The notes below the pieces were generated by a model. The model saw nothing but the letters and a program-made list of their open reading frames with translations, did no database searches and had not been told where the DNA came from. Shown here in pieces: positions 1 to 64,000 of a stretch of 64,000 nt of DNA. The DNA lies in NCBI GenBank assembly GCA_012798235.1, contig JAAZNP010000004.1, forward strand, positions 2,171 to 66,170, written 5' to 3'. The DNA is from Parcubacteria group bacterium (lineage in GTDB: Bacteria; Patescibacteriota; Minisyncoccia; UBA6257). Numbering within the stretch: the stretch's first letter is position 1; each line of letters begins with the position of its first letter. The position numbers and the translations under genes are program-made.

Positions 1-470
1 AATTGGGTTTTGACACGCACGATTTGCTTGGCGGCAATTTCTATTTCTGTGGCTTGGCCTTCAGCCCCACCCATTACTTGGTGCAGCAAGATTTCTGAAT
101 TAGGCAAGGCAAATCTTTTGCCCTTTTTGCCAGCGGCTAAAAGCACTGCTGCTCCCGAGGCAGCCATGCCCATGCAAAAAGTAGCCACATCTGGTTTTAC
201 GTATTGCATGGTATCATAAATAGCTAACGTAGCAGTAACTGAGCCACCAGGTGAATTGATATACAAAAGTATGTCTTTTTTAGGATCCTCGTGTTCTAAA
301 AAGAGCAATTGGGCAATAATGGTATTGGCTAAGGCATCATCAATTGGTCCGCCTAAAAAGACGATCCTTTCCTTTAAAAGCCGGGAATAGATATCATAAA
401 CCCTTTCGCCAATATTGGATTTTTCAATAACTGTAGGCACTAAAACCATATTGTTATGTTCTGTATCCAT
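1..470 (-). CDS. clpP: ATP-dependent Clp protease proteolytic subunit ClpP. The C-terminal part is cut by the window edge; the start codon is at 470.
   Basis: Reverse-strand translation reads [45 protein letters not shown]...[10 protein letters not shown]...MGMAASGAA, matching the ClpP family including the catalytic Ser region. The listed + ORF 10..219 is its antisense. Confidence 0.85.
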
Positions 471-548
471 ATTGTAGCTGAAATTAAGTTTTAATTATTT
501 ATATAATAAATCTTATTTTTCAATAAGTCAATCTTTTATTTTCTGTTT

Positions 549-558
549 TTTTATTGGT
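549..558 (+). promoter_or_regulatory. TG-extended -10 element (tggtataat) upstream of the GT2 gene
   Basis: The sequence ttattggtataatatgaag lies ~20 nt upstream of the ATG at 578, in an AT-rich divergent intergenic region between clpP and the GT2 gene. Confidence 0.4.
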
Positions 559-577
559 ATAATATGAAGAATGTTTT

Positions 578-1264
578 ATGCCAAAGTTTTCTTTAATTAT
601 CCCTACCTATAATCGTCCCAAGATTCTAATAGATAATTTAAAAAAACTTCGTTTTGATTTTCCTGAAGCAGAAATTATTGTTGTTGATGACGGAAGTCAA
701 ACAGAAATTTTACCAGAGATAAAAAAAGAATTTGGTGGCGCAATTATTTATATTAAAAATGAAAAAAACTTAGGCAAGGGCGCGAGTTTAAGAAAGGGGT
801 TTTTAATGGCTCAAGGTGATTATTTAATTTTTACTGATGACGATTTGCCTTATGGTACCCCTATTATTAAATTAATTTTAGAGCAGTTAAATGAGGGGCA
901 CTCTATTGTTATTGGCCAACGTGATTTTTTTAGCGACTCTTTTTTTAAAAAATTAGGACGTTTAACTTTTAATGCGATATTCAAACCGCTTTTAGGCATC
1001 AAAATTAAAGACACGCAAGCAGGGATTAAAGGGTTTAAAGTCGATGTTGGTAAAAAGCTTTTTCAATTAAGTTTTACTAATCGTTTTGCCATTGATTTAG
1101 AAATTCTGTATTTAGCGCAGAAATTTAATATTCCTATTTCTACTATTTTTGTACAAACCCCTCAACAACAGTTGACTACTTTTTCCTGGTTAGACACTTT
1201 GAATATCGCCCTTGATGTTTTTAAAATAATATTTCACCATTATGAAAAAAACGCTTTTCATTGA
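578..1264 (+). CDS. Family 2 glycosyltransferase (polyprenol-phosphate sugar synthase-like)
   Basis: The N-terminus LIIPTYNRPKIL...EIIVVDDGS...FTDDDL carries the GT-A DxD motifs typical of GT2 (DPM1/GtrB-like). Confidence 0.8.
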   Translation: MPKFSLIIPTYNRPKILIDNLKKLRFDFPEAEIIVVDDGSQTEILPEIKKEFGGAIIYIKNEKNLGKGASLRKGFLMAQGDYLIFTDDDLPYGTPIIKLILEQLNEGHSIVIGQRDFFSDSFFKKLGRLTFNAIFKPLLGIKIKDTQAGIKGFKVDVGKKLFQLSFTNRFAIDLEILYLAQKFNIPISTIFVQTPQQQLTTFSWLDTLNIALDVFKIIFHHYEKNAFH

Positions 1265-3356
1265 GATTATTGTTACTTTAATTATTTTTGCCTTAATTTA
1301 TGGTTTTTTAGGTCAGCATATTCCTTGGCAATATGTTTTAAAAAATACTATTATTTCTGGTGGCGATACTGGTTCGCATAATTATGTTGCTTGGTATAGT
1401 CATGAAATTTTCCCAAAACTAAAATGGTGGTCACCCGATTGGTATGCTGGTTTCCCGTTTTTGTATTTTTATCCCCCTTTTCTTTATTATCTGACTGATA
1501 TTTTGAGCGCGCTTATTCCATTTAATATCGCTTTTAAATTAATTACTTTATTAGGCACTTTTTTGTTACCCTTGGCTATTTATTTATTTTTAAAATTATT
1601 AAAATTCGAGTTTCCTATTCCTGCAATTGGTTCTCTTTTTAGCCTTGGCTTGCTGTTTTTAGAAAAATTCTCTATCTACGGCGCTAATTTGCCTAGCACT
1701 TTAGCTGGCGAATTTTCTTATGCTTTTTGTTTTGCTTTATTTTTTATTTTTTTTGGTTTTCTGTATCGAGATTTAAAGAATAATAAAGTTTCAGGTATTC
1801 CTATTTTATTTTTAGCTTTAATGGCTATTAGCCATCCTTTTGCAGTTATTGTTAGTGTTTTAGTAGCCGTGCTTCTTTTAATTTCATCTCTAATAACACG
1901 AAAATTTAAAAGTATTTTCTCGAAAATACTCATTACTTATGGTTTGGGGTTTGGTTTAAGTGCTTTTTGGTCTTTGCCCTTTTTATTTCTTTTAGGTTAT
2001 ACCTCAAAAATGACCTGGACTAAAGTAATTAATTTTAAGGAGATGTTTCCTCCGACTTTATATCCCTTATTAATTATTGCAATTATTGGTTTAATCTATG
2101 GTTTTTGGAAAAGAAAAAAGGAAATCCTTTATGTGCTATTAATCATTATTGCCAGCACTATCCCTTATTTTCTACTTAATCATTCGAGTATTTGGAATAC
2201 TCGCTTTTTACCTTTTGTTATTATCGGCTATATTATTTTGGCTGCGATGGGATTAGGCTTTTTTATTAACGATTTTAGTAATCTTGTTTTTCGTTTCAAA
2301 AATTCAGAAAAAAAATTAATTTTTAATTATTTGTTAAGGTCATTAATCACGATTGCCTTTGCCAGTATTTTTATTTTTGTTTATTTACCAAAAACTATTA
2401 CCTACATTGATTTTTGGATGGAATGGAATTATAAAGGGTTTGAATCAAAAAATGAATGGTCAAAATTAGTGGCATTAAGCGATTATCTTAAAGCGCTGCC
2501 TTATGGACGCGTGATGTGGGAGTACCGTGGCGATTATGATAAATTTGGCACTCCCCGGGTGCTAGAAAATTTGCCTATTTGGACAGGAAAGCCAACTTTT
2601 GAAGGGTTATTAATTGAATCATCAATTTCTGGTTATTTTCATTTTATTAATCAAGCAGAAACCACTAAAACGCCAACAGCAGCAATTGCGGGGATGAAAT
2701 ATCCTTCTTTTAATTTTGAAAATGGCGTCAAACACATGCAATTATTCGGAGCTAATTATTTTGTTGCTTATACTCAAGATATTAAAAATTTAGCTGATAA
2801 ATATTTAATCCATCTTCGAGATGTAAATGATTTTTCTATTTATGAAGTTCCTCATTCGGAATTGGTGACTGTTGTTCCAGATATTAATTTAATAAAAAAA
2901 CAAAAAGGATGGCTGGATCAATCCATTGAGTGGTATAAGGCAATGGATTTTTCTAACTTTTTAGTTTTCTATCAAAATAATAAGGAGAAAAACGAAATTG
3001 ATAATACATTAAAACCCAGCTTATTAGTAAAGCAGCCAATTATGATAAAAGAAATAAAAAAAGATTCTCTAACATTTACTACCGAGAATCTTTATCAACC
3101 GCATTTGGTGAAAATAACTTATTTCCCTGGTTGGAAAGCTACGGGTGCTAAAGGGCCTTATTTGATCAGTCCTTCTTTTATGATGGTGATTCCAACGCAG
3201 CAAGAAGTTACTTTAAAATTTGGCTATAATTGCTGGGATAAAATAGGAATGGGATTATCAATTATTAGCGCGATTACTGTTGTTTTTCTAATAATTCGAA
3301 AACCTTCTCGTTTCTTATCAATCCCGAAGCGAAAATTTTTAACTCCTCAAGATTGA
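1242..3356 (+). CDS. Large polytopic membrane protein, putative GT-C type glycosyltransferase (mannosyl/oligosaccharyl-transferase-like)
   Basis: 704 aa. At least 12 predicted TM helices are followed by a ~300-aa soluble C-terminal domain. It overlaps the GT2 stop by 23 nt, consistent with translational coupling. A polyprenol-P-sugar synthase plus GT-C pairing is inferred. Confidence 0.5.
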   Translation: MKKTLFIEIIVTLIIFALIYGFLGQHIPWQYVLKNTIISGGDTGSHNYVAWYSHEIFPKLKWWSPDWYAGFPFLYFYPPFLYYLTDILSALIPFNIAFKLITLLGTFLLPLAIYLFLKLLKFEFPIPAIGSLFSLGLLFLEKFSIYGANLPSTLAGEFSYAFCFALFFIFFGFLYRDLKNNKVSGIPILFLALMAISHPFAVIVSVLVAVLLLISSLITRKFKSIFSKILITYGLGFGLSAFWSLPFLFLLGYTSKMTWTKVINFKEMFPPTLYPLLIIAIIGLIYGFWKRKKEILYVLLIIIASTIPYFLLNHSSIWNTRFLPFVIIGYIILAAMGLGFFINDFSNLVFRFKNSEKKLIFNYLLRSLITIAFASIFIFVYLPKTITYIDFWMEWNYKGFESKNEWSKLVALSDYLKALPYGRVMWEYRGDYDKFGTPRVLENLPIWTGKPTFEGLLIESSISGYFHFINQAETTKTPTAAIAGMKYPSFNFENGVKHMQLFGANYFVAYTQDIKNLADKYLIHLRDVNDFSIYEVPHSELVTVVPDINLIKKQKGWLDQSIEWYKAMDFSNFLVFYQNNKEKNEIDNTLKPSLLVKQPIMIKEIKKDSLTFTTENLYQPHLVKITYFPGWKATGAKGPYLISPSFMMVIPTQQEVTLKFGYNCWDKIGMGLSIISAITVVFLIIRKPSRFLSIPKRKFLTPQD

Positions 3357-4302
3357 TTTTATTTTTGAGCTCAGGGTCAGGTAATTGATTTAAAATTTCG
3401 TTGATTTTTTTCTCGATTTCTTCTTCGGTAATTTCTATTTTTTCTTGTTCGGCAATTTCTTTTAAAACAAGAGCCATTTTAACTCTTTTTTCAGCCAGAG
3501 GGAGAAAATCTTTTAATAGCTCCTCTTCTGTTTTTTTAATTTGCTTTAAATATTCTTCAAAAGGAAGCTGCATTTCAGCCAAGCGAATTTTAAGTTCCTC
3601 CATCATTTTTGATTTTTCAGCCTCAATTAAAATATCCGGTATTTCTTCTTTGATTTGTTTTATGATTTCTTCCATAACCTCGAGGCGCCAGCGTTCTTTT
3701 TCTTTTTCTTGTTTTTCGATGGTTAATCCTTCTTTAATATTTTTCTTTAATTCTTCAAGCGTTTGGAAATTACCTAAAGATTGAGCAAAAACATCGTCTA
3801 AGGGAGGAACTATTTTAGTATTAGTTTTAGGGTCAGTAGAAGCGCGAGTTTTTTGAAGCCAAGTTAAAGCCTCAGTTACTTCTTCATCAGTTACCGTTAT
3901 AGGTTGGCGGCTCGTTTGTTTTCCTTGAGCAACTTGGCGATAATCGGTTAAGGTCAAATGGGGCATCACGGAAATTTCTAGTTTTAATTCCACTAAAGAA
4001 TTAGGTATTAATTTAGTAATCGAGATTAAGGGTTGACCCAAAGGTTCAATGTTATTATCGCTAATAATTTGGGAATAAAATTTTTCTAAAGCAAAGAGGG
4101 ACAGCTTTTCATAAAGTTCTATTGGCGAAACATTGCTTTCAACTAAATCTAAAGGAGCCTTGCCCTGACGAAATCCTTTTAAAGTTAAATTTTGACCCAG
4201 TTCTTCAAGGGCTTTATTTTTAAAAGGCAAAAGCTCATTGTTATCAAATGTAACAATAATTTCTACCTTAGATTTTGCTAAAGATTTAATCTTGCTCTTC
4301 AT
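3274..4302 (-). CDS. tig: Trigger factor (short form)
   Basis: The N-terminal ribosome-binding domain with the FRQGKAP motif is present, and it sits upstream of nusA. Its 3' end overlaps the convergent GT-C gene by ~83 nt. Confidence 0.75.
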   Translation of the reverse strand: MKSKIKSLAKSKVEIIVTFDNNELLPFKNKALEELGQNLTLKGFRQGKAPLDLVESNVSPIELYEKLSLFALEKFYSQIISDNNIEPLGQPLISITKLIPNSLVELKLEISVMPHLTLTDYRQVAQGKQTSRQPITVTDEEVTEALTWLQKTRASTDPKTNTKIVPPLDDVFAQSLGNFQTLEELKKNIKEGLTIEKQEKEKERWRLEVMEEIIKQIKEEIPDILIEAEKSKMMEELKIRLAEMQLPFEEYLKQIKKTEEELLKDFLPLAEKRVKMALVLKEIAEQEKIEITEEEIEKKINEILNQLPDPELKNKINLEELKIFASGLIRNEKVFELLEKQQ

Positions 4303-5488
4303 TAATATTATCTAAATTGTTTGAACCTTCTTGCTTTTCATTAGCTTCGGCTTCAGCGGTGCCACCTTCAATTATTTCTTCAGGGGCAATAGCAGAACGG
4401 ACATCAATTTTCCAACCAGTTAATTTAGCAGCCAAGCGAACATTCTGACCATTTTTGCCAATAGCTAAAGAAATTTGTTCTGGAGGTACGAAGACTCTTA
4501 CTTCTCTTCTTTCGGGAATGACCTCAGTTTCTTTTACTTGTGCCGGACCAAGAGCGTCAGCGACATATTTGGCTGGTTCTTCAGAAAAAGGAATAATATC
4601 AATACGTTCGCCATTTAATTCATCAATAATAGTGGCTACACGAGTTCCTTTTTGCCCCACACAAGAACCAACAGGATCAATATTTTCTTCATTAGAACTT
4701 ACAGCAATTTTTGTGCGATTACCTGGTTCCCGGCTAATAGATTTTATTTCTACAACACCTTCAGCGATTTCTGGGACTTCGGTTTCAAAAAGTTTGGAAA
4801 CAAATTTTGGATGAGCTCGGGATAAAATAATTACTGGGCCGTGCCCTTTATCTTCTAAGCGCAAAACATAAAACTTTTTTCTTTCCCCAATTTTATAATG
4901 TTCTCCAGGAATGCCTTCATTAGGAAACAAAACACCAAAAGTTTTTCCCAAATCAACATAGATTACTTTTTTCTCAATTCTTTGAATCGTACCACTAACC
5001 ACTTTTTCTTCTTTATCTTTAAATTCTGAAATGATGGTTTCTTTTTCTAATTCGTGTAATTTTTGCAAAATTACTTGTTTGGCTGTTTGAGCGGCAATAC
5101 GGCTAAAATCCTCCTTTACTTCTAAGGGATAAATTATTTCTTCACCGGGTTTAATTTTGGAATTGATCTTGAGAGCTTCTTCTAATAAAATATGTTTTTC
5201 CGGATTGAATTTTATTTTTTTGTTTTCGTTATTTTCAGCAATCTCTTCTGCCTCTTCCTCGGGATTTAAAATTTCTGATGGGTCAACTACAATTTTAACT
5301 TGCCAGAATTTTGTTTCTCCGGTTTCGGGATTAATTTTTGCTTTAACAATTTGCGCCTTTTTACCGTATTCTTTTTTATAAGCAGCAGCTAAAGCAGCTT
5401 CTACTGCTTCTAAAATTTTTTCTTCTGGTAATCCTCGGTCTTCAGATATCTGACGGATTAAAGGATTTAATAATTTTAAATCAATCAT
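4286..5488 (-). CDS. nusA: Transcription termination/antitermination factor NusA
   Basis: The N-terminal domain is followed by S1 and KH-like regions. Motifs include MIDLKLLNPLIRQISEDRGLPEE and LIIGKNGQN-like KH (LAIGKNGQNVRLAAKLTGWKIDV). Confidence 0.9.
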   Translation of the reverse strand: MIDLKLLNPLIRQISEDRGLPEEKILEAVEAALAAAYKKEYGKKAQIVKAKINPETGETKFWQVKIVVDPSEILNPEEEAEEIAENNENKKIKFNPEKHILLEEALKINSKIKPGEEIIYPLEVKEDFSRIAAQTAKQVILQKLHELEKETIISEFKDKEEKVVSGTIQRIEKKVIYVDLGKTFGVLFPNEGIPGEHYKIGERKKFYVLRLEDKGHGPVIILSRAHPKFVSKLFETEVPEIAEGVVEIKSISREPGNRTKIAVSSNEENIDPVGSCVGQKGTRVATIIDELNGERIDIIPFSEEPAKYVADALGPAQVKETEVIPERREVRVFVPPEQISLAIGKNGQNVRLAAKLTGWKIDVRSAIAPEEIIEGGTAEAEANEKQEGSNNLDNINEEQD

Positions 5489-5559
5489 ATTTTTTAAATA
5501 AAGATCGCGGACGCGATCTTTCTAATTGTTTATTATAGCAAATGTGCTTTAAAAGTCAA

Positions 5560-5688
5560 CCCCCTCACTTGGAAAAGATTTGCTATCGCAAAATTAGCTA
5601 TAGAGAAACCATTATATTAGAAGATAAAATTTTCTTTTAAAACTCATTTGATTTTATGAAATAAAATTTATCTTTTCCAAGTGAGGGG
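5560..5688. repeat. TIR-repeat element copy A (~129 bp; perfect 19-bp terminal inverted repeats CCCCTCACTTGGAAAAGAT / ATCTTTTCCAAGTGAGGGG). It is inverted relative to copies B and C.
   Basis: The arms at 5561-5579 and 5670-5688 are exact reverse complements. The internal AT-rich ~90 nt is homologous (as its reverse complement) to copies at 14116-14250 and 38603-38738, including the GCGATAGC/GCTATCGC mini-hairpin motif. Confidence 0.8.
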
Positions 5689-5768
5689 TCAAATTGTGGT
5701 ATTATTTATAGAGAAGATTCGAATATGATAATTATATCATAATAACATTATTTTGTCAATGAAGGATA

Positions 5769-6146
5769 ATGAATCATTTAAGATTAGGTAGTTGGGGAGA
5801 AGAAATCGGCATTAAGTATCTTCAAGCTCATAACTACCAAATTATTTCTCGAAATTATCGAAAAAAGTGGGGCGAAATTGATATTGTTGCCTTTGATGGA
5901 CAAAGTAAAGAAACAGTTTTCTTAGAAGTAAAAACAATAAATAGATTAAACACAGCAAGTTTATTACCAGAAGAAGAATTAACACCAGAAAAGATGCTAA
6001 AACTCAAAAGAGTAATCTTAAGTTTTTTAAGCCAGTATCATTTGGAAGATAAACCGTGGCGTTTTGATTTTCTAGCCATAGAAATACAAAATAATGCTTT
6101 AGAACCAGATCTCCGCCATTATAAGGATGTTTATTTAGAATTTTAA
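5769..6146 (+). CDS. yraN: UPF0102/YraN family endonuclease-like protein
   Basis: 125 aa. The sequence GEEIGIKYLQAHNYQIISRNYRKKWGEIDIVAFDG...FLEVKT is typical of the YraN family. Confidence 0.8.
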   Translation: MNHLRLGSWGEEIGIKYLQAHNYQIISRNYRKKWGEIDIVAFDGQSKETVFLEVKTINRLNTASLLPEEELTPEKMLKLKRVILSFLSQYHLEDKPWRFDFLAIEIQNNALEPDLRHYKDVYLEF

Positions 6147-6154
6147 GTGATTTG

Positions 6155-6320
6155 TTTCACACCAAACATTGTGTGAAACAAAGTGTGAAACATTTTTATA
6201 GAATTGCACTAAAAAATCGCTTAACCATGCGAAAACCAGGCTTTCAAAGCTTAGTTTGCTCATGGTTAAGCGAAAAAATGACTTTTTTCTCTTGTAAAAT
6301 GTTTCACGTGAAACATTTTA
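6155..6320. promoter_or_regulatory. Convergent-gene intergenic region with three hairpins. Two of them share a TGTTTCAC/GTGAAACA core, one being the perfect 24-bp palindrome aaaatgtttcacGTGAAACATTTT. They probably act as bidirectional terminators, possibly with an added protein-binding site.
   Basis: The first hairpin is tttgtttcacac..gtgtgaaacaaa. The second is a 12-bp stem, cgcttaaccatg...catggttaagcg. The third is aaaatgtttcacgtgaaacatttt. The listed ORF 6152..6334 is rejected as coding. Confidence 0.5.
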
Positions 6321-7439
6321 AGTTAAAATTCTAGGAAGCCAAGGGTTAATTCGAGTGACGATTTCGTAATTTATAGTGTTAGCCCAAGAAGCTAAATCAT
6401 TAGCACTGATTATTTGATTTTTGCTTTTACCGATTAAAATTACTTTATCACCAACTTTAGCATTAGGTACTTTAGTAATATCCACCATTGATAAATTCAT
6501 ACAGATTCTACCTCGAATCGGGCATTTTTTGCCCTTGATAATTACCTGAGCTCGATTAGAAAAGAGTCGATCATAACCATCCCAATAACCAACCGGAATA
6601 ATTGCTAAATTAGTTTTCTTTTTAGTAGTATATGTACCGCCATAACCAATTTTTGTTTTTGGCGGCAAATCTTTTATTTGAAGAATTGTCGTATACCAAA
6701 ATAGAGCTGGTTTTAAATTAATTCTTTGGGCAATTTTTTCATTATCATATAAACCATACAGACCAATTCCTAATCTGATGCCATTTAGAAGGGACTCTTT
6801 ATAAAGAACACTGCTAGCAGTGCAAGCAAAATGCTTTAAGGGGATATGAATTTTCTGACTTTCAAGTTGTTTTATCAGGTTTTTAAATTTTTTTAATTGA
6901 TAATAGGTATATTGGGGATTATCCTCACTAGAAGCAAAATGGCTCCAAATACCTTCTAAAATAAGATTTTGATAAGGTTTTAATTTTTCAATAAACGATA
7001 GGGTATCTTGGGGCATAATTCCGGTTCGAGAAGCGCCAGTGTCAATTTCTAAATGTATCTTGACAGTTTTATTTAAATGTTTCGCAATATCATTAAGAAT
7101 TTGTGCTTGTTGAAGATCGTAAAGAGCAAAAATAACTTTATTTTTGATAGCTTTTTTTAATAAGTTCCTATCTAATTCGTAAAAACTTAAGACAAAAATT
7201 GGTTTTTTAATTTTAAAATCAATAAGTTTTAAAGCTTCTTCTAAGCTCACGACGCAAATACGATCAACGTCCTTGTTTTTGTCACAAATTTGAGCCACTT
7301 CGAAAAAACCATGGCCATAGGCATTAGATTTAATTACCGACATAAGCAATTTATCAGGACCAATTAATTTCCGAAATTGGCTGATATTGTAATTAATGGC
7401 TGACTTATTAATTTCTAACCAAGTTAATGGTTTGTTCAT
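6318..7439 (-). CDS. alr: Alanine racemase
   Basis: The PLP-binding motif VIKSNAYGHG is present near the N-terminus. 373 aa, with the typical two-domain length. Confidence 0.9.
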   Translation of the reverse strand: MNKPLTWLEINKSAINYNISQFRKLIGPDKLLMSVIKSNAYGHGFFEVAQICDKNKDVDRICVVSLEEALKLIDFKIKKPIFVLSFYELDRNLLKKAIKNKVIFALYDLQQAQILNDIAKHLNKTVKIHLEIDTGASRTGIMPQDTLSFIEKLKPYQNLILEGIWSHFASSEDNPQYTYYQLKKFKNLIKQLESQKIHIPLKHFACTASSVLYKESLLNGIRLGIGLYGLYDNEKIAQRINLKPALFWYTTILQIKDLPPKTKIGYGGTYTTKKKTNLAIIPVGYWDGYDRLFSNRAQVIIKGKKCPIRGRICMNLSMVDITKVPNAKVGDKVILIGKSKNQIISANDLASWANTINYEIVTRINPWLPRILT

Positions 7440-7466
7440 AGATTAAATTTATAAATATAAAGGGAG

Positions 7467-7537
7467 TGGACTCAGCGAGAATCGAACTCGCATCTCCGCA
7501 ATGCGAATGCGGTGTATTACCATTATACTATGAGCCC
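7467..7537 (-). tRNA. tRNA-Ala (anticodon CGC), no encoded CCA
   Basis: Hand-folded cloverleaf. The acceptor is GGGCTCA/TGAGTCC with G3:U70. The anticodon loop is TTCGCAT and the T-loop is TTCGATT. Confidence 0.7.
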
Positions 7538-7583
7538 ATGTTTTATAAGAAGTATAATTGATTTTATTCTTTTCTTCAATCTC

Positions 7584-7611
7584 TTGACTTTTATTTTTAT
7601 AAGAGTATAAT
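7584..7611 (+). promoter_or_regulatory. Sigma70-like promoter for the arsR redox operon (TTGACT -35 at 7584-7589; TATAAT -10 at 7606-7611)
   Basis: ttgact-N16-tataat. It lies ~35 nt upstream of the arsR start at 7646. Confidence 0.65.
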
Positions 7612-7614
7612 CTA

Positions 7615-7638
7615 ATATATCAATGTAAATTGATATAT
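7615..7638. promoter_or_regulatory. Perfect 24-bp palindrome ATATATCAATgtaaATTGATATAT, candidate ArsR/SmtB operator
   Basis: 10-4-10 inverted repeat immediately downstream of the -10 and 8 nt before the arsR ATG. ArsR-family repressors classically bind 12-2-12-type imperfect inverted repeats overlapping their own promoters. Confidence 0.6.
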
Positions 7639-7645
7639 TATTTCA

Positions 7646-7942
7646 ATGAAAAAACACAAAAACTTACTATCTTTAAATGAACATCAACTTTTAGATTTTT
7701 TGAAAATCATTAGCGATGAGGAGCGTTTTAAAATTATTCATTTGCTTCGTCAAAAATCTTATTGCGTTTGCGAACTAAGCCAGTTATTAGATTTACCTCA
7801 GAATTTAATTTCTTATCATTTAAAAGTTTTAAAAGATTTTGGAATAATAAATTTAAAGAAAAATGGTCGCAAGAATTTCTATTCCATAAATATTAAAATT
7901 CTTTCTTCTCTTTGCCACATTTTAAACAAAAATTTAACCTAA
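7646..7942 (+). CDS. ArsR/SmtB family metalloregulatory transcriptional repressor
   Basis: Winged HTH, LRQKSYCVCELSQLLDLPQNLISYHLKVLKDFGII, with the CVC metal/redox-sensing motif in helix 3. Confidence 0.85.
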   Translation: MKKHKNLLSLNEHQLLDFLKIISDEERFKIIHLLRQKSYCVCELSQLLDLPQNLISYHLKVLKDFGIINLKKNGRKNFYSINIKILSSLCHILNKNLT

Positions 7943-7950
7943 TTAAAACT

Positions 7951-8205
7951 ATGACGATCAAAATTTTGGGTTCTGGTTGCCCTAACTGCCAGTTATTAGA
8001 GGCACAAACTAAAAAAGCCGTGGAGGAATTAGGATTAAAAGATATTCCAATCGAGCATGTTTATGATATTGATAAAATCATTGAAATGGGTATTGCTTTT
8101 ACTCCAGCTTTAGTAATTAATGATGAAATAAAACTCATGGGTAAGATTCCTTCCGTAGAAGAGTTAAAAGCATTAATTCAAGAATCATTAAAAAATAACA
8201 AATAA
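7951..8205 (+). CDS. Thioredoxin-fold redox-active disulfide protein (small Trx-like, CPNC)
   Basis: MTIKILGSGCPNCQ... ~85 aa. The family is commonly found next to ArsR and COG0701 permeases. The start is assigned to the internal ATG at 7951 rather than the listed 7912. Confidence 0.75.
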   Translation: MTIKILGSGCPNCQLLEAQTKKAVEELGLKDIPIEHVYDIDKIIEMGIAFTPALVINDEIKLMGKIPSVEELKALIQESLKNNK

Positions 8206-8217
8206 AAACTGAAAAAT

Positions 8218-9261
8218 ATGAGAAGATTAACCTTCGGTATTATTTTAATTGTATTAATTTTAGGAATTTTAGTGAGTTATGAGTGGTATGGCGCTTTTAA
8301 AAAATCCCATTTAATTGAGATGGGCATTTATTCTAAAGAACCGTTTCCTATCACCTCAGGCACTCCTTGGTATTTAATTCCCTTTTATACTTTATTATCT
8401 TATTTACAAAAAGCCTGGTTTTGTTTAGGTATGGCTTTTTTAATTGCTGGCGCCGTACAAACTTTTATTCCCAAAGAATTAATCATTAAACATTTAGGCA
8501 AAAGAAGCGCTAAAGCTTATTTAATGGCTGCTTTCGGCGGACCCTTACTTTCAGTTTGCTCTTGCTCGATTATTCCTTTATTTGCTGCCATTAAAAAAAG
8601 AGGCGCTGGTTTAGGACCAGCTATTACTTTTCTTTTAGCCACCCCAGCGATTAATCCAGCAGCGATTATTTTAACTTTTAGTCTATTAAACTGGAAATTT
8701 GTGGCAGGAAGAATTATTCTAGCTTTATCAGCTGCAATTATTACTGGTTTAATTTTAGAAAAAATTTGGGGCCAAGAAGACAATGCCCAATTATCTTCTT
8801 TGAATGTTGAATACCAACATATTCCTTTGAATTTAAAGAAAGATCTAATAGATTGGCTTAAAAATGTTTGGGATTTTATTAAAAAAATTCTTCCTTTAGT
8901 TCTTTTGGGTATTTTTATTATTGGAATAATAAAGATCTTTTTGACCACTGAAGTTATTGGCAAATATTTAGGACCAGGATTATGGCAAACTGCTTTAGCT
9001 TCTATTTTAGGGGTAGTGATGTATACCCCAACCTTAGTAGAGATTCCTTTTATTAGAGAACTATTAGGTTTAGGCATGGGCACTGGTCCAGCTTTAGCCT
9101 TTCTTCTAACTGGTCCAGCTTTAAGCTTGCCTTCCATGCTTGGCATTTCTAAAGTTATTGGCTGGAAAAAGGTTTTAAATTATGCTTTGATGATGTGGAT
9201 TTTAGGTATTATTGGTGGTTTGATTTTTAATTATTTTGTTCCTGTGATACACTTATTATAA
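8218..9261 (+). CDS. COG0701/ArsP-like permease (two-Cys CSCS motif)
   Basis: 347 aa polytopic membrane protein carrying the SVCSCSIIPL motif characteristic of the YraQ/ArsP permease family. Confidence 0.75.
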   Translation: MRRLTFGIILIVLILGILVSYEWYGAFKKSHLIEMGIYSKEPFPITSGTPWYLIPFYTLLSYLQKAWFCLGMAFLIAGAVQTFIPKELIIKHLGKRSAKAYLMAAFGGPLLSVCSCSIIPLFAAIKKRGAGLGPAITFLLATPAINPAAIILTFSLLNWKFVAGRIILALSAAIITGLILEKIWGQEDNAQLSSLNVEYQHIPLNLKKDLIDWLKNVWDFIKKILPLVLLGIFIIGIIKIFLTTEVIGKYLGPGLWQTALASILGVVMYTPTLVEIPFIRELLGLGMGTGPALAFLLTGPALSLPSMLGISKVIGWKKVLNYALMMWILGIIGGLIFNYFVPVIHLL

Positions 9262-9265
9262 ATAC

Positions 9266-9517
9266 ATGAATAATAATTTAATTAAAATTTATTCTTCGCC
9301 AGATTGTCCTTATTGCTATACCGTAAAAGATTATCTTAATCAAAAAGGGATTAATTTTGAAGAAATTGATTTATATGAAGAGCCAGAGAAAAGAAAAGAA
9401 ATGGAAGAAATTTCTCATCAAAAGAACATTCCAGTTTTAGTCATTAATAATGAAGTAGTTGTGGGTTGGAATAAAGAAAAAATTGATGAACTTTTAAAGA
9501 AATATGGATTTATATGA
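9266..9517 (+). CDS. Glutaredoxin/NrdH-like protein (CPYC)
   Basis: The sequence YSSPDCPYCYTVKDYL is present. 83 aa. Confidence 0.8.
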   Translation: MNNNLIKIYSSPDCPYCYTVKDYLNQKGINFEEIDLYEEPEKRKEMEEISHQKNIPVLVINNEVVVGWNKEKIDELLKKYGFI

Positions 9518-10424
9518 TCTAATTATTATTGGCGCTGGACCAGCAGGAATTACTGCTGGTATTTATGCTGCGCGCAAAAAGATTAAAACTCTTTTAATTA
9601 CCAAAGATTTTACTGGCCAAGTTGGTTTATCTTGGAAAATAGAAAATTATCCTGGTTTTAAACAAATTAGTGGTCTAAAGTTAATGGAAAATTTGAAAAA
9701 TCATTTAAAAGAATACGAAATTGAAATCAAAAATTTTGAAGAAGTAAAACAAATTGTAAAAGATAATAATTACTTTCAAACTATTACTAATGAAAATAAA
9801 TATTTAGCAAGAACATTAATTATTGCCACTGGTGCTTTACCTAAAAAATTAGCGATAAAAAACGAAAAAAAATTTCTTGGCCACGGCTTATCTTATTGTT
9901 TAACTTGCGATGAAAAAGCTTTTGAAGGAAAAATTGTGGCAGTGATTGGCGGTGGTAATGCTGGCGCCGAAGCTGCTCTAGAATTACAAAAATTTTGTCC
10001 CAAAATTTATCTTTTAGAATATTTAGAAAATTTAACTGGTGATGAAATTTTGAAAGAAGAAGTGTTAAATAGTCCCTCGATTACAGTTATTACTAATGCT
10101 CAAGTATTAAGTTTTGAGGGTGAGAAAGAATTAGAAAAAATTATTTTTAAAGACAGAAAAACAAATAAAGAAAAAGAAATTTTAATTAATGGCTGCTTTG
10201 TTGAAATTGGAACAAAATCAAATACCGAATTTTTAGAAGGGTTAGTAGAATTAAATGAGAAAAAAGAAATCATCGTTGATCCTAAAACAATGGTAACCTC
10301 AGTAAAAGGAATTTTTGCTGCTGGCGATGTTGGTAATTTTAATCAAAAACAAATTATTCTTGCCTGTGGTCAGGGCGCTTTAGCAGCTTTATCAGCTTAT
10401 CAATATTTAAAAACATTAAAATAG
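9504..10424 (+). CDS. trxB: Thioredoxin-disulfide reductase
   Basis: The FAD motif GAGPAG, the redox-active CLTCD (CxxC) and the NADPH-binding motif GGGNAG are all present. It overlaps grx by 14 nt. Confidence 0.85.
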   Translation: MDLYDLIIIGAGPAGITAGIYAARKKIKTLLITKDFTGQVGLSWKIENYPGFKQISGLKLMENLKNHLKEYEIEIKNFEEVKQIVKDNNYFQTITNENKYLARTLIIATGALPKKLAIKNEKKFLGHGLSYCLTCDEKAFEGKIVAVIGGGNAGAEAALELQKFCPKIYLLEYLENLTGDEILKEEVLNSPSITVITNAQVLSFEGEKELEKIIFKDRKTNKEKEILINGCFVEIGTKSNTEFLEGLVELNEKKEIIVDPKTMVTSVKGIFAAGDVGNFNQKQIILACGQGALAALSAYQYLKTLK

Positions 10425-10428
10425 AAGT

Positions 10429-12024
10429 ATGATTAATAAAAACAAAATTTTGGGCTTATTTTTAGTAATTACTTTAATTCTTTCGTTTTTCTCTTTTTAT
10501 TCATCTAGTAGAGCTCAAGAAAAAGAAGTTAATTTGTATTTTTTCTGGGGTCAAGGTTGTCCTCATTGTGCTCACGAGAAGCCATTTCTTGAATCATTAA
10601 AATCAAAATATCCTCAGTTAAAAATTTATGATTTTGAAGTTTGGTATAACCAGAAAAACAGAGATTTATTAATTGAGGTAGGAAAAAAACTAAAAATAGA
10701 TATTAGTGGCGTTCCTTTAACAATTATAAATGATCAGCCGATTATCGGTTATTATGATGATACTACCACCGGCAAACAAATCGAAGATTTAATAATTAAA
10801 TGTCTAAATAGCTCTTGTAAGGATTCGGTTAGAGAAATTGTTTTTAAAAATTTAACCACCACTACTAAAAAAGAAACTCCTTCAACCACTACTACCACTA
10901 CTATCTCTCAAAAAGAAATTAAAGCCTACCTTTTTTGGGCCGAAGGTTGTCCCTTATGCTCTGCTGAAAAGACTTTTTTAAATCAACTTAAAGAAGAATA
11001 TTCGAATTTAAATATTACCTATTTGAATGTTTCTAAAAATAACAATAATGATATTTTAAAACAAACAGTTGAAGAACTGAATATTGAAAATCCCAGTTTG
11101 CCATTATTAATAATCGGAGAAAAAACAATAATTGGGTGGCGCGATCAAGATACATCCGGCAAAGCAATACGCGATGCCATTAATTGTTATTTAGAAAATG
11201 AATGTCCTGACTTAGTTGGTCAAGTTTTAACTCGCTTTAATACTTTTGGTCAATTTACCAAAGATAAACCTTTGCCAGAAAAAATCAAAATTCCTTTAAT
11301 TGGAGACATAGAAACTAAAAATCTTTCCTTGCCGGCTTTAGCAATTATTATTGGTGGACTTGATGGTTTTAATCCTTGTGCGATGTGGGTGCTGATTTTC
11401 TTAATTACCTTACTTTTGAAAATGCAAGATCGCAAAAGAATGTGGATTTTAGGCTCTACTTTTATCGCTACCTCATCTGCTGTTTATTTTCTTTTTATGA
11501 ATGCTTGGCTTAATTTAATCCTCTGTTTAGGATTTATTTTTTGGATTAGGTTAGTGGTTGGGATCGTAGCTTTAGGTAGCGGTGTTTATAATTTGAGAGA
11601 TTATTTCACTAATCAGGAAGCTGCTTGTAAAGTAACTGATGCGAAACAAAAGAAAACGACCATGGATAAAATGAAAGATATTGTCCATCGCCGATCTTTC
11701 TTATTAGCTTTAATTGGTATTATTCTTTTAGCTGCTTCTATAAATTTAATCGAATTAATTTGTTCTGCTGGTTTTCCGGTGATTTTCACCCAATTATTGG
11801 CCTTGAGTAATTTAGCTAAATGGCAATATTATCTTTATATGCTTTTATACATTTTTGTCTTTATGCTTGATGATTTGATTGTTTTTATTGGCGCGATGAT
11901 TACTTTAAGAGTTACGGGTATTACTAATAAATATTCTCGCTTGTCTCATTTAATTGGTGGCATTTTGATGCTTTTAATTGGTTTGCTTTTGATCTTTAAG
12001 CCAGAATTATTGATGTTTGGCTAA
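10429..12024 (+). CDS. DsbD/CcdA-like thiol:disulfide interchange membrane protein with two N-terminal extracytoplasmic thioredoxin-like domains (CPHC, CPLC)
   Basis: A signal/TM segment is followed by two Trx-like modules separated by a Thr-rich linker. Downstream is a CcdA-like TM domain (GGLDGFNPCAMWVL). Confidence 0.75.
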   Translation: MINKNKILGLFLVITLILSFFSFYSSSRAQEKEVNLYFFWGQGCPHCAHEKPFLESLKSKYPQLKIYDFEVWYNQKNRDLLIEVGKKLKIDISGVPLTIINDQPIIGYYDDTTTGKQIEDLIIKCLNSSCKDSVREIVFKNLTTTTKKETPSTTTTTTISQKEIKAYLFWAEGCPLCSAEKTFLNQLKEEYSNLNITYLNVSKNNNNDILKQTVEELNIENPSLPLLIIGEKTIIGWRDQDTSGKAIRDAINCYLENECPDLVGQVLTRFNTFGQFTKDKPLPEKIKIPLIGDIETKNLSLPALAIIIGGLDGFNPCAMWVLIFLITLLLKMQDRKRMWILGSTFIATSSAVYFLFMNAWLNLILCLGFIFWIRLVVGIVALGSGVYNLRDYFTNQEAACKVTDAKQKKTTMDKMKDIVHRRSFLLALIGIILLAASINLIELICSAGFPVIFTQLLALSNLAKWQYYLYMLLYIFVFMLDDLIVFIGAMITLRVTGITNKYSRLSHLIGGILMLLIGLLLIFKPELLMFG

Positions 12025-12046
12025 GTCCCACTAATTGTTTTTTAAT

Positions 12047-12077
12047 TTAAAACCGCGGTAAAAAACCGCAGTTTTAA
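12047..12077 (+). terminator. Rho-independent terminator hairpin after the DsbD-like gene
   Basis: aaaaccgcggtaaaaaaccgcagtttt stem-loop with a trailing T-run. Confidence 0.55.
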
Positions 12078-12171
12078 ATTAAAAAACTTGAAAATAAAAA
12101 TAAGAGGAGTATTATGAATATATATTCATAAAGGTCGGAAAGATTAAAATAAATAATTTAAAATTACTACT

Positions 12172-12387
12172 ATGCCAAGATTTGATGGAACCGGCCCTAT
12201 GGGTTTAGGGCCAAGAACTGGTCGTGGCTTAGGTCCTTGTGGAAGAGGTTATGGTTATCGTCGCTTTGCTTCTCCTAAAAATGAAGCTGCTGCTTTAGAA
12301 GATGAGATTCACACATTAGAAGAAGAATTAAAAGCTTTAAAAGAAGAGAAAGCAGCTTTAGACAAGGAACTAAAGGACCAAAAATAA
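12172..12387 (+). CDS. Small DUF5320-like protein (Gly/Pro-rich N-terminus with a single Cys, followed by a coiled coil)
   Basis: MPRFDGTGPMGLGPRTGRGLGPCGRGYG... followed by a heptad-rich EELKALKEEK tail. A 5-codon uORF (MNIYS) preceded by an AAGAGGAG RBS lies upstream at ~12104-12121. Confidence 0.6.
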   Translation: MPRFDGTGPMGLGPRTGRGLGPCGRGYGYRRFASPKNEAAALEDEIHTLEEELKALKEEKAALDKELKDQK

Positions 12388-12394
12388 AAATTAA

Positions 12395-12424
12395 AAGATC
12401 TCTTTTCAACAAAGAGGTCTTTTA
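12395..12424 (+). terminator. Rho-independent terminator
   Basis: aaaagatctctttTCAACaaagaggtctttt hairpin plus T-run. Confidence 0.55.
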
Positions 12425-12453
12425 ATATAATAATAAATTAATACATACAATAT

Positions 12454-12741
12454 ATGCCGAGACCAAGAATGCATCGTAGGATAAGGTGTCGCCTAAATGC
12501 TTTTTATTTTAAACCTCAGGGAATACCAATGAGGTATTTAGATGTGATAGAATTAACCCTAGAAGAAGCCGAGGCTTTAAGATTAAAAAATCTTTTAGAT
12601 TTAGAGCAGAAAGAAGCCGCTAAAAAAATGAAAGTCTCGCAACCTACCTTTTAAAGGGATTTAACTTCGGCTTATAAAAAAATAGCAGAGGCTTTAATTA
12701 CTGGTAAGGCTATTAAAATTGTTTGCGATGATAATAAATAA
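12454..12741 (+). CDS. DUF134 (UPF0251) DNA-binding protein, interrupted by an in-frame TAA at 12652-12654. The N-terminal 66 codons and a further 28 in-frame codons follow the family consensus.
   Basis: MPRPRMHRRIRCRLNAFYFKPQGIPMRYLDVIELTLEEAEALRLKNLLDLEQKEAAKKMKVSQPTF-TAA-RDLTSAYKKIAEALITGKAIKIV... The family consensus continues ...PTFxRILKSARKKIAxALVxGKAI across exactly this point. Confidence 0.6.
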
Positions 12742-12756
12742 TTAATCACTCAATTT

Positions 12757-13977
12757 ATGGACAATCAAAACGAAATGTTAAAAACTGCTCAGGAATTAAT
12801 TGAAAAAACTGGGCGAAAATTAAATCTTTTTCAAGAGGAAATTGATTTTCTTATTCAGCCGGATAGAGTAATTGAAATTAAGGTGCCGGTAAAAATGGAT
12901 AACGGCGTAATAAAAACTTTTGTTGGCTATCGTTCTCAGCATAATAATGTTTTAGGCCCTTATAAAGGAGGTATTAGATTCCATCAAAATGTTTCACGGG
13001 AGGAAGTGATCGCTCTCTCTACTTTAATGACTTTAAAATGTGCCGCTAATAGTTTACCTTTAGGAGGAGGAAAAGGCGGAGTAATTGTTAATCCAAAAGA
13101 ATTATCCGAAGAAGAATTAGAAAGATTATCAAGAGCTTATGCTAAAGCGATTGCTCCTTTTATTGGAGAAGACGTTGACGTGCCAGCACCTGATGTTAAT
13201 ACTGATGGTAGAATTATGATGTGGATGTTAGATGAATATGAAAAAACAATTGGTAAAAAATCACCCGCTACTTTTACTGGTAAACCAGTTGAATTTGGTG
13301 GTAGTTTAGGCAGAACTGAGGCTACTGGTAGAGGTGGAGTTATTGTCATGGGAAATTTATTAAAAGCTTTAAATAAAGATTATAAAACTATTGCCATTCA
13401 AGGATTAGGGAATGTTGGTTCTTATTTTGCAAAAATAGCATTTGAAAAAGGCTTTAAGATAGTGGCTTTATCTGATTCAAAGGGTGGAATTTATAATGAA
13501 AATGGCTTAAATCCTGATGAGGTAATAAAAATTAAAGAAGAAACTGGTAAAGTTAGTGATTACTCTGATGGTAAAGTTATTACTAACGAAGAATTATTAG
13601 AATTGCCGGTTGATATTTTAGTGCCAGCTGCTTTAGAAAATGTAATTACTAAGGATAATGCTTCAAATATCAAAGCCAAACTTATTATTGAAATGGCTAA
13701 TGGTCCAATTACCGAAGAGACTTATCCAATTTTGGAAGAAAAAGGAATTATTTCTGCGCCTGATATTTTAGCCAATGGCGGTGGCGTAATTGTTTCTTAT
13801 TTTGAATGGTTGCAAAATAGAAAGAATGAAAAATGGACAGAAGAAGAAGTTAATCAGAAATTAGAAGAACAATTAAAAACTGCCTTAAAGGAAATTTTAG
13901 ATATTAGCCAAGAATATAAAGTAAACTTAAAAGAAGCAGCTTTTATTTCTGCTTTAAAGAAAATTACCAAAAAATAA
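12757..13977 (+). CDS. gdhA: Glutamate dehydrogenase (Glu/Leu/Phe/Val dehydrogenase family)
   Basis: GPYKGGIRFH is present, along with the catalytic Lys region GGGKGG and a C-terminal Rossmann GLGNVG. Confidence 0.85.
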   Translation: MDNQNEMLKTAQELIEKTGRKLNLFQEEIDFLIQPDRVIEIKVPVKMDNGVIKTFVGYRSQHNNVLGPYKGGIRFHQNVSREEVIALSTLMTLKCAANSLPLGGGKGGVIVNPKELSEEELERLSRAYAKAIAPFIGEDVDVPAPDVNTDGRIMMWMLDEYEKTIGKKSPATFTGKPVEFGGSLGRTEATGRGGVIVMGNLLKALNKDYKTIAIQGLGNVGSYFAKIAFEKGFKIVALSDSKGGIYNENGLNPDEVIKIKEETGKVSDYSDGKVITNEELLELPVDILVPAALENVITKDNASNIKAKLIIEMANGPITEETYPILEEKGIISAPDILANGGGVIVSYFEWLQNRKNEKWTEEEVNQKLEEQLKTALKEILDISQEYKVNLKEAAFISALKKITKK

Positions 13978-14002
13978 AAACAAATAAAAAATTATTGAAA
14001 CA

Positions 14003-14028
14003 AAAACCCAGCCCTAAGGCTGGGTTTT
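14003..14028. terminator. Hairpin terminator (bidirectional) between gdh and tRNA-Pro
   Basis: aaaacccagccctaaggctgggtttt. Confidence 0.6.
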
Positions 14029-14036
14029 AAATTCAG

Positions 14037-14109
14037 TCGGGCTGGTGGGACTTGAACCCACGGCCTTCTGCTCCCAAAGCAGACGCGCTAGCCACTGCGC
14101 CACAGCCCG
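14037..14109 (-). tRNA. tRNA-Pro (anticodon TGG)
   Basis: Hand-folded. The acceptor is CGGGCTG/CAGCCCG, the anticodon loop TTTGGGA and the T-loop TTCAAGT. Confidence 0.7.
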
Positions 14110-14115
14110 GTGGTG

Positions 14116-14250
14116 CCCCCTCACTTGGAAAAGATAAATTTATTCTATAAATATAAATAGTTTTTTCTATTAGGGAACAATGGACAGATTATCTTATATA
14201 AATCACTTAATAGAAGTTTGGCGATAGCCAATCTTTTCCAAGTGAGGGGG
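14116..14250. repeat. TIR-repeat element copy B (135 bp), located between tRNA-Pro and tRNA-Arg. Its right end abuts the tRNA-Arg 3' end.
   Basis: The terminal 19-20 bp CCCCCTCACTTGGAAAAGAT / ATCTTTTCCAAGTGAGGGGG are perfect inverted repeats. The interior is ~75% identical to copy C. Confidence 0.8.
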
Positions 14251-14323
14251 TCCCCTCACGAGGAGTCGAACCTCGATTTCAGGCTTAGAAGGCCCGCGCT
14301 CTATCCATTGAGCTATGAGGGGA
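14251..14323 (-). tRNA. tRNA-Arg (anticodon TCT)
   Basis: The acceptor is CCCCTCA/TGAGGGG and the anticodon loop CTTCTAA. Confidence 0.7.
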
Positions 14324-14394
14324 TTTGAAAAATTATAGCAGAAAACATCTTGAAAGAAAAGATTAAATAGCATATAATAAAACTGCCTTAATTT

Positions 14395-15690
14395 ATGGCT
14401 AAATCATATAAAATTATTGGCGGCAAGAAGTTAAAAGGAGAAATTTCTCTCGCTGGGGCTAAAAATGCAGCGACCAAGATTATGATTGCTTCTCTTTTGG
14501 CTGATTCGAAGTCAGTTTTAGAGAATATTCCTCAAATTGGAGATGTAGAAGTCACTTTAGATATCATTAAATCATTAGGAGCGACTTTCAAATGGTTAGA
14601 TCAGAATACTTTGGAAATTGATCCCACTACTTTAAAAAACTATATTGTTCCTTTAGAAGATAGCGGTAAAAACCGAGTACCTATTTTATTTTTTGGTCCC
14701 TTGCTTCATAAATTTGGGCAAGCCGAAGTACCTGTTTTAGGTGGTTGTAAAATTGGCTCACGGCCAGTAAATTTTCACATTGATGCATATACTAAATTAG
14801 GGGCAGAAATTGAATATCATGATCATAATTACACAGTTTCTACCAAAGGTTTACAAGGAGCAACTATTACATTAGATTATCCCAGTGTAGGAACAACAGA
14901 AAATATTTTATTAGGTGCTTGTTTAGCCAAAGGAACTACTGTCATTCAAAATGCAGCCATTGAACCAGAAATTGAAGATTTAGTGAGATATTTACAAGCC
15001 ATGGGTGCTATTATTTACCAAGATGTTAATCGTACTTGGGTAGTAGAAGGAGTACAGAAATTACACGGTGCTCATTACCGTATTATGAATGATCGTAATG
15101 AAGCTGTTTCTTTTGCTTGTTTAGCTCTGGCTAATCGGGGAGATGTTTTAATTAAAGGAGCTGAACAAAAATATTTAGTTACTTTTTTAAATTGGGTGCA
15201 GAAAATTGGAGGGCATTTTGAAGTTTTGGATGAAGGAATAAGATTTTTCGACAGCAATAGATTCCAGGGAGTAGCTTTGGAAACAGATGTGCATCCTGGT
15301 TTTATGACTGATTGGCAGCAACCATTTACGATTGTTTTAACTCAAGCTGAAGGAGTTTCTATTATTCACGAAACTGTTTATGAGAATCGCTTTGGCTATA
15401 CTGACGCCTTGAATAAAATGGGAGCTAAGATTTATTTGTTTAAAGAATGTTTAGGTAGTAAGCCTTGTCGCTTTAGCCATAAAGATTTTCTACATAGTGC
15501 GATTATTGTTGGCCCCACGCCCTTAAAAGGAGCGAAAATAGAAGTACCTGATTTAAGAGCAGGATTTTCTTACCTTATTGCTGCTTTAATTGCCGAAGGC
15601 AAATCAGAATTAACTGGTATTGAAATTATTGAAAGAGGATACGAGAATTTAAAACAAAGATTAATTAATTTAGGCGCAGATATTCAATAA
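14395..15690 (+). CDS. murA: UDP-N-acetylglucosamine 1-carboxyvinyltransferase
   Basis: MAKSYKIIGGKKLKGEISLAGAKNAATKIMIASLLA... 431 aa with the EPSP-synthase fold. Confidence 0.9.
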   Translation: MAKSYKIIGGKKLKGEISLAGAKNAATKIMIASLLADSKSVLENIPQIGDVEVTLDIIKSLGATFKWLDQNTLEIDPTTLKNYIVPLEDSGKNRVPILFFGPLLHKFGQAEVPVLGGCKIGSRPVNFHIDAYTKLGAEIEYHDHNYTVSTKGLQGATITLDYPSVGTTENILLGACLAKGTTVIQNAAIEPEIEDLVRYLQAMGAIIYQDVNRTWVVEGVQKLHGAHYRIMNDRNEAVSFACLALANRGDVLIKGAEQKYLVTFLNWVQKIGGHFEVLDEGIRFFDSNRFQGVALETDVHPGFMTDWQQPFTIVLTQAEGVSIIHETVYENRFGYTDALNKMGAKIYLFKECLGSKPCRFSHKDFLHSAIIVGPTPLKGAKIEVPDLRAGFSYLIAALIAEGKSELTGIEIIERGYENLKQRLINLGADIQ

Positions 15691-15722
15691 TTTAAAATTA
15701 AAAATTAAAAATTTATTCTGAT

Positions 15723-15795
15723 GGTGGCTATGGTGTAATGGTTAGCACGGCAGTCTGTGGAACTGTCAGTGAGGGTTCGAATCCCTCTAGTCACC
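15723..15795 (+). tRNA. tRNA-His (anticodon GTG) with G-1
   Basis: The anticodon loop is CTGTGGA, and an extra 5' G pairs with the discriminator C. Confidence 0.65.
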
Positions 15796-15800
15796 CTATC

Positions 15801-15835
15801 AAAAAATGCCCGGAGATGATCTCCGGGCATTTTTT
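15801..15835. terminator. Bidirectional rho-independent terminator
   Basis: aaaaaaTGCCCGGAGATgaTCTCCGGGCAtttttt. Confidence 0.8.
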
Positions 15836-15851
15836 ATTTTTCAAGAATTTT

Positions 15852-18078
15852 TTATCTTTTCATGCGATGACGTAAATATTCTAAGCGATATTCTCTGATT
15901 TTATTTTCTAAGCGGGCTAAAGCTAAACGGCCCTGAGGATTGAATTTTAAGTAATACCAAAGTAAGAAAGCTAAACCAATACTTAAGATAAGAGAAATGA
16001 TTAAGGAATCCTCAGCACCAGTAGCCACAGTAGCCGCGCCAGCTACTAAACCGTAAGTAATAGTAGCGCTATCACTAACTGTAGTTATATTAGAAGCAGT
16101 TGCTTGAGCAGTATTAGTATAGGTTAAATAGGTACCGGGGTTATTACTTATAGCTTGGAAAGTAATAGTTTTAGAAGCACCGCGGTTAATAGTACCTAAA
16201 GATAATCCAGTAGTGGTAATAGTATCAGCTTGAACTACACCATCAATTTTAGTAGTTCCAGCTCGATAACTAAAAACTGAAGGCAAGGGATCAGTTATAA
16301 CTACATTATAAAGATCATTAGCGCTACCAGCAGTAATTGTTAAGTAAAATTCAATAACATCGCCTTGAGCTACTCTAATATTTTTAGAATAGGAACGATC
16401 ACCAAAAGAAAGATTTCTGCCTAATTTAGTAAAACTCATGGAAGTTGTTGGTGCAGCTACATAAATAGTAACTGTTTGACTAACCTGGCCGCTATTACCA
16501 TAACAAGTTAAAGTATAGGTGGTTTGGGTATTAGGAGTAGTATTCTCATAACCAGTAATTGATTTCGTACCACTCCAACCATTAGAAGCCACACAATAAT
16601 TAGTATTATTAGAAGTCCAACGAAGATAAGTGCTTTCTCCTTGAGTTAAAGAATATTTATCAGCCCAGAAAGATAAAGTAGGAGTAACTGATTGGAGGCT
16701 AACATTGAAAGTCTCAGTATCACTGGTTGTATTATTGGAACAAGTTAAAGTAAAAGTGGAAGGATTTTGCAAATTGTAAATTGTTCTAGAACCATAAGTA
16801 GCTTGGCTACCAGTCCAGTAAGAATTACTGGGATTAGTAGAAGCAGTACAATAATTACAATTTGTAGTATTCCAAGTTAGAATAATATTATCGCCATTAG
16901 TAATACTATAATCATTGGAAATAAAATTAGTAATCACGCATTGGCTTGGAGTCACACAATTGTTTTGACAACTGGTTAATGAGGTATATTCTCCATTAGA
17001 AGCAACTACACATTGATAATTAGAGTTACAAGTATAGCGAGTAATAGGTGGTTGGCAAGCACTAGTACATTCGCTATAGGTGCCATAAGTACCATTAGTA
17101 GCTTGTGAACAAGTCCAGGTATTAGTATTGCAGTTGTATCTAACTGGAGCCACACAATTGTTTTGACAACTGGTTAATGAGGTATATTCTCCATTAGAAG
17201 CAACTACACATTGATAATTAGAGTTACAAGTATAGCGAGTAATAGGTGGTTGCACTGTTACAGTTAAATTTTTTGTATCAGAATTATTAGTACCACTACA
17301 AGTTAAAGAAAAGTAAGTAGTATTGGTTAAATTGTAAATTGTTTTAGAGCCATAAGTAGCTTGACTGCCATTCCAATAGGAATTACTAGGAGAAGCTGAA
17401 GCACTGCAATAATTACAATCGGAAGTATTCCAATTCAAGGTAGTAGAATCTCCGGAATTAACATTAGTATTACTAGCAGAGAAATTAGTAATTACGCATT
17501 GGCTTGGAGATGGAATAGTAAAAGCGCGAGTATTAGATACACCTACCGTAGGAGTAGAATAAGCATCAACTCGCGTATTGGATTTAGCATAAACCCAGAT
17601 TTTGCAGTACTGATAATTAGCTACTGAGGCAGGAATTGACCATTGGATTGATTGCGCATTGGTTTGTTTATTTAATGGAATATTATTAGCAATAATATAA
17701 TCATCATTATATAAACTAGTAGTATCACCGCAACCATATTTAACTAAAAAATAATCAAGAGGAGGGTTAAAAGAGGTAATGTAATAATTCCATTGAATAG
17801 TAATGGTTTTATTAGGAGTAATATAATTGCCTTCGATCGGTAAATAGCGGACGCTTTCGCTGGTATCATTATCATTAAACCCATTAACATTGATATTATT
17901 AATAAATACTCCACAATTATTGTAATTATTGGGACTTTTGGCAGGACAGGCACTAGGAATATTACCATAATCAGCAATGGTTAAAGCACGAGCAGGAAGG
18001 GTATTGACGAAAGAAAAGCCAGCCACAAAGATAATGGCTAAAACGCTTAATTGAAGAGATTTTTTCATATTTTTGTTC
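15852..18078 (-). CDS. Large secreted Cys-rich surface protein with internal repeats and a C-terminal TM anchor. The start is set at MNKNMKK, followed by a signal peptide.
   Basis: ~740 aa, Thr/Asn/Ser/Cys-rich. The 34-aa unit PPITRYTCNSNYQCVVASNGEYTSLTSCQNNCV is repeated identically. Two further repeats, CVITNF...WNT..CNYC.AS.NPSNSYW.GSQATYGS.TIYNL, are present. The C-terminus has a hydrophobic segment plus a basic tail. Confidence 0.6.
16953..17252. repeat. Perfect 102-bp intragenic direct repeat (copies at 16953-17054 and 17151-17252, spaced 198 bp apart and in frame)
   Basis: Identical nucleotide blocks cacacaattgttttgacaactggttaatgagg...gtaataggtggttg are read directly from the sequence. 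Confidence 0.85.
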
Positions 18079-18275
18079 ATATTTTTATTTTTGTAGAACA
18101 AAGTAATTATAGCATAATTATAATAAAATGTCAATACTAGTAGCATCTTTCTACCAGATTTTGATCTTGCTTTAACTTTATCACAAAAATGGTATCTTGT
18201 CAAATATTTTAAAATATGCTATAATATAGGAAGATTATGGAAAAAGTAAGGAATTAAGTATATTATTAAATAAGT

Positions 18276-19289
18276 ATGAAAATAAAGACTTTTATCAAAA
18301 ATTTATTATGGCCCAGTAAAGAAAATAATTTCCAGCCTCGAATTTTAAATGATCGAGCGATTACTCTATTTATTTTACTATTTTTATTATCAAAAGTTTT
18401 CTTTAGTTTTGAATTGATTTTGATTCAACAATCAAAGTTATTTGCCGAATTAAATGCTCAAAAAATTATTGCTTTAACTAACGAGGTAAGACAACAATAT
18501 GGTTTAACTCCTCTAAAGGAGAATACTTTATTAGATTTGGCAGCTCAGCAAAAAGCGCAGGATATGACTATTAATAATTATTTTGCTCACTTTAGCCCCA
18601 CTGGCGTTTCGCCCTGGTACTGGTTTCAGAAAGCGGGTTATAATTATTATTATGCCGGAGAGAATTTAGCCATGAATTTTTTGGATAGCGAAGAAGTAGT
18701 GAGAGCTTGGCTTAATTCACCCAGCCATCGAGATAATATTTTAAACCAGCATTATCAAGAAATCGGAATTGCTATTTTACCAGCTAATGCTAATAGCCAA
18801 GGAATAGCTAATAAACCCATTGTTGTTCAATTATTTGGTAGTCCTCAAGTAGCAAAAGCTGCAACTCCTGCTATCCCGTCAGTGCCTACTACCAAACAAG
18901 CAACAACTACTAGTAAACCAGCGTCTAAAAATCAAGAAATCTTAGGTGAAGAAGAAAAAGCTACTACTTCTACTACTATTATCACCATAACTACTATTCC
19001 TCCGACTACTATTCCTCCGGCTACTATTCCTCCGACTACTTTAGAAACTCCCATTGCAGCTAATTTAGGCTCTGATACTCGTACTAAAATTAATACCACG
19101 AATGTGATTATTGCCTTGAGTTTGATTGCTATGGGCTCAATTGTTATTTTGGGCATTATAAAACAGCAACGAGCTATTCCCTTTGGCTATTCGGAAATTG
19201 TTTTAAGGAGCGCTATTGTTATTTTTATTGGTGCTGCTTTTTGGATTTTTCATTTAGAGAAATTCATTGGGCAATTAATGATTTCGTAA
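18276..19289 (+). CDS. CAP/SCP (PR-1-like) domain secreted protein with a (TTIPP)n linker and a C-terminal TM anchor
   Basis: YFAHFSPTG...AGENLAMNF...WLNSPSHRDNIL..YQEIGIA matches CAP-domain motifs. A TTIPPTTIPPATIPPTT repeat is also present. Confidence 0.7.
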   Translation: MKIKTFIKNLLWPSKENNFQPRILNDRAITLFILLFLLSKVFFSFELILIQQSKLFAELNAQKIIALTNEVRQQYGLTPLKENTLLDLAAQQKAQDMTINNYFAHFSPTGVSPWYWFQKAGYNYYYAGENLAMNFLDSEEVVRAWLNSPSHRDNILNQHYQEIGIAILPANANSQGIANKPIVVQLFGSPQVAKAATPAIPSVPTTKQATTTSKPASKNQEILGEEEKATTSTTIITITTIPPTTIPPATIPPTTLETPIAANLGSDTRTKINTTNVIIALSLIAMGSIVILGIIKQQRAIPFGYSEIVLRSAIVIFIGAAFWIFHLEKFIGQLMIS

Positions 19290-19298
19290 TATCTTTTC

Positions 19299-20021
19299 AT
19301 GATTTCAAGAAAACTTTTCTGGCGTGATCTAAAGTTATTTTTGAGAATTTTTTTAATTCTTTTTGCTGTGATTTTTTTTATTTTTGATGGCACGGCTTTT
19401 GGGGCTATTGCAACTTATAAAATTAGTCATTTTTTTAATTTAGCTAAAACCAAAATTTTCGAGCCTCCTAATTTAAACATTTTTTCAGAAAGTGCCACCA
19501 CAACACTTTCTCAAGGCAGCCCCAATACTACTACTACTAAAACCACTACTTCTTTACCCACCCCTCCTTCAGAATTACAAAATACCAATTTAATTGTTTT
19601 GCCAAAATTCAATATTAAGGCACCCATCTGGGTTGTTAATACTATTGATTTAAAATTAATTTATAAAAAATTAAAAGAAGGGGTTGTTTTATATCCGGGT
19701 ACGGCCATTCCAGGTCAAGGATATTCCATTATTATTGGCCATTCTTCGCAATATCCCTGGCAGCCCGGTCGTTATAAATCAGTTTTTTCTTTGCTATCAC
19801 AATTAGAAGCTGGTGATAAGATTTATATTTATTGGGATCAAAAACCATTAGTTTTTGAGGTTCAAGAAACAAAAATTTTCTTACCCTTTCCTAAAGGTAA
19901 CGAAACTACGGAGACAGTTTTCCCTCCTGAAGAGCAGCCGATTTTAATTTTACAAAGTTGCTGGCCTGTAGGCGTAGCTTATAAAAGAGTAGCTGTGAAG
20001 ACTGTATTAATTAACCAGTAA
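19299..20021 (+). CDS. Sortase family transpeptidase
   Basis: N-terminal TM. The conserved His (IIIGHSS), the TLxTC-like active-site Cys (ILILQSCWP) and a downstream Arg are all present. Confidence 0.7.
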   Translation: MISRKLFWRDLKLFLRIFLILFAVIFFIFDGTAFGAIATYKISHFFNLAKTKIFEPPNLNIFSESATTTLSQGSPNTTTTKTTTSLPTPPSELQNTNLIVLPKFNIKAPIWVVNTIDLKLIYKKLKEGVVLYPGTAIPGQGYSIIIGHSSQYPWQPGRYKSVFSLLSQLEAGDKIYIYWDQKPLVFEVQETKIFLPFPKGNETTETVFPPEEQPILILQSCWPVGVAYKRVAVKTVLINQ

Positions 20022-20041
20022 ATCCCGCGCCTTTGAATTAC

Positions 20042-20092
20042 CTCTCTTGTATTAATATCAAAGGTGCGGGATAAAAGGCTTGAGAGAAAAAT
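20042..20092. terminator. Long imperfect hairpin (15-bp stem) downstream of the sortase
   Basis: atcccgcgcctttga...tcaaaggtgcgggat. Confidence 0.4.
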
Positions 20093-20140
20093 ATCTTGAG
20101 ATAATCTCATTTTTCTGCTATATTACAGTTAGTTTTTATT

Positions 20141-20214
20141 GGCGTCATCGTCTAGCCTGGTTAGGACACGGGGCCTTCAATCCCGTAACATGGTTTCAAA
20201 TCCCATTGACGCCA
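20141..20214 (+). tRNA. tRNA-Glu (anticodon TTC). Position 33 reads C, which is unusual.
   Basis: The acceptor is GGCGTCA/TGACGCC and the anticodon arm CGGGG-CCTTCAA-TCCCG, aligned by eye to canonical tRNA-Glu. Confidence 0.6.
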
Positions 20215-20218
20215 CCTT

Positions 20219-20279
20219 TCGCTTGGAAAGCACTGGACTTTACCTAAAAAGATGAAATCTTGTGCTTTCCAAGTGAGGG
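20219..20279. repeat. Miniature member (~61 bp) of the TIR-repeat family, immediately 3' of tRNA-Glu
   Basis: cgCTTGGAAAGCAC...GTGCTTTCCAAGTGAGGG. It has a 12-bp perfect inverted repeat, and its terminus CTTTCCAAGTGAGGG matches the family end motif. Confidence 0.6.
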
Positions 20280-20293
20280 AACTACTATTTATT

Positions 20294-21394
20294 ATGATAA
20301 TTTTGGGAATTGAAACATCGTGTGATGAAACTTCAATTGCGATATTAGAGGCCAAAAAAGAAAAGGCCTATTTTTTTATTAAACCAATAGCGAGCGTTGT
20401 ATCTAGCCAAATCAAAATTCATGCCCCTTATGGTGGCGTCGTGCCTATGTTAGCTTCAAGAGAGCATACTAAAAATTTGCCTTTAGTTTTTCGCAAAGTT
20501 GTTCAAGATTCTTTTGATGTTAAAAAAATTAAACAAAAAATAGATTTAATTGCCGTTACGAGCGGCCCTGGTTTAATGCCTGCTTTATTGACCGGAGTTA
20601 ATTTTGCTAAAACTTTAGCCTGGAGTTGGCGCAAACCAATTATTGGAGTGAATCATTTAGAGGGTCATTTATTGAGTGTTTTCTTGCCAGAAAAAAATAA
20701 AATTTCTTTATTGCCTTTTCAAGAACTTCAGAAAATTTTTCCAGCAATAGCCCTAATTGTTTCTGGAGGGCACACTCAATTAATTTATGTTAAAAACATT
20801 GGTCATTATCAGATAATTGGCGAAACCCTTGATGACGCTGCTGGCGAATGCTTTGATAAAGGAGCAAGAATTTTAGGCCTGGGATATCCTGGTGGACCAG
20901 CGATTGCCAAAGAGGCAGAAAAATACAGAATACAGAATACAGAATACAGAATACAAAAACTTCCTCGCCCCATGATTGATTCCAAAAATTACGATTTTTC
21001 CTTTTCCGGCTTAAAAACAGCACTGTTATATGCTTGGCAAAAAACAAATAAAAAAGAAAGAAAAAGATTAATGTCCCAATTTGCCTTTGAATTAGAAGAA
21101 TCTATTACTGATGTTTTAGTTCATAAGACTTTACAAGCAGCTAATGACTTTAAAGTGAAATCTATTATTCTTGGCGGTGGCGTGACTGCTAATCAGAAAT
21201 TAAGATTAAAGATGCAAGAAACAATCGCACAACAAAAAAATCCTTTTAATTTTTATTTTCCTTTGCTACAATATACAACAGATAATGCGATGATGATTTG
21301 TTTGGAAGCATTTTTCAATATCAGCAATAAAAAATTAAACTATAAAAATTTAAACTGGGAAAAAATTAATGCTGATGCCAATTGGCGTTTGTGA
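20294..21394 (+). CDS. tsaD: tRNA N6-adenosine threonylcarbamoyltransferase TsaD
   Basis: MIILGIETSCDETSIAIL... and FSFSGLKTA are present. The start is assigned to the internal ATG. Confidence 0.85.
   Translation: MIILGIETSCDETSIAILEAKKEKAYFFIKPIASVVSSQIKIHAPYGGVVPMLASREHTKNLPLVFRKVVQDSFDVKKIKQKIDLIAVTSGPGLMPALLTGVNFAKTLAWSWRKPIIGVNHLEGHLLSVFLPEKNKISLLPFQELQKIFPAIALIVSGGHTQLIYVKNIGHYQIIGETLDDAAGECFDKGARILGLGYPGGPAIAKEAEKYRIQNTEYRIQKLPRPMIDSKNYDFSFSGLKTALLYAWQKTNKKERKRLMSQFAFELEESITDVLVHKTLQAANDFKVKSIILGGGVTANQKLRLKMQETIAQQKNPFNFYFPLLQYTTDNAMMICLEAFFNISNKKLNYKNLNWEKINADANWRL
20924..20958 (+). repeat. Heptanucleotide microsatellite (ATACAGA)x4 plus one degenerate unit inside tsaD, encoding YRIQNTEYRIQ
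   Basis: aaatacagaatacagaatacagaatacagaatacaaaa. Confidence 0.85.
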
Positions 21395-21395
21395 T

Positions 21396-23582
21396 ATGAG
21401 AAAAAATCTATCTAAAACTTACGAACACCAAAAAACAGAAAAGAAAATTTATCACCTTTGGGAAAAATCTGGTTTTTTTAATCCGGATAAACTTCAAACC
21501 AAAGGGCCTCCTTTTACTATTATTATGCCGCCGCCTAATGCGAATGATCCTTTACATATTGGACATGCTGTTTTTGTGACTTTGGAAGATTTATTAATAA
21601 GATATCATCGCATGAAAGGAGATAAAGCTTTATGGTTACCGGGTACCGATCATGCGGGTTTTGAAACACAGGTAGTGTTTGAAAAAAAATTAGCTCAAGA
21701 AGGGAAAAGTCGCTTTTCTTTTACTCGAGATGAATTTTATCGTTTGGTTTGGGAATATACTCAGAAAAATAAAAAAATCGTTAAGGAACAATTAAAAAAA
21801 TTAGGCGCTTCTTGTGACTGGTCGCGAGAAAAATTTACCTTAGATAAGAAAATTATTAAAGTAGTTTATGAAACTTTTGCCTCTTTATGGAAGGATGGTT
21901 TATTATATCGCGGCCAAAGAATTGTTAATTATTGCCCTAAACATCAAACCGCTTTTTCAGAATTAGAAGTAAAATATCAAGAAGAAAAAGCGAAATTATA
22001 TTATGTCCAATATTGTTTTCGGAATAATCCCCAGAAATCTATTACTGTAGCTACGACGAGGCCGGAGACTATTCCTGGCGATGTGGCTATTGCAGTTAAC
22101 CCCCAAGATGAAAGATACAAATCTCTTATTGGCGAATTAGTAATAGAGCCTATTACTAAAAGAGAAATACCAATTATTGCTGATCCGCGAGTAGAAATAG
22201 ATTTTGGCACCGGCGCCTTAAAAATTACTCCGGCCCATGATGCTACTGATTTTGAAATTGGGAAAGACCATAATTTAGAAATTCGCCAAACATTAAACTT
22301 CGACGGCCGATTTAATAAATTATCCGGACCCTTAAATGGTTTAAAAGTAAATGAGGCTCGTCTTCAATCTATCGAGATTTTAAAAAATAATAAAGCCCTT
22401 ATAAAAGAAGAAGATTATACTCATGAAGTTGGTCATTGTTATAAATGCGGCACTATTATTGAACCGATGATCATGGACCAATGGTTTATTGATGTGAATA
22501 AAAAATTTGGTAAACGCAACAAATCTTTAAAAGAATTAGCTATTGAAGCGATTAAAACTAAAAAGATTAAAATTATTCCTAGTAATTTTGAAAAAGTATT
22601 TTATTACTGGATGGAAAATTTAAAGGATTGGAATATTTCGCGACAAATTTATTGGGGAATTAGGATCCCTGTTTGGTATTGCCAGGAACAGAAAAATGAA
22701 ATTTGTAAAAGTAAAAAGGGCATTATTGTGGCAACCAAAAGAACTCCTTTAAAATGTCCTTATTGCGGCAGCACTAAACTTATGCAGGACCCTGATGTTT
22801 TAGATACCTGGTTTTCTTCAGGACAGTGGCCTTTTGCTACTTTAATGGCGAATAAAACGACTGATTTAAAAAATTATTATCCCACAAGCGTGATGGAAAC
22901 TGGTTGGGATATTCTTTTCTTTTGGGTAGCGCGGATGATTATGTTAGGTCTTTATCGTTTGCAGCAAGTACCTTTTAAGATTGTGTATTTGCATGGTTTA
23001 GTACGTGATAAAGATAGGCAAAAAATGTCTAAATCAAAAGGCAATGCTATTGATCCCTTGGCAGTCACTGATCTTTATGGGGCTGACGCTTTGAGAATGG
23101 CTTTAGTTATTGGTAATAGCCCTGGACAAGATATTATTATTTCTGAAGAAAAAATAAGAGGTTATCGCAATTTTAGTAATAAAATTTGGAATGCTAGTCG
23201 TTTTGTTTTAATGAGTTTAGAAGGATTTAATGGCAAAAAACCAAAATTAACTTCTTCTGATAAAAAACTTTTAGATGATTTTGAAAAAATTAAGGAAAAA
23301 ATTACTCGCTATTTAGATAATTATCGTTTTTCTTTAGCCGGAGAGACGCTTTACCATTATTTTTGGCACACTTTTGCTGATAAAATTATTGAAGAAATGA
23401 AAATAAGAATCAGGGAAAAGAACAATGAAAAGGCAGCGCAATATATTTTATTAACGATTTTATCCGATTGTTTAAAAATGCTTCATCCTTTTATGCCCTT
23501 TATTACTGAAGCAATTTGGCAACAATTTAATAAATATCACTCTAAGAAGGAAAAACTTTTAATGATTAGTTTATGGCCATAG
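21396..23582 (+). CDS. valS: Valyl-tRNA synthetase (short form lacking the C-terminal coiled coil)
   Basis: HIGH (PLHIGHA), KMSKS (KMSKSKGN) and the ValRS-specific WLPGTDHAGFETQ are present. The start is set at MRKNLSKTYE. Confidence 0.85.
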   Translation: MRKNLSKTYEHQKTEKKIYHLWEKSGFFNPDKLQTKGPPFTIIMPPPNANDPLHIGHAVFVTLEDLLIRYHRMKGDKALWLPGTDHAGFETQVVFEKKLAQEGKSRFSFTRDEFYRLVWEYTQKNKKIVKEQLKKLGASCDWSREKFTLDKKIIKVVYETFASLWKDGLLYRGQRIVNYCPKHQTAFSELEVKYQEEKAKLYYVQYCFRNNPQKSITVATTRPETIPGDVAIAVNPQDERYKSLIGELVIEPITKREIPIIADPRVEIDFGTGALKITPAHDATDFEIGKDHNLEIRQTLNFDGRFNKLSGPLNGLKVNEARLQSIEILKNNKALIKEEDYTHEVGHCYKCGTIIEPMIMDQWFIDVNKKFGKRNKSLKELAIEAIKTKKIKIIPSNFEKVFYYWMENLKDWNISRQIYWGIRIPVWYCQEQKNEICKSKKGIIVATKRTPLKCPYCGSTKLMQDPDVLDTWFSSGQWPFATLMANKTTDLKNYYPTSVMETGWDILFFWVARMIMLGLYRLQQVPFKIVYLHGLVRDKDRQKMSKSKGNAIDPLAVTDLYGADALRMALVIGNSPGQDIIISEEKIRGYRNFSNKIWNASRFVLMSLEGFNGKKPKLTSSDKKLLDDFEKIKEKITRYLDNYRFSLAGETLYHYFWHTFADKIIEEMKIRIREKNNEKAAQYILLTILSDCLKMLHPFMPFITEAIWQQFNKYHSKKEKLLMISLWP

Positions 23583-24286
23583 TTTTTACTATTAGCAGTA
23601 TTTTAGGTGTCGTGCCTATTGCTTTATGGTTGATGTTTTTCTTATGGCAAGATATTAAAAAGCCCGAACCATTAAAATGGCTTTTGATTTTATTTGGTGT
23701 CGGTATTTTAATTACTCCGCTTGTTTGGTATGGCGAAGGATTATTAATGAAAGTTTTAAAAATTGATTTGAATACCAACCTTTCATTATCAAGCGTTATT
23801 ACTGTGTATAGTGGCATTGCTATTATTGAAGAATTAACTAAATTTTTTAGCGCCTCCTTGGTTTTAAAGAAAAACAAGTATTTCGATGAAGCGATTGATG
23901 TAATGATTTATTTAATTATCCTAGCTTTGGGTTTTGGTTTGGTAGAAAATATTTTAGCTGCCAGTCAAGAAATCAATGAAGGCAATTTACTATTATCAGT
24001 ACTACAAACAATGAGTTTAAGATTCGTAGGAGCTAATTTGCTACACGCCCTTTCCAGCGGAATAATTGGTTATTTCTGGGCCCTAAAATTAATGCTCAAA
24101 AAAAATTATTTTCTCTACGAAGGATTAATTTTAGGCATTCTCTTGCACGCTGTCTTTAATATTGCTATTATTAAATTTGGCGGCCCAGCCGTATTTTTCG
24201 TTAGTTTGGGATTATTTTTAACAGCAATTTTTCTTCTTTGGGCATTCGATTCCTTAAAGACAATTAAAAAACCAATAAAATATTAA
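23573..24286 (+). CDS. PrsW-family intramembrane metalloprotease-like protein
   Basis: Polytopic protein carrying the PrsW motifs EELTKF (EExxK), LLHALSSG (FxxxH-like) and LHAVFN (HxxxN). Confidence 0.55.
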   Translation: MAIVFTISSILGVVPIALWLMFFLWQDIKKPEPLKWLLILFGVGILITPLVWYGEGLLMKVLKIDLNTNLSLSSVITVYSGIAIIEELTKFFSASLVLKKNKYFDEAIDVMIYLIILALGFGLVENILAASQEINEGNLLLSVLQTMSLRFVGANLLHALSSGIIGYFWALKLMLKKNYFLYEGLILGILLHAVFNIAIIKFGGPAVFFVSLGLFLTAIFLLWAFDSLKTIKKPIKY

Positions 24287-24291
24287 ATTAT

Positions 24292-24684
24292 ATGGCAGAA
24301 AAAAAGAAATCTTTAAAAATTAATAATAATGCTTCTTGGCCCTCCTCAGTTGAAGAAGGGGAATTAGCTATTGATTTATACGAAACTAAAGATAGTTTAG
24401 TGCTCCAAGCAGTTATTGGCGGAATGAAAGCTGATGACTTAGATATTTCTATCACTAATGATATGATTACTATTCGGGGCGAAAGGCAAAGAGAAGAAAG
24501 TGGTCAGATTGATAAATTTTATTACGACGAATGTTTTTGGGGAGCTTTTTCTCGCTCTTTAGTTTTACCGCAAGAAGTAGATGCTGATAAAGCCAAAGCC
24601 ACCATTAAAAACGGCCTCCTCACAATAGTTTTGCCTAAATTAGAAAAGACCAAAAAGAAAACTCTGCAAATTGAAGAAAAATAA
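24292..24684 (+). CDS. Hsp20/alpha-crystallin family small heat-shock protein
   Basis: The ACD domain GLLTIVLPK is present. 130 aa. Confidence 0.8.
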   Translation: MAEKKKSLKINNNASWPSSVEEGELAIDLYETKDSLVLQAVIGGMKADDLDISITNDMITIRGERQREESGQIDKFYYDECFWGAFSRSLVLPQEVDADKAKATIKNGLLTIVLPKLEKTKKKTLQIEEK

Positions 24685-24691
24685 GAGAGGG

Positions 24692-24773
24692 GCCGATGTG
24701 GTGAAATTGGTAAACACGCGAGGTTTAGGACCTCGTGCCGCAAGGCTTGAAGGTTCGAGTCCTTCCATCGGCA
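24692..24773 (+). tRNA. tRNA-Leu (anticodon TAG), long variable arm
   Basis: The acceptor is GCCGATG/CATCGGC, the anticodon loop TTTAGGA and the variable arm GCCGCAAGGC. Confidence 0.7.
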
Positions 24774-24802
24774 CGTTAACTTTGACAGTATAGATTATAA
24801 TA

Positions 24803-24834
24803 AAAAACTCTCTCTTAAATAAGAGAGAGTTTTA
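24803..24834. terminator. Bidirectional rho-independent terminator
   Basis: aaaaaactctctcttaaataagagagagtttta. Confidence 0.75.
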
Positions 24835-24851
24835 AGTTAGAGAAAGTATTT

Positions 24852-25205
24852 TTAGAAGAATTTGCATTGCGCCCCCTTACCAAATAAGACACAGATCAAG
24901 TACACCAATCCTCGAGCTAATAAAGCAATGCCAACGCCAATTAAAGCATAAATGAGCATATTTAATGCACTCTTTACTTTTTCTTCATTGCCAGCAGAAG
25001 TTACATAAGTAAAACCAGCAGCAATCAGCATAATTACAGCAATTAAAAGCACGATACCAAAAAACCAATTGGTAATAGTTTTAATAACACCATTTGTTCC
25101 CCAAGGATCGATTTCAATCCAAGGCGCTTCCGGCGGTTGGGCTAAGGCTAATAGTGCTCCAGAAAGAAGCGTAATTAATGAAATAGTTAAAATTAGTTTT
25201 TTCAT
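24852..25205 (-). CDS. Pilin-like two-helix protein, paralog 1 (TrbC/VirB2-like core; short C-terminal tail)
   Basis: A signal peptide precedes the conserved core WFFGIVLLIAVIMLIAAGFTYVTSAGNEEKVKSA..LIYALIGVGIALLARG, shared with the three upstream paralogs. Confidence 0.55.
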   Translation of the reverse strand: MKKLILTISLITLLSGALLALAQPPEAPWIEIDPWGTNGVIKTITNWFFGIVLLIAVIMLIAAGFTYVTSAGNEEKVKSALNMLIYALIGVGIALLARGLVYLICVLFGKGAQCKFF

Positions 25206-25296
25206 AATGATAATTTTATTTTAAGCTATCGACCTTATTGACTCTTTATTAATTATATAGATTTAATCAGTAAAAAGTCAAATTATTTTAGTTATT

Positions 25297-25857
25297 TTAA
25301 ACAAAATTAAAATATTTAGTTCCGCCACCTCCACCAGCGCCGCAGCATAATTCTCTACAAGTTATAGATAAAGAATCGCACCAATCTTCTAAAGACGGAG
25401 AACCGCTAGTGCAATCGCAAATTTTACTCAAATTAGGTATATTTTCTTGTGCTTGCTCGACAATGACATCGACGATATTTTGATTTGCTTCATTATAATT
25501 ATAAGAAGAGGTGCTGGTAGTTTTTCCTTGAAGAAAATTTTGAACAAACGTCGGGATACCTCGAGCTAATAAAGCGATAGCCACACCAATTAAAGCAAAA
25601 ATAATAGTTTTGGAAGCAATTCTAATTTTATCTTCATTTCCACCGGCAGTAATATAAGTAAAACCAGCATAAATAAGCATAATGACAGCTATAGTCAAAG
25701 CAATGCCAAAAAACCAATTTAAGGCATTTTCTAAAATAGTCCAAATACTAATATTACTCGTATCGGGAATTTTAGGCATAGTTGCTGGAGGCGCTGCCCA
25801 AGTCACAGGAAAAGAAATAAAGAGAAAAATAAAGATCAAGAAAATAATTTGTTTCAT
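25297..25857 (-). CDS. Pilin-like two-helix protein, paralog 2, with a Cys/Gly-rich C-terminal tail
   Basis: Same core (WFFGIALTIAVIMLIYAGFTYITAGGNEDKIR). The tail reads CDCTSGSPSLEDWCDSLSITCRELCCGAGGGGG. Confidence 0.55.
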   Translation of the reverse strand: MKQIIFLIFIFLFISFPVTWAAPPATMPKIPDTSNISIWTILENALNWFFGIALTIAVIMLIYAGFTYITAGGNEDKIRIASKTIIFALIGVAIALLARGIPTFVQNFLQGKTTSTSSYNYNEANQNIVDVIVEQAQENIPNLSKICDCTSGSPSLEDWCDSLSITCRELCCGAGGGGGTKYFNFV

Positions 25858-25875
25858 AATATTAACATTAATAAT

Positions 25876-26355
25876 TTATGGGGAAATACATTGACCTCCG
25901 CAGCAAACTAAACCATTATCACATGGGCCAAGAATTTGGTCAGAGCACTCCGATTCACTACAACAATTGCCACCGCTATTAGCGCATGTCTCAGAATTAC
26001 TGGTATTCTTATTAATTCCTAAAAATTCTTTGATTAAAGCCGGGACTGCTCGGGCAATTAAAACAATGGCAAAACCAATAATTGCCCAAATCAATACCTT
26101 TTGCGCGGTTTTCACTTTTTCTTCATTGCCGCCAGCAGTAATATACAAAAATCCAGCATAAACAATAATAATAGGAGTGACAACAATAGCGACTCCAATT
26201 AAGAAATTAGTAATTTTTTCAATTAAGGTATAAATATCAGACGTTTCGCCTAAAGGATTAGGGATGGTTATTTCAGTGGTTTTATCTTCAGCAAAAGTTA
26301 TTGCAGTTAAACTAATGAGAAATATTAAAACCAAGATAAATATTTTTTGTTTCAT
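25876..26355 (-). CDS. Pilin-like two-helix protein, paralog 3, with a Cys-rich tail
   Basis: Core IIVYAGFLYITAGGNEEKVKTA. The tail reads CANSGGNCCSESECSDQILGPCDNGLVCCGGQC. Confidence 0.55.
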   Translation of the reverse strand: MKQKIFILVLIFLISLTAITFAEDKTTEITIPNPLGETSDIYTLIEKITNFLIGVAIVVTPIIIVYAGFLYITAGGNEEKVKTAQKVLIWAIIGFAIVLIARAVPALIKEFLGINKNTSNSETCANSGGNCCSESECSDQILGPCDNGLVCCGGQCISP

Positions 26356-26405
26356 AGATTTTTATTTTATTATTAGGCTCAATATTAAAAATTTATTATA
26401 CTAAG

Positions 26406-27302
26406 TTATTTACATGCATTTGGGTCGCTAGGATCGCATTCATTGGGGCAAGGTGGACATAAATGGTTATTACCCGTGGCACAGTAAGTTTCGAATTGTT
26501 TGGTGTTACAGTTTTTAACCGTTCTACACACAGTATAATTTTCACAATAAACCATGAGTTGTCCGCCTTCACACGGTCCGCCCTGGTTTGGGGGTTCTGG
26601 ATTTTTAGGTTCTGCTATAATCTTTGAAGGATCTGCTGGAACACAGCAAATAGTACCCTCGGGGCAATGTGTAATATTGGGATCAGTTAGAACCACTGTG
26701 GCAGCATCACAATTAGGATTCCAATTTAACCAACCTTCCATTTTTTCTACACAAGCATAACCCGTCATATCACCGCACCAATTTTCTGAAGAACCACCAT
26801 TGTAGTTACCTCCACCATTATAGTTACCACCACCATTATAGTTACCACCATCAATATTGTTACCACCATTACTATAACTTATCTTTTTTTCTTCACATTT
26901 TAATTGCCACCAAGTGCCAGTATAATCAGAACCACCAATCTGAGCCACTAGCCAAAAAACAGTATTTACAATTAACCACGAGCAAAGAATAATCGCTAAG
27001 CCAATTAAGGCACTAGCCAAACCTTTTTGACCAGCTTGAATATTAGCTTCATTGCCGCCAGAAAAAATCCAACGAAAGCCACCAACAATAGCAAAGATCA
27101 CGACAATCGTAAAAGCCAGAGTTAAGGCATAATGCAAAACATTTTCAAATAAAACTAATAAATCACAGGTAGTACAGGGATCTTCATCAGGGCCACCACA
27201 AGATACTAATCCTTTCGCCCCAGTTGTGAACGGAAGCAAGAAAATGAACAAGAAAAAAATTACAATTAATTTTTTCATTGATTTTTTGTTTGTTGATACC
27301 AA
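26406..27302 (-). CDS. Pilin-like two-helix protein, paralog 4, with a long (GGNYN)n and Cys-rich tail
   Basis: Divergent core VVIFAIVGGFRWIFSGGNEANIQAG. The tail has an NGGGNYNGGGNYNGG repeat and ~20 Cys. It overlaps the upstream gene by 28 nt. Confidence 0.5.
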   Translation of the reverse strand: MVSTNKKSMKKLIVIFFLFIFLLPFTTGAKGLVSCGGPDEDPCTTCDLLVLFENVLHYALTLAFTIVVIFAIVGGFRWIFSGGNEANIQAGQKGLASALIGLAIILCSWLIVNTVFWLVAQIGGSDYTGTWWQLKCEEKKISYSNGGNNIDGGNYNGGGNYNGGGNYNGGSSENWCGDMTGYACVEKMEGWLNWNPNCDAATVVLTDPNITHCPEGTICCVPADPSKIIAEPKNPEPPNQGGPCEGGQLMVYCENYTVCRTVKNCNTKQFETYCATGNNHLCPPCPNECDPSDPNACK

Positions 27303-28582
27303 TTTAATTCAATACTTTTGGCTGCATTAATAGCAGCTTCTTTGGCTTTTATATTACCAAGAATTACATCATTCACCATTTTACTAAAAATATTATCAAT
27401 TTGATGATTATCAAATTGATACCAACTGCGGCTGGTTAAAATTTGACTAGCAAAAATACCAACTTGGGGATCGTTCATGGCTTGAGTGACTAGATCTAAT
27501 CTAGCAGGAGGATTTTTGGTTTGAGCAAAATAATATTGAGCAATCCCTTTACTGGCTAAAAATTTAAGAAATTGCCAAGCTTGCTGTTGATGAGAAGAAC
27601 GATTAAAGATAACGGCATTCATTGTTTTACCAAAATTTACTTGAGGAATTTCTCCGGAAATAAAAGGGAAAACAGTGACACCATATCTTAAATCAGGAGC
27701 GTAAGATTTAATTATTTGCCTTGCTTGACTATAACCAATCATCATTACTGTTTTTCCTTGAGAAAAAGCAATAATAGAGTTAGGAAAACTATTGCCCCAG
27801 GTGTAATAAGGAGATTTTATTTGAGCAAATTGGGAGTATTCATTTAAGGCTTCTTCGCCATAGAGTACAGAAGTAGTAGGTATTGGCTCATCAAAAAGCA
27901 CTTCCTTCTCATTTTTATTAACCATTTTACATCCCAATTGCATCATAATTTCTGATAAAATATCATTACCCCACGTGATGTTATCGTAGGTTCCTAAAGC
28001 AATAGCCGCTCGCGTTATTTGGCCCGTGGCATTAGTTTTTCTGAGTTTGGGAACTAATTTTAAAATTTCATACCAATTATCAGGTGGCAAAGGAATTTTA
28101 TAATAATCAAAAATATCCTTATTGTAATATAAAGCTAAAGTGTCAATGGATAAAGGAATACCTAAGAGGGAATTATTATCAATTAATTCATTTTGAACAA
28201 TTTGAGGATAAGTTTCTTGGATTGAACGCAGATTATAATCTTTATCTTTAGTTAAATCTAAAGCTGCTATTTTATCCTGGTAACGCGGTAACCAAGAACC
28301 AGGAATAATAAAGATATCCGGACCTTGGTTTTTAGCAAAAGCTGCTAATAATTCATTTTCATAACTGCCGGCTTCTTTTTGCGTGTATTTAATTTGGATG
28401 TTTTTATATTGTTGTCGATAAGAATTGATAATGCTATCGAAAACTTGGGGGCTATCATTAACGCCCCAAATTTCTAAAGTAATTACTTGGCGCGATGGCC
28501 TTTTAAGAATAGTGCTTAAAATGAAGAAAAGAATAATGAAGCCTAAAACCGAAAAGAGAATTATTTTTTGACGTGAAGACAT
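27275..28582 (-). CDS. Extracellular solute-binding protein family 1-like lipoprotein or TM-anchored protein. It is an orphan: no ABC permease is adjacent.
   Basis: An N-terminal TM is followed by a SBP_bac_1-like fold, recognised by eye (MalE-type periplasmic binding protein features). Confidence 0.5.
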   Translation of the reverse strand: MSSRQKIILFSVLGFIILFFILSTILKRPSRQVITLEIWGVNDSPQVFDSIINSYRQQYKNIQIKYTQKEAGSYENELLAAFAKNQGPDIFIIPGSWLPRYQDKIAALDLTKDKDYNLRSIQETYPQIVQNELIDNNSLLGIPLSIDTLALYYNKDIFDYYKIPLPPDNWYEILKLVPKLRKTNATGQITRAAIALGTYDNITWGNDILSEIMMQLGCKMVNKNEKEVLFDEPIPTTSVLYGEEALNEYSQFAQIKSPYYTWGNSFPNSIIAFSQGKTVMMIGYSQARQIIKSYAPDLRYGVTVFPFISGEIPQVNFGKTMNAVIFNRSSHQQQAWQFLKFLASKGIAQYYFAQTKNPPARLDLVTQAMNDPQVGIFASQILTSRSWYQFDNHQIDNIFSKMVNDVILGNIKAKEAAINAAKSIELNWYQQTKNQ

Positions 28583-28586
28583 ATTT

Positions 28587-29126
28587 TTAATTTTTTATTA
28601 GTTTCATTAAAAAGCCATAATGAGTAATTCCTAAAGCTAGCTCTCGTTCTACTGTAAAACCATATTTTTCTAACAACTCCAAAGCATCTTGTTTATTAAG
28701 TGGGAAAAGAAAATTTCTATTAGGTAATTTTTCTGGCTCCCATTCAATCAAAACCAATAACCCTTCTGGTTTTAAAATTCTTTTTGCTTCAGCAATAATT
28801 ATTTCTTTTTTGTCAATTTCAAAAAGGATATTAGCAATAAAAACTAAATCACAAGAATTATCAGGCAAACCGCTACCTTCCTCTTGCTCTAAATTAGCCC
28901 ATTTAGTTTCAATAATATTATTTAAACCCTCAAGTTTAGCTCGAAAAGATAATGCTTCTAACGAAGGTTTCCAGATATCTAAAGCAATAATTTTCCCTGA
29001 AGGTTTTAATCTTTTTGCCATTTCCAAAGAAAAATATCCATTGCCGCAACCAAAATCAGCAATAACCATGCCTTCTTTGAGAGGTAATAAATTCGTAATA
29101 TCTGGAGGATTAAGAAAGGGCGCCAT
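28587..29126 (-). CDS. Class I SAM-dependent methyltransferase
   Basis: Motif I is VIADFGCGNGYFS, with an acidic residue after beta2 (ALDI). Confidence 0.75.
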   Translation of the reverse strand: MAPFLNPPDITNLLPLKEGMVIADFGCGNGYFSLEMAKRLKPSGKIIALDIWKPSLEALSFRAKLEGLNNIIETKWANLEQEEGSGLPDNSCDLVFIANILFEIDKKEIIIAEAKRILKPEGLLVLIEWEPEKLPNRNFLFPLNKQDALELLEKYGFTVERELALGITHYGFLMKLIKN

Positions 29127-29150
29127 AATTAAATATATTATAGCAATTTA

Positions 29151-31613
29151 TTAAATTAAAGAAAAACCGGCAATTTTATCATCATCAGTTAATTTCATAA
29201 TTCGCACTCCTTGAGTGGTACGTCTCAAAATAGGAACACTCTTTAACTGCGCTTTAATGATTTGTGCTTTTTGGGAAATCGCAATAAGGGTTTCTTCATT
29301 TTGAGTTAAAGCAGCTTTAATAATAAGTCCAGTTTTGTTGGTAATTTTAGCAGTTTTAATGCCACTGCCCCCTCTTTTTTGTTGACGATACTCATTCAGT
29401 TTTGTTCTTTTGCCAAATCCTTTTTCGCTCATCACTAAAACTTGAGGATTAACTTTAATAATTTCTGGGGTGATATTAATTAAACTAACTACGCGATCAT
29501 TGTTTTTTAATTTAATCCCCTTAACGCCACTGGCTGTACGACCCAAGGCTCTAATTTCTTTTTCCGAAAAACGGATAGCTTGTCCTTGTTCAGAAATCAA
29601 AAGAATTTCATCATTACCCGTCGAAAAAGTTGCGCCAATGACATTATCATTATTAGTCAGTTTGATAGCCACAATGCCACCCTTGCGAATGTTGTCATAT
29701 TCTTTCAGGGCTGTTTTTTTAATTAATCCTTGCTGGGTAGCTAAAATTAAAAAACGATAATTAGTTTCTTTGAGATGAGGTGGCAAATTAAGTAAAACAA
29801 TTACTTTTTCCTGCTCTCTCAAATTCAAATAATTTTGAATCAATTTACCCCTACTAGTGCGTGATCCTTCAGCAATTTCAAAAGCCGGAATTTGGAAAAG
29901 ATACCCTTTATTGGTAAAGAACAGAATTTTATCACGATTGTCAGCAGCTAAAAGATGGCTAATAGCATCTTCCTCGTTTTTCGTTTCATAGCCAATAACT
30001 CCCTTGCCGCCTCTTTTCTGGGCCTTAAGCGTTTCCGGAGACATTCTTTTAATATAGCCAGTTTGTGAGAGGGTAATGAGGATATCTTTGGCGGGAATAA
30101 GTTCTTCATCTTTGATTTCACCAGGCAAATAGGGTTCAATTTTAGTTTTACGTTCATCACCGTATTTCTCTTTTAAATAATTAATCTCATCTTTAATTAT
30201 TTTTAAAATTCTTTTTGGTTGCTTGAGAATTATTTCGTATTCGCTAGCTAATTTTTGTTTTTCTTTAAGTTCGTCTTCGACTTTTTGTTTCTCTAATTTT
30301 GCCAAATTTGATAATTTCATTTCTAGAATGGCATTAGCTTGGATTTCACTAAATTTATATTTGGCCATTAATTTTTGCTGGGCGTTATCTCGATTTTCCG
30401 AAGATTTAATCAATTTAATAATTTCATCAATATGATTTAGGGCTTGAGCTAATCCTTCAAGAATATGGATTCTCTCTTTAGCCTTTTTGAGTAAATATTC
30501 GGTGCGTCTTTTGATAACTTCTTTACGATGTTCTAAATATTCTTCCAGGATATTTTTTAAGGATAAAACTTTAGGCTGTAATCCATTTTCGACTAAAGCT
30601 AGAATATTCACATGAAAAGCCTTTTCCATCTCAGTATATTTAAAGAGCAGGTTTAGAATACGATTCGGTAGAGCATTTTGATGGAGATCAATAGCAATAC
30701 GTAATCCTTCTTTATCAGATTCATCCCTTAAATCTTTAATCCCTTCAATTTTATTTTCTTCTACCAAGGCAGCAATTTTAGTAATTAAATCAGCTTTATT
30801 CACTTGATAGGGAATTTCAGTAACAATAATTTTTTTATGCTTATTGTCATCAATGATTTCTGTTTTAGCGCGACAAATAATAGAACCTTTGCCTGTCGCA
30901 TAAGCTTCTAAAATACTTTCTTTGCCGTAAATAATACCACCCGTAGGGAAATCAGGCCCCTTAATAAAGTTCATTAGTTCTTCAGTGGAGGCATCTGGTT
31001 TATCAATTAAAAAATTAATGGCATTAGCAATTTCAGTTAAATTATGGGGTGGAATATTAGTGGCCATACCCACGGCAATACCCATGGCGCCATTTAAAAT
31101 CAATTGTGGCAATTTTGCTGGTAAATATTTTGGTTCTTGTCTGGTACCATCATAGTTAGGCATAAAATCAACAGTTTCTTTGTCTAAATCCTCAAGCATT
31201 TCTTGAGCAATATTAGTTAAACGACATTCAGTATAACGCATGGCACCCGGAGGGTCGCCATCGATAGAACCAAAATTACCTTGACCTTGAATCAAGGGAT
31301 ATCTTAAAGAAAAATCCTGAGCCATTCTGACTAAGGCATCATAAACAGCAATATCGCCATGGGGATGGAATTTACCCAACGTTTCTCCGACAACCGTCGC
31401 TGATTTTCTCGTTTTACTATTAGCCGTTAAACCTAATTCGTTCATGGCATAGAGGATTCTTCTTTGCACTGGTTTTAAACCATCGCGAGCATCAGGCAAA
31501 GCGCGAGCAATAATCACGGACATTGCATAATCTAAATAAGATTCCCGTAATTCTTCGGTAATTTCTCGAGGCTCAATATTTTTTTTGAATTCTTCCTTAT
31601 TAATCTCAGGCAT
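29151..31613 (-). CDS. gyrA: DNA gyrase subunit A
   Basis: [22 protein letters not shown] with the active-site Tyr region, and a C-terminal beta-pinwheel. 820 aa. Confidence 0.85.
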
Positions 31614-31620
31614 AAAATTA

Positions 31621-32262
31621 TTAGATGCTCGGTTTAAGAATAATTAATTTAGTTTCTTGAGGAAGTTGAGTTTTACGAATTACTAATTTGTCTAATTTTT
31701 CTGCTTTTTTACCAAAAGCTTTAAGAAACTTATCAAGGGGATCTAGTTTTAATTTTATATTATTTAAACGATAATGCATGGGGATAACAATTTTAGGCTC
31801 AATTTGATTAATAATACCGACAGCTTCCTCAGCATCGATGGTATAAATTCCTCCTACAGGAATAAGTAAGATGTCAATGTCAGATAATTTCTCTAAAGTT
31901 TCTTCTTTAAGCATTTTCTCTCCCAAATCACCTAAATGGCAAACAGTTAAATCTTCGGATTGTATTTTATAAATAGTATTAAACCCGCGATCGTGGCCAG
32001 AACGATTATCATGATAGCTAGGCAAACCATCAATAATAATTTCTTCTTTTTCAATTTCTCCCGGACCTTCTAACACAAAAGGTTCGCCTAAAATAGCACT
32101 TTTATTATTATGGTCTTCGTGTTCGTGGGTAATTAATAAAATATCTGCTTTAAAACGACTCGGTTTAATGCCGAGCATTTTTTCGGAAAAGGGATCCAGG
32201 GCAATAATTTTTCCTTTAGTTTCAATTTTAAAATAGGAGTGTCCTAGCCATTGAATAATCAT
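31621..32262 (-). CDS. UPF0173-family metallo-beta-lactamase-fold hydrolase
   Basis: [14 protein letters not shown]...THEHEDH. Confidence 0.75.
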
Positions 32263-32271
32263 ATAACTATT

Positions 32272-33072
32272 TTAACACATTTTTCTGAATAATTGGATAG
32301 CCAAAACAGTAATCAAGATATCGAAAGAAATAAGTATTCCCAAAGAAGTAATAAAGTTATTAGTAGTTAATTGACTGATAATTGTTGGTTTTAATGTTTG
32401 AGAAAGAACAACCCAGCGTAAACTATTAATGCCGTAAGTTAAAGGGTTGTACTTAGATAAATTAACCATCCATGCTGGTGAATTATTAATAGGAAAGAAA
32501 GCGCCAGAAAGAAATACCATCGGCGCGATAATTAACTGCAAGATGAAAGAGAAACTTTCTGTTCTTTTCATACGAGCTGTTAAGCAAATGCCTAAAGAAG
32601 CCATACCATAAGCAATAAGAAAGATTATCGCTAGTCCACCGAGAAATAATTTGAGAGAAAAATTAATGCCTAAATAAGGCGCAGCAAGCAAAAGAAGAAA
32701 ACCCTCAATTAGGCCAGTAGTTGCTGCGCCTAATATTTTACCCAAAGCAATATGAGAGCGAGGCACTGGCGAAACGAGAATTTCTTTTAAAAAACCAAAT
32801 TCCCGGTCCCAAACAATAGACATCGTAGAGCTAAGGGCCATGGTGGTAACACTTAAACCCAAAATGCCAGGGAAGAAAAATTCGGCAAAATCATACGGTA
32901 GGGTTACTAAAGGGAAGATAGTTTTTAATCCTGTGCCAAAGAAGATTAAAAATAATATCGGCAAAAAAATAGAAGAGAAAAATTTAATTCGATTGCGAAC
33001 ATACATGAGAATTTCTCGATACCAAAGAATAAAAATTCCTGAAAGTTTATTGAGATTTGGTTTTTTTATCAT
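32272..33072 (-). CDS. ABC-2 type transporter permease
   Basis: Six TM helices. The start is uncertain: the listed ORF extends to 33159 but overlaps the ATPase gene, so the ATG at 33072 is preferred. Confidence 0.6.
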   Translation of the reverse strand: MIKKPNLNKLSGIFILWYREILMYVRNRIKFFSSIFLPILFLIFFGTGLKTIFPLVTLPYDFAEFFFPGILGLSVTTMALSSTMSIVWDREFGFLKEILVSPVPRSHIALGKILGAATTGLIEGFLLLLAAPYLGINFSLKLFLGGLAIIFLIAYGMASLGICLTARMKRTESFSFILQLIIAPMVFLSGAFFPINNSPAWMVNLSKYNPLTYGINSLRWVVLSQTLKPTIISQLTTNNFITSLGILISFDILITVLAIQLFRKMC

Positions 33073-34087
33073 GATTATGAGAAGGATTAAATAAAGTAAA
33101 AAGACTAGATAAATCAAAAAGAGGTGATTCGGTTTCGATATGACCATTGTCATTTTCACGGATTTGTCTACCGGTTAATTCTAAAAAGACATCTTCTAAA
33201 GTTGGCCTTCTTAATTCCATAGAAATTATTTTAGCATTTAAATTTTCCACTAATACAGGTAAAAATTCATTACCTTTATCAATTTCTATTTTTAATTCTT
33301 TACCTATCTTTTTAATATTATATTGAGGAAATTTTTGATGGAATTCTTCTTCGGCTGAATCATTATCCTCGGTTTTAATAGTAATAATGTCGCCTCCAAC
33401 CATTTTTTTAAGATTTTCTGGAGTATCAGAAGCAATGATTTTTCCGTGGTCAATAATGGCCACTCGATCGCAACTTTCAGCTTCATTTAAATATTGAGTA
33501 GTTAAGAAAATAGTAATATCTTTTTTCTTACGGATATTAAAAATATAATCCCATACTTTTTTTCTGGTTTGCGGATCCAAACCAATGGTTGGCTCGTCTA
33601 AAAATAAAATTTTCGGTTGAGCAATTAAAGAACGAGCAATTTCTAATCTTCTTTTCATGCCTCCTGAAAAATCATGCACTTTGTGTTTACGCCAATCCCA
33701 TAATTCACATATTTTTAAAACTTCAATTTTCCTTTGAGTGAAATCTTTTCGTGAAATTCCATAAAGCATAGCATGAAGATAAAGATTTTCTTCGGCAGTT
33801 AAATGGTCATCCAGGGTAACATCTTGAAAAACTAAACCAATAAAGCTGCGAACTTTATCGGGATGAGCGACAACATTATAGTTGTTAATATAAACCACAC
33901 CGGAACTAGGTTGATTTAAAGTGCACAAAATATTGATCGTAGTTGTTTTACCGGCACCATTAGGGCCCAAAAAACCAAAAATTTCTCCTCGCTTTACAGT
34001 AAAGGATATGCCATCAACTGCTTTGATGGCTCCGTATTTTTTTCTTAAATTTTCTACTTGAATAATTTCTTCTATTTCTCCATTCAT
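33047..34087 (-). CDS. ABC transporter ATP-binding protein
   Basis: Walker A (GPNGAGKTTT), signature (LSGGMKRRLEIA) and Walker B (ILFLDEPT) are present. Confidence 0.85.
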   Translation of the reverse strand: MNGEIEEIIQVENLRKKYGAIKAVDGISFTVKRGEIFGFLGPNGAGKTTTINILCTLNQPSSGVVYINNYNVVAHPDKVRSFIGLVFQDVTLDDHLTAEENLYLHAMLYGISRKDFTQRKIEVLKICELWDWRKHKVHDFSGGMKRRLEIARSLIAQPKILFLDEPTIGLDPQTRKKVWDYIFNIRKKKDITIFLTTQYLNEAESCDRVAIIDHGKIIASDTPENLKKMVGGDIITIKTEDNDSAEEEFHQKFPQYNIKKIGKELKIEIDKGNEFLPVLVENLNAKIISMELRRPTLEDVFLELTGRQIRENDNGHIETESPLFDLSSLFTLFNPSHNHDKKTKSQ

Positions 34088-34098
34088 AAAATTGAAGA

Positions 34099-35088
34099 TT
34101 AACGAAATCCCATTTTGCGCTTAACTTCCAGTAATGTTTTTTGAACAATGCCCAGCGCATATCTCTCTCCATTTTCTATGATTTCTTTAATAAGTTGAGG
34201 GTGCTTTTGATAATAAGCTCTTTTTGCTTGTATTGGTTTTAAATAATTATAAATATACTGCGCCAATTCATTTTTCAGTGGTTGGTATTTAATGCCAGTA
34301 GTTAAGTATTGTTTTTCGTATTGCTCTCTTTTTAATTTACCCATAAAAAGTTCCACTAAAGTTAAGAGAGCGTTAATTCCTCCTTGTTGCGGTACTTTAT
34401 TGCCATGACCAAGATCAGTGGGGACCTTGGCTAATTTCTTTTTTATGGTATCTAAATCGTCAATTAAGCTAATATAACTATTTTCATTGGTTTTTGACAT
34501 TTTACCTTCTCCGGTTAGAGAAGGAACATAAGAGCCACTAGTTAAGAAAGCCTGAGGCTCGGGAAAAGTTTTGCCAAAATAATTATTAAACATTCGGGCT
34601 ACTTCTCGAGTTAATTCTAAATGAGGTAATTGGTCTTTTCCCACTGGTACTAATTCAGCCTTATAGATTAGAATATCAGCTGCCATGAGAATGGGGTAGT
34701 ATAAAAGACCCAAGTTAATATATTTTGGTTGTTCTAATTTTTTTTCTTTATAAGTAGGTAGTTGTTCTAAACGAGAGACAGGATAAATAGTCGATAGATA
34801 ATAAGCCAATTCTAAATGTTGCGGCAGATGCGATTGAATAATTAAGTGGGATTTTTTAGGGTCGAGGCCACAGGCTAAATAATCCAACACTAAATCAGTT
34901 ACTTCTTTAGGGTAAGTTTTAGGATTGTAGGGTGAAGTAACTCCGTGAAGATCAACAATGGCATAAATGCAATCAAGATTTTTTTCATCTTGCAATTTTA
35001 GATAGCCTTTGATGGCACCAAAATAGTTTCCTAAATGCAAATGACCAGTTGGTCTAGTGCCAGAGAAAACGCGACGTTTTTTAATCAT
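34099..35088 (-). CDS. trpS: Tryptophanyl-tRNA synthetase
   Basis: The class Ic HIGH-like motif is TGHLHLGN, with KMSKT. 329 aa. Confidence 0.8.
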   Translation of the reverse strand: MIKKRRVFSGTRPTGHLHLGNYFGAIKGYLKLQDEKNLDCIYAIVDLHGVTSPYNPKTYPKEVTDLVLDYLACGLDPKKSHLIIQSHLPQHLELAYYLSTIYPVSRLEQLPTYKEKKLEQPKYINLGLLYYPILMAADILIYKAELVPVGKDQLPHLELTREVARMFNNYFGKTFPEPQAFLTSGSYVPSLTGEGKMSKTNENSYISLIDDLDTIKKKLAKVPTDLGHGNKVPQQGGINALLTLVELFMGKLKREQYEKQYLTTGIKYQPLKNELAQYIYNYLKPIQAKRAYYQKHPQLIKEIIENGERYALGIVQKTLLEVKRKMGFR

Positions 35089-35105
35089 AATGATATTGAG
35101 TTAAG

Positions 35106-35176
35106 AGCGGGCGATGGGAATCGAACCCACGCCTTGACCTTGGAAGGGTCACATACTGCCGCTATACTACGCCCGC
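35106..35176 (-). tRNA. tRNA-Gly (anticodon TCC)
   Basis: The acceptor is GCGGGCG/CGCCCGC and the anticodon loop CTTCCAA. The D-arm is atypical. Confidence 0.6.
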
Positions 35177-35255
35177 TTTAATCTAACAAAAAAAGATCAT
35201 TTCATGATCTTTTTTCTATTTTACCTCTTTTTAGGGAAAAAAGCAAAACGATATT

Positions 35256-36977
35256 TTAAATTTCTTTTAAAGGAGTAATTCCTAAAATTTCCATGCCCTG
35301 TTTTAAGATGGTTGCTGCTGTTTTTAAGAAAACAATTTGAGCAGCGCGGCGATTAATATTTAATTCTTTCAAAACTGGTACTTCCTCATAATAATTATTA
35401 AGCAAATCAGCTAAAGATAATAAATAATTAGCTAATAAATGAGGAGCGTAATCATGCGCACTTTTTTGAACAATGTCTTTGAATTCCAATAAGTTTTGGA
35501 TGATATTTTTTTCTAACTCTTTATTCAATAATTCTATTTTTGGCTTCTGAATAATCTTAGCCCGACTAATGATCTTATTAATGCGAGCATATGTATATTG
35601 CAAATAAACACTTGAATTACCTTTGAAACTGAGCATTTGTTGCCAATCAAAGATAATATTTTGGGTGCGAAAACTTTTTAAATCATTAAATTTTAGAGCT
35701 CCCAAAGCGATAATTTGAGCTAATTGTTTTTGTTTTTTTAACGGCCACTGGGGATGTTTGTCTCGGATAATGGCTAAAGAATTTTTTAGCCCTGTATCAA
35801 TCACTTCTTTGAGGGTGATTAATTCTCCTTCCCGGGTAGAGAATTTTTTATTATGAGCATCTAAAATTAAACCGAATTTAATATGCTCTAATTGAGTTAG
35901 AGGATCGAGGTTTAATATTTGGGCAGCGCTAAACAGTTGTTTGAAATATAATGATTGCTCATTACCAACGACATAAAGAATTTTTTCTGGATGGTACTTT
36001 TTAATACGATAGATTAAATTCGCTAAATCGCGAGTAAAATATAAGGAAGCTTTATCTGTTTTTTGAATTAAAGCAGGAGGTAAATTAAATTCATCTAAAG
36101 GCAAAATTAAAGCGCCTTGACTTTCTTGAATCAATTTTTTCTTTTTTAACTCTTCGATTAAAGGTAATAAATCTGGTTCAAAATCAGATTCTCCTTTTAG
36201 AATATCAAATTTTATTCCTAATAAATTATAAATTTTTAGAAATTCTTTCAGAGACTCTTTTTTAAACCAAAGCCATAATCGTTTGTTTGTTTTGTCTCCT
36301 GCTTCTAATTTTTTAAATTCCTCTTGAGCTAATTTTTCCAATTCCGGCTTTTGCTTTAATTCTTGGTGGAATTTTTGATAAAGCTTTAAAAGATTATCGA
36401 TGGGATTTTTCTGAATTTCTTGTTGTTTACCCCACAATTTATAAGCCACAATTAACTTGCCAAATTGGGTGCCCCAATCACCTAAATAGTTCCAGCGAAT
36501 AACATGATAACCAAGGGTTTCATATAGTTTTGCTAATGTTTCTCCGATAATAGTGGAACGTAAATGGCCAATATGCATGGGCTTGGCAATATTGGGTGAA
36601 GAATATTCCACAATAATTGGTCGAGGGTGAAAAGTTTTTAAAGAAGAAACTATATTTTTTAACACTAATATTTCTTGTGGAAAAGCATTTTTTTGAAGAA
36701 AAAAATTCAGATAACCAGGAGAGGCAATTTCTATTTTCTCTACAAACTGATATTTATCTTTTGTGATTTTAGTTAATAATAGTTGGGCAATATTCATTGG
36801 CGAGTCTTTTGCTATTTTGCTCAAGATTAAAGGTAGGGTAGAACTATAATCGCCAAAATTTTTATGAGGGGAAATTGTTATTGGGATATCAAAATCTTTG
36901 GGGATTGCCCAGTGTTTCTCTTGAGTTGCTTCTTTTAAAGCATTTTTTATTAAATTTTCTAATTGTTCTTTAATCAT
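35256..36977 (-). CDS. argS: Arginyl-tRNA synthetase
   Basis: PNIAKPMHIGHLRSTIIG (HIGH) is present, with a C-terminal DALR anticodon-binding domain. Confidence 0.85.
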   Translation of the reverse strand: MIKEQLENLIKNALKEATQEKHWAIPKDFDIPITISPHKNFGDYSSTLPLILSKIAKDSPMNIAQLLLTKITKDKYQFVEKIEIASPGYLNFFLQKNAFPQEILVLKNIVSSLKTFHPRPIIVEYSSPNIAKPMHIGHLRSTIIGETLAKLYETLGYHVIRWNYLGDWGTQFGKLIVAYKLWGKQQEIQKNPIDNLLKLYQKFHQELKQKPELEKLAQEEFKKLEAGDKTNKRLWLWFKKESLKEFLKIYNLLGIKFDILKGESDFEPDLLPLIEELKKKKLIQESQGALILPLDEFNLPPALIQKTDKASLYFTRDLANLIYRIKKYHPEKILYVVGNEQSLYFKQLFSAAQILNLDPLTQLEHIKFGLILDAHNKKFSTREGELITLKEVIDTGLKNSLAIIRDKHPQWPLKKQKQLAQIIALGALKFNDLKSFRTQNIIFDWQQMLSFKGNSSVYLQYTYARINKIISRAKIIQKPKIELLNKELEKNIIQNLLEFKDIVQKSAHDYAPHLLANYLLSLADLLNNYYEEVPVLKELNINRRAAQIVFLKTAATILKQGMEILGITPLKEI

Positions 36978-36987
36978 GTAAGAAAGG

Positions 36988-37059
36988 TCGGGCCGGTGGG
37001 ATTTGAACCCACGACTTCATCGTCCCGAACGATGCGCGCTACCACTGCGCTACGGCCCG
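36988..37059 (-). tRNA. tRNA-Pro (anticodon CGG)
   Basis: The acceptor is CGGGCCG/CGGCCCG and the anticodon loop TTCGGGA. Confidence 0.65.
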
Positions 37060-37060
37060 T

Positions 37061-38587
37061 TTATACTTTGTATTTTCTTTTTATTTTATTTTCTTCATTA
37101 GCCAGTAAATTTTGATATTTAATTTTAGCTTTTTTGTCCATTTGCTGGAGTTCTTTCTCTGATAAATGGTTTAATTCCTGCGTTCTTTTCTTCAAATAAT
37201 CTTTTTTATTTTTTTGAGGGTCATCCAGAACTTCTTCTAAAAGAATATTTAAAAGAAATCCTATTTTCGGTCCTGGTTTTAATTTGGTTATTTTCATTAT
37301 ATCATTGCCATTAATTTTTAACATTTTTAATGACGGCTCCTTTCCTTCTAATTGTTTAATGATTTTTTCTACTTTGAACAAAAAATGACGCAAGCGAAAG
37401 GGTAAAGCTTTAGGGCAGCCAGAACCAATGCGATCTGCTTCTCGTAATTGAGCCAATTCTTGAATATTTTGGCTACCAACTTTCACTAACAATCTTCTAA
37501 TCGCAGCATCAGTAGTAATTTCTGGGTCATAAACAAAACCATGATAGCGCACCAAAAGAGTGATTTTGTTTATTTTTTCCGTAGGAAATTTTAAACGGGT
37601 CAAAATTTGACGCGTCATTTGGGTGCTAACAATTTCATGATTATAAAAAGTAGCATTGGTGCCTTCGCCTTCTTTAGTTTTAGGTTTACCTAAATCATGA
37701 AATAAGCTAGCTAATCTTACTTCTAAACTATAATTTTTTTGACTAGCATATTCTAAAGAACGCCACAAGTGTTCGAAAACAGTATAAAGATGATGTTTGT
37801 TTTGAGTAACGCCAATAGTTTTTTCTAATTCCGGAATAAATTGCGAAAGCAAATTTGTTTGTTGTAATAAAAGAATTCCTTGGCTTGCTCGAGGGGTTTC
37901 AATAATTTTTGTAAATTCGTCTCGAATTCTTTCTTGGGCAATAAATTTTAAAAGAGGGGCATTTTTTTGAATAGCTTTAAAAGTCTCTGTTGCGATTTGA
38001 AAATTTAATTCGCAAGCAAAACGAATGGCTCTCATTAAACGCAAAGCGTCTTCTTGAAAACGTTCTTGAGGATTACCCACTGCTCTAATAAATTTCTCTT
38101 TTAAATCCTCTTGCCCGTTAAAAGGATCAATAATTCTTGGAATTATGAATTTAGAATCATGAATTATGGAAGTATTTTTTTCTTTGACTTTTGATTCCTG
38201 ATTCCTAATTCCTACTTCCATTGCCATGGCATTGATAGTAAAATCTCGGCGCGACAAATCTTCTTCTAATGTTTGAGCAAATTTAATAGTATCCGGATGG
38301 CGTTTATCAGTATATTTTCCTTCTTGACGAAAAGTTGTAATTTCTATGGTTTTTAATGCTGATAATTTTGAATTAGTTTTCACCAAAACAGTAGCGAATT
38401 CATTTTCATAAACACTTTCAGGAAACATTTTTTGAATTTCTTCTGGCCTGGCATTTGTAGTAATATCCCAATCCTTAGGTTGTTTTTTTAATAATAAATC
38501 TCTGACGCAACCACCAACTAAATAAGCCTCAAAATTAGCTTTTTGAAGCTTATCAATAATTTCTAAAATCTCTTTGGGAATTTTCAT
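37061..38587 (-). CDS. cca: CCA-adding tRNA nucleotidyltransferase with an HD domain
   Basis: The class II NTase motif is GGCVRD. The HD motif HDLGKP lies in the C-terminal half. Confidence 0.8.
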   Translation of the reverse strand: MKIPKEILEIIDKLQKANFEAYLVGGCVRDLLLKKQPKDWDITTNARPEEIQKMFPESVYENEFATVLVKTNSKLSALKTIEITTFRQEGKYTDKRHPDTIKFAQTLEEDLSRRDFTINAMAMEVGIRNQESKVKEKNTSIIHDSKFIIPRIIDPFNGQEDLKEKFIRAVGNPQERFQEDALRLMRAIRFACELNFQIATETFKAIQKNAPLLKFIAQERIRDEFTKIIETPRASQGILLLQQTNLLSQFIPELEKTIGVTQNKHHLYTVFEHLWRSLEYASQKNYSLEVRLASLFHDLGKPKTKEGEGTNATFYNHEIVSTQMTRQILTRLKFPTEKINKITLLVRYHGFVYDPEITTDAAIRRLLVKVGSQNIQELAQLREADRIGSGCPKALPFRLRHFLFKVEKIIKQLEGKEPSLKMLKINGNDIMKITKLKPGPKIGFLLNILLEEVLDDPQKNKKDYLKKRTQELNHLSEKELQQMDKKAKIKYQNLLANEENKIKRKYKV

Positions 38588-38602
38588 TTTTGTTTTTTGT
38601 AC

Positions 38603-38738
38603 CCCCCCCTCACTTGAAAAAGATAAATTTATTTCATAAATAATAAATATTTTTTCTACTGAGGAATAATAAACAGATTACCTTATTAAATTACTCAATA
38701 GAATCTTGGCGATAGCCAATCTTTTTCAAGTGAGGGGG
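38603..38738. repeat. TIR-repeat element copy C (136 bp), abutting the tRNA-Lys 3' end. TIR variant CACTTGAAAAAGAT.
   Basis: CCCCTCACTTGAAAAAGAT ... ATCTTTTTCAAGTGAGGGGG perfect inverted repeat. The interior is homologous to copy B. Confidence 0.8.
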
Positions 38739-38810
38739 TGCCTCCGGCGCGATTCGAACGCGCAACCAATGGCTTAAGAGGCCACTGCTCTGCCAGTTGA
38801 GCTACGGAGG
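38739..38810 (-). tRNA. tRNA-Lys (anticodon CTT)
   Basis: The acceptor is GCCTCCG/CGGAGGC and the anticodon loop CTCTTAA. Confidence 0.65.
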
Positions 38811-38829
38811 CATTAATTTTAATTTTTAA

Positions 38830-38903
38830 GTGCCCTCGGCAGGACTCGAACCTGCAACCTTGTGGTTCGAAGCCACACACTCTATCCAATTGAGCTACGA
38901 GGG
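38830..38903 (-). tRNA. tRNA-Arg (anticodon TCG)
   Basis: The acceptor is GCCCTCG/CGAGGGC and the anticodon loop CTTCGAA. Confidence 0.6.
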
Positions 38904-39017
38904 CTTTAATATTATCTTTTATCTTACCGCAATTTTTTATGCTTGACAACAGATTATTCTCTTGACTGGATAATTGTAATTAAAGTATAATATAAATGTA
39001 CTTTAATTAATAAATTT

Positions 39018-41129
39018 ATGAATAAAAACTCACTTTTGCTTTTCCCTGCTTTAATGGTGGGTAGTGTCCTTTTACTTGTTACTGCTTTCTCTTTTTTAAC
39101 AGCAAACCCTTCAACATTAACAGCTTCGATAAATCCACCACCTTCTCCATCTTGTCCTTTTGAAGAAGGATTTACTCCAGCTAATGTTTCTTTAACTTCG
39201 CCCTTAAATTTAAGACAAGAAGCCCTTTTATTAAAGGCTTTTTTAGTTAGAGTAGAAAATTGTCCTGATAGTTATTCTTTAAATACTTGTTTAGGTCTTT
39301 TCCAGGAATATTGCGTGGAGCAAGGTAAATGTTCTAACCATTATTCTTTTGAGAAACCCGCTGTTATTACTTCTGAGATTAAAACATTACTATGCTCCGA
39401 ATGGACTAAACGCTACATTCTGCTTTACCAAAGTTCTAATTGGTCCTATTTACAAAATCTATTCGCCTCTAAAAATACCACAGTTTCTGATTGGTTAAAA
39501 ACTAATTACTCTCAATATGTAAGTTGGAAACAAAGCGTTACTTCTGGAGGTACAACTAGCACTGGAACTGGCACTGGAACTGGCACTGGAACTGGCACTG
39601 GAGGTGGTACTGGCACTGGAGGTGGTACTAGCACTGGAACTGGAGGCGGAGGTACCAGTGGAGGTAGCTCTGGTGGTACTATAACTACCTTTACTCCAGA
39701 GTCTTGTGCTGCTTATGGTCAAGCTATGGGAGTAGGAAATAGTTATTCTTGTCAGTTTGCAGAAAATTGTGGCAGCACTGAAGTTGCTGGCCCTTGCCCT
39801 ATTGGAGGAAAGATGTATTTTTGTTGTCTTACCCACCCTACTAAATGTTCGGATTTTGCCAAACAAGGTTATGCTTGTATTGCGCCTTATTCAGGAATTC
39901 GCGAAAATTGTCAACCTGGTACTCAATTACCAGGGGCGATGTGCAATGCAGAATATCAAGTGGTTTGCTGTAAACCTAAAACAGCAACTAAATGTGTGGC
40001 AGTTACTACTCTTAGTGGATACTGTGGAGGACAACCAAGATATAATAGGGATTGGAAATGTGAGCCAGCGGCACCAGGAGAAAATGATGATGGCTGTGAT
40101 GTAGATCTTATTAACCCTTGTCGAGTGAAATATGGTACTTATTCGGGAATTTGCGATCTCAATTATTGTGTACCTTCTTCTGAATGTAAGGGTTTAATTA
40201 ATAATTTATATGGTTGTCCTGATAGTACGAATGTCTGCTGTAATTATAAAACAGAAGAAATACCAGTAAATCAACTTAATATGTGCGATCATACTTGTGT
40301 TAAACCTTATCCCAATTCTCAATATCCAAATGATATTTGTGGTCCCAACTATTATCAAGTACTTGATAAGAAATGTAGTATAAGTGGTTATATTTGTTGC
40401 GCTCCTAAAAGTACAAATGCTGCTTGCGGTAATGGAATTTTAGAATCAGGCGAAGGATGTGATGATGGTAATACTATTAGTGGCGATGGATGCTCTGGTA
40501 CTTGCCAAATTGAAAATGTTACTCCTGTTTGTGGCAATGGAATTTTAGAGCAAGGCGAAGAATGTGATGATAATAATACTATTAGTGGTGATGGTTGTTC
40601 CTCTTCTTGCAAAAAAGAAAATAAGAGTTCTGCTATTTGCGGAAATGGAAAAGTAGAAGCAGGTGAAGATTGCGACGGTTCAGTTAATAAAACTTGTGCC
40701 GATTACGGATTCAATAGCGGTACGGTTAAGTGCACTAGTTGTAAATACGATATTTCAAATTGTCACAATACGCAGACTACCTGTTGGTATTTAGCATGTG
40801 CAAATGGTATCTGCGTAAGCAAAGAAACTACGGATTGCCCCCATGCTGATGAAGGTGGTTGTACCGGATTAGGTAGTTTATGTGGCCAAGATTATTGTAT
40901 TCAGCATGCTTCTCAAGGTTATGGTTGTAGTAATAATTGCCAACCAGATAGTGAAATCAATGCTATTGGGTGCGAACCACCGCTAAAGTGTTGTAAACCT
41001 GTGGCTTCATGTACCCCTAATTGCGACGATAAAGAATGCGGCGATGATGGTTGTGGTGGTTCTTGTGGTAGTTGTCCCCGCAGTACTCCTAATTGTATAA
41101 ACGGAAGATGCTCAGCGGCTTTTCAATAA
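39018..41129 (+). CDS. Large secreted cysteine-rich protein with a (TG)n low-complexity linker and three Myxococcus-type cysteine-rich repeats
   Basis: A signal peptide is present. The TGTGTGTGTGTGGGTGTGGG linker is encoded by the (ACTGGAACTGGC)n DNA repeat at 39561-39603. Three CGNGxxExGExCDDGNTISGDGCSxxC units span 40425-40650. About 90 Cys in total. Confidence 0.65.
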   Translation: MNKNSLLLFPALMVGSVLLLVTAFSFLTANPSTLTASINPPPSPSCPFEEGFTPANVSLTSPLNLRQEALLLKAFLVRVENCPDSYSLNTCLGLFQEYCVEQGKCSNHYSFEKPAVITSEIKTLLCSEWTKRYILLYQSSNWSYLQNLFASKNTTVSDWLKTNYSQYVSWKQSVTSGGTTSTGTGTGTGTGTGTGGGTGTGGGTSTGTGGGGTSGGSSGGTITTFTPESCAAYGQAMGVGNSYSCQFAENCGSTEVAGPCPIGGKMYFCCLTHPTKCSDFAKQGYACIAPYSGIRENCQPGTQLPGAMCNAEYQVVCCKPKTATKCVAVTTLSGYCGGQPRYNRDWKCEPAAPGENDDGCDVDLINPCRVKYGTYSGICDLNYCVPSSECKGLINNLYGCPDSTNVCCNYKTEEIPVNQLNMCDHTCVKPYPNSQYPNDICGPNYYQVLDKKCSISGYICCAPKSTNAACGNGILESGEGCDDGNTISGDGCSGTCQIENVTPVCGNGILEQGEECDDNNTISGDGCSSSCKKENKSSAICGNGKVEAGEDCDGSVNKTCADYGFNSGTVKCTSCKYDISNCHNTQTTCWYLACANGICVSKETTDCPHADEGGCTGLGSLCGQDYCIQHASQGYGCSNNCQPDSEINAIGCEPPLKCCKPVASCTPNCDDKECGDDGCGGSCGSCPRSTPNCINGRCSAAFQ

Positions 41130-41150
41130 AATTTTAATTAAATAAATACT

Positions 41151-41549
41151 ATGAAAAAAATTATTATTTTTCTCATTCTCTTCGTAATTTTAATAATTGG
41201 AGGAAGTGCTATTTATTGGTACATTAATAATCAAGCTAAATCAACTAAAATAAGCGGAACTTGTGGCGTAGATAAGCCAATAACATATTGCAGTGGCGAG
41301 AAAGTTTGTTATGGTTATTGTAATGATTGTGAATGCCGCGGTATTCAATGTATTAATGATAGTAATTGTCAGAAATTATATAAAGAAACATTCTCAGAAG
41401 GGATAAGGAATAGTCTTAAAGAATGCGGTAATAAAGAAGTAGTAACCTATTGTAGTAATAACAAACTCTGCAGTGCAGTTTGTAATATTTGCGGTTGTCA
41501 ATCAGTGACTTGTTATTCTGATTCTAATTGTGCTAGTAAACCTTTCTAA
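41151..41549 (+). CDS. Small secreted Cys-rich protein with an internal duplication
   Basis: Signal/TM anchor. YCSGEKVCYGYCNDCECRGIQCINDSNCQK is duplicated as YCSNNKLCSAVCNICGCQSVTCYSDSNCASK. Confidence 0.55.
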   Translation: MKKIIIFLILFVILIIGGSAIYWYINNQAKSTKISGTCGVDKPITYCSGEKVCYGYCNDCECRGIQCINDSNCQKLYKETFSEGIRNSLKECGNKEVVTYCSNNKLCSAVCNICGCQSVTCYSDSNCASKPF

Positions 41550-41580
41550 ATTAATATTTTTGAATACAATATTTTATTTT

Positions 41581-41604
41581 AAAACCGCTCTCATGGGCGG
41601 TTTT
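41581..41604 (+). terminator. Rho-independent terminator
   Basis: aaaaccgctctcatgggcggtttt. Confidence 0.6.
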
Positions 41605-41715
41605 AAAGTTGCGTTTTAGTGATTTTTGGTATAAAATATTTAAGCTTTATATACAAAAGTATTTTGTAATTTTTATAATTTTATATTATAAGTTTTTGTT
41701 CCTAAGTTGTATTAA

Positions 41716-41797
41716 GGAGGGGTGGCAGAATGGCAATGCGCCAGTCTTGAAAACTGGTGCCCGTAAGGGCTTGCAGGTTCGAATCCTGTCCCCTCCG
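41716..41797 (+). tRNA. tRNA-Ser (anticodon TGA), long variable arm
   Basis: The acceptor is GGAGGGG/CCCCTCC and the anticodon loop CTTGAAA. Confidence 0.65.
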
Positions 41798-41825
41798 CCT
41801 GTATTAGAATTTAGAATCTGGAATT

Positions 41826-43310
41826 ATGGAACAGGATATTCAACAAAAGAAAAATAATTTGATTTCTCGACCACCCATTGTGGTGGTTTTAGGTCATGTG
41901 GATCATGGAAAAACCAGCCTTTTGGATTATATTAGAAAAACCAAAGTGGCTGAAAAAGAAACTGGAGGAATCACTCAGCATATTGGCGCTTATGAAATAG
42001 AAGTCAAGGGTAAAAGAATCACTTTTCTTGATACACCTGGCCATGAGGCTTTTAGTAAGATTCGTTCTCGGGGAGCCAAAGTAGCTGATATTGCCTTATT
42101 AATTATTGCGGCTGATGAAGGTATCAAGCCTCAAACCAAAGAATCATTAGAATGTATTAAACAAGCCCAGATTCCTTTTATTGTTGTTTTAACAAAGATA
42201 GATAAAGAAGGAGCTAATCCTGATAAAGTAAAGAAAGATCTTACTGAATTAGGAGTGTATTTAGAAGGATGGGGTGGCGATATTTCTGTGGTTCAGGTTT
42301 CAGCAAGAACCGGCGAAGGAATTGACGATCTTTTAGATTTAATTTTATTAACTAGCGAAATAGAGGAATTAACTGGCAACCCTCAATTACCTGCCTCAGG
42401 AACGGTAATTGAATCGCATTTAGATAATCGCCGCGGCATCACTGCTACTTTAATTATTACTAACGGTACTTTAAAACTTCAAGATAAAATTATAGCTGGC
42501 CAAGCAAAAGGCAAGGTAAAAATTTTAGAAGATTTTCAAGGCCAACCCATAGAGCAAGCTACTTTTTCTTCTCCGGTAAGAGTTATTGGTTTTGAAGAGA
42601 TGCCACCAATTGGAGAAAAATTTATGGTTTATAGTGACGAAACAGAAATTGATAGCACAGAAAAGATTCAAACAATAATCAAAAAAGAATTAGGTGATTT
42701 AAATTCTTTAATTACTATTCCTACTATTATAAAAACCGATACTTTAAGTTCTTCAGAAGCCCTCGAGCCAATTCTTGATCAATTAGGCCAAGAACAATCC
42801 TGGAAATTTAGAATTTTAATTAATGATGTTGGTGATTTGTCAGAAAGTGATTTAAAAATTGTTCCCAAAGAACCTACTTTAATTATTACTTTTCGTGTGA
42901 AGCAAAAAGCAGAAATAGCTAACATCTTTCTCAGCAATCCCTATTTGAATTTAGTTAGTGGTGATATTATCTACGAACTCAAAGATAAAATCATTGCAAC
43001 GGTGAAAGATCAATTTATTAATAAGCCAACCGAAGAAATTATTGGAAGATTAGAAGTTTTAGCAATTTTCAATCCAATAAAAGGTAAACAATTAATCGGT
43101 GGTAGAGTGATTGAAGGGAGAGTGCAAAATAAGGTTCGATTGCGTATTTTTAGAAAAGACCAATTAATTGGAGAGGGGAAGATTATTAATCTTCAGAAAA
43201 ATCGTAGGGATGTTGATAGCGTGGAATTAAATGAAGAATGCGGCCTGCTGATTGATAGTAACATTAAAATTTCTCAGGGTGATTATCTTGAGTTTTTTCA
43301 AAAAATCTAA
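41826..43310 (+). CDS. infB: Translation initiation factor IF-2 (short form)
   Basis: G domain with [12 protein letters not shown] and DTPGHEAF, plus the C-terminal beta-barrel domains. Confidence 0.85.
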
Positions 43311-43331
43311 TACAATTAATTCAATAATTTA

Positions 43332-43404
43332 GGCTCGGTGGCGAAGTAGCTAACGCTGCGGTCTGCAAAACCGTTATTCGTGGGTGCAAATCCCACCCGG
43401 GCCT
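43332..43404 (+). tRNA. tRNA-Cys (anticodon GCA)
   Basis: The acceptor is GGCTCGG/CCGGGCC and the anticodon loop CTGCAAA. Confidence 0.65.
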
Positions 43405-43449
43405 CTTGAAAAATTCGAAAATTTTAGTAAGATATTTCTGTTATTGTTT

Positions 43450-43536
43450 GCCCAGGTGGCGGAATCGGTATACGCAAAGGACTTAAAATCCTTGGCTCTT
43501 CGGGGCTTGTGGGTTCGAGTCCCACCCTGGGCACCA
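43450..43536 (+). tRNA. tRNA-Leu (anticodon TAA) with encoded CCA
   Basis: The acceptor is GCCCAGG/CCTGGGC, the anticodon loop CTTAAAA and the variable arm GCTCTTCGGGGCT. The 3' end reads ACCA. Confidence 0.7.
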
Positions 43537-43563
43537 AAATTATTAATAAAATTTGATAAAATT

Positions 43564-44847
43564 ATGAAACCCATAGTTAATTTTATAAAACAACATAAAA
43601 CTTCTTTATTAATAAGCGTTTGTGTTTCTTTGCTAACCATTTTGTTTTGTGTATTAATAGCAGGAGGCATTTTCTTGTTTAATAAAAATTTAATTGTTAA
43701 AGTTGCTGACTTTGTAATTAATAATTCTTCCATTAAGTTTAATGCTTCTTCTCAAAAACCATCTTATGAAATTTTGCCTGAAGAAGCGCGAATTGTTAAT
43801 ATCGTAGAAAAAACAAACCCGGCAGTCGTGTCCATTATTATTAGTAAAAATGTCCCTATTATTGAAAAATATTATCAGCAATTTAATCCTTTTGGAGATG
43901 ATTTTTGGAGTCAATTTTTTGGAAATGAATTTAATTTTGAAATTCCGCAATATCGTCAAAAAGGCACAGAGAAAAAAGAAATTGGTGGCGGTTCTGGTTT
44001 TTTGATTTCTGCTGATGGTTTGATTATTACCAATAAGCATGTAGTTAACGACAAGGATGCTGAATATACAGTTTTAACTAATGATGGTAAAAAATATGAT
44101 GCTCAGATAATTGCTAAAGATTCCTTTCTCGATATCGCTATTTTAAAAATAAAGGGCAATAATTTTACTTATTTAGATTTGGGCGACTCTGATGAACTAA
44201 AATTAGGGCAAACAGTAATTGCGATTGGCAATGCCTTAGGTGAATTTAGAAATTCCGTGTCTGTAGGAGTTATTTCTGGTCTTTCTCGGACGATTACTGC
44301 TAGCGATTCTCAAGGTAAAGTGGAATCTCTAGAAAAAGTTATTCAAACTGATGCTGCTATTAATCCGGGTAATTCGGGCGGACCATTATTAGATTTAAAT
44401 GGGGATGTTGTTGGGGTGAATGTTGCTATGGAAACAGCAGCAGAGAATATTGCTTTTGCTTTACCTATCAATATGGTTAAACCAATTATTGAATCCGTAA
44501 AAACTTATGGCGAAATTATTAGGCCTTATTTAGGGATTCGTTATTTAGCTATTGATGAAAATGTTAAGACAAAAAATAATTTATCAGTGAATTATGGCGT
44601 TTTAGTAGTAAGGGGCAACTCTCCTGATGAATTGGCAGTTATTCCTGGCTCTCCTGCTGATAAAGCTGGAATTCAAGAAAATGATATTATTTTAGAGATT
44701 GATGGCATTAAATTAACGACTGATAAATCATTAGCCAGTATTATTAATCAAAAAAAGGTAGGGGAGATAGTTAAATTAAAAATTCTGCATAAGGGGCAAG
44801 AAAAAACAATAGAAGTAAAGCTAGAAAAAGCCCCGTCAAATCTATAA
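43564..44847 (+). CDS. HtrA/DegP-family serine protease with a PDZ domain
   Basis: An N-terminal TM is followed by the trypsin-like domain with the His region TNKHVV, an Asp, and GNSGGPL, then a PDZ domain. The start is set at MKPIVNF. Confidence 0.8.
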   Translation: MKPIVNFIKQHKTSLLISVCVSLLTILFCVLIAGGIFLFNKNLIVKVADFVINNSSIKFNASSQKPSYEILPEEARIVNIVEKTNPAVVSIIISKNVPIIEKYYQQFNPFGDDFWSQFFGNEFNFEIPQYRQKGTEKKEIGGGSGFLISADGLIITNKHVVNDKDAEYTVLTNDGKKYDAQIIAKDSFLDIAILKIKGNNFTYLDLGDSDELKLGQTVIAIGNALGEFRNSVSVGVISGLSRTITASDSQGKVESLEKVIQTDAAINPGNSGGPLLDLNGDVVGVNVAMETAAENIAFALPINMVKPIIESVKTYGEIIRPYLGIRYLAIDENVKTKNNLSVNYGVLVVRGNSPDELAVIPGSPADKAGIQENDIILEIDGIKLTTDKSLASIINQKKVGEIVKLKILHKGQEKTIEVKLEKAPSNL

Positions 44848-44862
44848 TGATCTAATATAATA

Positions 44863-44890
44863 AAAAATCCCGCTTTAGCGGGATTTTTAA
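44863..44890. terminator. Bidirectional rho-independent terminator
   Basis: aaaaaatcccgctttagcgggattttta. Confidence 0.8.
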
Positions 44891-44900
44891 TTTGTTTAAT

Positions 44901-45437
44901 TTATTCTAAAATTTCCATTACTGTTTCTATTACTCCAAAACTTTGAGCTAATTCTCTCGTAGGCATCCAAATATCAACGTGGTCTGAGGAGAATCTTTGA
45001 TGCATTCTGTCTTCAACAATAAAAATTTTATCACCATATAGTTCTGGAAATCTAATTCTGGTGCCAAAAGCCAAAAAATTAGAAGCAACAATGCCGTCTT
45101 TGACTGTTTTTCCAGAAGCAGTAATAAAAGGCGTATCATCTGTTTGGTCAGGAGTCGAAGAATAGGCAGTAACAGTAACTTTTTTGGTCCAAACATTAGT
45201 TACTGGTGGATTATGCCCTACCAGAAAATCCTGGCTTAAAGAATAAGGAGAATTTTCTTCGGGATTAAAGGCAATATTGCTATTGCCATTAATTGTAGCG
45301 AGAGAACCTTCTACCAAGATACGAGAGAACTGGCTAAAAAAGGCACCTCCTATAATAATGGCTAAAAGGCTAATTTTGATGACGTAATTAAGCCAAAAAA
45401 TTGACAATGATGGTTTAATTCTTAGTATTTTATTCAT
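44901..45437 (-). CDS. 3D-domain (MltA/YuiC-like) cell-wall protein
   Basis: An N-terminal TM is followed by the C-terminal 3D domain, with conserved Asp residues. Confidence 0.65.
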   Translation of the reverse strand: MNKILRIKPSLSIFWLNYVIKISLLAIIIGGAFFSQFSRILVEGSLATINGNSNIAFNPEENSPYSLSQDFLVGHNPPVTNVWTKKVTVTAYSSTPDQTDDTPFITASGKTVKDGIVASNFLAFGTRIRFPELYGDKIFIVEDRMHQRFSSDHVDIWMPTRELAQSFGVIETVMEILE

Positions 45438-45840
45438 AATTTAAGATATTTGATCAGGCTAACAAAAAACTCCCTATTTGGGAGTTGTACTGCCTATTTT
45501 AGCATATTCATATTTTTTGTCAACCCCCACACCAAACAAGTTTAAAAATTATGACCTCAGGAAAGCATTACTTAGAATATTAAAGAATTAACTTATTTCT
45601 AGTAAGATTGAGCTTTTAAGGTTAAAATTCATAATTTTTCAAACAAGACGCCCAGAATTATCAAAAGGAATATTCTCTTCTCATTAAAGCTTTTGCTTTA
45701 TTAATTAATAAATCTTTTAGTTCCAGGGCGTCTTGAAACTTGTTCTGGCGTGGGGGTCAAGGGAAAAATGGTTTTTAAGAAAGATAACGATTTTCTTAGT
45801 TGCAAATTTAGCTTTTTTTAGTTAAACTGTTTTAATCTCA

Positions 45841-45929
45841 GGAGGGTTGGCTGAGCGGTCCAAAGCAACGGTTTGCTAAACCGTGACCGCCTAAAAAGCG
45901 GTCCGTGGGTTCGAATCCCACACCCTCCG
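45841..45929 (+). tRNA. tRNA-Ser (anticodon GCT), long variable arm
   Basis: The acceptor is GGAGGGT/ACCCTCC and the anticodon loop TTGCTAA. Confidence 0.65.
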
Positions 45930-46117
45930 CTATCCTTCGCTGTTCCACAGCTACGGAATAGCAAGCTAGCCTTCGCTAGAGTTTTATTAAGTAAGGTATT
46001 CCGAAGCCGTAAGACGAAGGATGTCCTCCGCAATGACCTCAGTTTAGGTGATTAAACAGACTGAGGTTTTCTATTGCGTCAAAGAATTAATTATGATAAA
46101 ATAAAGAAGATAAAATT

Positions 46118-46378
46118 ATGCTTAAATCATCGACCAAAGAAAAAATAATTAAAAAATTTGCGACCAAGAAATCGGACACTGGCTCGCCAGAAGTTCAGAT
46201 CGCTTTATTAACTAAAGAAATTGAAGAATTGGTAAAGCATTTAAAAAAACACCCTAAAGATTTTCATTCTCGTCGCGGTTTATTAGGTATGGTTTCTAAA
46301 AGAAGAAGGATATTGGCTTATCTAAAAGAAAAATCAATTCGCCGTTATAATAAAATTCAAAAAACTCTCAAATTGTAA
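46118..46378 (+). CDS. rpsO: 30S ribosomal protein S15
   Basis: [11 protein letters not shown]...[16 protein letters not shown]. Confidence 0.9.
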
Positions 46379-46381
46379 TTT

Positions 46382-46933
46382 ATGGTAATAAGACATAAAA
46401 ACCAACGCGTAATTGTTTTAATCGATGTTCAAAATCTATATCATTCGGCTAAAAATCTTTACGGCGCCCGGGTTAATTTCAAAAATTTACTTTTAGAAGC
46501 AGTTAGCGGAAGAAATTTAATTAGAGCAATTGGCTATGTGGCCAAAGCTGATGAGCCTGGTGAGGCTTCTTTTTTTGACGCTTTGGAAAAAGCTGGTATT
46601 GAGACGAGGATTAAGGATTTGCAGGTTTATCCTGATGGTACCAAAAAAGGAGATTGGGATGTTGGTTTAGCTATTGATGCCATAAGATTAAGTTCTAAAG
46701 TAGATGTGGTTGTTTTAATTAGTGGTGATGGCGATTTTATTCCTTTAGTTGAATATTTAAGAGCTCAAGGCAATCAAGTAGAAATTATTGGCTTCGGAAG
46801 AACTACTTCCACCTTTTTAAAAGAAATAGCTGATGACTTTATTGATTTAGATTCGAAGCCAGATTATTTTTTGTTAAAAGGTGGCAACCGTAATTTAGTA
46901 AGTAAATTGCCCAAAATTATTAAAATAAAGTAA
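46382..46933 (+). CDS. NYN-domain (LabA/DUF88-like) putative RNase
   Basis: The PIN-like fold has acidic residues D15, D114 and D116 (IDVQN...ISGDGDF). Confidence 0.65.
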   Translation: MVIRHKNQRVIVLIDVQNLYHSAKNLYGARVNFKNLLLEAVSGRNLIRAIGYVAKADEPGEASFFDALEKAGIETRIKDLQVYPDGTKKGDWDVGLAIDAIRLSSKVDVVVLISGDGDFIPLVEYLRAQGNQVEIIGFGRTTSTFLKEIADDFIDLDSKPDYFLLKGGNRNLVSKLPKIIKIK

Positions 46934-46936
46934 GTT

Positions 46937-49054
46937 ATGCAAAAAAAGACTTTTCAATTATTGGTTAATAACAAACCGATTGAATTAGAATTTTCTAATT
47001 TAGCTGAATTAGCCAATGGTTCTGTGTTAGCTAAACTTAAAGAGACGGTTGTTTTGACTAACGTGGTAATGGGTAATTCTGACCGTCCTGATTTAGATTT
47101 TTTCCCCTTATTAGTTGATTACGAAGAGAAATATTATGCTGCTGGTAAAATATATGGCAGTCGTTTTGTGCGCCGCGAATCACGACCATCAGAAATAGCT
47201 ATTCTTTTAGCTAGATTAATTGATCGTACCATTAGGCCTTTATTCTCGCCTTTAATGCGCCGCGATGTTCAGGTAGTAACAACTTGTTTATCAATTGATG
47301 AAGAAAATGACCCTGATATTTTAAGCATTATTGCCACTTCAATGGCTTTAGGAGCCTCAGATATTCCTTGGCAAGGGCCTGTCTCAGCAGTGAGAATTGG
47401 TTGGTCAAAAGAAAAAGGTTTTTTGATTAATCCTACTTATGCCGAGCGCACAGATCTAGCTTTAGATATAATTGTTTCTGGCCCTGATGATCAAATTAAT
47501 ATGTTAGAAGGCGGCGCCCAGGAAGTACCTGAGGATATTGTTAATCAAGCTTTAGTAATTGCTCAAAAAGAAATTACTTCCTTAAACGACCAACAGAGAA
47601 AAATCATTCAAGAAATTGGCAAACCCAAGATTAATATTTTATTAAAAACCATTAATGAACAATTGCGGCAGGACGTTAAAACATATTTATCAGATAAATT
47701 AGAGCCAATTGTTTTTTCTCAAGATAAAAAAGAAAAAGACATTAATTTGGCCTTATTGAAACAAAATTTAACCGATTATTTAAAAGAAAAAAATTATTCT
47801 GAAGAACAATTAACCGATGTAGAGTATTTATTTAATGATGAAATTGATCAATTGGTTCACCAAAATGTTTTAAAATATGATAAGAGACCAGACGGAAGAA
47901 AGTTAAATGAAATTCGACCCTTGGAAGCAATGATTGATATTCTGCCTCGGACGCATGGCTCAGCCTTGTTTATGCGAGGCATTACCCATGCTTTATCAGT
48001 GGTAACATTGGGTTCTCCCGCGGATGTTTTAACCTTACAAGGAATGGAATTTTCTGGTGAAAAAAGATTTATGCATCATTATAATTTTCCTGGCTATTCT
48101 TCAGGTGAAGTTGCTCCTTTAAGAGGCCCAGGAAGAAGAGAAATTGGTCACGGCGCTTTAGGTGAAAAAGCTTTATTACCGATGATTCCCTCTAAAGAAG
48201 AATTTCCTTACACTATTAGAGTAGTTTCAGAAATTGTTTCTTCTAATGGCTCCACTTCCATGGCCGCTACTTGTGCTTCTTCTTTGGCATTAATGGCTGC
48301 TGGAGTGCCGATAAAAGAACATGTTGCTGGTATTGCGATGGGTTTAATGAGTGATGAACAAGGAAATTACAAAATTCTCACTGATATTCAAGGGCCCGAG
48401 GATCATTATGGAGATATGGATTTAAAAGTGGCTGGTACTAAAAATGGCATTACTGCTTTGCAAATGGATTTAAAAATCAAAGGCGTTACTCCGCAATTAT
48501 TAAAAGAAGAATTAGAGCAAGCCAAAGAAGCGCGCTTCAAGATTTTAGAAGTTATGAATAAAGTAATTGCCAAACCGCGTCAAGAATTATCGCCTTTCGC
48601 TCCCCGAATCTTTACTATTAAAATTAAACCCGAAAGAATTGGCGAATTAATTGGCCCGGGCGGCAAAGTTATTCAAGCAATCACTCAACAAACTGGAGCT
48701 AATATTGATATTGAAGAAGATGGTACAGTTTTTATTACCGCTGATAATAAAGAAATAGCAGAATTAACCATCAAAGAAATTCATAATGTTTTAAAAGATT
48801 TTAACGAAGGAGATATTATTACTGGGAAAATTACTCAGATTAAAGATTTTGGTGCTTTTGTTGATTTGGGGCATCGTAAAGAAGGCTTACTTCATATTTC
48901 TGAATTAGCGCCTTACCGAGTGAATAAAGTTGAAGATATTGTTCACCCCGGAGAAGAGGTTACTGTTAAAATTAAAAAAGTTGAATCTAACGGTAAAATT
49001 TCTCTTTCGCTTAAAGATGTGAAATCTTATAAAAAAGACAAAAAAAGAAATTAA
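46937..49054 (+). CDS. pnp: Polyribonucleotide nucleotidyltransferase
   Basis: Two RNase PH domains (FMRGITHAL) followed by KH and S1. 705 aa. Confidence 0.9.
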   Translation: MQKKTFQLLVNNKPIELEFSNLAELANGSVLAKLKETVVLTNVVMGNSDRPDLDFFPLLVDYEEKYYAAGKIYGSRFVRRESRPSEIAILLARLIDRTIRPLFSPLMRRDVQVVTTCLSIDEENDPDILSIIATSMALGASDIPWQGPVSAVRIGWSKEKGFLINPTYAERTDLALDIIVSGPDDQINMLEGGAQEVPEDIVNQALVIAQKEITSLNDQQRKIIQEIGKPKINILLKTINEQLRQDVKTYLSDKLEPIVFSQDKKEKDINLALLKQNLTDYLKEKNYSEEQLTDVEYLFNDEIDQLVHQNVLKYDKRPDGRKLNEIRPLEAMIDILPRTHGSALFMRGITHALSVVTLGSPADVLTLQGMEFSGEKRFMHHYNFPGYSSGEVAPLRGPGRREIGHGALGEKALLPMIPSKEEFPYTIRVVSEIVSSNGSTSMAATCASSLALMAAGVPIKEHVAGIAMGLMSDEQGNYKILTDIQGPEDHYGDMDLKVAGTKNGITALQMDLKIKGVTPQLLKEELEQAKEARFKILEVMNKVIAKPRQELSPFAPRIFTIKIKPERIGELIGPGGKVIQAITQQTGANIDIEEDGTVFITADNKEIAELTIKEIHNVLKDFNEGDIITGKITQIKDFGAFVDLGHRKEGLLHISELAPYRVNKVEDIVHPGEEVTVKIKKVESNGKISLSLKDVKSYKKDKKRN

Positions 49055-49114
49055 TATTTTTCTTGACATTTAAATTATGGTATAATTAATAAAAGAATAA
49101 TAAATTTTAAAAAT

Positions 49115-50215
49115 ATGCCAGAAAATTATTTTGCTCCTAATCAATCACCAACTCCTAGTCAATCCGAACCGACTCCTGTTCCCAGTGAGCCAGAACCGAA
49201 ATTTAGTCCTCCTTCTCCTAATATTTTTATTAGAACTTCAGAATCAGATTTAGAAAAAATGAAAAGTGGCGGAGGAGAAGTTCCGCCATGGCAAGCACCA
49301 CCAACGCCACCACCAGCAGAACCACAGCCACCAGTTAATGAATATCCCTCTTTTGCTTCTAATCCTCCTCAAGAAGAGACGCTTTCTAATGAGCCAGCGT
49401 TTAATCCTAATATTTCAGCCACTGAATTCACTAATTTTCCTGCTCCTCAAGTGCCCAAAAAAAACAATAAGCTTATTCCCATCATTATTATTATTGGAAT
49501 TATTATTGCCGGAGCTGTGTTAGGTTATTTTGTCTTATGGCCGAAGCTTTTCGCTTCTAAAACAACCACGACTACAACTACTACCGTAGCGGAAACACCA
49601 ACTACCACAGTGACTACTTTGCCTCCGAGTCCCTTTCCTCAGATAAGCGGACCTTATCAAAAAACATTAGTTGATTTGAAACTTAGTGGCAATTTGGTTT
49701 TATCGACCTTAAAAGAAGCTGCTACTAAAGAAATGGCTCCTAGCCAAACTTTTAGTATTTTAATTCCTAAATATCAATCTTATAGTTTATCCAGTGAAGA
49801 AGTGGTTCTCTCCCTTATTCCTAATATGCCTGAAAGTTTGAAGCCCTATCTGTTAGGAAGGAAATTTTTAACTTATGTTTATTATGGGGATGTTAATCCA
49901 TCTTTAGGTTTAATTATTGACGTTGGTGCCAATACAATCACAGACATAAAAGCTATTTTTGCCAACTGGGAAAAGGGAAAAATTCTAACCGATCTTAGCA
50001 ATTTTTGGTTAATTAAAGTACCTAAAACTACTAATAAAACATTTAAAGATACTACTACTAATGGAGCAGAAATTCGTTACTTCCCATATTCAGGAAAGGA
50101 AGCAGCAATTAGCTATGGTTTTTATAATGATTATTTGATTATTAGTTCTTCTTTAGAATCAATAAATAGTGCTGTTACTCATTTACAGGGGGCAACAGAA
50201 CCGATCTACCCTTAG
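49115..50215 (+). CDS. Hypothetical single-pass membrane protein: Pro-rich N-terminus, TM, Thr-rich linker and a C-terminal globular domain
   Basis: Composition only; no family recognised. Confidence 0.35.
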   Translation: MPENYFAPNQSPTPSQSEPTPVPSEPEPKFSPPSPNIFIRTSESDLEKMKSGGGEVPPWQAPPTPPPAEPQPPVNEYPSFASNPPQEETLSNEPAFNPNISATEFTNFPAPQVPKKNNKLIPIIIIIGIIIAGAVLGYFVLWPKLFASKTTTTTTTTVAETPTTTVTTLPPSPFPQISGPYQKTLVDLKLSGNLVLSTLKEAATKEMAPSQTFSILIPKYQSYSLSSEEVVLSLIPNMPESLKPYLLGRKFLTYVYYGDVNPSLGLIIDVGANTITDIKAIFANWEKGKILTDLSNFWLIKVPKTTNKTFKDTTTNGAEIRYFPYSGKEAAISYGFYNDYLIISSSLESINSAVTHLQGATEPIYP

Positions 50216-50313
50216 TTTTTTACAGATACTTAAAATAGGAGAAGCAATCCGTTTCTATCAATTGGTGGTCACGGATTGCTTTTTTTTATTATTTGAGATA
50301 AAATAAAAACACT

Positions 50314-52122
50314 ATGAATAAAATGTGGCGTCAATTAGCTTCAATTATTTTGATTCTTGTTGTTTTTTCGCTAGTGTTTAATTTTCTCGAAAAAGCATTA
50401 GTAGAAAAAAAAGAAATTAGTTTGTCCGAAGCAATTCAGTTAATCAGAGATAAAGAGGTGAGTAAAATTACCGTAGCCGCTGATAAGGTAGAGCTTGCAT
50501 CTGATAATAACCAGATTTATTTCGCTAAAATAGAAACCAATAGTTCTTTTATTGAAACTTTAAAAAATTTTGGTTTTTCTCCTGAAGAAATTCAAGCTTT
50601 GAATATTAAAATTCTCGAACAAAGCGGCTGGTCTTACTGGTTAGGAATTTTATTACCTTTTATTCTGCCAGTTATTCTGTTAGGCGTTTTGTTTTATTAT
50701 TCTTTTCGTCGCACTAACCAAAGCGCGATGCAAATTTTTTCTTTTTCTCGTTCGAATATTAAATTATTTTCTCCGGATAAAGATAGAATTACCTTCAAAG
50801 ATGTTGCCGGATTAAAAGAGGCCAAGGAAGAATTACAGGAAATAGTAGAATTTTTAAAAAATCCTAAAAAATTCCAAGAATTAGGAGCGCGTATTCCGAG
50901 AGGGGTATTATTAATGGGTGCTCCCGGTTCGGGTAAAACTCTTTTGGCGCGAGCGGTTGCTGGTGAAGCCAATGTCCCCTTTTTCCATATTTCTGGTTCG
51001 GAGTTTGTAGAAATGTTTGTTGGTGTTGGGGCGGGTCGTGTCAGGGATGCCTTTAATACTGTCAAAAAAGCAGCCCCGGCTATTTTATTTATTGATGAAA
51101 TAGATGCCATTGGCCGAGAAAGAGGCGCTGGTATTGGTGGTGGCCAAGACGAAAGAGAGCAAACCTTAAATCAAATTTTAGTAGAAATGGATGGTTTTGA
51201 CCGCGATACAAGAGTTATTGTGATGGCAGCCACTAATCGTCCTGATATTTTAGATTTTGCTTTACTTCGCCCTGGTAGATTTGATCGCCGTGTTGTTTTA
51301 GATTTACCTGATATTAATGGCCGAGAAGAAATATTAAAAATTCATACCCGAGATAAAATTTTAGGCCCTGATGTTAATCTGAGAGATATTGCTGAAAGAA
51401 CGCCGGGTTTTTCTGGCGCTGATTTAGCTAATTTAGTAAACGAAGCGGCTATTTTAGCTGCTCGAAAAAATAAGAAAGCTATTGAACAGCAGGATATGCT
51501 GTCATCAATTGAAAAAGTAATGCTGGGTCCTGAAAGAAAAAGTCGTGTCTTTACTGATAAAGAAAAGAAAATAACTGCTTATCATGAAGCAGGACACGCT
51601 TTAGTGTCATTATTTTTACCAGGAGCCAGTGAATTAAAAAAAGTTTCTATTATTTCTCGTGGCCAAGCAGCTGGTTATACTATGAAAATGCCGACGGAGG
51701 AAAGGTATTTAAAAACTCGTTCTGAATTTTTGGCTGATATTGCTGCTTTATTAGCTGGCTACATAACGGAAAGTTTAGTTTTTCATGATATTTCCACGGG
51801 CGCGGCTAATGATTTAGAAACAGCTACTGATTTAGCTCGCTCCCTCGTAACTAAATATGGCATGAGCGAAAAATTAGGGCCGCGAAGTTTTGGTAAAACC
51901 GAAGAAATGATTTTCTTAGGGAAAGAAATTTCTACGGAAAAAGATTATTCTGAAGAAACAGCTACTCTGATTGATAAAGAAATTAATAAAATTATTCAAG
52001 ATTGTTATAAAAAAGCCAAACAAATTTTAGAGGAAAATAGAAAAAAATTAGATAAATTAGCACAAGCATTAATTGAAAAAGAAACATTAGAGAGAATGGA
52101 AATAGAGCAATTGATAAAATAA
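50314..52122 (+). CDS. ftsH: ATP-dependent zinc metalloprotease FtsH
   Basis: Two TM helices are followed by the AAA module, with Walker A GAPGSGKT and the SRH region. The Zn motif HEAGHAL is present. Confidence 0.9.
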
Positions 52123-52128
52123 ATAAGG

Positions 52129-52200
52129 GGGCGTGTAGCTCAGTGGTAGAGCGATTGTCTTATAAACAATAGGTCCCAGGTTCGATCCCTGGCACGCCCA
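52129..52200 (+). tRNA. tRNA-Ile (anticodon TAT)
   Basis: The acceptor is GGGCGTG/CACGCCC and the anticodon arm ATTGT-CTTATAA-ACAAT. Confidence 0.55.
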
Positions 52201-52212
52201 CGTCCTAACTAG

Positions 52213-52289
52213 GGGCGTATAGCTCAGTTGGTTAGAGCGCGTCGTTGACATCGACGAGGTCTCCCGTTCAAATCGGGATACGCCCACCA
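52213..52289 (+). tRNA. tRNA-Val (anticodon GAC) with encoded CCA
   Basis: The acceptor is GGGCGTA/TACGCCC and the anticodon loop TTGACAT. The 3' end reads ACCA. Confidence 0.7.
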
Positions 52290-52298
52290 CTATTTATT

Positions 52299-53240
52299 AT
52301 GGCTGCTATTAATTTTGTTGTTTCTCCGGAAAAATCCCATCAGAGGTTAGATAAATATTTAGTTTCTCAAATTCATAATTATTCTCGGGCATCAATCGTC
52401 AAAGCCATTAACCAGGGCACTATTTTAGTTAATGGATTAAAAAAGAAACCCAGTTATTTGTTGAAAGAAAATGATTTAATTACTGGTGCTTTATTAAAGG
52501 ACAAAGAGATTCATAATTTAATTTCTTTAGATTTGGTTCCTGCTCCAGAAATTTTGTACGAAACTAATGATTTTTTAGTTATTAATAAACCTGCTGGAAT
52601 TAATACTCACCCGACGATAAAAAGTATTCAGCAGCCCTCAATTGCTTCTTGGCTATTATGGAAATACCCTCAAGTTAAAAATGTTGGCGAAGATCTTTTA
52701 CGACCAGGCATAGTTCATCGTTTAGATAAAGATACTTCTGGAGTTTTAATTCTCGCTAAAAATCAAGAATCTTTTCTGTATTTCAAAAATTTATTTTTAA
52801 ATAGAGAAATCAAAAAATTGTATTTGGTTTTAGTAAAGGGAGTAGTACCTCAGGAGCAGGGAGAAATCACATTTTCTTTAACTAGGTCAAAAACATTTAG
52901 CAAGCGGAAAATTGTATTAAATTTTTATCAAGATAATTACGCGAAGCCAGCCTTAACTTTTTTCAAAGTTAAAAAAAGATACCATAAATTTACTTTATTA
53001 GAAGTAATTCCTCAAACCGGAAGAACCCATCAAATTAGGGTTCATTTAGCGAGTATTGGTTTTCCTGTGGCCGGAGATAAATTGTACGGTGTTTCTAAAA
53101 AAAATAATGATATTTTCCCACGGCAAATGCTTCATGCCTATAAAATTATTTTTCCCTCTCCTTCTCGCCAATTATTATCAATTATTGCTCCTCTACCTAA
53201 TGATTTTAAGAAGATCTTAAACTTAATTGCTAAAAATTAA
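52299..53240 (+). CDS. rluD: RluA-family 23S rRNA pseudouridine synthase (RluD-like) with an N-terminal S4 domain
   Basis: HRLDKDTSGVLILAKN contains the catalytic Asp motif. The start is set at MAAINF. Confidence 0.8.
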   Translation: MAAINFVVSPEKSHQRLDKYLVSQIHNYSRASIVKAINQGTILVNGLKKKPSYLLKENDLITGALLKDKEIHNLISLDLVPAPEILYETNDFLVINKPAGINTHPTIKSIQQPSIASWLLWKYPQVKNVGEDLLRPGIVHRLDKDTSGVLILAKNQESFLYFKNLFLNREIKKLYLVLVKGVVPQEQGEITFSLTRSKTFSKRKIVLNFYQDNYAKPALTFFKVKKRYHKFTLLEVIPQTGRTHQIRVHLASIGFPVAGDKLYGVSKKNNDIFPRQMLHAYKIIFPSPSRQLLSIIAPLPNDFKKILNLIAKN

Positions 53241-53281
53241 TTTTTGTGATAAATTAATAAAGATTTAATAGATTTTAATTT

Positions 53282-53638
53282 ATGACTAAAATTAACGTTT
53301 CTGATATTAAACCAGGCATGCATCTCCGCGTGTTTCAAAAGATAAAAGAAGGCGATAAAGAAAGAACTCAGCAAATAGAAGGTATTGTCTTATCACGTAA
53401 ACATGGCCAAGAACCAGGAGCTACTTTTACTTTAAGAAAAGTAATTGATGGGGTTGGCGTAGAGTGGATTATACCAATTCATTTACCCTCTCTTCAAAAA
53501 ATAGAACTGATTAAAGCAGCTCGCGTGAGAAGAGCTAAATTATATTATTTACGTAATAAATCAGCTAAACAGGTTCGTAAAAAATTAAAAATATTGGCTA
53601 AAGAATTGGCGCCAGAAGAAAAAGAAACTACTTCTTAA
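53282..53638 (+). CDS. rplS: 50S ribosomal protein L19
   Basis: IKPGMHLRVF...EGIVLSRKHGQEPGATFTLRKV. Confidence 0.9.
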   Translation: MTKINVSDIKPGMHLRVFQKIKEGDKERTQQIEGIVLSRKHGQEPGATFTLRKVIDGVGVEWIIPIHLPSLQKIELIKAARVRRAKLYYLRNKSAKQVRKKLKILAKELAPEEKETTS

Positions 53639-53722
53639 GGCGCGGGTGGCGGAACCGGCAGACGCGCATCTTTGAGGTGGATGTGGGAGTAATCCCGTGG
53701 AGGTTCAAATCCTCTCCCGCGC
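53639..53722 (+). tRNA. tRNA-Leu (anticodon GAG), starting one nt after the rplS stop
   Basis: The acceptor is GCGCGGG/CCCGCGC, the anticodon loop TTGAGGT and the variable arm TGGGAGTAATCCCGT. Confidence 0.65.
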
Positions 53723-53731
53723 ACTCCTGAA

Positions 53732-54766
53732 TTGTTTATTAATTTTATGGGTTTCTTTTTAAACGAATACCAACAAACAATCAAGGCTGTAGCTAAAGCA
53801 TTATCAGCGGTCATCGCTGTTTTGATTTTAAAAAGACCAGACCAAATAGAAGGAAAATTAGACCAAGCGATTATTGCTCAGCTGCCACGTAATCAGGATG
53901 GTCTCATCCGTTTTGGCAACTGCTCAGGATTTTTTGTTTCGTCTGATGGCTATGTTTTAACTAATCGTCATGTCGTAGAAGATCAAGCCGCTTCTTATGA
54001 AGTTGTGTGGCAACATCACCATTATCCTTGTGATATTTTAGTGCGTGATGAGTTGACTGACATTGCTATTTTAAAAATAAAACCAGAAAAAAACAAAAAG
54101 TTTCCTTATTTAAAATTAGGTGATTCTAGCAAATTAAAATTAGGCCAAACAGTGATTGCGATTGGTAATGCCTTATCAGAGTTTGAGAATACCGTATCCC
54201 GAGGAATTATTTCTGGTCTATCGCGTTACGTTCAAACAGATTTGGAAAACATTAATCGCGAATTCTCAGGATTAATACAGACGGATGCCGCTATCAATCC
54301 TGGTAATTCCGGTGGACCCTTAATTGATCTTGGCGCTCGAGTTATTGGAATTAATACGGCCGTAGTTTTAGGAGTGGAAAATATTAGTTTTGCTATTCCC
54401 ATTAATCAGGCAAAAATAATATTAAACGAGATCAAAAAATACGGTAAATTTATTAGACCAAATTTAGGGATTCGCTATCTTTTAATTGACCAAGAAGTAC
54501 AAAAAGAACATCATTTGCCTTTTAATTATGGCGCTTTTATTATTCACGAATCTCTGCCGGGGCAGAAAGGCATTTTGCCTAATGGCTGCGCTGATAAAGC
54601 CGGATTAAAAGAAGGTGATATTATTTTAGAAATTAATGGTAAAAAAATAGAAAAAACCTATAATTTAGCTGATGCTTTAAAAGAACATCAGGTTGGAGAT
54701 AAAGTAAAAATAACCTATTGGCATCAGGGCGCTATTAAGCAAGTAGATATTGTGCTCGAACGTTAA
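53732..54766 (+). CDS. HtrA-family serine protease paralog with a PDZ domain
   Basis: TNRHVV and GNSGGPLIDL are present. It is ~80% nt-identical to htrA (43564..44847) over the conserved LKLGQTVIAIGNAL block. Confidence 0.75.
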   Translation: MFINFMGFFLNEYQQTIKAVAKALSAVIAVLILKRPDQIEGKLDQAIIAQLPRNQDGLIRFGNCSGFFVSSDGYVLTNRHVVEDQAASYEVVWQHHHYPCDILVRDELTDIAILKIKPEKNKKFPYLKLGDSSKLKLGQTVIAIGNALSEFENTVSRGIISGLSRYVQTDLENINREFSGLIQTDAAINPGNSGGPLIDLGARVIGINTAVVLGVENISFAIPINQAKIILNEIKKYGKFIRPNLGIRYLLIDQEVQKEHHLPFNYGAFIIHESLPGQKGILPNGCADKAGLKEGDIILEINGKKIEKTYNLADALKEHQVGDKVKITYWHQGAIKQVDIVLER

Positions 54767-56931
54767 AGGCGGTGCGCTTGCATAACAAAATCTTTGAAAG
54801 AGGCCAAAAATAAAGGCCATTTTTTAAAAGTGGTATCAATAGTTAGGATATTTAAAGCCGCTTCTCGGGCTTGAGTAATCATTTCTTTGCTAAGAAGAGA
54901 ATGCATGAGGAGGTCAGGAACTCCTGATTGTTTTGTTCCTAAAAATTCACCCGGCCCTCTTAAAGAAAGATCAATTTCTGCTAATTTAAATCCATCGTTA
55001 TACTTAGCTACAGCTTCTAAACGAGAAGAGATTGTTTTGGATGATGATTCAGTAAAAAGGAAGCAATAGGATTGATAATGAGAACGGCCGACACGGCCGC
55101 GGAATTGATGCAATTGAGCTAAGCCAAAATGTTCTGCTCCCTCAATAATCATGACCGTGGCATTAGGAATATCGACACCAACTTCAACAACAGAAGTAGA
55201 AACAAGAATATTAATTTTATTATCATAAAATTGTTGCATAATGTTTTCTTTTTCTTCGGTTTTCATTTTACCGTGGAGCATTCCGACTTTTAAGTCAGGA
55301 AATATTTCTTCGCTTAATTTCTTATATTCTTTTTTTACGGCTTTCACTTCATAATTTAGTTTTTCTGCCAAAGAAACTAAATTAGGAGCATTAATATCCA
55401 AAGGAGATAAATTGGTTTCTTCGATTCTGGGGCAAATGACAAAGGCTTGCCTACCTTTTAAAATTTCTTGGCGAATGAATTCGTAGACCTTATTTTTATT
55501 TTTTGGTGTTACTATTTGAGTAATAATTTTTTTTCTACCCTCAGGAAGAGTATCTAAAATAGAAAGTTCCATATCGCCATAAAAAACCAAAGCTAAGGTA
55601 CGGGGAATAGGAGTAGCAGTAAGGGACAAGAGATGGGGAATTTCTTTAGTACGACTATTAGGAGAAAGTAATTTTTTTCTTTGCTCAATGCCAAAGCGAT
55701 GTTGTTCGTCAACAATTACTAAACCCAATTTATTAAAATGAATATTTTTTTGAATTAAAGCATGCGTGCCAATAACAATAATCGGCAAATCAGAATTAAT
55801 GATTTTATTTAATGATCTTTTAGAAATTTTTCCCTCCAGCCCATCATCATAAATTTTAGCGCCAGTAGAAGTAAGTAGAGCAATTCTTGTTTTATAATTT
55901 CGAAGAAACTGTTTGAATTTATTAAAATGCTGCTGAGCTAAGATTTCTGTTGGCGCCATAACCGCTACTTGATACTTGGATTTTATGGTTAGAAGTGAAG
56001 CGCCAATAGCCACGATAGTTTTGCCAGAACCTACTTCACCAATAAGCAAACGATTCATGGGTCGCTGATTTAAGTTTTTTGCTATCTCCCAAAGGCTTTT
56101 CTTTTGAGGTTCAGTGAGATTAAAAGGCAAAGACGCAACAAATGATTTTAATAAATCAATATCTAATTGTATTTTAGGAAAAGGAAGGAGATCTAATTTC
56201 TCTTTAATTTTTAAAAGATATAATTGAGAGAATAATAATGATTCAAAAATAAAACGATTTTTGGCTTGCTGAGCATACTCTATTTTTTCAGGAAAATGAA
56301 TTTGATTTAAAGCTTGTCGAAGAGGCATTAATTTATAGCGCTCAATAATAAAAGAAGGTAAATACTCTCCTAGTTCTAAATTATTTTTGAGCAAGGGTTT
56401 GATGAGATAACGAAAAGTGCGCGAGCTTAAACCTTGGGTCTCGGGGTAAATGGGAACCAAACGGCCAGTATGTTTTAAATCCTTAAAGAAATCTTCTTCC
56501 AATTTTTGGTGGGAAATAATTTCATAAGAAGGATTGGATAGAATCAATCTTTTGCCTTGAGCTTTTACTTTACCTGATAAGGATAAGGTCGTGCCCGGAG
56601 GTATTGTTTTAATAATATATAATTGGTTGAACCAAATAATATTAATAGTTCCAGTATCATCGTCAGCTTTAGCATTAATAATAGCCATTCTTTTTCGAAA
56701 ACTACGATAAAGATTAATTTTTTGAATAGTGGCAATTATGGAACAAACTTCATTAGGTTGCAAGTCTTTGATTTTTTTAATTTGAGAGAAATCTTCGTAA
56801 CGAAAAGGAAAATGCCATAATAAATCTTTGATTGTTTTGATACCTAATTTATTTAGATATTTTAAATAACGCGGTCCTACACCGCGTACTTTAAAAACAG
56901 GATCAGAAAATTTGAGAGAGAGATTCATCAT
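54763..56931 (-). CDS. recG: ATP-dependent DNA helicase RecG
   Basis: The N-terminal wedge/OB is followed by the SF2 helicase, with GEVGSGKT, DEQHRFG and the TATPIPRT motifs. 722 aa. Confidence 0.85.
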   Translation of the reverse strand: MMNLSLKFSDPVFKVRGVGPRYLKYLNKLGIKTIKDLLWHFPFRYEDFSQIKKIKDLQPNEVCSIIATIQKINLYRSFRKRMAIINAKADDDTGTINIIWFNQLYIIKTIPPGTTLSLSGKVKAQGKRLILSNPSYEIISHQKLEEDFFKDLKHTGRLVPIYPETQGLSSRTFRYLIKPLLKNNLELGEYLPSFIIERYKLMPLRQALNQIHFPEKIEYAQQAKNRFIFESLLFSQLYLLKIKEKLDLLPFPKIQLDIDLLKSFVASLPFNLTEPQKKSLWEIAKNLNQRPMNRLLIGEVGSGKTIVAIGASLLTIKSKYQVAVMAPTEILAQQHFNKFKQFLRNYKTRIALLTSTGAKIYDDGLEGKISKRSLNKIINSDLPIIVIGTHALIQKNIHFNKLGLVIVDEQHRFGIEQRKKLLSPNSRTKEIPHLLSLTATPIPRTLALVFYGDMELSILDTLPEGRKKIITQIVTPKNKNKVYEFIRQEILKGRQAFVICPRIEETNLSPLDINAPNLVSLAEKLNYEVKAVKKEYKKLSEEIFPDLKVGMLHGKMKTEEKENIMQQFYDNKINILVSTSVVEVGVDIPNATVMIIEGAEHFGLAQLHQFRGRVGRSHYQSYCFLFTESSSKTISSRLEAVAKYNDGFKLAEIDLSLRGPGEFLGTKQSGVPDLLMHSLLSKEMITQAREAALNILTIDTTFKKWPLFLASFKDFVMQAHRL

Positions 56932-56980
56932 AACAAAGAAGAAGGTAACCCTATTAAAAGTTTCACTCTCGCACTAATAG

Positions 56981-57052
56981 TCCCCCCACGAGGAGTCGAA
57001 CCTCGATCACAGGCTCCGCAAGCCCGTATTCTATCCATTAAACTATAGGGGG
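56981..57052 (-). tRNA. tRNA-Arg (anticodon GCG, hand-derived), a paralog of tRNA-Arg-TCT
   Basis: The acceptor is CCCCCTA/TGGGGGG and the anticodon arm CGGGC-TTGCGGA-GCCTG. Confidence 0.55.
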
Positions 57053-57190
57053 TGCATTGGTGTAGAGGCAAGTGTTTAGACAGTCTCTAGTAGGCTGCGC
57101 TTTGCCCCTTGAACTATGAGGGCTTTCTTTTGAATTATACTAAATTTTACCCAGAAATCAAAAAAATGTATACTAAAGATACATTATTTT

Positions 57191-57910
57191 ATGACTCATT
57201 ATTCTACCAAAGCTTTTATTTTACACAAACAAATTTCTGAAGAAAAAGATAACATTTATCATTTTTTCACTCAGGATTTTGGTAAAGTAAAATTGTTTGC
57301 TAAAAGTACGCGTGATATTTTAGCGAAATTAGCCGGCCATTTAGAACCACCAACTTTAGTAGACATTACTTTTTCTTCAGGCGAAAGACCGCGTCTTCTT
57401 TCTGCCTTAGAAGATAATTCTTATTTTAATATCAAAAATAATGGTTTAGCTTTAAATACTGCCTTAAAAATTAGTGAATTAGTGGATGATTTAACAATAA
57501 TTTATCAGCCTGATGACAATCTTTTTCAACTAATTTTTCAAGTTTTTTATTTTCTTGATAATAATCTTGGCAAATCGTCTAAAATAATTGATTTTAGTTG
57601 GTTGTATTTTGAAGCTCATCTTTTAAGGATATTAGGCTACGAGCCATTTTTAGAGGGCTGCGTTGTGTGTGGTATTAAAGATACTCATTATTTTAGTTTT
57701 AGGGAAAGAGGATTGGTTTGTTTAAAACATAAGCATGCTGACGATATGCCCCTAACAAATAATCAAAAAAAATATCTGCGAGCTTTGTTTCGACTTCCTT
57801 TACATAAATTTACCTCTCTTCCTTTAATCAGTCAGATTCTAGAAGAAAAAAAGTTTTTAGAAGAGGTTTTAGGCAAATTTACTTTAAAAGTTAAATCTGA
57901 TATAATGTAA
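57191..57910 (+). CDS. recO: DNA repair protein RecO
   Basis: An N-terminal OB fold is followed by a C-terminal Zn-binding C-x2-C...C-x-x-H region (CVVCG...CLKH). Confidence 0.75.
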   Translation: MTHYSTKAFILHKQISEEKDNIYHFFTQDFGKVKLFAKSTRDILAKLAGHLEPPTLVDITFSSGERPRLLSALEDNSYFNIKNNGLALNTALKISELVDDLTIIYQPDDNLFQLIFQVFYFLDNNLGKSSKIIDFSWLYFEAHLLRILGYEPFLEGCVVCGIKDTHYFSFRERGLVCLKHKHADDMPLTNNQKKYLRALFRLPLHKFTSLPLISQILEEKKFLEEVLGKFTLKVKSDIM

Positions 57911-57931
57911 TCAATTAATTAATTTTTATTT

Positions 57932-59671
57932 ATGCGGATAAAACACATTTTTCATAGTTTTTGGGGGGGATTAATTATCGGCATTATTATTTTAGTAATT
58001 GGTTTTTTTGTTTGGAGCTTAATTAATAGGGGTGGAGTGAATTTTTCTATTTTAGGGCCAGATAATATTGCTTCTGGCAATATAAGTAATTTTACATTTA
58101 AATACGTAAATAATTCACGGGTGGCTCTTGAGGATTGTTCATTAGATATTACTTTGCCCGAAGGAGTTGTGTTTACCGAGAATCCTCTAAAAAAGACAAT
58201 GAGCATTTATTTGGGTGAAGTTTTAGCACAAACATCAGGAGAAAAAACTCTGAGTTTAATGATTACTGGCGAACCTCAAACTGCTAAAATTATCGAGGCT
58301 ACTTTTAATTATCGGCCCAAAGGCATTAGCTCTTCTTTTGCTAAAAAAGATAGTAAAACTGTTTTATTGACTGGTTCCATTTTTAATTTAAATATTAATC
58401 TTCCTCAAAAAGTATTTATTGGTCAAGATTTTCCTCTTGAAATAAATTGGTCTAATTTGACTAATCAATCATTTGCTAATGCGGAATTAAGAGCTGAGTG
58501 GCCAAGTGGCTTTTCTTTAATTAGTGCTAATCCCGATGTTACTAAAGAGCAGGGTACTAATAATACTTGGCTCATTGGTAATATTGTTCCTACTGGTCAA
58601 GGAGCTATCAAAGTGCAAAGTTCTTTAAGCGGACAAGATGGCGAAACCAAGAGAATAGCTCTTACTTTAGGCATTAATCAAAACGGTTCTTTTTTGCCTT
58701 TAGTGTCTGCCCAAGGTTTTGTAACTTTATTATCTAATCCTTTGAAATTATCAGTTTTTGTTAATGGTGATACAGATTTTAACGCTGATTTAGGTGATAA
58801 ATTGGATTTTACAGTGAATTATGAAAATAATTATTCTGCCAGTCTTAGGGATTTAGTGCTAACAGTTCAATTCAAAGGTGATGCTTTTGATTTTTCAACT
58901 TTAAAAGCGCCAAATGCTGTTTTCTCTTCACGTTTACAAACTCTAACTTGGACGGGTAGTAGAGTGAGCAGTCTTTATGTTTTAAATCCCGGTGCTAAAG
59001 GAACATTGAATTTTTCTGTAAAATTAAAATCTGATTGGCCGATGCAAAGTTTAGCTCAAAAAAATATTGTTTTGGAAATTGATAGCAACATCAAAAGTTC
59101 TAGTGTCCCCGAAGAATTAGGATATCAGGCCTTACCTCAAGCCTCTACTATTAATACTGTTAAATTAAATTCTTTCTGCCTTTTGGATATTGGTAGTTAT
59201 TTTAGAGATCCACCGGCTTTAATTGTGAATACAGGCAAATTACCATTAAAAGTGGATCAACCAATTGATTTCACTATTCATTGGAAAATAGTTAATACCT
59301 ATAATGCTATTAATAATGTAACTGTTGAGACAACCTTGCCTTTATGGGCAGAATGGACCAATCAAGTAGCTGGTAATTATGGGTCCAGCGCTCCTTTATA
59401 CGATGCTCATACGAGAAAAATTAGCTGGACAATTCCTGTGGTACCAGCAGGTTCGGGTACTTTAATTACGCCCTACGAAGCAGTTTTTCAAATAAAAGTT
59501 ACTCCTTTATCTTCGCAAATTAATCAAAGCATTGAATTAACTAATGAAACCACTTTTACTGCTACTGATTCCTTTACTTTAAAAAATATTAATCTTGTTT
59601 ATCCTAAAGTATTATCTGATAAATTAACAGATACGACTGTTATACCTAATGAGGGCATTGTTAGGCCGTAA
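57932..59671 (+). CDS. Large TM-anchored extracellular protein (beta-rich, DUF11-like repeat character)
   Basis: An N-terminal TM is followed by ~550 aa rich in Asn/Thr/Ser. No catalytic motifs are seen. Confidence 0.35.
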   Translation: MRIKHIFHSFWGGLIIGIIILVIGFFVWSLINRGGVNFSILGPDNIASGNISNFTFKYVNNSRVALEDCSLDITLPEGVVFTENPLKKTMSIYLGEVLAQTSGEKTLSLMITGEPQTAKIIEATFNYRPKGISSSFAKKDSKTVLLTGSIFNLNINLPQKVFIGQDFPLEINWSNLTNQSFANAELRAEWPSGFSLISANPDVTKEQGTNNTWLIGNIVPTGQGAIKVQSSLSGQDGETKRIALTLGINQNGSFLPLVSAQGFVTLLSNPLKLSVFVNGDTDFNADLGDKLDFTVNYENNYSASLRDLVLTVQFKGDAFDFSTLKAPNAVFSSRLQTLTWTGSRVSSLYVLNPGAKGTLNFSVKLKSDWPMQSLAQKNIVLEIDSNIKSSSVPEELGYQALPQASTINTVKLNSFCLLDIGSYFRDPPALIVNTGKLPLKVDQPIDFTIHWKIVNTYNAINNVTVETTLPLWAEWTNQVAGNYGSSAPLYDAHTRKISWTIPVVPAGSGTLITPYEAVFQIKVTPLSSQINQSIELTNETTFTATDSFTLKNINLVYPKVLSDKLTDTTVIPNEGIVRP

Positions 59672-59702
59672 TAAATAAATTTTTAATTTTTAATTTATTA
59701 TC

Positions 59703-61064
59703 GTGGAAAATATAATTGATAAAATAGTTTCTTTATGCAAACGTCGCGGTTTTATTTTTCCTGACTCCGAAATTTATGGCGGTTTAGCTAATACTTGGGA
59801 TTTCGGTCCTCTCGGAGTGGAATTGAAGAACAATATTAAGAAATTATGGTGGCAAAATATAGTAATTCAGCGCGACGATATAGCAGGATTAGATTCTAGC
59901 ATTATTATTAATCCTAAAGTTTGGGAAGCTTCTGGTCATGTCAGCGGTTTTGCTGACCCCTTGGTAGAATGCAAGTCTTGCCATACTCGTTTTAAGTTTG
60001 ATGATTTAATGAAAGGAAAATATGGCGAAGTTTCGATGAAAGATGGCTATCCCCATTGCCCTTTATGTGGTGGTGAACTTACTGAGGAGAAAAAATTTAA
60101 TTTAATGTTTAAGACTTTTTTGGGCCCAGTAGAAGATAAAGGACATTTAGCTTATTTAAGGCCAGAAACTGCTCAAGGAATATTTATTAATTTTAAGCAA
60201 ATTCTAAATGCTAGCCGTCAAAAGATTCCTTTTGGTATTGCCCAAATAGGGAAATCTTTTCGTAATGAAATTACTCCCGGGAATTTTATTTTTCGTACTC
60301 GGGAATTCGAACAGATGGAATTAGAGTATTTTGTAAAGCCTTCTGAAAGTAAAAAATGGTATCGTTATTGGCAAGAAGAGCGCTTAAATTGGTATTTCAA
60401 TTTAGGAATTAAAAAAGAACACTTGCGTTTAAGGGAGCATAGTAAAGAAGAATTGGCTCACTATGCTCTTAGTTGCGCTGATATTGAATACCAATTTCCG
60501 TTTTTAAATGATGAGGGTTGGGGAGAATTAGAAGGGATTGCCAATCGTGGCGATTATGATTTAAAGAATCATCAGGAGCATTCGGGAAAGGATTTGAGTT
60601 ATTTTGATGAAGAAACTAAAGAAAGCTATTTACCTTATGTTATTGAACCTTCAGCTGGCGTTGAAAGATCTTTATTAGCTTTTCTTTTAGATGCTTATCA
60701 CGAGGAGAAAGATAAAAATAATGAGACGCGAGTTGTTTTGAAATTACATCCGCAATTAGCTCCTATTAAAGTAGCTGTTTTCCCATTATTAAAAAATAAT
60801 CCAGAATTGGTTAATTTAGCCCAAAAGATTTATCAAGATTTAAAATTATCGCTTAATGTTTTAGTTGATTATGACGAAGTGGGTTCTATTGGTCGTCGTT
60901 ATCGTCGCCAAGATGAAGTGGGCACGCCATGGTGTTTAACTATCGACCACCAGAGTTTAGAAGATAAAACGGTAACGATTAGAGACCGCGACACTATGCA
61001 ACAAGAGAGAATAAAAATCGAAGAAATAGAAAATTTTCTCAGAAAAAAATTAACTAATGTTTAA
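59703..61064 (+). CDS. glyQS: Glycyl-tRNA synthetase (alpha2 dimeric type)
   Basis: Class II motifs FRNEITPG and the RTREFEQME region are present, with a C-terminal anticodon-binding domain. Confidence 0.85.
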   Translation: MENIIDKIVSLCKRRGFIFPDSEIYGGLANTWDFGPLGVELKNNIKKLWWQNIVIQRDDIAGLDSSIIINPKVWEASGHVSGFADPLVECKSCHTRFKFDDLMKGKYGEVSMKDGYPHCPLCGGELTEEKKFNLMFKTFLGPVEDKGHLAYLRPETAQGIFINFKQILNASRQKIPFGIAQIGKSFRNEITPGNFIFRTREFEQMELEYFVKPSESKKWYRYWQEERLNWYFNLGIKKEHLRLREHSKEELAHYALSCADIEYQFPFLNDEGWGELEGIANRGDYDLKNHQEHSGKDLSYFDEETKESYLPYVIEPSAGVERSLLAFLLDAYHEEKDKNNETRVVLKLHPQLAPIKVAVFPLLKNNPELVNLAQKIYQDLKLSLNVLVDYDEVGSIGRRYRRQDEVGTPWCLTIDHQSLEDKTVTIRDRDTMQQERIKIEEIENFLRKKLTNV

Positions 61065-61075
61065 TTATTGAAACG

Positions 61076-62347
61076 GTGTATAAATTCCAAGTTAAAAATT
61101 TTCCTAATGGCTTGCGTCTTTTAATGGTTCCTTCAAAAGAATCATTATCTTTTCAAATTACTACTTTAGTTAATACAGGAGCTGATTTTGAAACAAAAAA
61201 TCTTAATGGGATTTCTCATTTTTTGGAACACATGTGTTTTAAAGGGACCAAGAAGCGACCAACTAATTTAGATATTGCTAAAGAATTAGATAGAGTGGGT
61301 GGTATTTATAATGCTTTTACTGGCCGCGAATATACAGGATATTTTGTGCGCGTAGCCAAGGAGTATCAGCAATTAGCTATTGATATCGTTTCTGATATTT
61401 ATTTGAATTCTCAATTTCCTGAAGCAGAAATTGAAAAAGAGCGAGGAGTAATTATTGAAGAGATTAATATGTATCACGATGACCCTAAAAGTTATATTGA
61501 TGAGCTTTGGATAAAATTACTTTATGGAAATCAGCCAGCTGGTTGGTCTATTGCTGGGACGAAGACCAATATTCATCAAATTTCCAGAAGAGATTTTTTG
61601 ACTTATCACCAACAACAATATCGTAGTCAATCAACATTAATAATTGTTAGTGGTAATTTTAAAACTAGAGAAGTGACAAATTTAATTCAACAAGCATTTG
61701 TTTCCATCCCCCGAGGCAAAGCAAAAAATAAAATTAAAGCTAAAGAAAAACAAAAACAACCGCAATTAATTTTTGAAAAAAGAAATATTGACCAAACGCA
61801 TATTATTTTAGGGGTGAGGGGGATAAATATTTTTGATCAGAGACGTTATGCTTTAAATGTTTTTGATTCTATTTTGAGTGGCGGGATGTCATCGCGATTA
61901 TTTCAATTGGTGCGAGGAAAATTAGGAGCTGCTTATTATATTGATAGCGGCATTGAAGCCAAAACTGACACTGGCTATTGGGCTGTTATTAGTGGTTTAG
62001 ACAGCAAACGAGTAGAACTAATTTTGAAGGAAATTCTGGCAGAGTGGCAAAGTTTTAAAAAAATACCCGTTTCTTCTCAAGAAATGACAAAAGCTAAGGA
62101 ATTTATGATGGGCCAAATGGCTTTAGCTTTTGAAGATGTCCATAAAATTGCTTCTTTTTATGGAACCCAATTATTACTGAAAAAGAAAATAGAAAATTAC
62201 CAAGAATATTTAAGGAAAATCAAACAAGTAACTTCTCGCGATGTTCAAAAATTAGCCAATGATTTATTAAAACCTGAATGTCTTAATTTAGCTATGGTCG
62301 GGCCTCACTCTACAGCAAAACAATTTAAAAAAATATTACATATTTAA
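61076..62347 (+). CDS. M16-family (pitrilysin-like) zinc peptidase
   Basis: The inverted zincin motif is HFLEHMCFKGT (HxxEH). Confidence 0.8.
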   Translation: MYKFQVKNFPNGLRLLMVPSKESLSFQITTLVNTGADFETKNLNGISHFLEHMCFKGTKKRPTNLDIAKELDRVGGIYNAFTGREYTGYFVRVAKEYQQLAIDIVSDIYLNSQFPEAEIEKERGVIIEEINMYHDDPKSYIDELWIKLLYGNQPAGWSIAGTKTNIHQISRRDFLTYHQQQYRSQSTLIIVSGNFKTREVTNLIQQAFVSIPRGKAKNKIKAKEKQKQPQLIFEKRNIDQTHIILGVRGINIFDQRRYALNVFDSILSGGMSSRLFQLVRGKLGAAYYIDSGIEAKTDTGYWAVISGLDSKRVELILKEILAEWQSFKKIPVSSQEMTKAKEFMMGQMALAFEDVHKIASFYGTQLLLKKKIENYQEYLRKIKQVTSRDVQKLANDLLKPECLNLAMVGPHSTAKQFKKILHI

Positions 62348-62348
62348 T

Positions 62349-63350
62349 ATGATGGATATTTCTTGGCAAAGTATTTGGCGTTTTTTTCTGGTGTTAATTT
62401 TAATTTTGACTATTTGGTTTTTCCGCCAGATTATTTTGTTTGTGTTAGTAGCTTTTATTATTGCTTCTTTATTAGAGATACCCATTAATGCTCTCGACAA
62501 GAAAATTAAACATCGCTGGCTTTCCAGTTTTATTATTTATTTGATTACTTTATTATTGATTGGTTTTTTAATATATGCGAGCATTCCTTCGCTTTTGGAA
62601 ATAATACAATCATTTCGACAGAATTTTAATGTAGATATTAACTCGAGCGCTTTTTTGGATTTATTAGAAAAATGGAATTTATTAGATTTGGGCTTAAATA
62701 ATCAACTACTTAATGTTTTCCTGAAATCATATAGCTTTCTGATAAAAATTACTGGAGGCGCTTTTTCTATTCTTTTTGTTTTCCTTTTATCATTTTTCTT
62801 GAATACGGAAACTCAGGGTATTGAAAAGGGGCTTCGGTTGATTGTGCCTAAAGGTTACGAAGATTATGTGGTGAGCCTTTGGGAAAAAGGCCGCCAAAAA
62901 GTTAGTAGTTGGTTTTATAGCCAATTAATTTTAAGTTTTTTTGTCGTGCTTTGTTTATTTATTGTTTTAAATATTTTGGGAATTCCTCATGTTTGGTTTT
63001 TAATAATTCTTGCTGGATTATTAGATTTCATCCCTTATATTGGGCCAGTAATTGCGGGTATGGTGATTACTTTTTTTGGTTTAAGTCAGGGTTTAATGCC
63101 AGGACTATTAGTATTGTTATTCTTTGTTATTATCCAATTTTTAGAAAATATTATCGCGCCGCCTATCAGGGCGCGAACGATGCAAATGAATCCCTTAATG
63201 ATTATCTTGGCTATTTTATTAGGGGGAAAATTAATGGGCGCTGTTGGTGCGATTATTGCCTTGCCTATTACCGCAATTTTAATCGAGCTGTTCCGCGATA
63301 TTAAAAGCGGCAAAATTCATAATTACTTACCCCAGAAAAAACTTCTGTAA
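62349..63350 (+). CDS. AI-2E/UPF0118 family membrane transporter
   Basis: ~8 TM helices, with a length and topology typical of PerM/YdiK. Confidence 0.55.
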   Translation: MMDISWQSIWRFFLVLILILTIWFFRQIILFVLVAFIIASLLEIPINALDKKIKHRWLSSFIIYLITLLLIGFLIYASIPSLLEIIQSFRQNFNVDINSSAFLDLLEKWNLLDLGLNNQLLNVFLKSYSFLIKITGGAFSILFVFLLSFFLNTETQGIEKGLRLIVPKGYEDYVVSLWEKGRQKVSSWFYSQLILSFFVVLCLFIVLNILGIPHVWFLIILAGLLDFIPYIGPVIAGMVITFFGLSQGLMPGLLVLLFFVIIQFLENIIAPPIRARTMQMNPLMIILAILLGGKLMGAVGAIIALPITAILIELFRDIKSGKIHNYLPQKKLL

Positions 63351-63356
63351 TAAATC

Positions 63357-64000
63357 ATGACAAAATATTACCTTACTACTGCTATTGATTATGTGAATGC
63401 CTCTCCGCATGCTGGTCATGCCTTAGAAAAAATTTTGGCTGATGTTTTGGCGCGTTACAAACGGTTTTCTGGAGAAGAAGTATATTTTTTAACTGGTACT
63501 GATGAGAATAGTTTAAAAAACGTGCAATCAGCAGAGAAAGAGGGAATTCCAGTAGCCACGCTGGTAGAACGTAATGCTCAGAAATTTATTTCCTTAGCAA
63601 AAGCCTTGAATTTGAGTAATGATGATTTTATTAGAACAACAGAAAAACGCCATCTTTTAGGAGTGTCAAAGTTATGGCAGGCTTGTGAAAAAGATATTTA
63701 TAAAAAAACCTACGAAGGTTTGTATTGTGTTGGCTGTGAAGAGTTTTACAAAGAAAGTGAATTAATTAATGGTTTATGTCCCGAACATAAAACTAAGCCA
63801 GAATTAGTTAAAGAAGAAAATTATTTCTTTCGACTTTCCCAATATCAAAAACAATTAAAAGATTTAATTAGTTCCGATAAAATAAAAATCATACCTGAAA
63901 GCCGGAAAAATGAAGTCCTGAGTTTTATTAATAGCGGCTTAGAAGATATTTGTATTTCTCGCTCTAGCGAACGCGCTCATTATTGGGGTATTGATGCACC
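63357..64000 (+). CDS. metG: Methionyl-tRNA synthetase, N-terminal part (continues beyond the window)
   Basis: MTKYYLTTAIDYVNASPHAGHALEKILADV (HIGH-type motif) is present. Four Cys (CVGCEEF...C) form the zinc knuckle. Confidence 0.8.
   Translation, partial: MTKYYLTTAIDYVNASPHAGHALEKILADVLARYKRFSGEEVYFLTGTDENSLKNVQSAEKEGIPVATLVERNAQKFISLAKALNLSNDDFIRTTEKRHLLGVSKLWQACEKDIYKKTYEGLYCVGCEEFYKESELINGLCPEHKTKPELVKEENYFFRLSQYQKQLKDLISSDKIKIIPESRKNEVLSFINSGLEDICISRSSERAHYWGIDA

Follow-up and report, generated by a model that had tools for sequence, protein, structure and literature searches.

Short inverted-repeat elements at tRNA gene borders of Patescibacteria and their probable link to a single-domain GIY-YIG nuclease

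Correia elements of Neisseria are ~100-150 bp long, carry terminal inverted repeats (TIRs), duplicate a short target (TA) and occur in many intergenic copies, with insertions beside promoters. Bacterial MITEs such as these are, to our knowledge, either tied to insertion sequences of the DDE type or have no known partner. REP-RAYT and IS200/IS605 systems use HUH Y1 transposases and show neither target-site duplications nor long TIRs. The Ssn/SRM system (cd10448) is characterised by site-specific cleavage of single-stranded DNA only. The Ssn nucleases are single-domain GIY-YIG proteins of ~90 aa, whose gene has inverted-repeat DNA on either side; this DNA recurs in the genome as many copies that lack an ORF, a layout that 'is identical to' that of an insertion sequence (Chenal et al., Nat Commun 2025, PMC11893778). 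For the Neisseria pair of NTS hairpin repeats and the ssDNA nuclease SsnA, a role in modulating recombination or DNA uptake has been proposed, and REP/BIME with RAYT and IS200/IS605 likewise pair hairpin repeats with a small nuclease gene that lies between such repeats, with a proposed single-strand DNA mechanism (PMC11893778). The words tRNA, MITE and Patescibacteria do not occur in the main text of that paper. Within the CPR, rRNA genes carry GIY-YIG ORFs in non-intron 'insertion sequences', together with ORF-less insertions of <200 bp, the insertions being located where a stem-loop of a stable-RNA gene has its top or its base (J Bacteriol 2024, PMC11270868). Finally, the eukaryotic Dada DNA transposons are reported to insert specifically into small RNA genes present in multiple copies, those for tRNAs among them, which serve as safe havens (PMC3706591).

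Here we analysed 64,000 nucleotides of a Parcubacteria MAG contig (the window), which hold three full copies of a repeat with perfect 19-nt TIRs, CCCCTCACTTGGAAAAGAT, and one 'mini' copy (Table 1). The reading we prefer, with a probability of roughly 0.7, is that these repeats are MITEs, DNA transposons of Parcubacteria/Patescibacteria that are non-autonomous, and that an Ssn-like single-domain GIY-YIG nuclease would mobilise them in trans. The TIR matches the window six times against 0.02 expected, a number reached in 0/100 shuffles, and a profile based on 62 copies from other genomes recovers in the window only copies A, B and C (E 8e-31, 4e-27 and 6e-19) and, of the mini copy, the right arm; the three full copies with shared termini proposed in an earlier sequence-only reading thus stand. 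Copy C differs from CCCCTCACTTGGAAAAGAT by one substitution, G to A, and because the change is present in both arms its TIR pair is still perfectly matched; its distal end has four extra C. Copy A is inverted relative to copies B and C, as had been noticed. Folded as single strands, the four window copies give z values of -6.3, -7.1, -8.9 and -6.2, which bears out the predicted folding, with a stem of 19-24 bp closing a ~95-nt loop. We give virtually no credence to chance palindromes or ordinary intrinsic terminators, for which the sole support is that each copy is a hairpin in an intergenic region: the shuffles, the metagenome loci and the profile, with homologous copies numbering in the hundreds in other genomes, led us to reject chance, and a terminator is contradicted by the dimensions of stem and loop, by copy B being followed by CACCAC and a tRNA rather than a T-run, and by copy A lying between divergent genes, in a divergent promoter region.

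Table 1. Positions of the repeat copies and neighbouring features, counted from the first letter of the window
Feature	Position	Strand	Remarks
nusA	4286-5488	-	
sigma-70-like promoter for nusA	5532..5559	-	TTGACT-16-TATAAT
Copy A, main-class MITE, 129 nt	5560..5688	+	TIRs 5561-5579(+)/5670-5688(-), exact CCCCTCACTTGGAAAAGAT
Copy A subterminal hairpin	~5579-5592		TTTGC-TATC-GCAAA
tRNA-Pro(tgg)	14037..14109	-	6 nt downstream of copy B
Copy B, main-class MITE, 135 nt	14116..14250	-	between tRNA-Arg(tct) and tRNA-Pro(tgg); TIRs 14117-14135(+)/14231-14249(-), exact CCCCTCACTTGGAAAAGAT
Copy B subterminal hairpin	14218-14231		
tRNA-Arg(tct)	14251..14322	-	Rfam tRNA coordinates; copy B begins at the base next to discriminator A
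tRNA-Glu(ttc)	20141..20214	+	mini copy directly after
'Mini' subfamily copy, ~65 nt	~20215..20280	-	directly after tRNA-Glu(ttc)
Copy C, main-class MITE	38602..38738	-	downstream of tRNA-Lys(ctt); TIRs 38606-38624(+)/38719-38737(-), A-type variant in both arms
Copy C subterminal hairpin	38706-38719		
tRNA-Lys(ctt)	38739..38811	-	Rfam tRNA coordinates; copy C begins at the base next to discriminator A

Rfam tRNA coordinates agree with the earlier claim that copies B and C and the mini copy start immediately after a tRNA discriminator. The mini copy, which reads CCCTCACTTGGAAAGCAC-AAGATTTCATCTT-..-GTGCTTTCCAAG on the minus strand, had been rightly placed after tRNA-Glu, but its limits are better set as in Table 1 and its left, tRNA-proximal arm is degenerate (CCTTTCGCTTGG); it is a member of a separate conserved 'mini' subfamily and not a deleted 130-nt type. 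Copy B and a 6-nt remnant, CACCAC, together occupy the Arg-Pro spacer. Copy A is not adjacent to a tRNA: its insertion target is the -35 box of the nusA promoter, and it is flanked by GTCAA at 5555-5559 and 5688-5692 when the ambiguous C/G-run boundary is read one base in. The mini-hairpin described as conserved is present in the copies, but in copy A as TTTGC..GCAAA, a compensatory variant of TTGGC..GCCAA.

The repeats belong to a family that is widespread in Patescibacteria, and the additional copies expected in relatives were indeed found. In Patescibacteria MAGs, 7 loci contain TIRs in pairs and 5 more give single-TIR matches; ~20 other matches are single, in unrelated taxa, and agree with the number expected by chance. 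Scanning metagenomes with the TIR gave at least 120 loci, and overall there are at least 145 TIR pairs (at least 90 non-redundant) in ~130 loci. Because the loci were gathered by searching with the TIR itself, the copy-type counts are biased; fractions given below out of 90 refer to the 90 non-redundant TIR pairs among the matches listed. Among these matches the size classes are discrete (~65, ~93, 126-141 and 285 nt), and the 126-141-nt copies have 19-nt TIRs and are filled by no ORF, being short and non-coding as MITEs are. The conserved parts are the TIR, which has CCCCTCAC as its outer 8 nt, a covarying subterminal hairpin beside one TIR and a block, ATTTATGAAATAAATTT, beside the other, with a variable, AT-rich centre. 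In the TIR stems, 960/972 pairs are Watson-Crick, with compensatory changes at 5 positions, and the subterminal hairpin shows double changes in 4/5 pairs, with a score reached by 0/500 shuffles. At the gathering score, only tRNAs match Rfam in the window; an E-value search gave nothing credible that overlaps copy B, and our literature searches found no paper describing the family, in agreement with its having been called unreported.

Several observations indicate insertion at the DNA level. Register-specific direct repeats of the form G-N5-C flank the elements, as exact 7-mers in 22/90 against 1.3 by permutation, and duplications of 6-11 nt with at most one mismatch flank 51/90; those around the window copies are degenerate (~4/5 positions). 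Their length varies from 5 to 11 nt, unlike that made by a classical transposase, a point against the preferred reading. An empty site, GGGCGAAGCCC (L081, L107), has a filled counterpart, GGGCGAAGC-element-GCGAAGCCC. The comparison of empty and filled sites suggested beforehand works in both directions: the tRNA-Lys site, occupied in the window, is empty in L012, where GGAGGCA is directly followed by CAAATAAAATG, immediately before the gene for the CCA-adding enzyme, whereas the tRNA-Ser(gct) and tRNA-Leu(taa) sites, filled in L003/L012 and in L003, respectively, are empty in the window. The family thus has many copies, some of them present in one genome and absent from a related one, as expected of MITEs. 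The copy B insertion is also found in L037, L152, L111, L116 and L035, and in L037/L152 it has an exact 7-nt duplication, GGGCACC. Orthologues of the nusA-yraN spacer contain other family members in L108 and L149/L101, while in L099 the spacer is unoccupied (..TTGTCAAAT..), and the tRNA-Glu/tsaD site holds a 130-nt copy in L036, L046, L054, L080, L110 and L152. Nested and composite copies also exist, each with its own duplications, and the occurrence of either orientation at tRNA ends likewise points to mobile DNA. An integrase-type element of tRNA 3' ends, with a tyrosine integrase gene and att repeats over the 3' part of the tRNA, does not fit: there is no integrase, and the elements measure 65-286 nt with duplications of 5-11 nt.

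With respect to targets, 27/90 copies abut a tRNA end, against 0.22 expected and a maximum of 3 in 2000 simulations, and 16 different anticodon species are involved in all. Hot spots are the precise borders of stable-RNA genes, namely the tRNA 3' end, at or 1 nt past the discriminator, tRNA position 10/11 and a tmRNA 5' end, and also small GC hairpins and -35-like TTGAC boxes, the latter recurrent across the family. tRNA 5' ends are targeted as well. Of the three identities put forward earlier, that of a MITE preferring tRNA 3' ends is the one borne out, on the strength of duplications, filled and empty sites, nesting, size classes with shared termini and the attraction to tRNA ends, but tRNA 3' ends are not the only targets. 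The proposed mimicry of the tRNA acceptor is not supported, since the TIR-like tRNA-Arg stem is peculiar to this genome (orthologues with the same insertion, L037 and L152, have ..CGGGGGCA) and many different isoacceptors are targeted.

One could also speculate that the repeats are primarily functional RNA, either a structured tRNA trailer or spacer serving as RNase III substrate, or a small RNA for the processing or regulation of tRNA precursors. The precise abutment on tRNA 3' ends, the long perfect stem, the covarying hairpin and, weakly, the excess of G.T over A.C stem mismatches on one strand (9:2) speak for it, and the insertions in the Arg-Pro and nusA-yraN spacers are old and conserved, which is compatible also with a host function. 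We nevertheless find this quite unlikely: 63/90 copies are away from tRNAs, as is copy A, the interior is found in either orientation at tRNA 3' ends (13 vs 5), orthologous tRNAs function without the insertion, duplications and nesting reveal insertion of DNA, and Rfam offers no match. The first two points also leave a directional tRNA trailer unsupported. The stem may be processed by RNase III as a consequence of insertion.

The 285-nt class (284-286 bp) consists of a TIR, a GIY-YIG ORF of ~84-87 aa and a second TIR. In eight copies of 285-286 nt at 5 sites, the ATG directly follows the left TIR and the TGA lies within the right TIR; the product matches Pfam GIY-YIG PF01541 (E 6e-16) with conserved catalytic residues, and in L132, L006 and L143 the TIR is identical to that of window copy C. 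Homologues retrieved by protein (56-69% identity) are bounded by CCCCTCAC and lineage-specific inner TIRs that co-vary with the protein in at least 8 lineages; two further TIR lineages, CCCCCACACC.. and CCCCGTAGT.., have their own duplications, and related GIY-YIG lineages are located at tRNA 5' ends. MITEs and GIY-YIG elements share contigs in L041, L047 and L111. It could be argued that an unsampled transposase of known type mobilises the MITEs and that the ORF inside the same ends is either a passenger or a homing-type gene of its own. GIY-YIG nucleases are indeed not known to catalyse transposition, the MITE interiors have no significant similarity to the ORF, homologues in L161, L171 and the second gene of L164 have no TIRs, and tblastn finds no GIY-YIG gene in the 64-kb window. 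However, in ~0.9 Mb of listed loci a search within 3 kb gave no pair of TIRs more than 286 nt wide, hence no partner of insertion-sequence size, and the GIY-YIG elements are the only coding elements within these TIRs. Moreover, the ORF fits the TIRs exactly, the inner TIR tracks the protein lineage, and the GIY-YIG elements are themselves present at several different sites with duplications. We therefore consider the passenger explanation unlikely.

The best PDB match of the element protein is the UPF0213 (cd10456) protein BH0048 (E 7e-7), and the element protein is 35% identical (E 3e-14) to an SRM-flanked Ssn-type homologue of Azospirillum; it is a distant relative of the Ssn ssDNA nucleases and of UPF0213/YazA. 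This homology, and a repeat-gene-repeat layout like that in PMC11893778, would suit a domesticated Ssn/SRM-like system, no longer mobile, whose hairpin repeats the host keeps as ssDNA nuclease sites that modulate recombination or DNA uptake. A regex for the SRM motif HGTCWY..RNCYNB, which detects 4 SRMs around the Azospirillum gene, has no match at the window repeats, nor up to 150 nt away from any of five CPR GIY-YIG elements; in addition, the repeats are the two arms of one element rather than local hairpins, and lineage-specific filled and empty sites, together with nesting, indicate repeated transposition. Domestication thus appears very unlikely.

Returning to mobilisation in trans, the enzyme would most likely be the ~85-87-aa single-domain GIY-YIG nuclease encoded by sibling elements with the same TIRs. 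Insertion duplicates a short target with G first and C last, usually 7 nt from the core CCCTCAC, the 7 nt being made up of 5 bp and the TIR's C/G; each strand may be joined beside a C, with some microhomology to the C/G-run termini. At the border of a stable-RNA gene, the duplication and the terminal G/C run restore an intact gene, and it is tempting to speculate that tRNA/rRNA processing enzymes render such insertions harmless. GIY-YIG enzymes are hydrolytic nucleases that are not known to carry out strand transfer, and integration would thus depend on functions of the host. We see an even chance that the window repeats are non-autonomous members of an undescribed bacterial transposon class, whose sole gene would encode the ~85-aa nuclease and which would home to tRNA/tmRNA borders, rebuilding the gene from the duplication and its own G/C-run termini. 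The 285-bp GIY-YIG elements are possibly an undescribed, very small kind of bacterial transposon and, if this is true, the smallest autonomous DNA transposon known to us.

Compared with known systems, Dada (PMC3706591) offers an analogy only, being eukaryotic, kilobases long and dependent on a DDE transposase. The present repeats share with Correia elements their size, TIRs, short duplication, intergenic copies and promoter-side insertion, but differ in TIR, target, variable duplication length and in having a GIY-YIG nuclease as sole coding partner. Hairpin-forming repeats and a small nuclease gene between the same repeats recall REP-RAYT and IS200/IS605, a class from which the TIRs, the duplications and the GIY-YIG protein set our elements apart. 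The likeness to Ssn/SRM (PMC11893778) lies in the related loci, which encode single-domain GIY-YIG proteins of 84-87 aa, with a repeat-flanked gene and ORF-less copies. In contrast to that system, the flanks form both arms of a single long-range TIR instead of local hairpins; duplications, nesting, ORF-less size classes and tRNA-border targeting are not described in PMC11893778; and the C-terminal third of the CPR protein differs, its nearest solved relatives being UPF0213 proteins. The insertions of PMC11270868, likened to ours by description, come from the same bacterial group, although TIRs, duplications and tRNA sites are not reported there; if the proposed GIY-YIG transposon class is real, it may also account for these non-intron insertions in CPR rRNA genes.

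The repeat family that the sequence-only reading had proposed in the window is borne out: the 19-mer CCCCTCACTTGGAAAAGAT occurs there six times, as three inverted pairs, where 0.02 occurrences would be expected by chance. The full-length repeats, copies A, B and C (table), were oriented by alignment to copy B; the palindromic ATAAATTTAT misleads orientation, and copy A runs opposite to B and C. By the Rfam tRNA coordinates, the first bases of B and C come next after the discriminators of tRNA-Arg(tct) and tRNA-Lys(ctt), respectively, and the spacer from tRNA-Arg to tRNA-Pro is filled by copy B and six bases. Single-strand folds of the copies have much greater stability than those of their shuffles (z = -6.3 to -8.9); the window, from a Parcubacteria group bacterium MAG, has 33% G+C. 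A profile built from copies in other genomes matched, in the window, only the three copies and the right arm of the mini copy, a shorter repeat of a separate subfamily. Rfam was also consulted, and no family fits the repeats: a gathering-score scan of the window and an E-value scan around copy B returned only tRNAs and chance sub-threshold matches. The viral contigs searched gave one match, in coding sequence and due to chance.

Repeat copies and other features of the window and of comparison loci (L-numbers, from other genomes and metagenomes)
Locus	Position	Feature
Window	5560-5688	Copy A; TIR pair 5561/5688, exact match to CCCCTCACTTGGAAAAGAT
Window	14116-14250	Copy B; TIR pair 14117/14249, exact match to CCCCTCACTTGGAAAAGAT
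Window	38602-38738	Copy C; TIR pair 38606/38737, identical G->A change in both arms
Window	20215-20280	Mini copy, directly after tRNA-Glu(ttc)
Window	5731-5759 (-)	Perfect TTGACA-17-TATAAT promoter with TG extension
Window	6217-6273	Inverted repeat, 28-nt arms, 86% complementary, 1-nt gap
Window	39520-39677	12-nt tandem units (GGAACTGGCACT-like) within ORF 39018-41129
Window	40420-40622	Two 98-nt Cys-rich repeats
Window	45931-46075	GC-rich, hairpin-rich segment between tRNA-Ser(gct) and rpsO (..TCCTTCGCTGTTCCACAGCTACGGAATAGC..CCGTAAGACGAAGGATGTCCTCC..)
Window	52129-52201	tRNA-Ile with anticodon TAT (ARAGORN)
L018	1-85	17-nt copy of tRNA-Ser(gga) 3' end beside a MITE
L029	7281-7460	17-nt copy of tRNA-Ser(gga) 3' end beside a MITE
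L041	3668-9924	rRNA operon crowded with family members
L072	1399-11566	rRNA operon crowded with family members
L042	~7320-7375	GAAGGAGGAC motif upstream of a GIY-YIG gene
L164	2262-2657	Second GIY-YIG gene, without TIRs, between a 22-nt tRNA-Ala 5' copy (GGGGCCCTTAGCTTAGTTGGTA) and the complete tRNA-Ala
L171	~2255-2300	24-nt perfect palindrome CCCCTCTGCTCGCGAGCAGAGGGG at tRNA-Ala position 10/11
L173	479-987	Ssn-type GIY-YIG gene inserted between sufB and sufC (Azospirillum lipoferum plasmid AZO_p3)

The repeats are mobile DNA, a family of MITEs (ORF-less miniature transposons), and this candidate identity from the sequence-only reading is upheld by target duplications, an empty/filled pair of sites, moving composites and syntenic differences. 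With CCCTCAC..GTGAGGG taken as the core, the flanks form direct repeats in a single register only: among the matches listed, 22 of 90 non-redundant copies carry exact 7-mer flanking repeats, against 1.3 by permutation, and in 51 of the 90 the flanking repeats reach 6-11 nt with no more than one mismatch. Almost all have the form G-N5-C, and when the terminal inverted repeat (TIR) is read as CCCCTCAC the duplication equals 5 bp. The loop of the 'mini' element is empty in L081 and L107 (GGGCGAAGCCC) and filled in a dozen other loci (GGGCGAAGC[65-nt element]GCGAAGCCC), and the composite is itself found at many sites, each time with its own duplication. Syntenic loci differ as well: L012 lacks the insertion that the window has at tRNA-Lys(ctt), the window lacks the one that L003 and L012 have at tRNA-Ser(gct), and of these three only L003 has one at tRNA-Leu(taa), the sites of L012 and the window being empty. 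The nusA-yraN spacer, the site of copy A, holds other family members in L108 (nested), L149 and L101, and an unoccupied ..TTGTCAAAT.. sequence in L099.

This family is widespread in Patescibacteria. A genome scan found paired TIRs in seven loci of Patescibacteria MAGs (Paceibacterota, Minisyncoccia and others) and a single TIR in each of five more loci; about 20 further single matches, in unrelated taxa, agree with the number expected by chance. A metagenome scan gave at least 120 loci. At least 145 TIR pairs were extracted, with 90 non-redundant among the matches listed, and these matches group by size at about 65, about 93, 126-141 (the class of window copies A, B and C) and 285-286 nt, with a few at 149-203 nt.

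The conserved parts of the element are the TIR, a subterminal hairpin beside one TIR and the block ATTTATGAAATAAATTT beside the other, with a centre that is about 50% conserved. Of the pairs in the TIR stems, 960/972 are Watson-Crick, with compensatory changes at five positions. The subterminal hairpin also covaries (TGGC/GCCA, TGAC/GTCA, TGGT/ACCA, CGGC/GCCG, TTGC/GCAA), with double changes in four of its five pairs and a score that none of 500 shuffles reached. We set aside as RNA evidence the strand asymmetry of G.T versus A.C mismatches (9:2), because this signal is too weak and the copies are not independent. The data can be explained without a role at the RNA level, which may nonetheless follow from insertion: the long stem, once inside tRNA precursors, would make an obvious substrate for RNase III, and RNase P and RNase Z processing would render insertion sites at tRNA borders safe.

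The preference for tRNA 3' ends first read from the window is real but too narrow, as the targets are wider. Among the matches listed, 27 of the 90 non-redundant copies directly adjoin a tRNA gene, 21 of them at its 3' end and 6 at its 5' end, against 0.22 expected under random placement and a maximum of 3 in 2000 trials. At 3' ends the duplication takes in the final bases of the acceptor strand and the discriminator, and often one C as well (GGCAC, GCCAC, CTCCG). At 5' ends, tRNA positions 1-10 are repeated upstream and the element's terminal G run stands in for the first G residues, so that an intact tRNA remains; the tmRNA 5' end in L042 follows this pattern. Further targets are -35-like boxes (GTTGAC / GCTTGAC), with copy A directly on the -35 box of the nusA promoter TTGACT-16-TATAAT, and, recurrently, small GC hairpins. 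Both interior orientations are seen at tRNA 3' ends (13 vs 5), which rules out a fixed orientation relative to the tRNA. The suggestion that the TIR mimics the tRNA-Arg acceptor strand is not supported either, since orthologous tRNA-Arg genes differ and tRNAs of 16 different anticodon species are targeted. The duplications have G as their first and C as their last base, yet are 5-11 nt long, which suggests that each strand would be joined beside a C; insertion may also draw on microhomology to the C/G-run termini.

Several observations concern the surroundings of these sites. The promoter on the far side of copy A is directed through it toward nusA, and thus copy A may be transcribed within a long nusA leader. 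In the two crowded rRNA operons, copies flank the spacer tRNA-Ala on either side and also occur some 250 nt before the 23S gene and some 60 nt past 5S; the 23S genes carry large insertions of 1.2-1.5 kb. Between the tRNA-Ser(gga) 3' copy and the real tRNA lie about 175 nt of GC-rich sequence, which points to an additional insertion, of a different kind, at that tRNA end. The segment before rpsO, whose orthologous site in L003 and L012 has a MITE in its place, may be another repeat family; the motif in L042 is similar. The inverted repeat at 6217-6273, between a convergent yraN-like gene and ORF 6318-7439, is unrelated to the TIR family. The 12-nt tandem units encode a Gly/Thr-rich low-complexity stretch, with the Cys-rich repeats further downstream. 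The tRNA-Ile has the highest Rfam tRNA score in the window; a TAT anticodon is not the usual means of reading AUA, and it would bear on the genome's need for TilS.

The 285-286-nt class (eight copies at five sites, among the matches listed) has the layout TIR, ORF, TIR. The ATG directly follows the left TIR (GGAAAGAAT then ATG), the stop TGA lies within the right TIR (CAAG TGA GGG), and the product is an 87-aa GIY-YIG protein with conserved catalytic residues. The copies in L132, L006 and L143 share their A-type TIR, base for base, with window copy C. More than 1100 proteins of 83-90 aa are related to the GIY-YIG protein, and all that have a source name belong to CPR bacteria. All seven relatives fetched by protein sequence with their context are immediately 5' of a tRNA gene and co-directional with it, and in five of the seven the ends consist of CCCCTCAC and an inner TIR specific to the lineage (..TTGAAAAGGAT, ..CTATGCCTTT, ..ATGA in two, ..CCAGAAATGG). 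Two further TIR lineages, CCCCCACACCAAACAAGCTT at a tRNA-Ala 3' end and CCCCGTAGT.., show the same layout, each with its own duplication. As about 0.9 Mb of loci contain, among the matches listed, no IS-sized TIR pair of 287-3000 nt, this layout and the co-varying TIR lineages lead us to infer that the GIY-YIG protein is the likely mobilising enzyme of the MITEs. Counting against this, the 64-kb window has no GIY-YIG gene, the MITE interiors are unrelated to the ORF, some homologues have no TIRs, and GIY-YIG enzymes are not, to our knowledge, known to join DNA. The MITEs are not internal-deletion derivatives of the GIY-YIG element, as their interiors show no significant similarity to its ORF (p >= 0.05 in 16 of 18 comparisons; the two at p <= 0.01 would lose significance once corrected for 18 tests). 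The second GIY-YIG gene in L164 seems to have inserted in a different way, in the D-loop region of its tRNA-Ala. The L171 palindrome, which has the usual GGGCCCTTAG duplication, may be what is left of a TIR element, either a minimal relic or a footprint.

The link to the 285-bp GIY-YIG element is the interesting part of the finding. If this protein moves the elements, a hydrolytic nuclease of about 85 residues can drive transposition, which we do not know of for this catalytic family in prokaryotes, and a complete mobile element fits in 285 bp. Paired nuclease/TIR lineages could also yield new sequence- or structure-specific DNA tools. Moreover, the repeats sit at tRNA borders in highly streamlined Parcubacteria genomes, which bears on the annotation and assembly of these genomes.

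Full-text literature gave no description of GIY-YIG elements with TIRs and duplications, nor of MITEs in these bacteria, and with nothing in Rfam the family can still be called unreported. CPR rRNA genes have been described as holding non-intron insertions with GIY-YIG ORFs, and also short insertions that lack an ORF and lie at the bases of stem-loops (PMC11270868); these may be the same elements, and the family may account for unexplained insertions in Parcubacteria rRNA genes. The closest described system is the Ssn family, single-domain GIY-YIG nucleases of about 94 aa that cut ssDNA beside a hairpin repeat (NTS/SRM) (PMC11893778). Such repeats often flank ssn genes, in a layout that, according to the authors, is identical to that of an insertion sequence, with present or past mobility of repeat-ssn-repeat units raised as speculation only (PMC11893778). 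An Azospirillum homologue, used as a control, shares 35% identity with the CPR protein (E 3e-14), and four NTS-like SRMs flank its gene. The L173 gene has two NTS-like hairpins per side, a clear repeat-gene-repeat unit within an operon. In contrast, the SRM motif was not found in the CPR elements, and the C-terminal third of the CPR protein differs; the protein's best solved relatives are UPF0213 proteins. The target duplications and ORF-less derivatives seen in the CPR family are not described in PMC11893778, whose main text makes no mention of tRNA, MITEs or Patescibacteria. The comparative evidence of movement presented here makes the idea of Ssn-unit mobility testable.

Follow-up and report, generated by a model that had tools for sequence, protein, structure and literature searches.

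We suggest that six genes of a Parcubacteria/Minisyncoccia (CPR) bacterium form one ArsR-repressed metalloid-stress operon, in which the efflux of a thiophilic metalloid is joined to a thiol-reducing chain that reaches the envelope and serves thiol repair. We assign this reading a probability of about 0.55. The operon would link a toxic-metalloid export pump to a chain ending in an unannotated membrane protein family, here called TrxTM, through which reducing power probably reaches the cell surface. The window is the whole stretch of DNA analysed, 64 kb in length, and its features at this locus are as follows.

7584..7611, + strand: sigma-70-type promoter (-35 TTGACT, 7584-7589; 16-nt spacer; -10 TATAAT, 7606-7611)
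7613..7640, no strand: candidate ArsR operator, a perfect 12-4-12 palindrome, TAATATATCAAT-gtaa-ATTGATATATTA, spanning the expected transcription start
7646..7942, + strand: arsR, ArsR/SmtB-family repressor, 98 aa (HTH_5 E=2e-14; NF033788 74 bits against a cutoff of 55)
7951..8205, + strand: small cytoplasmic thioredoxin-fold protein of the MTH895/ArsE family, 84 aa, CPNC (Thioredoxin_3 E=3e-23)
8218..9261, + strand: ArsP_1-family permease (arsP), 347 aa, membrane CSCS motif (PF03773, ArsP_1, E=8e-66)
9266..9517, + strand: glutaredoxin-like protein (grx), 83 aa, CPYC (Glutaredoxin E=4e-19)
9504..10424, + strand: low-molecular-weight thioredoxin reductase (trxB), 306 aa, redox-active CLTC (Pyr_redox_2 E=8e-44)
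10429..12024, + strand: TrxTM, 531 aa, two external thioredoxin domains and a C-terminal 6-TM core
12055..12069, + strand: weak terminator-like hairpin, GCGGTaaaaaACCGC, followed by a T-rich tail; operon end

The six genes are co-oriented on the + strand with intergenic gaps of 8, 12, 4, -14 and 4 nt, the negative value being the overlap of the grx end with the trxB start, and no intergenic terminators were found within the operon. The tight packing noticed in an earlier sequence-only reading is borne out, and the gene identities proposed there (ArsR, CPNC thioredoxin-like protein, CSCS permease, glutaredoxin, TrxB and a double-thioredoxin membrane protein) are confirmed by domain and family profile matches. 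The promoter claimed in that reading also stands: it matches the consensus at 11 of 12 positions and is the top-scoring promoter-like site within 7000-13000. This region holds 21 such sites against 26.3 expected from shuffling, that is, no excess, so only the quality and the position of the site at 7584..7611 count. A similar -35/-10 pair occupies the equivalent position in relatives (L003/L006 and L010). Downstream of the operon the next promoter-like site lies at 12088-12115.

The palindrome starts 2 nt past the -10, and its other end is 5 nt short of the arsR ATG (7646). It had been described as a perfect 10-4-10 repeat between the -10 and the arsR start; its perfection and location hold, but the inner repeat ATATATCAAT gtaa ATTGATATAT (7615-7638) extends to the perfect 12-4-12 arms given above. 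Even with 3 mismatches allowed the palindrome occurs only once in the window, none of 100 dinucleotide shuffles gave a match, and it is not a product of chance. Its core, ATATCAA-N6-TTGATAT, is found 19-33 nt upstream of arsR in 11 further loci of CPR bacteria and Woesearchaeota, archaea included, with the arms kept and the spacer variable (operator loci L001, L003/6, L007, L008, L009, L010, L011, L027, L044 with two sites, and L046). Conservation upstream of orthologous arsR genes, a point on which the sequence-only reading could have failed, is observed. Within ~430 kb every site is directly upstream of an arsR gene, with none elsewhere. No description of this operator sequence was found in the literature, and it is defined here by comparison only. 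A variant with permuted half-sites, ATATTGA(T)-N4-6-(A)TCAATAT, occurs in L012, L015, L016 and L043, where it is paired with a different recognition helix, RTQSTVSIQL. In L044 the operator type of the window precedes both an arsR-arsE-arsP-arsF-arsG... operon and an arsR-acr3 operon (Acr3: TIGR00832 390 bits against a cutoff of 283), and the helix of the acr3-linked ArsR, SQNLISHHL, is close to PQNLISYHL of the window ArsR.

The window ArsR carries an alpha3 'CVC' thiolate site, formed by Cys40 and Cys42, and an additional Cys90. The alpha3 CxC is present in 19 of the 20 trio-associated ArsR proteins read, the exception being CVY. Among solved structures, those of CadC-type sensors (Lmo1102 and pI258 CadC) are nearest, and the CVC aligns with them; these closest relatives sense Cd/Pb/Zn, which counts against reading the inducer as an arsenical. 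With E. coli R773 ArsR and S. aureus pI258 CadC the protein shares the winged-helix HTH_5 fold and the CxC at the start of alpha3, and the locus shares a repressor gene placed first in its own operon and a palindromic operator between the -10 and the start codon. The third Cys of R773 ArsR is absent from the window ArsR, as is the N-terminal Cys pair of CadC, a pair that occurs in L007, L008, L010 and L046. Since the CxC is kept and the same operator and recognition helix control an acr3 operon in a relative, a thiophilic inducer is proposed; judged from sequence, it is most likely As(III) or a trivalent organoarsenical, and possibly Sb, Cd, Pb or Hg.

All six gene products bear redox-active cysteines, ArsR-family redox or sulfur sensors are known, and the BigR and SdpR-type models match here, below threshold; a redox-responsive ArsR is reported for Paracoccus ArsH (PMC9137774). 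ArsR might accordingly sense disulfide, persulfide or peroxide stress through its CxC and govern a general thiol-stress regulon, with the permease exporting a thiol or disulfide compound. We regard this as very improbable: the CVC positions are those of As/Cd sensors and differ from the BigR/SqrR-type pairs, CadC proteins are the closest relatives in structure, acr3 is under an operator and helix of this class, and ArsE/F/G and P1B-ATPase genes accompany the relatives.

Metalloid efflux is the function to which genes 1-3 point. The CPNC protein scores 91.6 against a cutoff of 62 with TIGR00412 ('MTH895/ArsE family') and matches MTH895 itself (PDB 1ILO, E=5e-17), and its gene adjoins the permease gene in nearly all related loci. 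The permease motif C114-S-C116-S shows no variation among 21 homologues. The protein groups with ArsP_1, whereas a grouping with unrelated transporters would have spoken against the sequence-only reading; its scores do not reach the cutoffs set for SaoE, SO_0444 or any other named equivalog, and no solved structural relative was found in the PDB. It is a putative exporter of a trivalent (organo)arsenical or a soft metal. Sequence matches place genes 1-3 with the (organo)arsenical-resistance module made up of ArsR, an ArsE-like thioredoxin and an ArsP-family permease. The trio is recurrent, as had been stated, but it is not wholly 'functionally unresolved': the ArsR-ArsP-ArsE operon of Pseudodesulfovibrio mercurii is arsenic-induced, and ArsP is a characterised exporter of methylarsenite, MAs(III), and roxarsone(III), Rox(III). 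As in the operons of this type (C. jejuni ArsP; P. mercurii ND132 operon C; Shewanella ArsEFG), a Cys-Ser-Cys ArsP_1 permease stands beside a PF13192/TIGR00412 thioredoxin-like protein under ArsR. However, ArsF, ArsG, ArsC and Acr3 are absent from the operon and from the window as a whole, the operon also lacks ArsM, and its permease belongs to no named-subfamily equivalog. Between CPR bacteria and DPANN archaea the ars module is 68-78% identical.

The next two genes would supply the reductant. The glutaredoxin-like protein scores 84.5 with TIGR02196 (YruB-type), below the cutoff of 88.55, and is the presumed substrate of the adjacent thioredoxin reductase, which reaches 311 bits with TIGR01292, under the equivalog cutoff of 343, and has a thioredoxin reductase as its best PDB match (4zn0, E=3e-65). 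Systems of a glutaredoxin-like protein and a thioredoxin reductase occur in anaerobes, namely the YruB type, Cp9/Cp34 of Clostridium pasteurianum and Grx-1/TrxR of Thermotoga maritima. The window pair resembles them in that a small CPYC gene overlaps a low-molecular-weight reductase gene; it differs in that the next gene encodes a putative membrane relay protein, not a peroxiredoxin, and in that an ArsR operator lies ahead of it.

TrxTM starts with a signal/anchor helix (aa 4-22), followed by thioredoxin domain 1 (aa 34-127, external, invariant WGxGCPHC), a Thr-rich linker, thioredoxin domain 2 (aa 164-257, external, CPLC), a conserved hairpin (aa 285-295) and the 6-TM core (aa ~300-531). In an alignment of 43 sequences (A1) the invariant core residues include Cys317 (GFNPC, break in TM1), Cys445 (ELxCSxGxP, break in TM4) and Asp481-Asp482; loop Cys400 is invariant there as well, but homologues of 33% identity in L007, L015 and L016 lack it. 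As to topology, the N-terminal anchor is accompanied by loops 1, 3 and 5 that are rich in K/R, and the helix breaks bearing Cys317 and Cys445 lie in mid-membrane. The AlphaFold model of the whole protein has a pLDDT of 76.6; that of the TM domain has 68.5, and a pTM of 0.60. The family comprises 3122 clusters at 50% identity, and its membrane domain matched no Pfam, NCBIfam or PDB entry.

Neither DsbD/CcdA Pfam models nor PDB sequences nor fold searches lent support to a place of this domain in that family; it shows no significant similarity to CcdA or DsbD and aligns with them only as a weak profile match. It is DsbD/CcdA-like in architecture and not by family assignment; of the earlier description, a DsbD-like protein with two extracytoplasmic thioredoxin domains, the architecture is retained and the DsbD/CcdA membership is not. 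With DsbD/CcdA/ScsB (E. coli DsbD beta domain; CcdA, PDB 5VKV; ScsB, PMC3322552) TrxTM shares an adjacent gene for a cytoplasmic thioredoxin-fold donor, an essential-looking Cys after Pro in TM1 and before Pro in TM4, each at a helix break, and thioredoxin-fold domains fused on the outer side; with ScsB and cutA-dsbD it shares a metal-stress gene context. Comparable to the proposed chain is the CcdA-Etrx-MsrAB2 system of Streptococcus pneumoniae (PMC3914529), in which extracytoplasmic reductases of thioredoxin fold are supplied from across the membrane for a purpose other than cytochrome c maturation; there, however, the parts are individual proteins and the CcdA is a true one. Unlike in that system, no Msr gene was found beside TrxTM in the loci examined.

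The direction of electron flow has to be considered here. CPHC, the invariant motif of domain 1, is the active-site motif of the oxidising DsbA type. DsbA and ScsC-type proteins are among the weak PDB profile matches of this domain, the family is found almost throughout CPR, and the secreted Cys-rich ORFs anticipated by the sequence-only reading are present in the window, several of the proteins having 5-12% Cys. TrxTM could therefore be an oxidase or isomerase for such proteins, substituting for DsbA/DsbB or VKOR in quinone-less CPR, with electrons moving inward. This appears quite improbable: the adjoining genes encode reductants, with TrxB and Grx or else a cytoplasmic thioredoxin immediately 5' in 7 of 10 loci, no oxidant partner of the quinone type or of any other was seen, and the single Cys in TM1 and in TM4 resembles the reductive relays CcdA/DsbD, unlike the CxxC pairs of DsbB/VKOR.

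For the metalloid-stress operon we propose the following sequence of events.

Step 1: With no inducer present, an ArsR dimer would sit on the 12-4-12 palindrome over the transcription start, blocking RNA polymerase and autorepressing the six genes. The site and its conservation are observed, and from them we infer the binding. A thiophilic inducer would then bind Cys40-x-Cys42 of alpha3, with the release of ArsR.

Step 2: The ArsP-family permease would export the toxicant via its membrane CSCS thiols. The ArsE-like thioredoxin may serve it by keeping these thiols reduced or by handling the arsenical.

Step 3: TrxB would reduce the glutaredoxin-like protein using NAD(P)H, as suggested by the known pairs of anaerobes. 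The latter would hand electrons to the membrane-embedded Cys317/Cys445 pair of TrxTM, perhaps by way of loop Cys400, and from there they would reach the external thioredoxin domains with CPLC and CPHC; this relay is proposed from architecture, topology and gene neighbourhood. These two domains may reduce or isomerise damaged or metalloid-adducted cysteines of the many secreted Cys-rich proteins.

The two halves allow another reading, namely that an ArsR-ArsE-ArsP metalloid module and a constitutive housekeeping Grx-TrxB-TrxTM system are accidental neighbours that are functionally unconnected. The order Grx-TrxB-TrxTM is kept in L001, L003/6 and L004/5; in L004/L005 these genes (TrxTM 65% identical) have their own upstream region and no ars genes, and TrxTM of L042 also stands outside an ars context. 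Most ArsR-Trx3-ArsP loci lack Grx, TrxB and TrxTM, and in L003/L006 ~1 kb of extra genes separates arsP from grx. In addition, the window trxB is its sole TrxB-like gene and may be the only copy that a small genome carries; it would then be odd for ArsR to repress it fully, and an internal or read-through promoter may exist. Inside arsP there is a single weak promoter-like site, matching 9 of 12 consensus positions. The six-gene arrangement, earlier described as a trio fused with a reductive pathway, is on comparison of these loci a clade-specific joining of two separable modules.

Yet accident seems unlikely to us. The arsP-grx gap is only 4 nt and contains neither a promoter-quality site nor a terminator. 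ArsR and metal or arsenical genes lie <=5 kb from TrxTM in 8 of 10 independent loci, in at least 5 different gene orders, and in L043 and L046 an ArsR operator stands directly upstream of the Trx-TrxTM genes themselves. There, as in L041 and L045, the TrxTM start follows ~4-8 nt after the end of a gene for a small cytoplasmic thioredoxin with WCSGC; overall, a cytoplasmic Trx-fold gene, with or without trxB, is directly 5' of TrxTM in 7 of the 10 loci. Relatives hold the same genes in explicit ars/heavy-metal islands with ArsE/F/G, Acr3 and P1B-ATPase; L044 also has ArsF and ArsG, and L045 has ArsE, ArsF and ArsG near TrxTM. The modules have come together more than once in genomes of CPR and DPANN, and we take this recurrence as an argument that they are functionally linked. 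The suggestion of a system that exports reducing power or detoxifies a thiol-reactive compound fits these comparative data.

Finally, the acidic membrane residues D312, E442, D481 and D482 of TrxTM are invariant and could indicate ion or metal binding. Invariant membrane Asp/Glu residues are not typical of DsbD.

The operon in the window consists of six plus-strand open reading frames separated by gaps of 8, 12, 4, -14 and 4 nt, and no terminators were found between them. Its upstream boundary is a tRNA-Ala gene on the opposite strand.

Features of the operon (window coordinates)
7584-7611, +: sigma-70-like promoter, TTGACT (7584-7589), 16-nt spacer, TATAAT (7606-7611); 11 of 12 positions matched
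7613-7640: predicted operator, perfect 12-4-12 palindrome, TAATATATCAAT-gtaa-ATTGATATATTA
7646-7942, +: ArsR, HTH_5; NF033788 over cutoff
7951-8205, +: thioredoxin-fold CPNC protein, 84 aa, MTH895/ArsE family
8218-9261, +: ArsP_1 permease, E=8e-66
9266-9517, +: glutaredoxin-like protein (Grx), CPYC; Pfam Glutaredoxin E=4e-19
9504-10424, +: low-Mr thioredoxin reductase (TrxB), CLTC; best PDB match a thioredoxin reductase
10429-12024, +: TrxTM, 531 aa, two external thioredoxin domains and a six-helix membrane core
12055-12069: weak hairpin at the operon end
12088-12115: promoter-like site TTGAAA-16-TATTAT after the operon end

TTGACT-16-TATAAT is the top sigma-70-like site of positions 7000-13000. 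The total of promoter-like sites in this AT-rich stretch is not above that of shuffles, so only the quality and position of the 7584-7611 site count. The promoter and the tight packing of six co-oriented genes are as described in the sequence-only reading, which had also placed a perfect 10-4-10 palindrome between the -10 element and arsR. The palindrome is indeed perfect, and its size is corrected here to 12-4-12. It starts 2 nt past the -10 element and stops 5 nt short of the arsR ATG; it is single in the window even with 3 mismatches, and was met in 0 of 100 dinucleotide-preserving shuffles. A hairpin or terminator of the neighbouring tRNA-Ala gene was ruled out, as the tRNA is on the opposite strand, the sequence is AT-only, and across loci the arms are kept while spacer and flanks are not. 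Altogether 18 tRNA genes lie in the 64-kb window, a high density even among small genomes.

Another operator-like site is found past the operon: immediately after the -10 element of the TTGAAA-16-TATTAT site stands a perfect 16-bp palindrome, ATGAATATATATTCAT (12115-12130). Downstream of this promoter-like site come DUF5320 (12172-12387) and a short DUF134 gene (12454-12654); the cluster has DUF134 neighbours as well in L001 and L046, two of the related loci from other genomes (L001-L047).

These loci were taken from proteins identical to database homologues and from a permease-alignment scan with one genome per species. Upstream of arsR the palindrome arms are kept in them, and the 4-nt centre and the flanks vary.

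Operator-like sites ahead of arsR in related loci
L001: ATATATCAAT-ttaa-ATTGATATAT; ArsR 58% identical
L003/L006: TGATATATCAAT-ttaa-ATTGATATATCA
L007: TATATCAAT-ataa-ATTGATATA; ArsR 49% identical
L008: TATATCAA-tgacgg-TTGATATA
L010: ATATATCAAT-attg-ATTGATATAT
L027: ATATATCAA-tgttgg-TTGATAcAT
L046: ATATCAAT-atag-ATTGATAT; ahead of an arsR uncalled in the annotation
L009/L011 (Woesearchaeota): CATATCAAT-N4-ATTGATATG

The core ATCAA-N6-TTGAT is confined to operator sites ahead of arsR in ~430 kb of window and loci, a length in which ~2 chance matches are expected from base composition. The site also varies together with the recognition helix of the regulator. In a first ArsR group the helix reads (P/S)QNL(I/V)S(H/Y)HL; a second group (L012, L015, L016 and L043) has RTQSTVSIQL and the permuted site ATATTGA(T)-N4-6-(A)TCAATAT. 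The Woesearchaeota pair breaks this co-variation, since its helix, (R/E)(T/S)QSNTSM(Q/H)LA, is nearer to the second group, whereas the first site type is kept. Given the conserved arms, the free spacer, a constant location across the transcription start and the co-variation of helix and site, we predict that the palindrome is the operator of a dimeric repressor. The conservation upstream of orthologous arsR genes, on which the earlier proposal had been staked, thus bears it out. An operator/recognition-helix pairing is thereby obtained for an ArsR subfamily common to bacteria and archaea.

The regulator itself scores above the family thresholds (PF01022, 53.5 bits vs a cutoff of 22; NF033788, 74.1 vs 55), and its inverted repeat lies over its own promoter and is kept in orthologous loci. 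In As(III)-sensing ArsR and in CadC the thiolate site is a CxC pair that opens helix alpha3. Of 20 related ArsRs, 19 have this pair (the exception, L041, has CVY), which corresponds to Cys40-Val-Cys42 in the window protein; among solved structures the nearest are of CadC type, and their CVC aligns with it. In L044 one operator type stands ahead of two operons, arsR-arsE-arsP-arsF-arsG-...-TrxTM and a divergent arsR-acr3 (Acr3, 390 bits vs 283; ArsF and ArsG over their cutoffs). The acr3-linked ArsR has the helix SQNLISHHL, close to PQNLISYHL of the window, and the ArsR heading the TrxTM operon has PQNLASYHL. An ArsR-ArsP-ArsE operon of Pseudodesulfovibrio mercurii is induced by arsenic (bioRxiv 10.1101/2022.10.17.512643), and ArsP is a shown exporter of MAs(III)/roxarsone(III) (PMC6205960). 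From the alpha3 CxC, the acr3 operon of L044, the induction in P. mercurii and the export by ArsP, our best guess is that the inducer would be a trivalent arsenical. Cd, Pb, Hg or Sb would be alternatives, and a purely redox signal would be a weaker one.

The CPNC protein scores 91.6 bits against TIGR00412 (cutoff 62) and matches PDB 1ILO with E=5e-17. The permease reaches 222.6 bits with PF03773 (ArsP_1, cutoff 32.3), its residues 59-339 covering model positions 9-294 of 294, and C114-S115-C116-S117 is invariant in 21 homologues. The same Cys-Ser-Cys membrane motif is described for SaoE and SO_0444; assignment to either, as SaoE or as the SO_0444 Cu/Zn exporter, was ruled out by NF040736 (139.6 vs 325) and NF033936 (124 vs 300). 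The permease thus belongs to the ArsP family and is a putative exporter of MAs(III)/Rox(III). The sequence-only reading recognised ArsR, thioredoxin and permease as a recurrent module and called it functionally unresolved; the module stands, and is better described as an ArsR/ArsE-like/ArsP-family metalloid trio.

The permease is 68-78% identical to those of MAGs labelled Woesearchaeota, Altiarchaeota, Aenigmatarchaeota and Methanosarcinales (L009, L011, L012-L016), whereas the ArsR beside them is only 31-38% identical to that of the window, which suggests inter-domain horizontal transfer of the resistance module, provided that the bins are uncontaminated. In the nearest relatives (L003 5913-6621, L006 ~8041-9116) ~1 kb extra between arsP and grx encodes two half-size ArsP_1-like ORFs of 112 and 121 aa. 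L044 (3009-4015) likewise has two such ORFs, of 159 and 176 aa; these pairs may be a two-piece permease or decay.

The CPYC protein is a glutaredoxin by Pfam (69 bits vs 22.9) and falls marginally under the cutoff of the YruB-type model TIGR02196 (84.5 vs 88.55). TrxB does not reach equivalog level (TIGR01292, 311.1 bits vs 343.45); in the PDB it is closest to thioredoxin reductases (4zn0, E=3e-65) and the C-terminal domain of AhpF, and it has the redox-active CLTC.

A database protein identical to TrxTM assigns the organism to the Parcubacteria/Minisyncoccia, a part of the CPR. The layout of TrxTM was derived from an alignment of 43 homologues and AlphaFold models. An N-terminal anchor helix is followed by two thioredoxin domains, a conserved hairpin and six TM helices; most family members have the first thioredoxin domain only. 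Domain 1 carries the invariant WGxGCPHC and domain 2 CPLC. By the signal anchor and the positive-inside K/R-rich loops, the thioredoxin domains face the cell exterior. Cys317 (in GFNPC) and Cys445 (in ELxCSxGxP) are invariant and lie in predicted breaks of TM1 and TM4, respectively. Cys400, in the K/R-rich cytoplasmic TM3-TM4 loop, is invariant in the alignment; L007, L015 and L016 lack it in their 33%-identical homologues. The alignment also shows no variation at Asp312, Glu442 and Asp481-Asp482.

This architecture is of the relay type found in DsbD/CcdA: a six-helix core with two antiparallel broken helices that carry one conserved Cys each, an external thioredoxin-fold acceptor and a cytoplasmic thioredoxin-fold donor. 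Tests of sequence and profile membership, however, failed or gave weak results. DsbD_TM (PF02683) and DsbD_2 (PF13386) did not match the TM domain of the window protein or of three 33%-identical homologues at E<=10, although the DsbD Pfam models do pick up true members nearby (ArsG in L044 and L045). A TM-domain profile had 0 matches among PDB sequences at E<=10, including solved CcdA/DsbD, and tblastn with E. coli DsbD found no CcdA/DsbD in the window and 31 loci, the lone match being a thioredoxin gamma-domain in L021. Against a nine-sequence DsbD/CcdA alignment built from plasmid records, hhalign gave a weak and partial match of the TM domain to the DsbD beta domain (P=0.026 whole, P=0.0067 for TM1-3), spanning ~50 columns of TM1-TM2 only at a probability of just 2-6%; it sets the Cys of GFNPC opposite the catalytic one of AFTPC in DsbD TM1. 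No internal 3+3 repeat was detected by hhalign of TM1-3 with TM4-6 (E=0.44). Searched by fold, the full-length model matched thioredoxin domains only, so the TM domain was modelled alone.

Since the architecture fits and the membership tests failed or gave weak matches, we suggest that TrxTM works like a DsbD/CcdA relay, at somewhat better than even odds (roughly 0.55), and withhold the family assignment. The DsbA-type CPHC motif of domain 1 and the acidic residues in the membrane leave room for an oxidase/isomerase or a metal relay. Of the earlier label "DsbD-like", the relay logic and architecture are retained and the family membership is dropped, with no Pfam, PDB or repeat support for it. 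TrxTM is better termed an uncharacterised 6-TM protein with fused thioredoxin domains, a Cys pair and DsbD-like logic. The finding is real, and the first interpretation of it was largely right in spirit.

The exact six-gene order is confined to the closest relatives (L001/L002, L003/L006). In L004/L005 a 65%-identical TrxTM lies behind Grx-TrxB without ars genes, and the reductive genes (Grx, TrxB and TrxTM) are absent from most ArsR-Trx-ArsP loci. Hence, the two halves are separable modules. Of 10 independent loci anchored on TrxTM, 8 nevertheless have ArsR and metal or arsenical genes next to it, in varied arrangements.

TrxTM-anchored loci with ArsR and metal or arsenical genes (Trx3, ArsE-like thioredoxin)
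L001, L003: window clade
L041: ArsR-Trx3-ArsP-Trx-TrxTM
L043: Trx-TrxTM-ArsR-x-ArsP-Fer4-Trx3; operator ahead of Trx
L044: TrxTM inside an ars island (arsR-arsE-arsP-arsF-arsG operon)
L045: ArsR-x-P1B heavy-metal ATPase-Trx-TrxTM-...-ArsE-ArsF-ArsG
L046: operator-arsR-...-Trx-TrxTM
L047: ArsR-Trx3-ArsP-TrxTM-ZIP

Such proximity is much too frequent to be accidental. The trio likewise has a 33%-identical TrxTM homologue nearby in L007 and in the two archaeal loci L015 and L016. Directly 5' of TrxTM stands a cytoplasmic thioredoxin-fold gene in 7 of the 10 loci, with gaps of ~2-10 nt; it is either Grx then TrxB, with TrxB adjoining TrxTM, or a near-invariant 89-aa WCSGC thioredoxin.

The latter, an 89-90-aa cytoplasmic protein starting MKVLKFGAVWCSGCLVM(K/R)PRW, is nearly invariant in L041 and L043 (both 4727-4996), L045 (4724-4993) and L046 (4724-4996). 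As its end is always ~4-8 nt ahead of a one-domain TrxTM, it is likely the dedicated electron donor of TrxTM. In L046 (3983-4700) the annotation missed an arsR (N-terminal CC and CVC) and a 95-aa membrane-protein fragment, ArsG/DsbD_2-like by eye only, both of which stand after the conserved operator and ahead of Trx-TrxTM; the stretch may be an ars cluster in decay.

A large share of microbial diversity belongs to CPR bacteria and DPANN archaea, most of them uncultured; they are without respiratory chains and quinones, yet have many secreted Cys-rich proteins. At 50% identity and E<=0.001 the TM domain of TrxTM is found in 3122 clusters, 757 of these with E<=1e-30, and nothing specific on the family in CPR or Patescibacteria was found in the literature. 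The locus suggests this family of ~3100 clusters, which is without a Pfam or NCBIfam model, as the likely membrane link in their extracellular thiol-disulfide chemistry; it also offers a donor in the cytoplasm, a regulator, an operator of defined sequence and a probable trigger. More tentatively, and with the odds rather against it, TrxTM might be a new thiol-relay family (homology to DsbD/CcdA being undemonstrated) that forms the main surface redox route of CPR/DPANN and is a member of the ArsR regulon. If so, ultra-small, cytochrome-less cells with a Cys-rich secretome would couple metalloid efflux to the repair, outside the cytoplasm, of thiol adducts formed by arsenicals or soft metals. 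Within this broader proposal, TrxTM would alternatively pass the metalloid itself across the membrane by a MerP/MerT-like Cys relay. Regulator and efflux are of known kinds; what deserves attention is that they are repeatedly coupled to a membrane thioredoxin family that spans CPR and DPANN and is unannotated.

Five ORFs of the window with signal-like N-termini are rich in cysteine: 39018-41129 (+, 69 Cys in 703 aa), 41151-41549 (+, 16 in 132), 26406-27302 (-, 20 in 298), 25876-26355 (-, 8 in 159) and 15852-18203 (-, 27 in 783). They are plausible clients of thiol-disulfide chemistry in the envelope.

Follow-up and report, generated by a model that had tools for sequence, protein, structure and literature searches.

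An in-frame TAA in a DUF134 gene of an uncultured Parcubacteria bacterium: an ordinary one-base nonsense change or a consensus error

Among bacteria, known examples of stop codon recoding include the reading of UGA as selenocysteine, of UAG as pyrrolysine and of UGA as glycine in the Gracilibacteria and Absconditabacteria, along with phages in which a stop codon is reassigned. Both release factors, RF1 and RF2, recognize UAA, and no other bacterial stop is less leaky. With respect to the DUF134/UPF0251 family (PF02001), in which the stop examined here is located, literature searches for DUF134, DUF5320, UPF0251 and COG1342, for an experimental function of the family, and for the accessions of the runs and proteins returned nothing relevant, and a sequence search of the PDB found no solved relative of the DUF134 protein.

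The interrupted DUF134 gene and the predicted fold of its product

The window, by which we mean the whole 64-kb stretch of DNA that was analyzed, is AT-rich (33.5% GC) and gene-dense under the standard bacterial code. An ORF of 66 codons was found on its + strand at 12454-12654, which starts with ATG at 12454, ends with the residues KVSQPTF and is closed by TAA at 12652-12654. This first TAA is followed by 28 in-frame sense codons (RDLTSAYKKIAEALITGKAIKIVCDDNK) that extend up to a second TAA at 12739-12741. The locus includes the following features, in which L001 refers to a near-clonal sister contig presented in the next section:

12172..12387, + strand, intact DUF5320 gene of 71 aa (PF17253, E 1.6e-11), identical in L001
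12403..12431, + strand, promoter-like site TTTTCA-17-TATAAT ahead of the DUF134 gene, a consensus match only (10/12 hexamer matches)
12454..12651, + strand, codons 1-66 of the DUF134 gene (PF02001, 44.7 bits), covering the N-terminal region, helices 1-2 of the helix-turn-helix (HTH) and four residues of the recognition helix
12652..12654, + strand, premature TAA stop, with base 12652 being T here and C (CAA, Gln67) in L001
12655..12738, + strand, 28 original codons downstream of the stop, covering what is left of the recognition helix as well as the C-terminal strand, base for base the same as in L001
12739..12741, + strand, original TAA of the 95-codon gene, the same stop as in L001, with the genes of relatives ending at 90-98 aa

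The relationship of the two segments to the family was examined by profile comparison. The 66-aa ORF alone was found to match PF02001 at 44.7 bits over profile positions 6-67 of 98, and the fused sequence at 73.5 bits over positions 6-90; both the ORF and the fused 95 aa exceed the gathering score of the family (27 bits). The window ORF, ending at position 67, does not span the whole domain with its HTH recognition helix; the sister allele (protein P0121 of L001) covers the domain in full. Judged by these matches, the window copy is a truncated DUF134 member. NCBI lists the 66-aa ORF, on a contig of 67.7 kb, as a DUF134 domain-containing protein (NMB92051.1), an entry that represents the truncated product and is unsuitable as a representative of the family. 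The Pfam profile Sigma70_r4_2 aligned to residues 33-77 (E 2.2e-4), with the alignment reaching full length once the 28 codons were appended. Because the score rises from 44.7 to 73.5 bits, and because an existing 95-aa protein (P0121) equals the fused sequence once Gln is put in place of the stop, the DUF134 similarity downstream of the stop is, at the level of sequence, real and not a product of chance. The initial annotation, made from the sequence alone, had described an ORF of 66 codons, a TAA and 28 codons continuing DUF134, and this description agreed with our results in its coordinates and its sequence; its placement of the stop exactly between two conserved blocks did not, as the TAA was instead found to replace the conserved Gln67 within the block SQPTFQR.

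A structural model of the 95-aa form was generated by AlphaFold2 from a 52-sequence alignment (mean pLDDT 81, with values >90 over residues 31-80). The modeled elements include a strand (residues 31-35), three helices (36-47, 52-58 and 63-83) and a final strand (86-90). The top PDB matches identified by Foldseek were sigma-70 region 4 DNA-binding domains, including that of SigE region 4 on -35 DNA, with fits of 0.7-0.9 Å rmsd over 47-50 columns at E-values that were weak (0.025-0.1), the domain being short. Overall, the model, the Foldseek matches and the Sigma70_r4_2 alignment predict a sigma-70 region 4-type HTH fold for the reconstructed 95-aa form. The stop after residue 66 sits 4 residues into helix 63-83, such that this 21-residue recognition helix is shortened by 17 residues and the final strand is lost. 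Truncated to this extent, the 66-aa product is probably inactive; given the mode by which such HTH domains bind DNA, it would probably be unable to do so, and we infer from the model that the allele would be a null or near-null of a small predicted regulator.

The sister allele, related loci and the gene neighborhood

At 90% identity, the 66-aa protein was found to cluster with one other member only, P0121, a 95-aa protein from the Logan assembly of run SRR30978041, which is 100% identical to the fused translation of the window with Gln at the stop. The corresponding contig, L001 (Logan SRR30978041, 1144 bp), covers the DUF5320 gene, the DUF134 gene and the start of a glutamate dehydrogenase (GDH) gene, and is identical to window positions 12108-13251 at 1143 of 1144 bases. 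As the only mismatch is at 12652 (T in the window, C in L001), the stop corresponds to one C-to-T transition (CAA to TAA); the L001 codon at this site is CAA (Gln) and the contig encodes an intact 95-aa protein. A single mutation, thus, separates the stop from the sense codon of an intact allele, and the view of the initial annotation that a single stop codon lies in an otherwise intact DUF134 gene is upheld by this contig. Five more Logan contigs (L125-L129, from SRR30978038, SRR30978039 and SRR30978041) were found to carry genes of the window, including those for HSP20, S15/NYN and a 132-aa protein, and to correspond to window positions 24158-25843, 39573-41764 and 45901-48088. The same organism was detected in this manner, at 99.95-100% DNA identity, in the assemblies of three sequentially numbered SRA runs. 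Across L001 and these five contigs, 7,208 of 7,210 non-redundant window bases match; the differences are at 12652 and at 41144 (A in the window, C in L129), the latter being intergenic, in a 21-bp spacer between a gene ending at 41129 and a gene starting at 41151. By this comparison of sequences, the window and Logan populations are near-clonal (about 99.97% identical), which implies that no change separating them would be younger than the stop. Where conserved sequence continues past an in-frame stop, a near-clonal independent assembly of this kind offers a rapid means of resolving the case.

The distribution of the TAA allele was also investigated. Among the indexed assemblies that were looked up, the allele was seen in this metagenome-assembled genome (MAG) alone, and an exact look-up found the 66-aa product on record in no other assembly; exact look-ups of the window GDH and of the window UPF0102 protein likewise returned no record. 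An exact-DNA search with the stop site, in which the variable base was set to N, gave no match in GTDB genomes or JGI metagenomes, and, at the exact-match level for this site, neither the GTDB species representatives nor the JGI metagenomes include the species.

Next, the codon at the site was compared among 124 related loci, comprising 123 with DNA from GTDB genomes and JGI metagenomes plus L001. Glutamine was encoded at 98 of these (CAA at 47 and CAG at 51) and another sense codon at the remaining 26, with a stop at none. Similarly, Gln occupies the stop position in an alignment of the 29 closest homologs (64-81% identity), and Gln67 is invariant in the 52-sequence alignment of close homologs (about 51-52 sequences). 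The initial annotation had suggested this comparison of orthologs and had named, as a finding that would speak against its reading, DUF134 proteins that end naturally after PTF; none was detected among the 124 loci, and the reading stands. No natural form ending near residue 66 was identified in this set, save one sequence cut by a contig end; with the same exception, the lengths range from 90 to 169 aa in 123 loci, and the 119 other listed homologs are of 90-118 aa. In L045, the nearest relative with conserved synteny (81% identity), the arrangement Trx3-ArsP-DUF5320-DUF134(95 aa)-GDH is intact. When compared with the ortholog in L045, the pN/pS ratio was about 0.37 for the 28 post-stop codons and about 0.17 for the 5′ part, such that the post-stop codons carry, by this sequence comparison, a signature of past purifying selection; with respect to L001, the same codons displayed no drift at all.

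Of the 115 related loci for which upstream sequence was available, 45 were found to have a DUF5320-like ORF just upstream in the same orientation; DUF5320 is, therefore, a frequent but not a universal partner of DUF134. The initial annotation was correct in identifying the neighbor as DUF5320-like, and its designation of this gene as the usual partner went too far. Located between the two genes is a 13-bp inverted repeat (AAAAGATCTCTTT / AAAGAGGTCTTTT; 12393-12423, + strand), with one G.U pair as RNA and a 5-nt loop, which overlaps the promoter-like site at 12403-12431 and could serve as a weak terminator of the DUF5320 gene or as an operator for the HTH protein. The DUF5320-DUF134 pair is directly preceded by a series of thiol-redox genes (7939-12024, + strand), including the genes of: (i) a Thioredoxin_3 protein of 88 aa; (ii) an ArsP_1 permease; (iii) a Pyr_redox_2 protein that is thioredoxin-reductase-like; and (iv) a 531-aa membrane protein, in which two thioredoxin-like domains are fused to a membrane domain. 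This gene order is partly kept in L045. Only the 531-aa double-thioredoxin membrane type recurs near DUF134 (17 of 123 loci), a frequency too weak to link a DUF134 regulon to the thiol-redox genes; as the wider DUF134 neighborhood varies, no regulon is proposed.

Several other features of the window were recorded. A tRNA-Ile with the anticodon UAU was called by ARAGORN at 52129-52201 (+ strand). Most bacteria read AUA by a lysidine-modified CAU tRNA, and a UAU tRNA-Ile is uncommon; its presence may be connected with the AT-rich codons used in this Parcubacteria genome. Matches to T4SS_pilin (PF18895) were detected in two genes (24852-25205 and 26406-27302, both on the - strand), one of which adjoins a gene for a solute-binding protein. 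A mechanically called ORF at 43384-44847 (+ strand) has its GTG start inside tRNA-Cys (43332-43405) and crosses tRNA-Leu (43450-43536); because of this overlap with both tRNA genes, its true start lies further downstream and the call is an ORF-calling artifact.

Decoding of the stop and origin of the changed base

The window was inspected for further disrupted genes, both as same-frame ORF pairs split by one stop and as overlapping ORF pairs, and none was found in the 64 kb. Two of the triplets that had appeared suspicious were resolved into separate complete genes, encoding Thioredoxin_3 followed by the ArsP permease (7732-9261) and S15 followed by an NYN protein (46100-49054). Four overlapping ORF pairs were rejected as broken genes, with each gene having its own Pfam domains. 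A search for other in-frame TAAs in conserved genes, as advised by the initial annotation and run here within the window, therefore uncovered only separate complete genes among those examined.

Two explanations were considered in which the codons downstream of the stop would still be translated. Programmed read-through or local recoding of the UAA, for example by a near-cognate tRNA-Gln that inserts Gln, would provide a low level of full-length regulator beside the 66-aa form; when UAA is decoded by a near-cognate tRNA, Gln is the residue that tends to be inserted, and the wild-type protein would be regained by its insertion here, and the 28 codons of the 3′ part are intact and in frame, a circumstantial point in favor of this explanation. 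The 3′ part is, however, intact because the change is so young. Counter to what is expected for programmed recoding, the stop is not conserved among orthologs, being found at 0 of the 124 loci, and the near-clonal sister has CAA at the site. TAA was also found to end 40 of the 48 long non-overlapping ORFs in the window and is, thus, a normal terminator here; this same count, together with ORFs that are long and compact under table 11, led us to reject a genome-wide reassignment of TAA. None of the 18 tRNAs found in the window has the UUA anticodon that would read UAA, and a stimulatory RNA structure was not detected in the 131 nt around and after the stop, which fold no better than their shuffles (MFE -18.9 versus a shuffle mean of -18.4 kcal/mol, z -0.16). 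We, thus, consider read-through very unlikely. It is likewise highly improbable that the TAA is real and tolerated, whether by low-level near-cognate read-through with Gln or by a 66-aa fragment that is itself functional (e.g., in binding DUF5320), such that the allele would be a down-tuned or altered variant and not a null. The second explanation holds that the 66-aa protein is a natural short member of the family, or that separate translation of the 3′ 28 codons gives a second piece that associates with the first. While the 66-aa ORF is annotated by NCBI as a normal protein, no relative ends near residue 66, the break would fall inside an HTH helix, and no in-frame ATG, GTG or TTG is present in 12655-12738, which excludes an ordinary second cistron; we regard this explanation as barely credible. 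The programmed read-through or two-piece protein offered among the possibilities of the initial annotation is, therefore, not supported, and the locus need no longer be counted among putative cases of TAA recoding in the Candidate Phyla Radiation.

The other two possibilities of the initial annotation, a very recent nonsense mutation and a sequencing or assembly error, both survive the comparison with the near-clonal CAA contig. We favor the former as the probable, though far from assured, explanation, in which the DUF134 gene of this organism carries a real and very young nonsense allele with loss of function. By this account, a single C-to-T transition at 12652 would have changed CAA, which encodes the conserved Gln67, to the ochre stop TAA, and the resulting allele would be carried by the source strain of the MAG or by the majority of its population. 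Translation would end normally at the TAA, leaving a 66-residue product in which the N-terminal region and helices 1-2 are retained, and the loss of most of the recognition helix and of the final strand would yield a loss-of-function allele of a small transcription regulator. The alternative, which we view as possible though doubtful, is that the organism has CAA and an intact 95-aa DUF134 protein, with the T being miscalled or derived from the path of an assembler through a minority variant. Consistent with such an error, C is found in an independent assembly from what is essentially the same population, no other indexed assembly contains the TAA allele or its 66-aa product, the change strikes an invariant residue of a conserved regulator, and the changed base lengthens a T run (TTTC to TTTT), a context handled poorly by some sequencing platforms. 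Against it, the rest of the window is clean, with all 48 long ORFs intact and the neighboring and overlapping ORF pairs that were checked being separate genes; the lack of another disrupted gene in 64 kb argues against a generally error-prone assembly, and the window agrees with independent contigs at all but two of the bases compared. Furthermore, substitution errors in a consensus of many reads are rarer than real strain-level SNPs, and C-to-T is the commonest spontaneous change. The type of change does not distinguish the two: about 5% of the possible substitutions in the 1144-bp stretch create a stop (1.2% of transitions), such that one nonsense change among only two differences in 7.2 kb is uncommon yet unremarkable, and is equally expected of an error or of a fresh, unselected mutation. 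Overall, we infer that the T is more probably real in the cells than a consensus error. The finding amounts at most to one strain-level loss-of-function allele of an uncharacterized small regulator in an uncultured Parcubacteria bacterium and, as such, has little biological weight.

Comparison with described systems

The locus resembles described cases of bacterial stop codon recoding in that a conserved gene is interrupted by an in-frame stop, beyond which the conservation continues. It differs in that the known cases involve UGA or UAG, are conserved across orthologs or genome-wide, and are served by dedicated tRNAs or RNA elements, whereas here the codon is UAA, is present in one assembly only and is the usual terminator, with no tRNA or RNA signal seen. 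With respect to the DUF134/UPF0251 family (PF02001), the 95-aa form is a close likeness in its score of 73.5 bits, its predicted sigma-70 region 4-like HTH and its position after a DUF5320 gene, as is often found; the window ORF departs from the family in covering profile positions 6-67 only, without the recognition helix. The correspondence is closest to an ordinary ochre nonsense allele or young pseudogene, in terms of: (i) the CAA-to-TAA transition; (ii) a gene that is otherwise collinear and undecayed; (iii) an intact allele in a near-clonal population; and (iv) a sense codon in all relatives. Nothing sets the locus apart from the textbook case, save the question of a real base versus a consensus error. 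Thus, the in-frame TAA is an ordinary one-base nonsense change or a consensus error and not an instance of special decoding.
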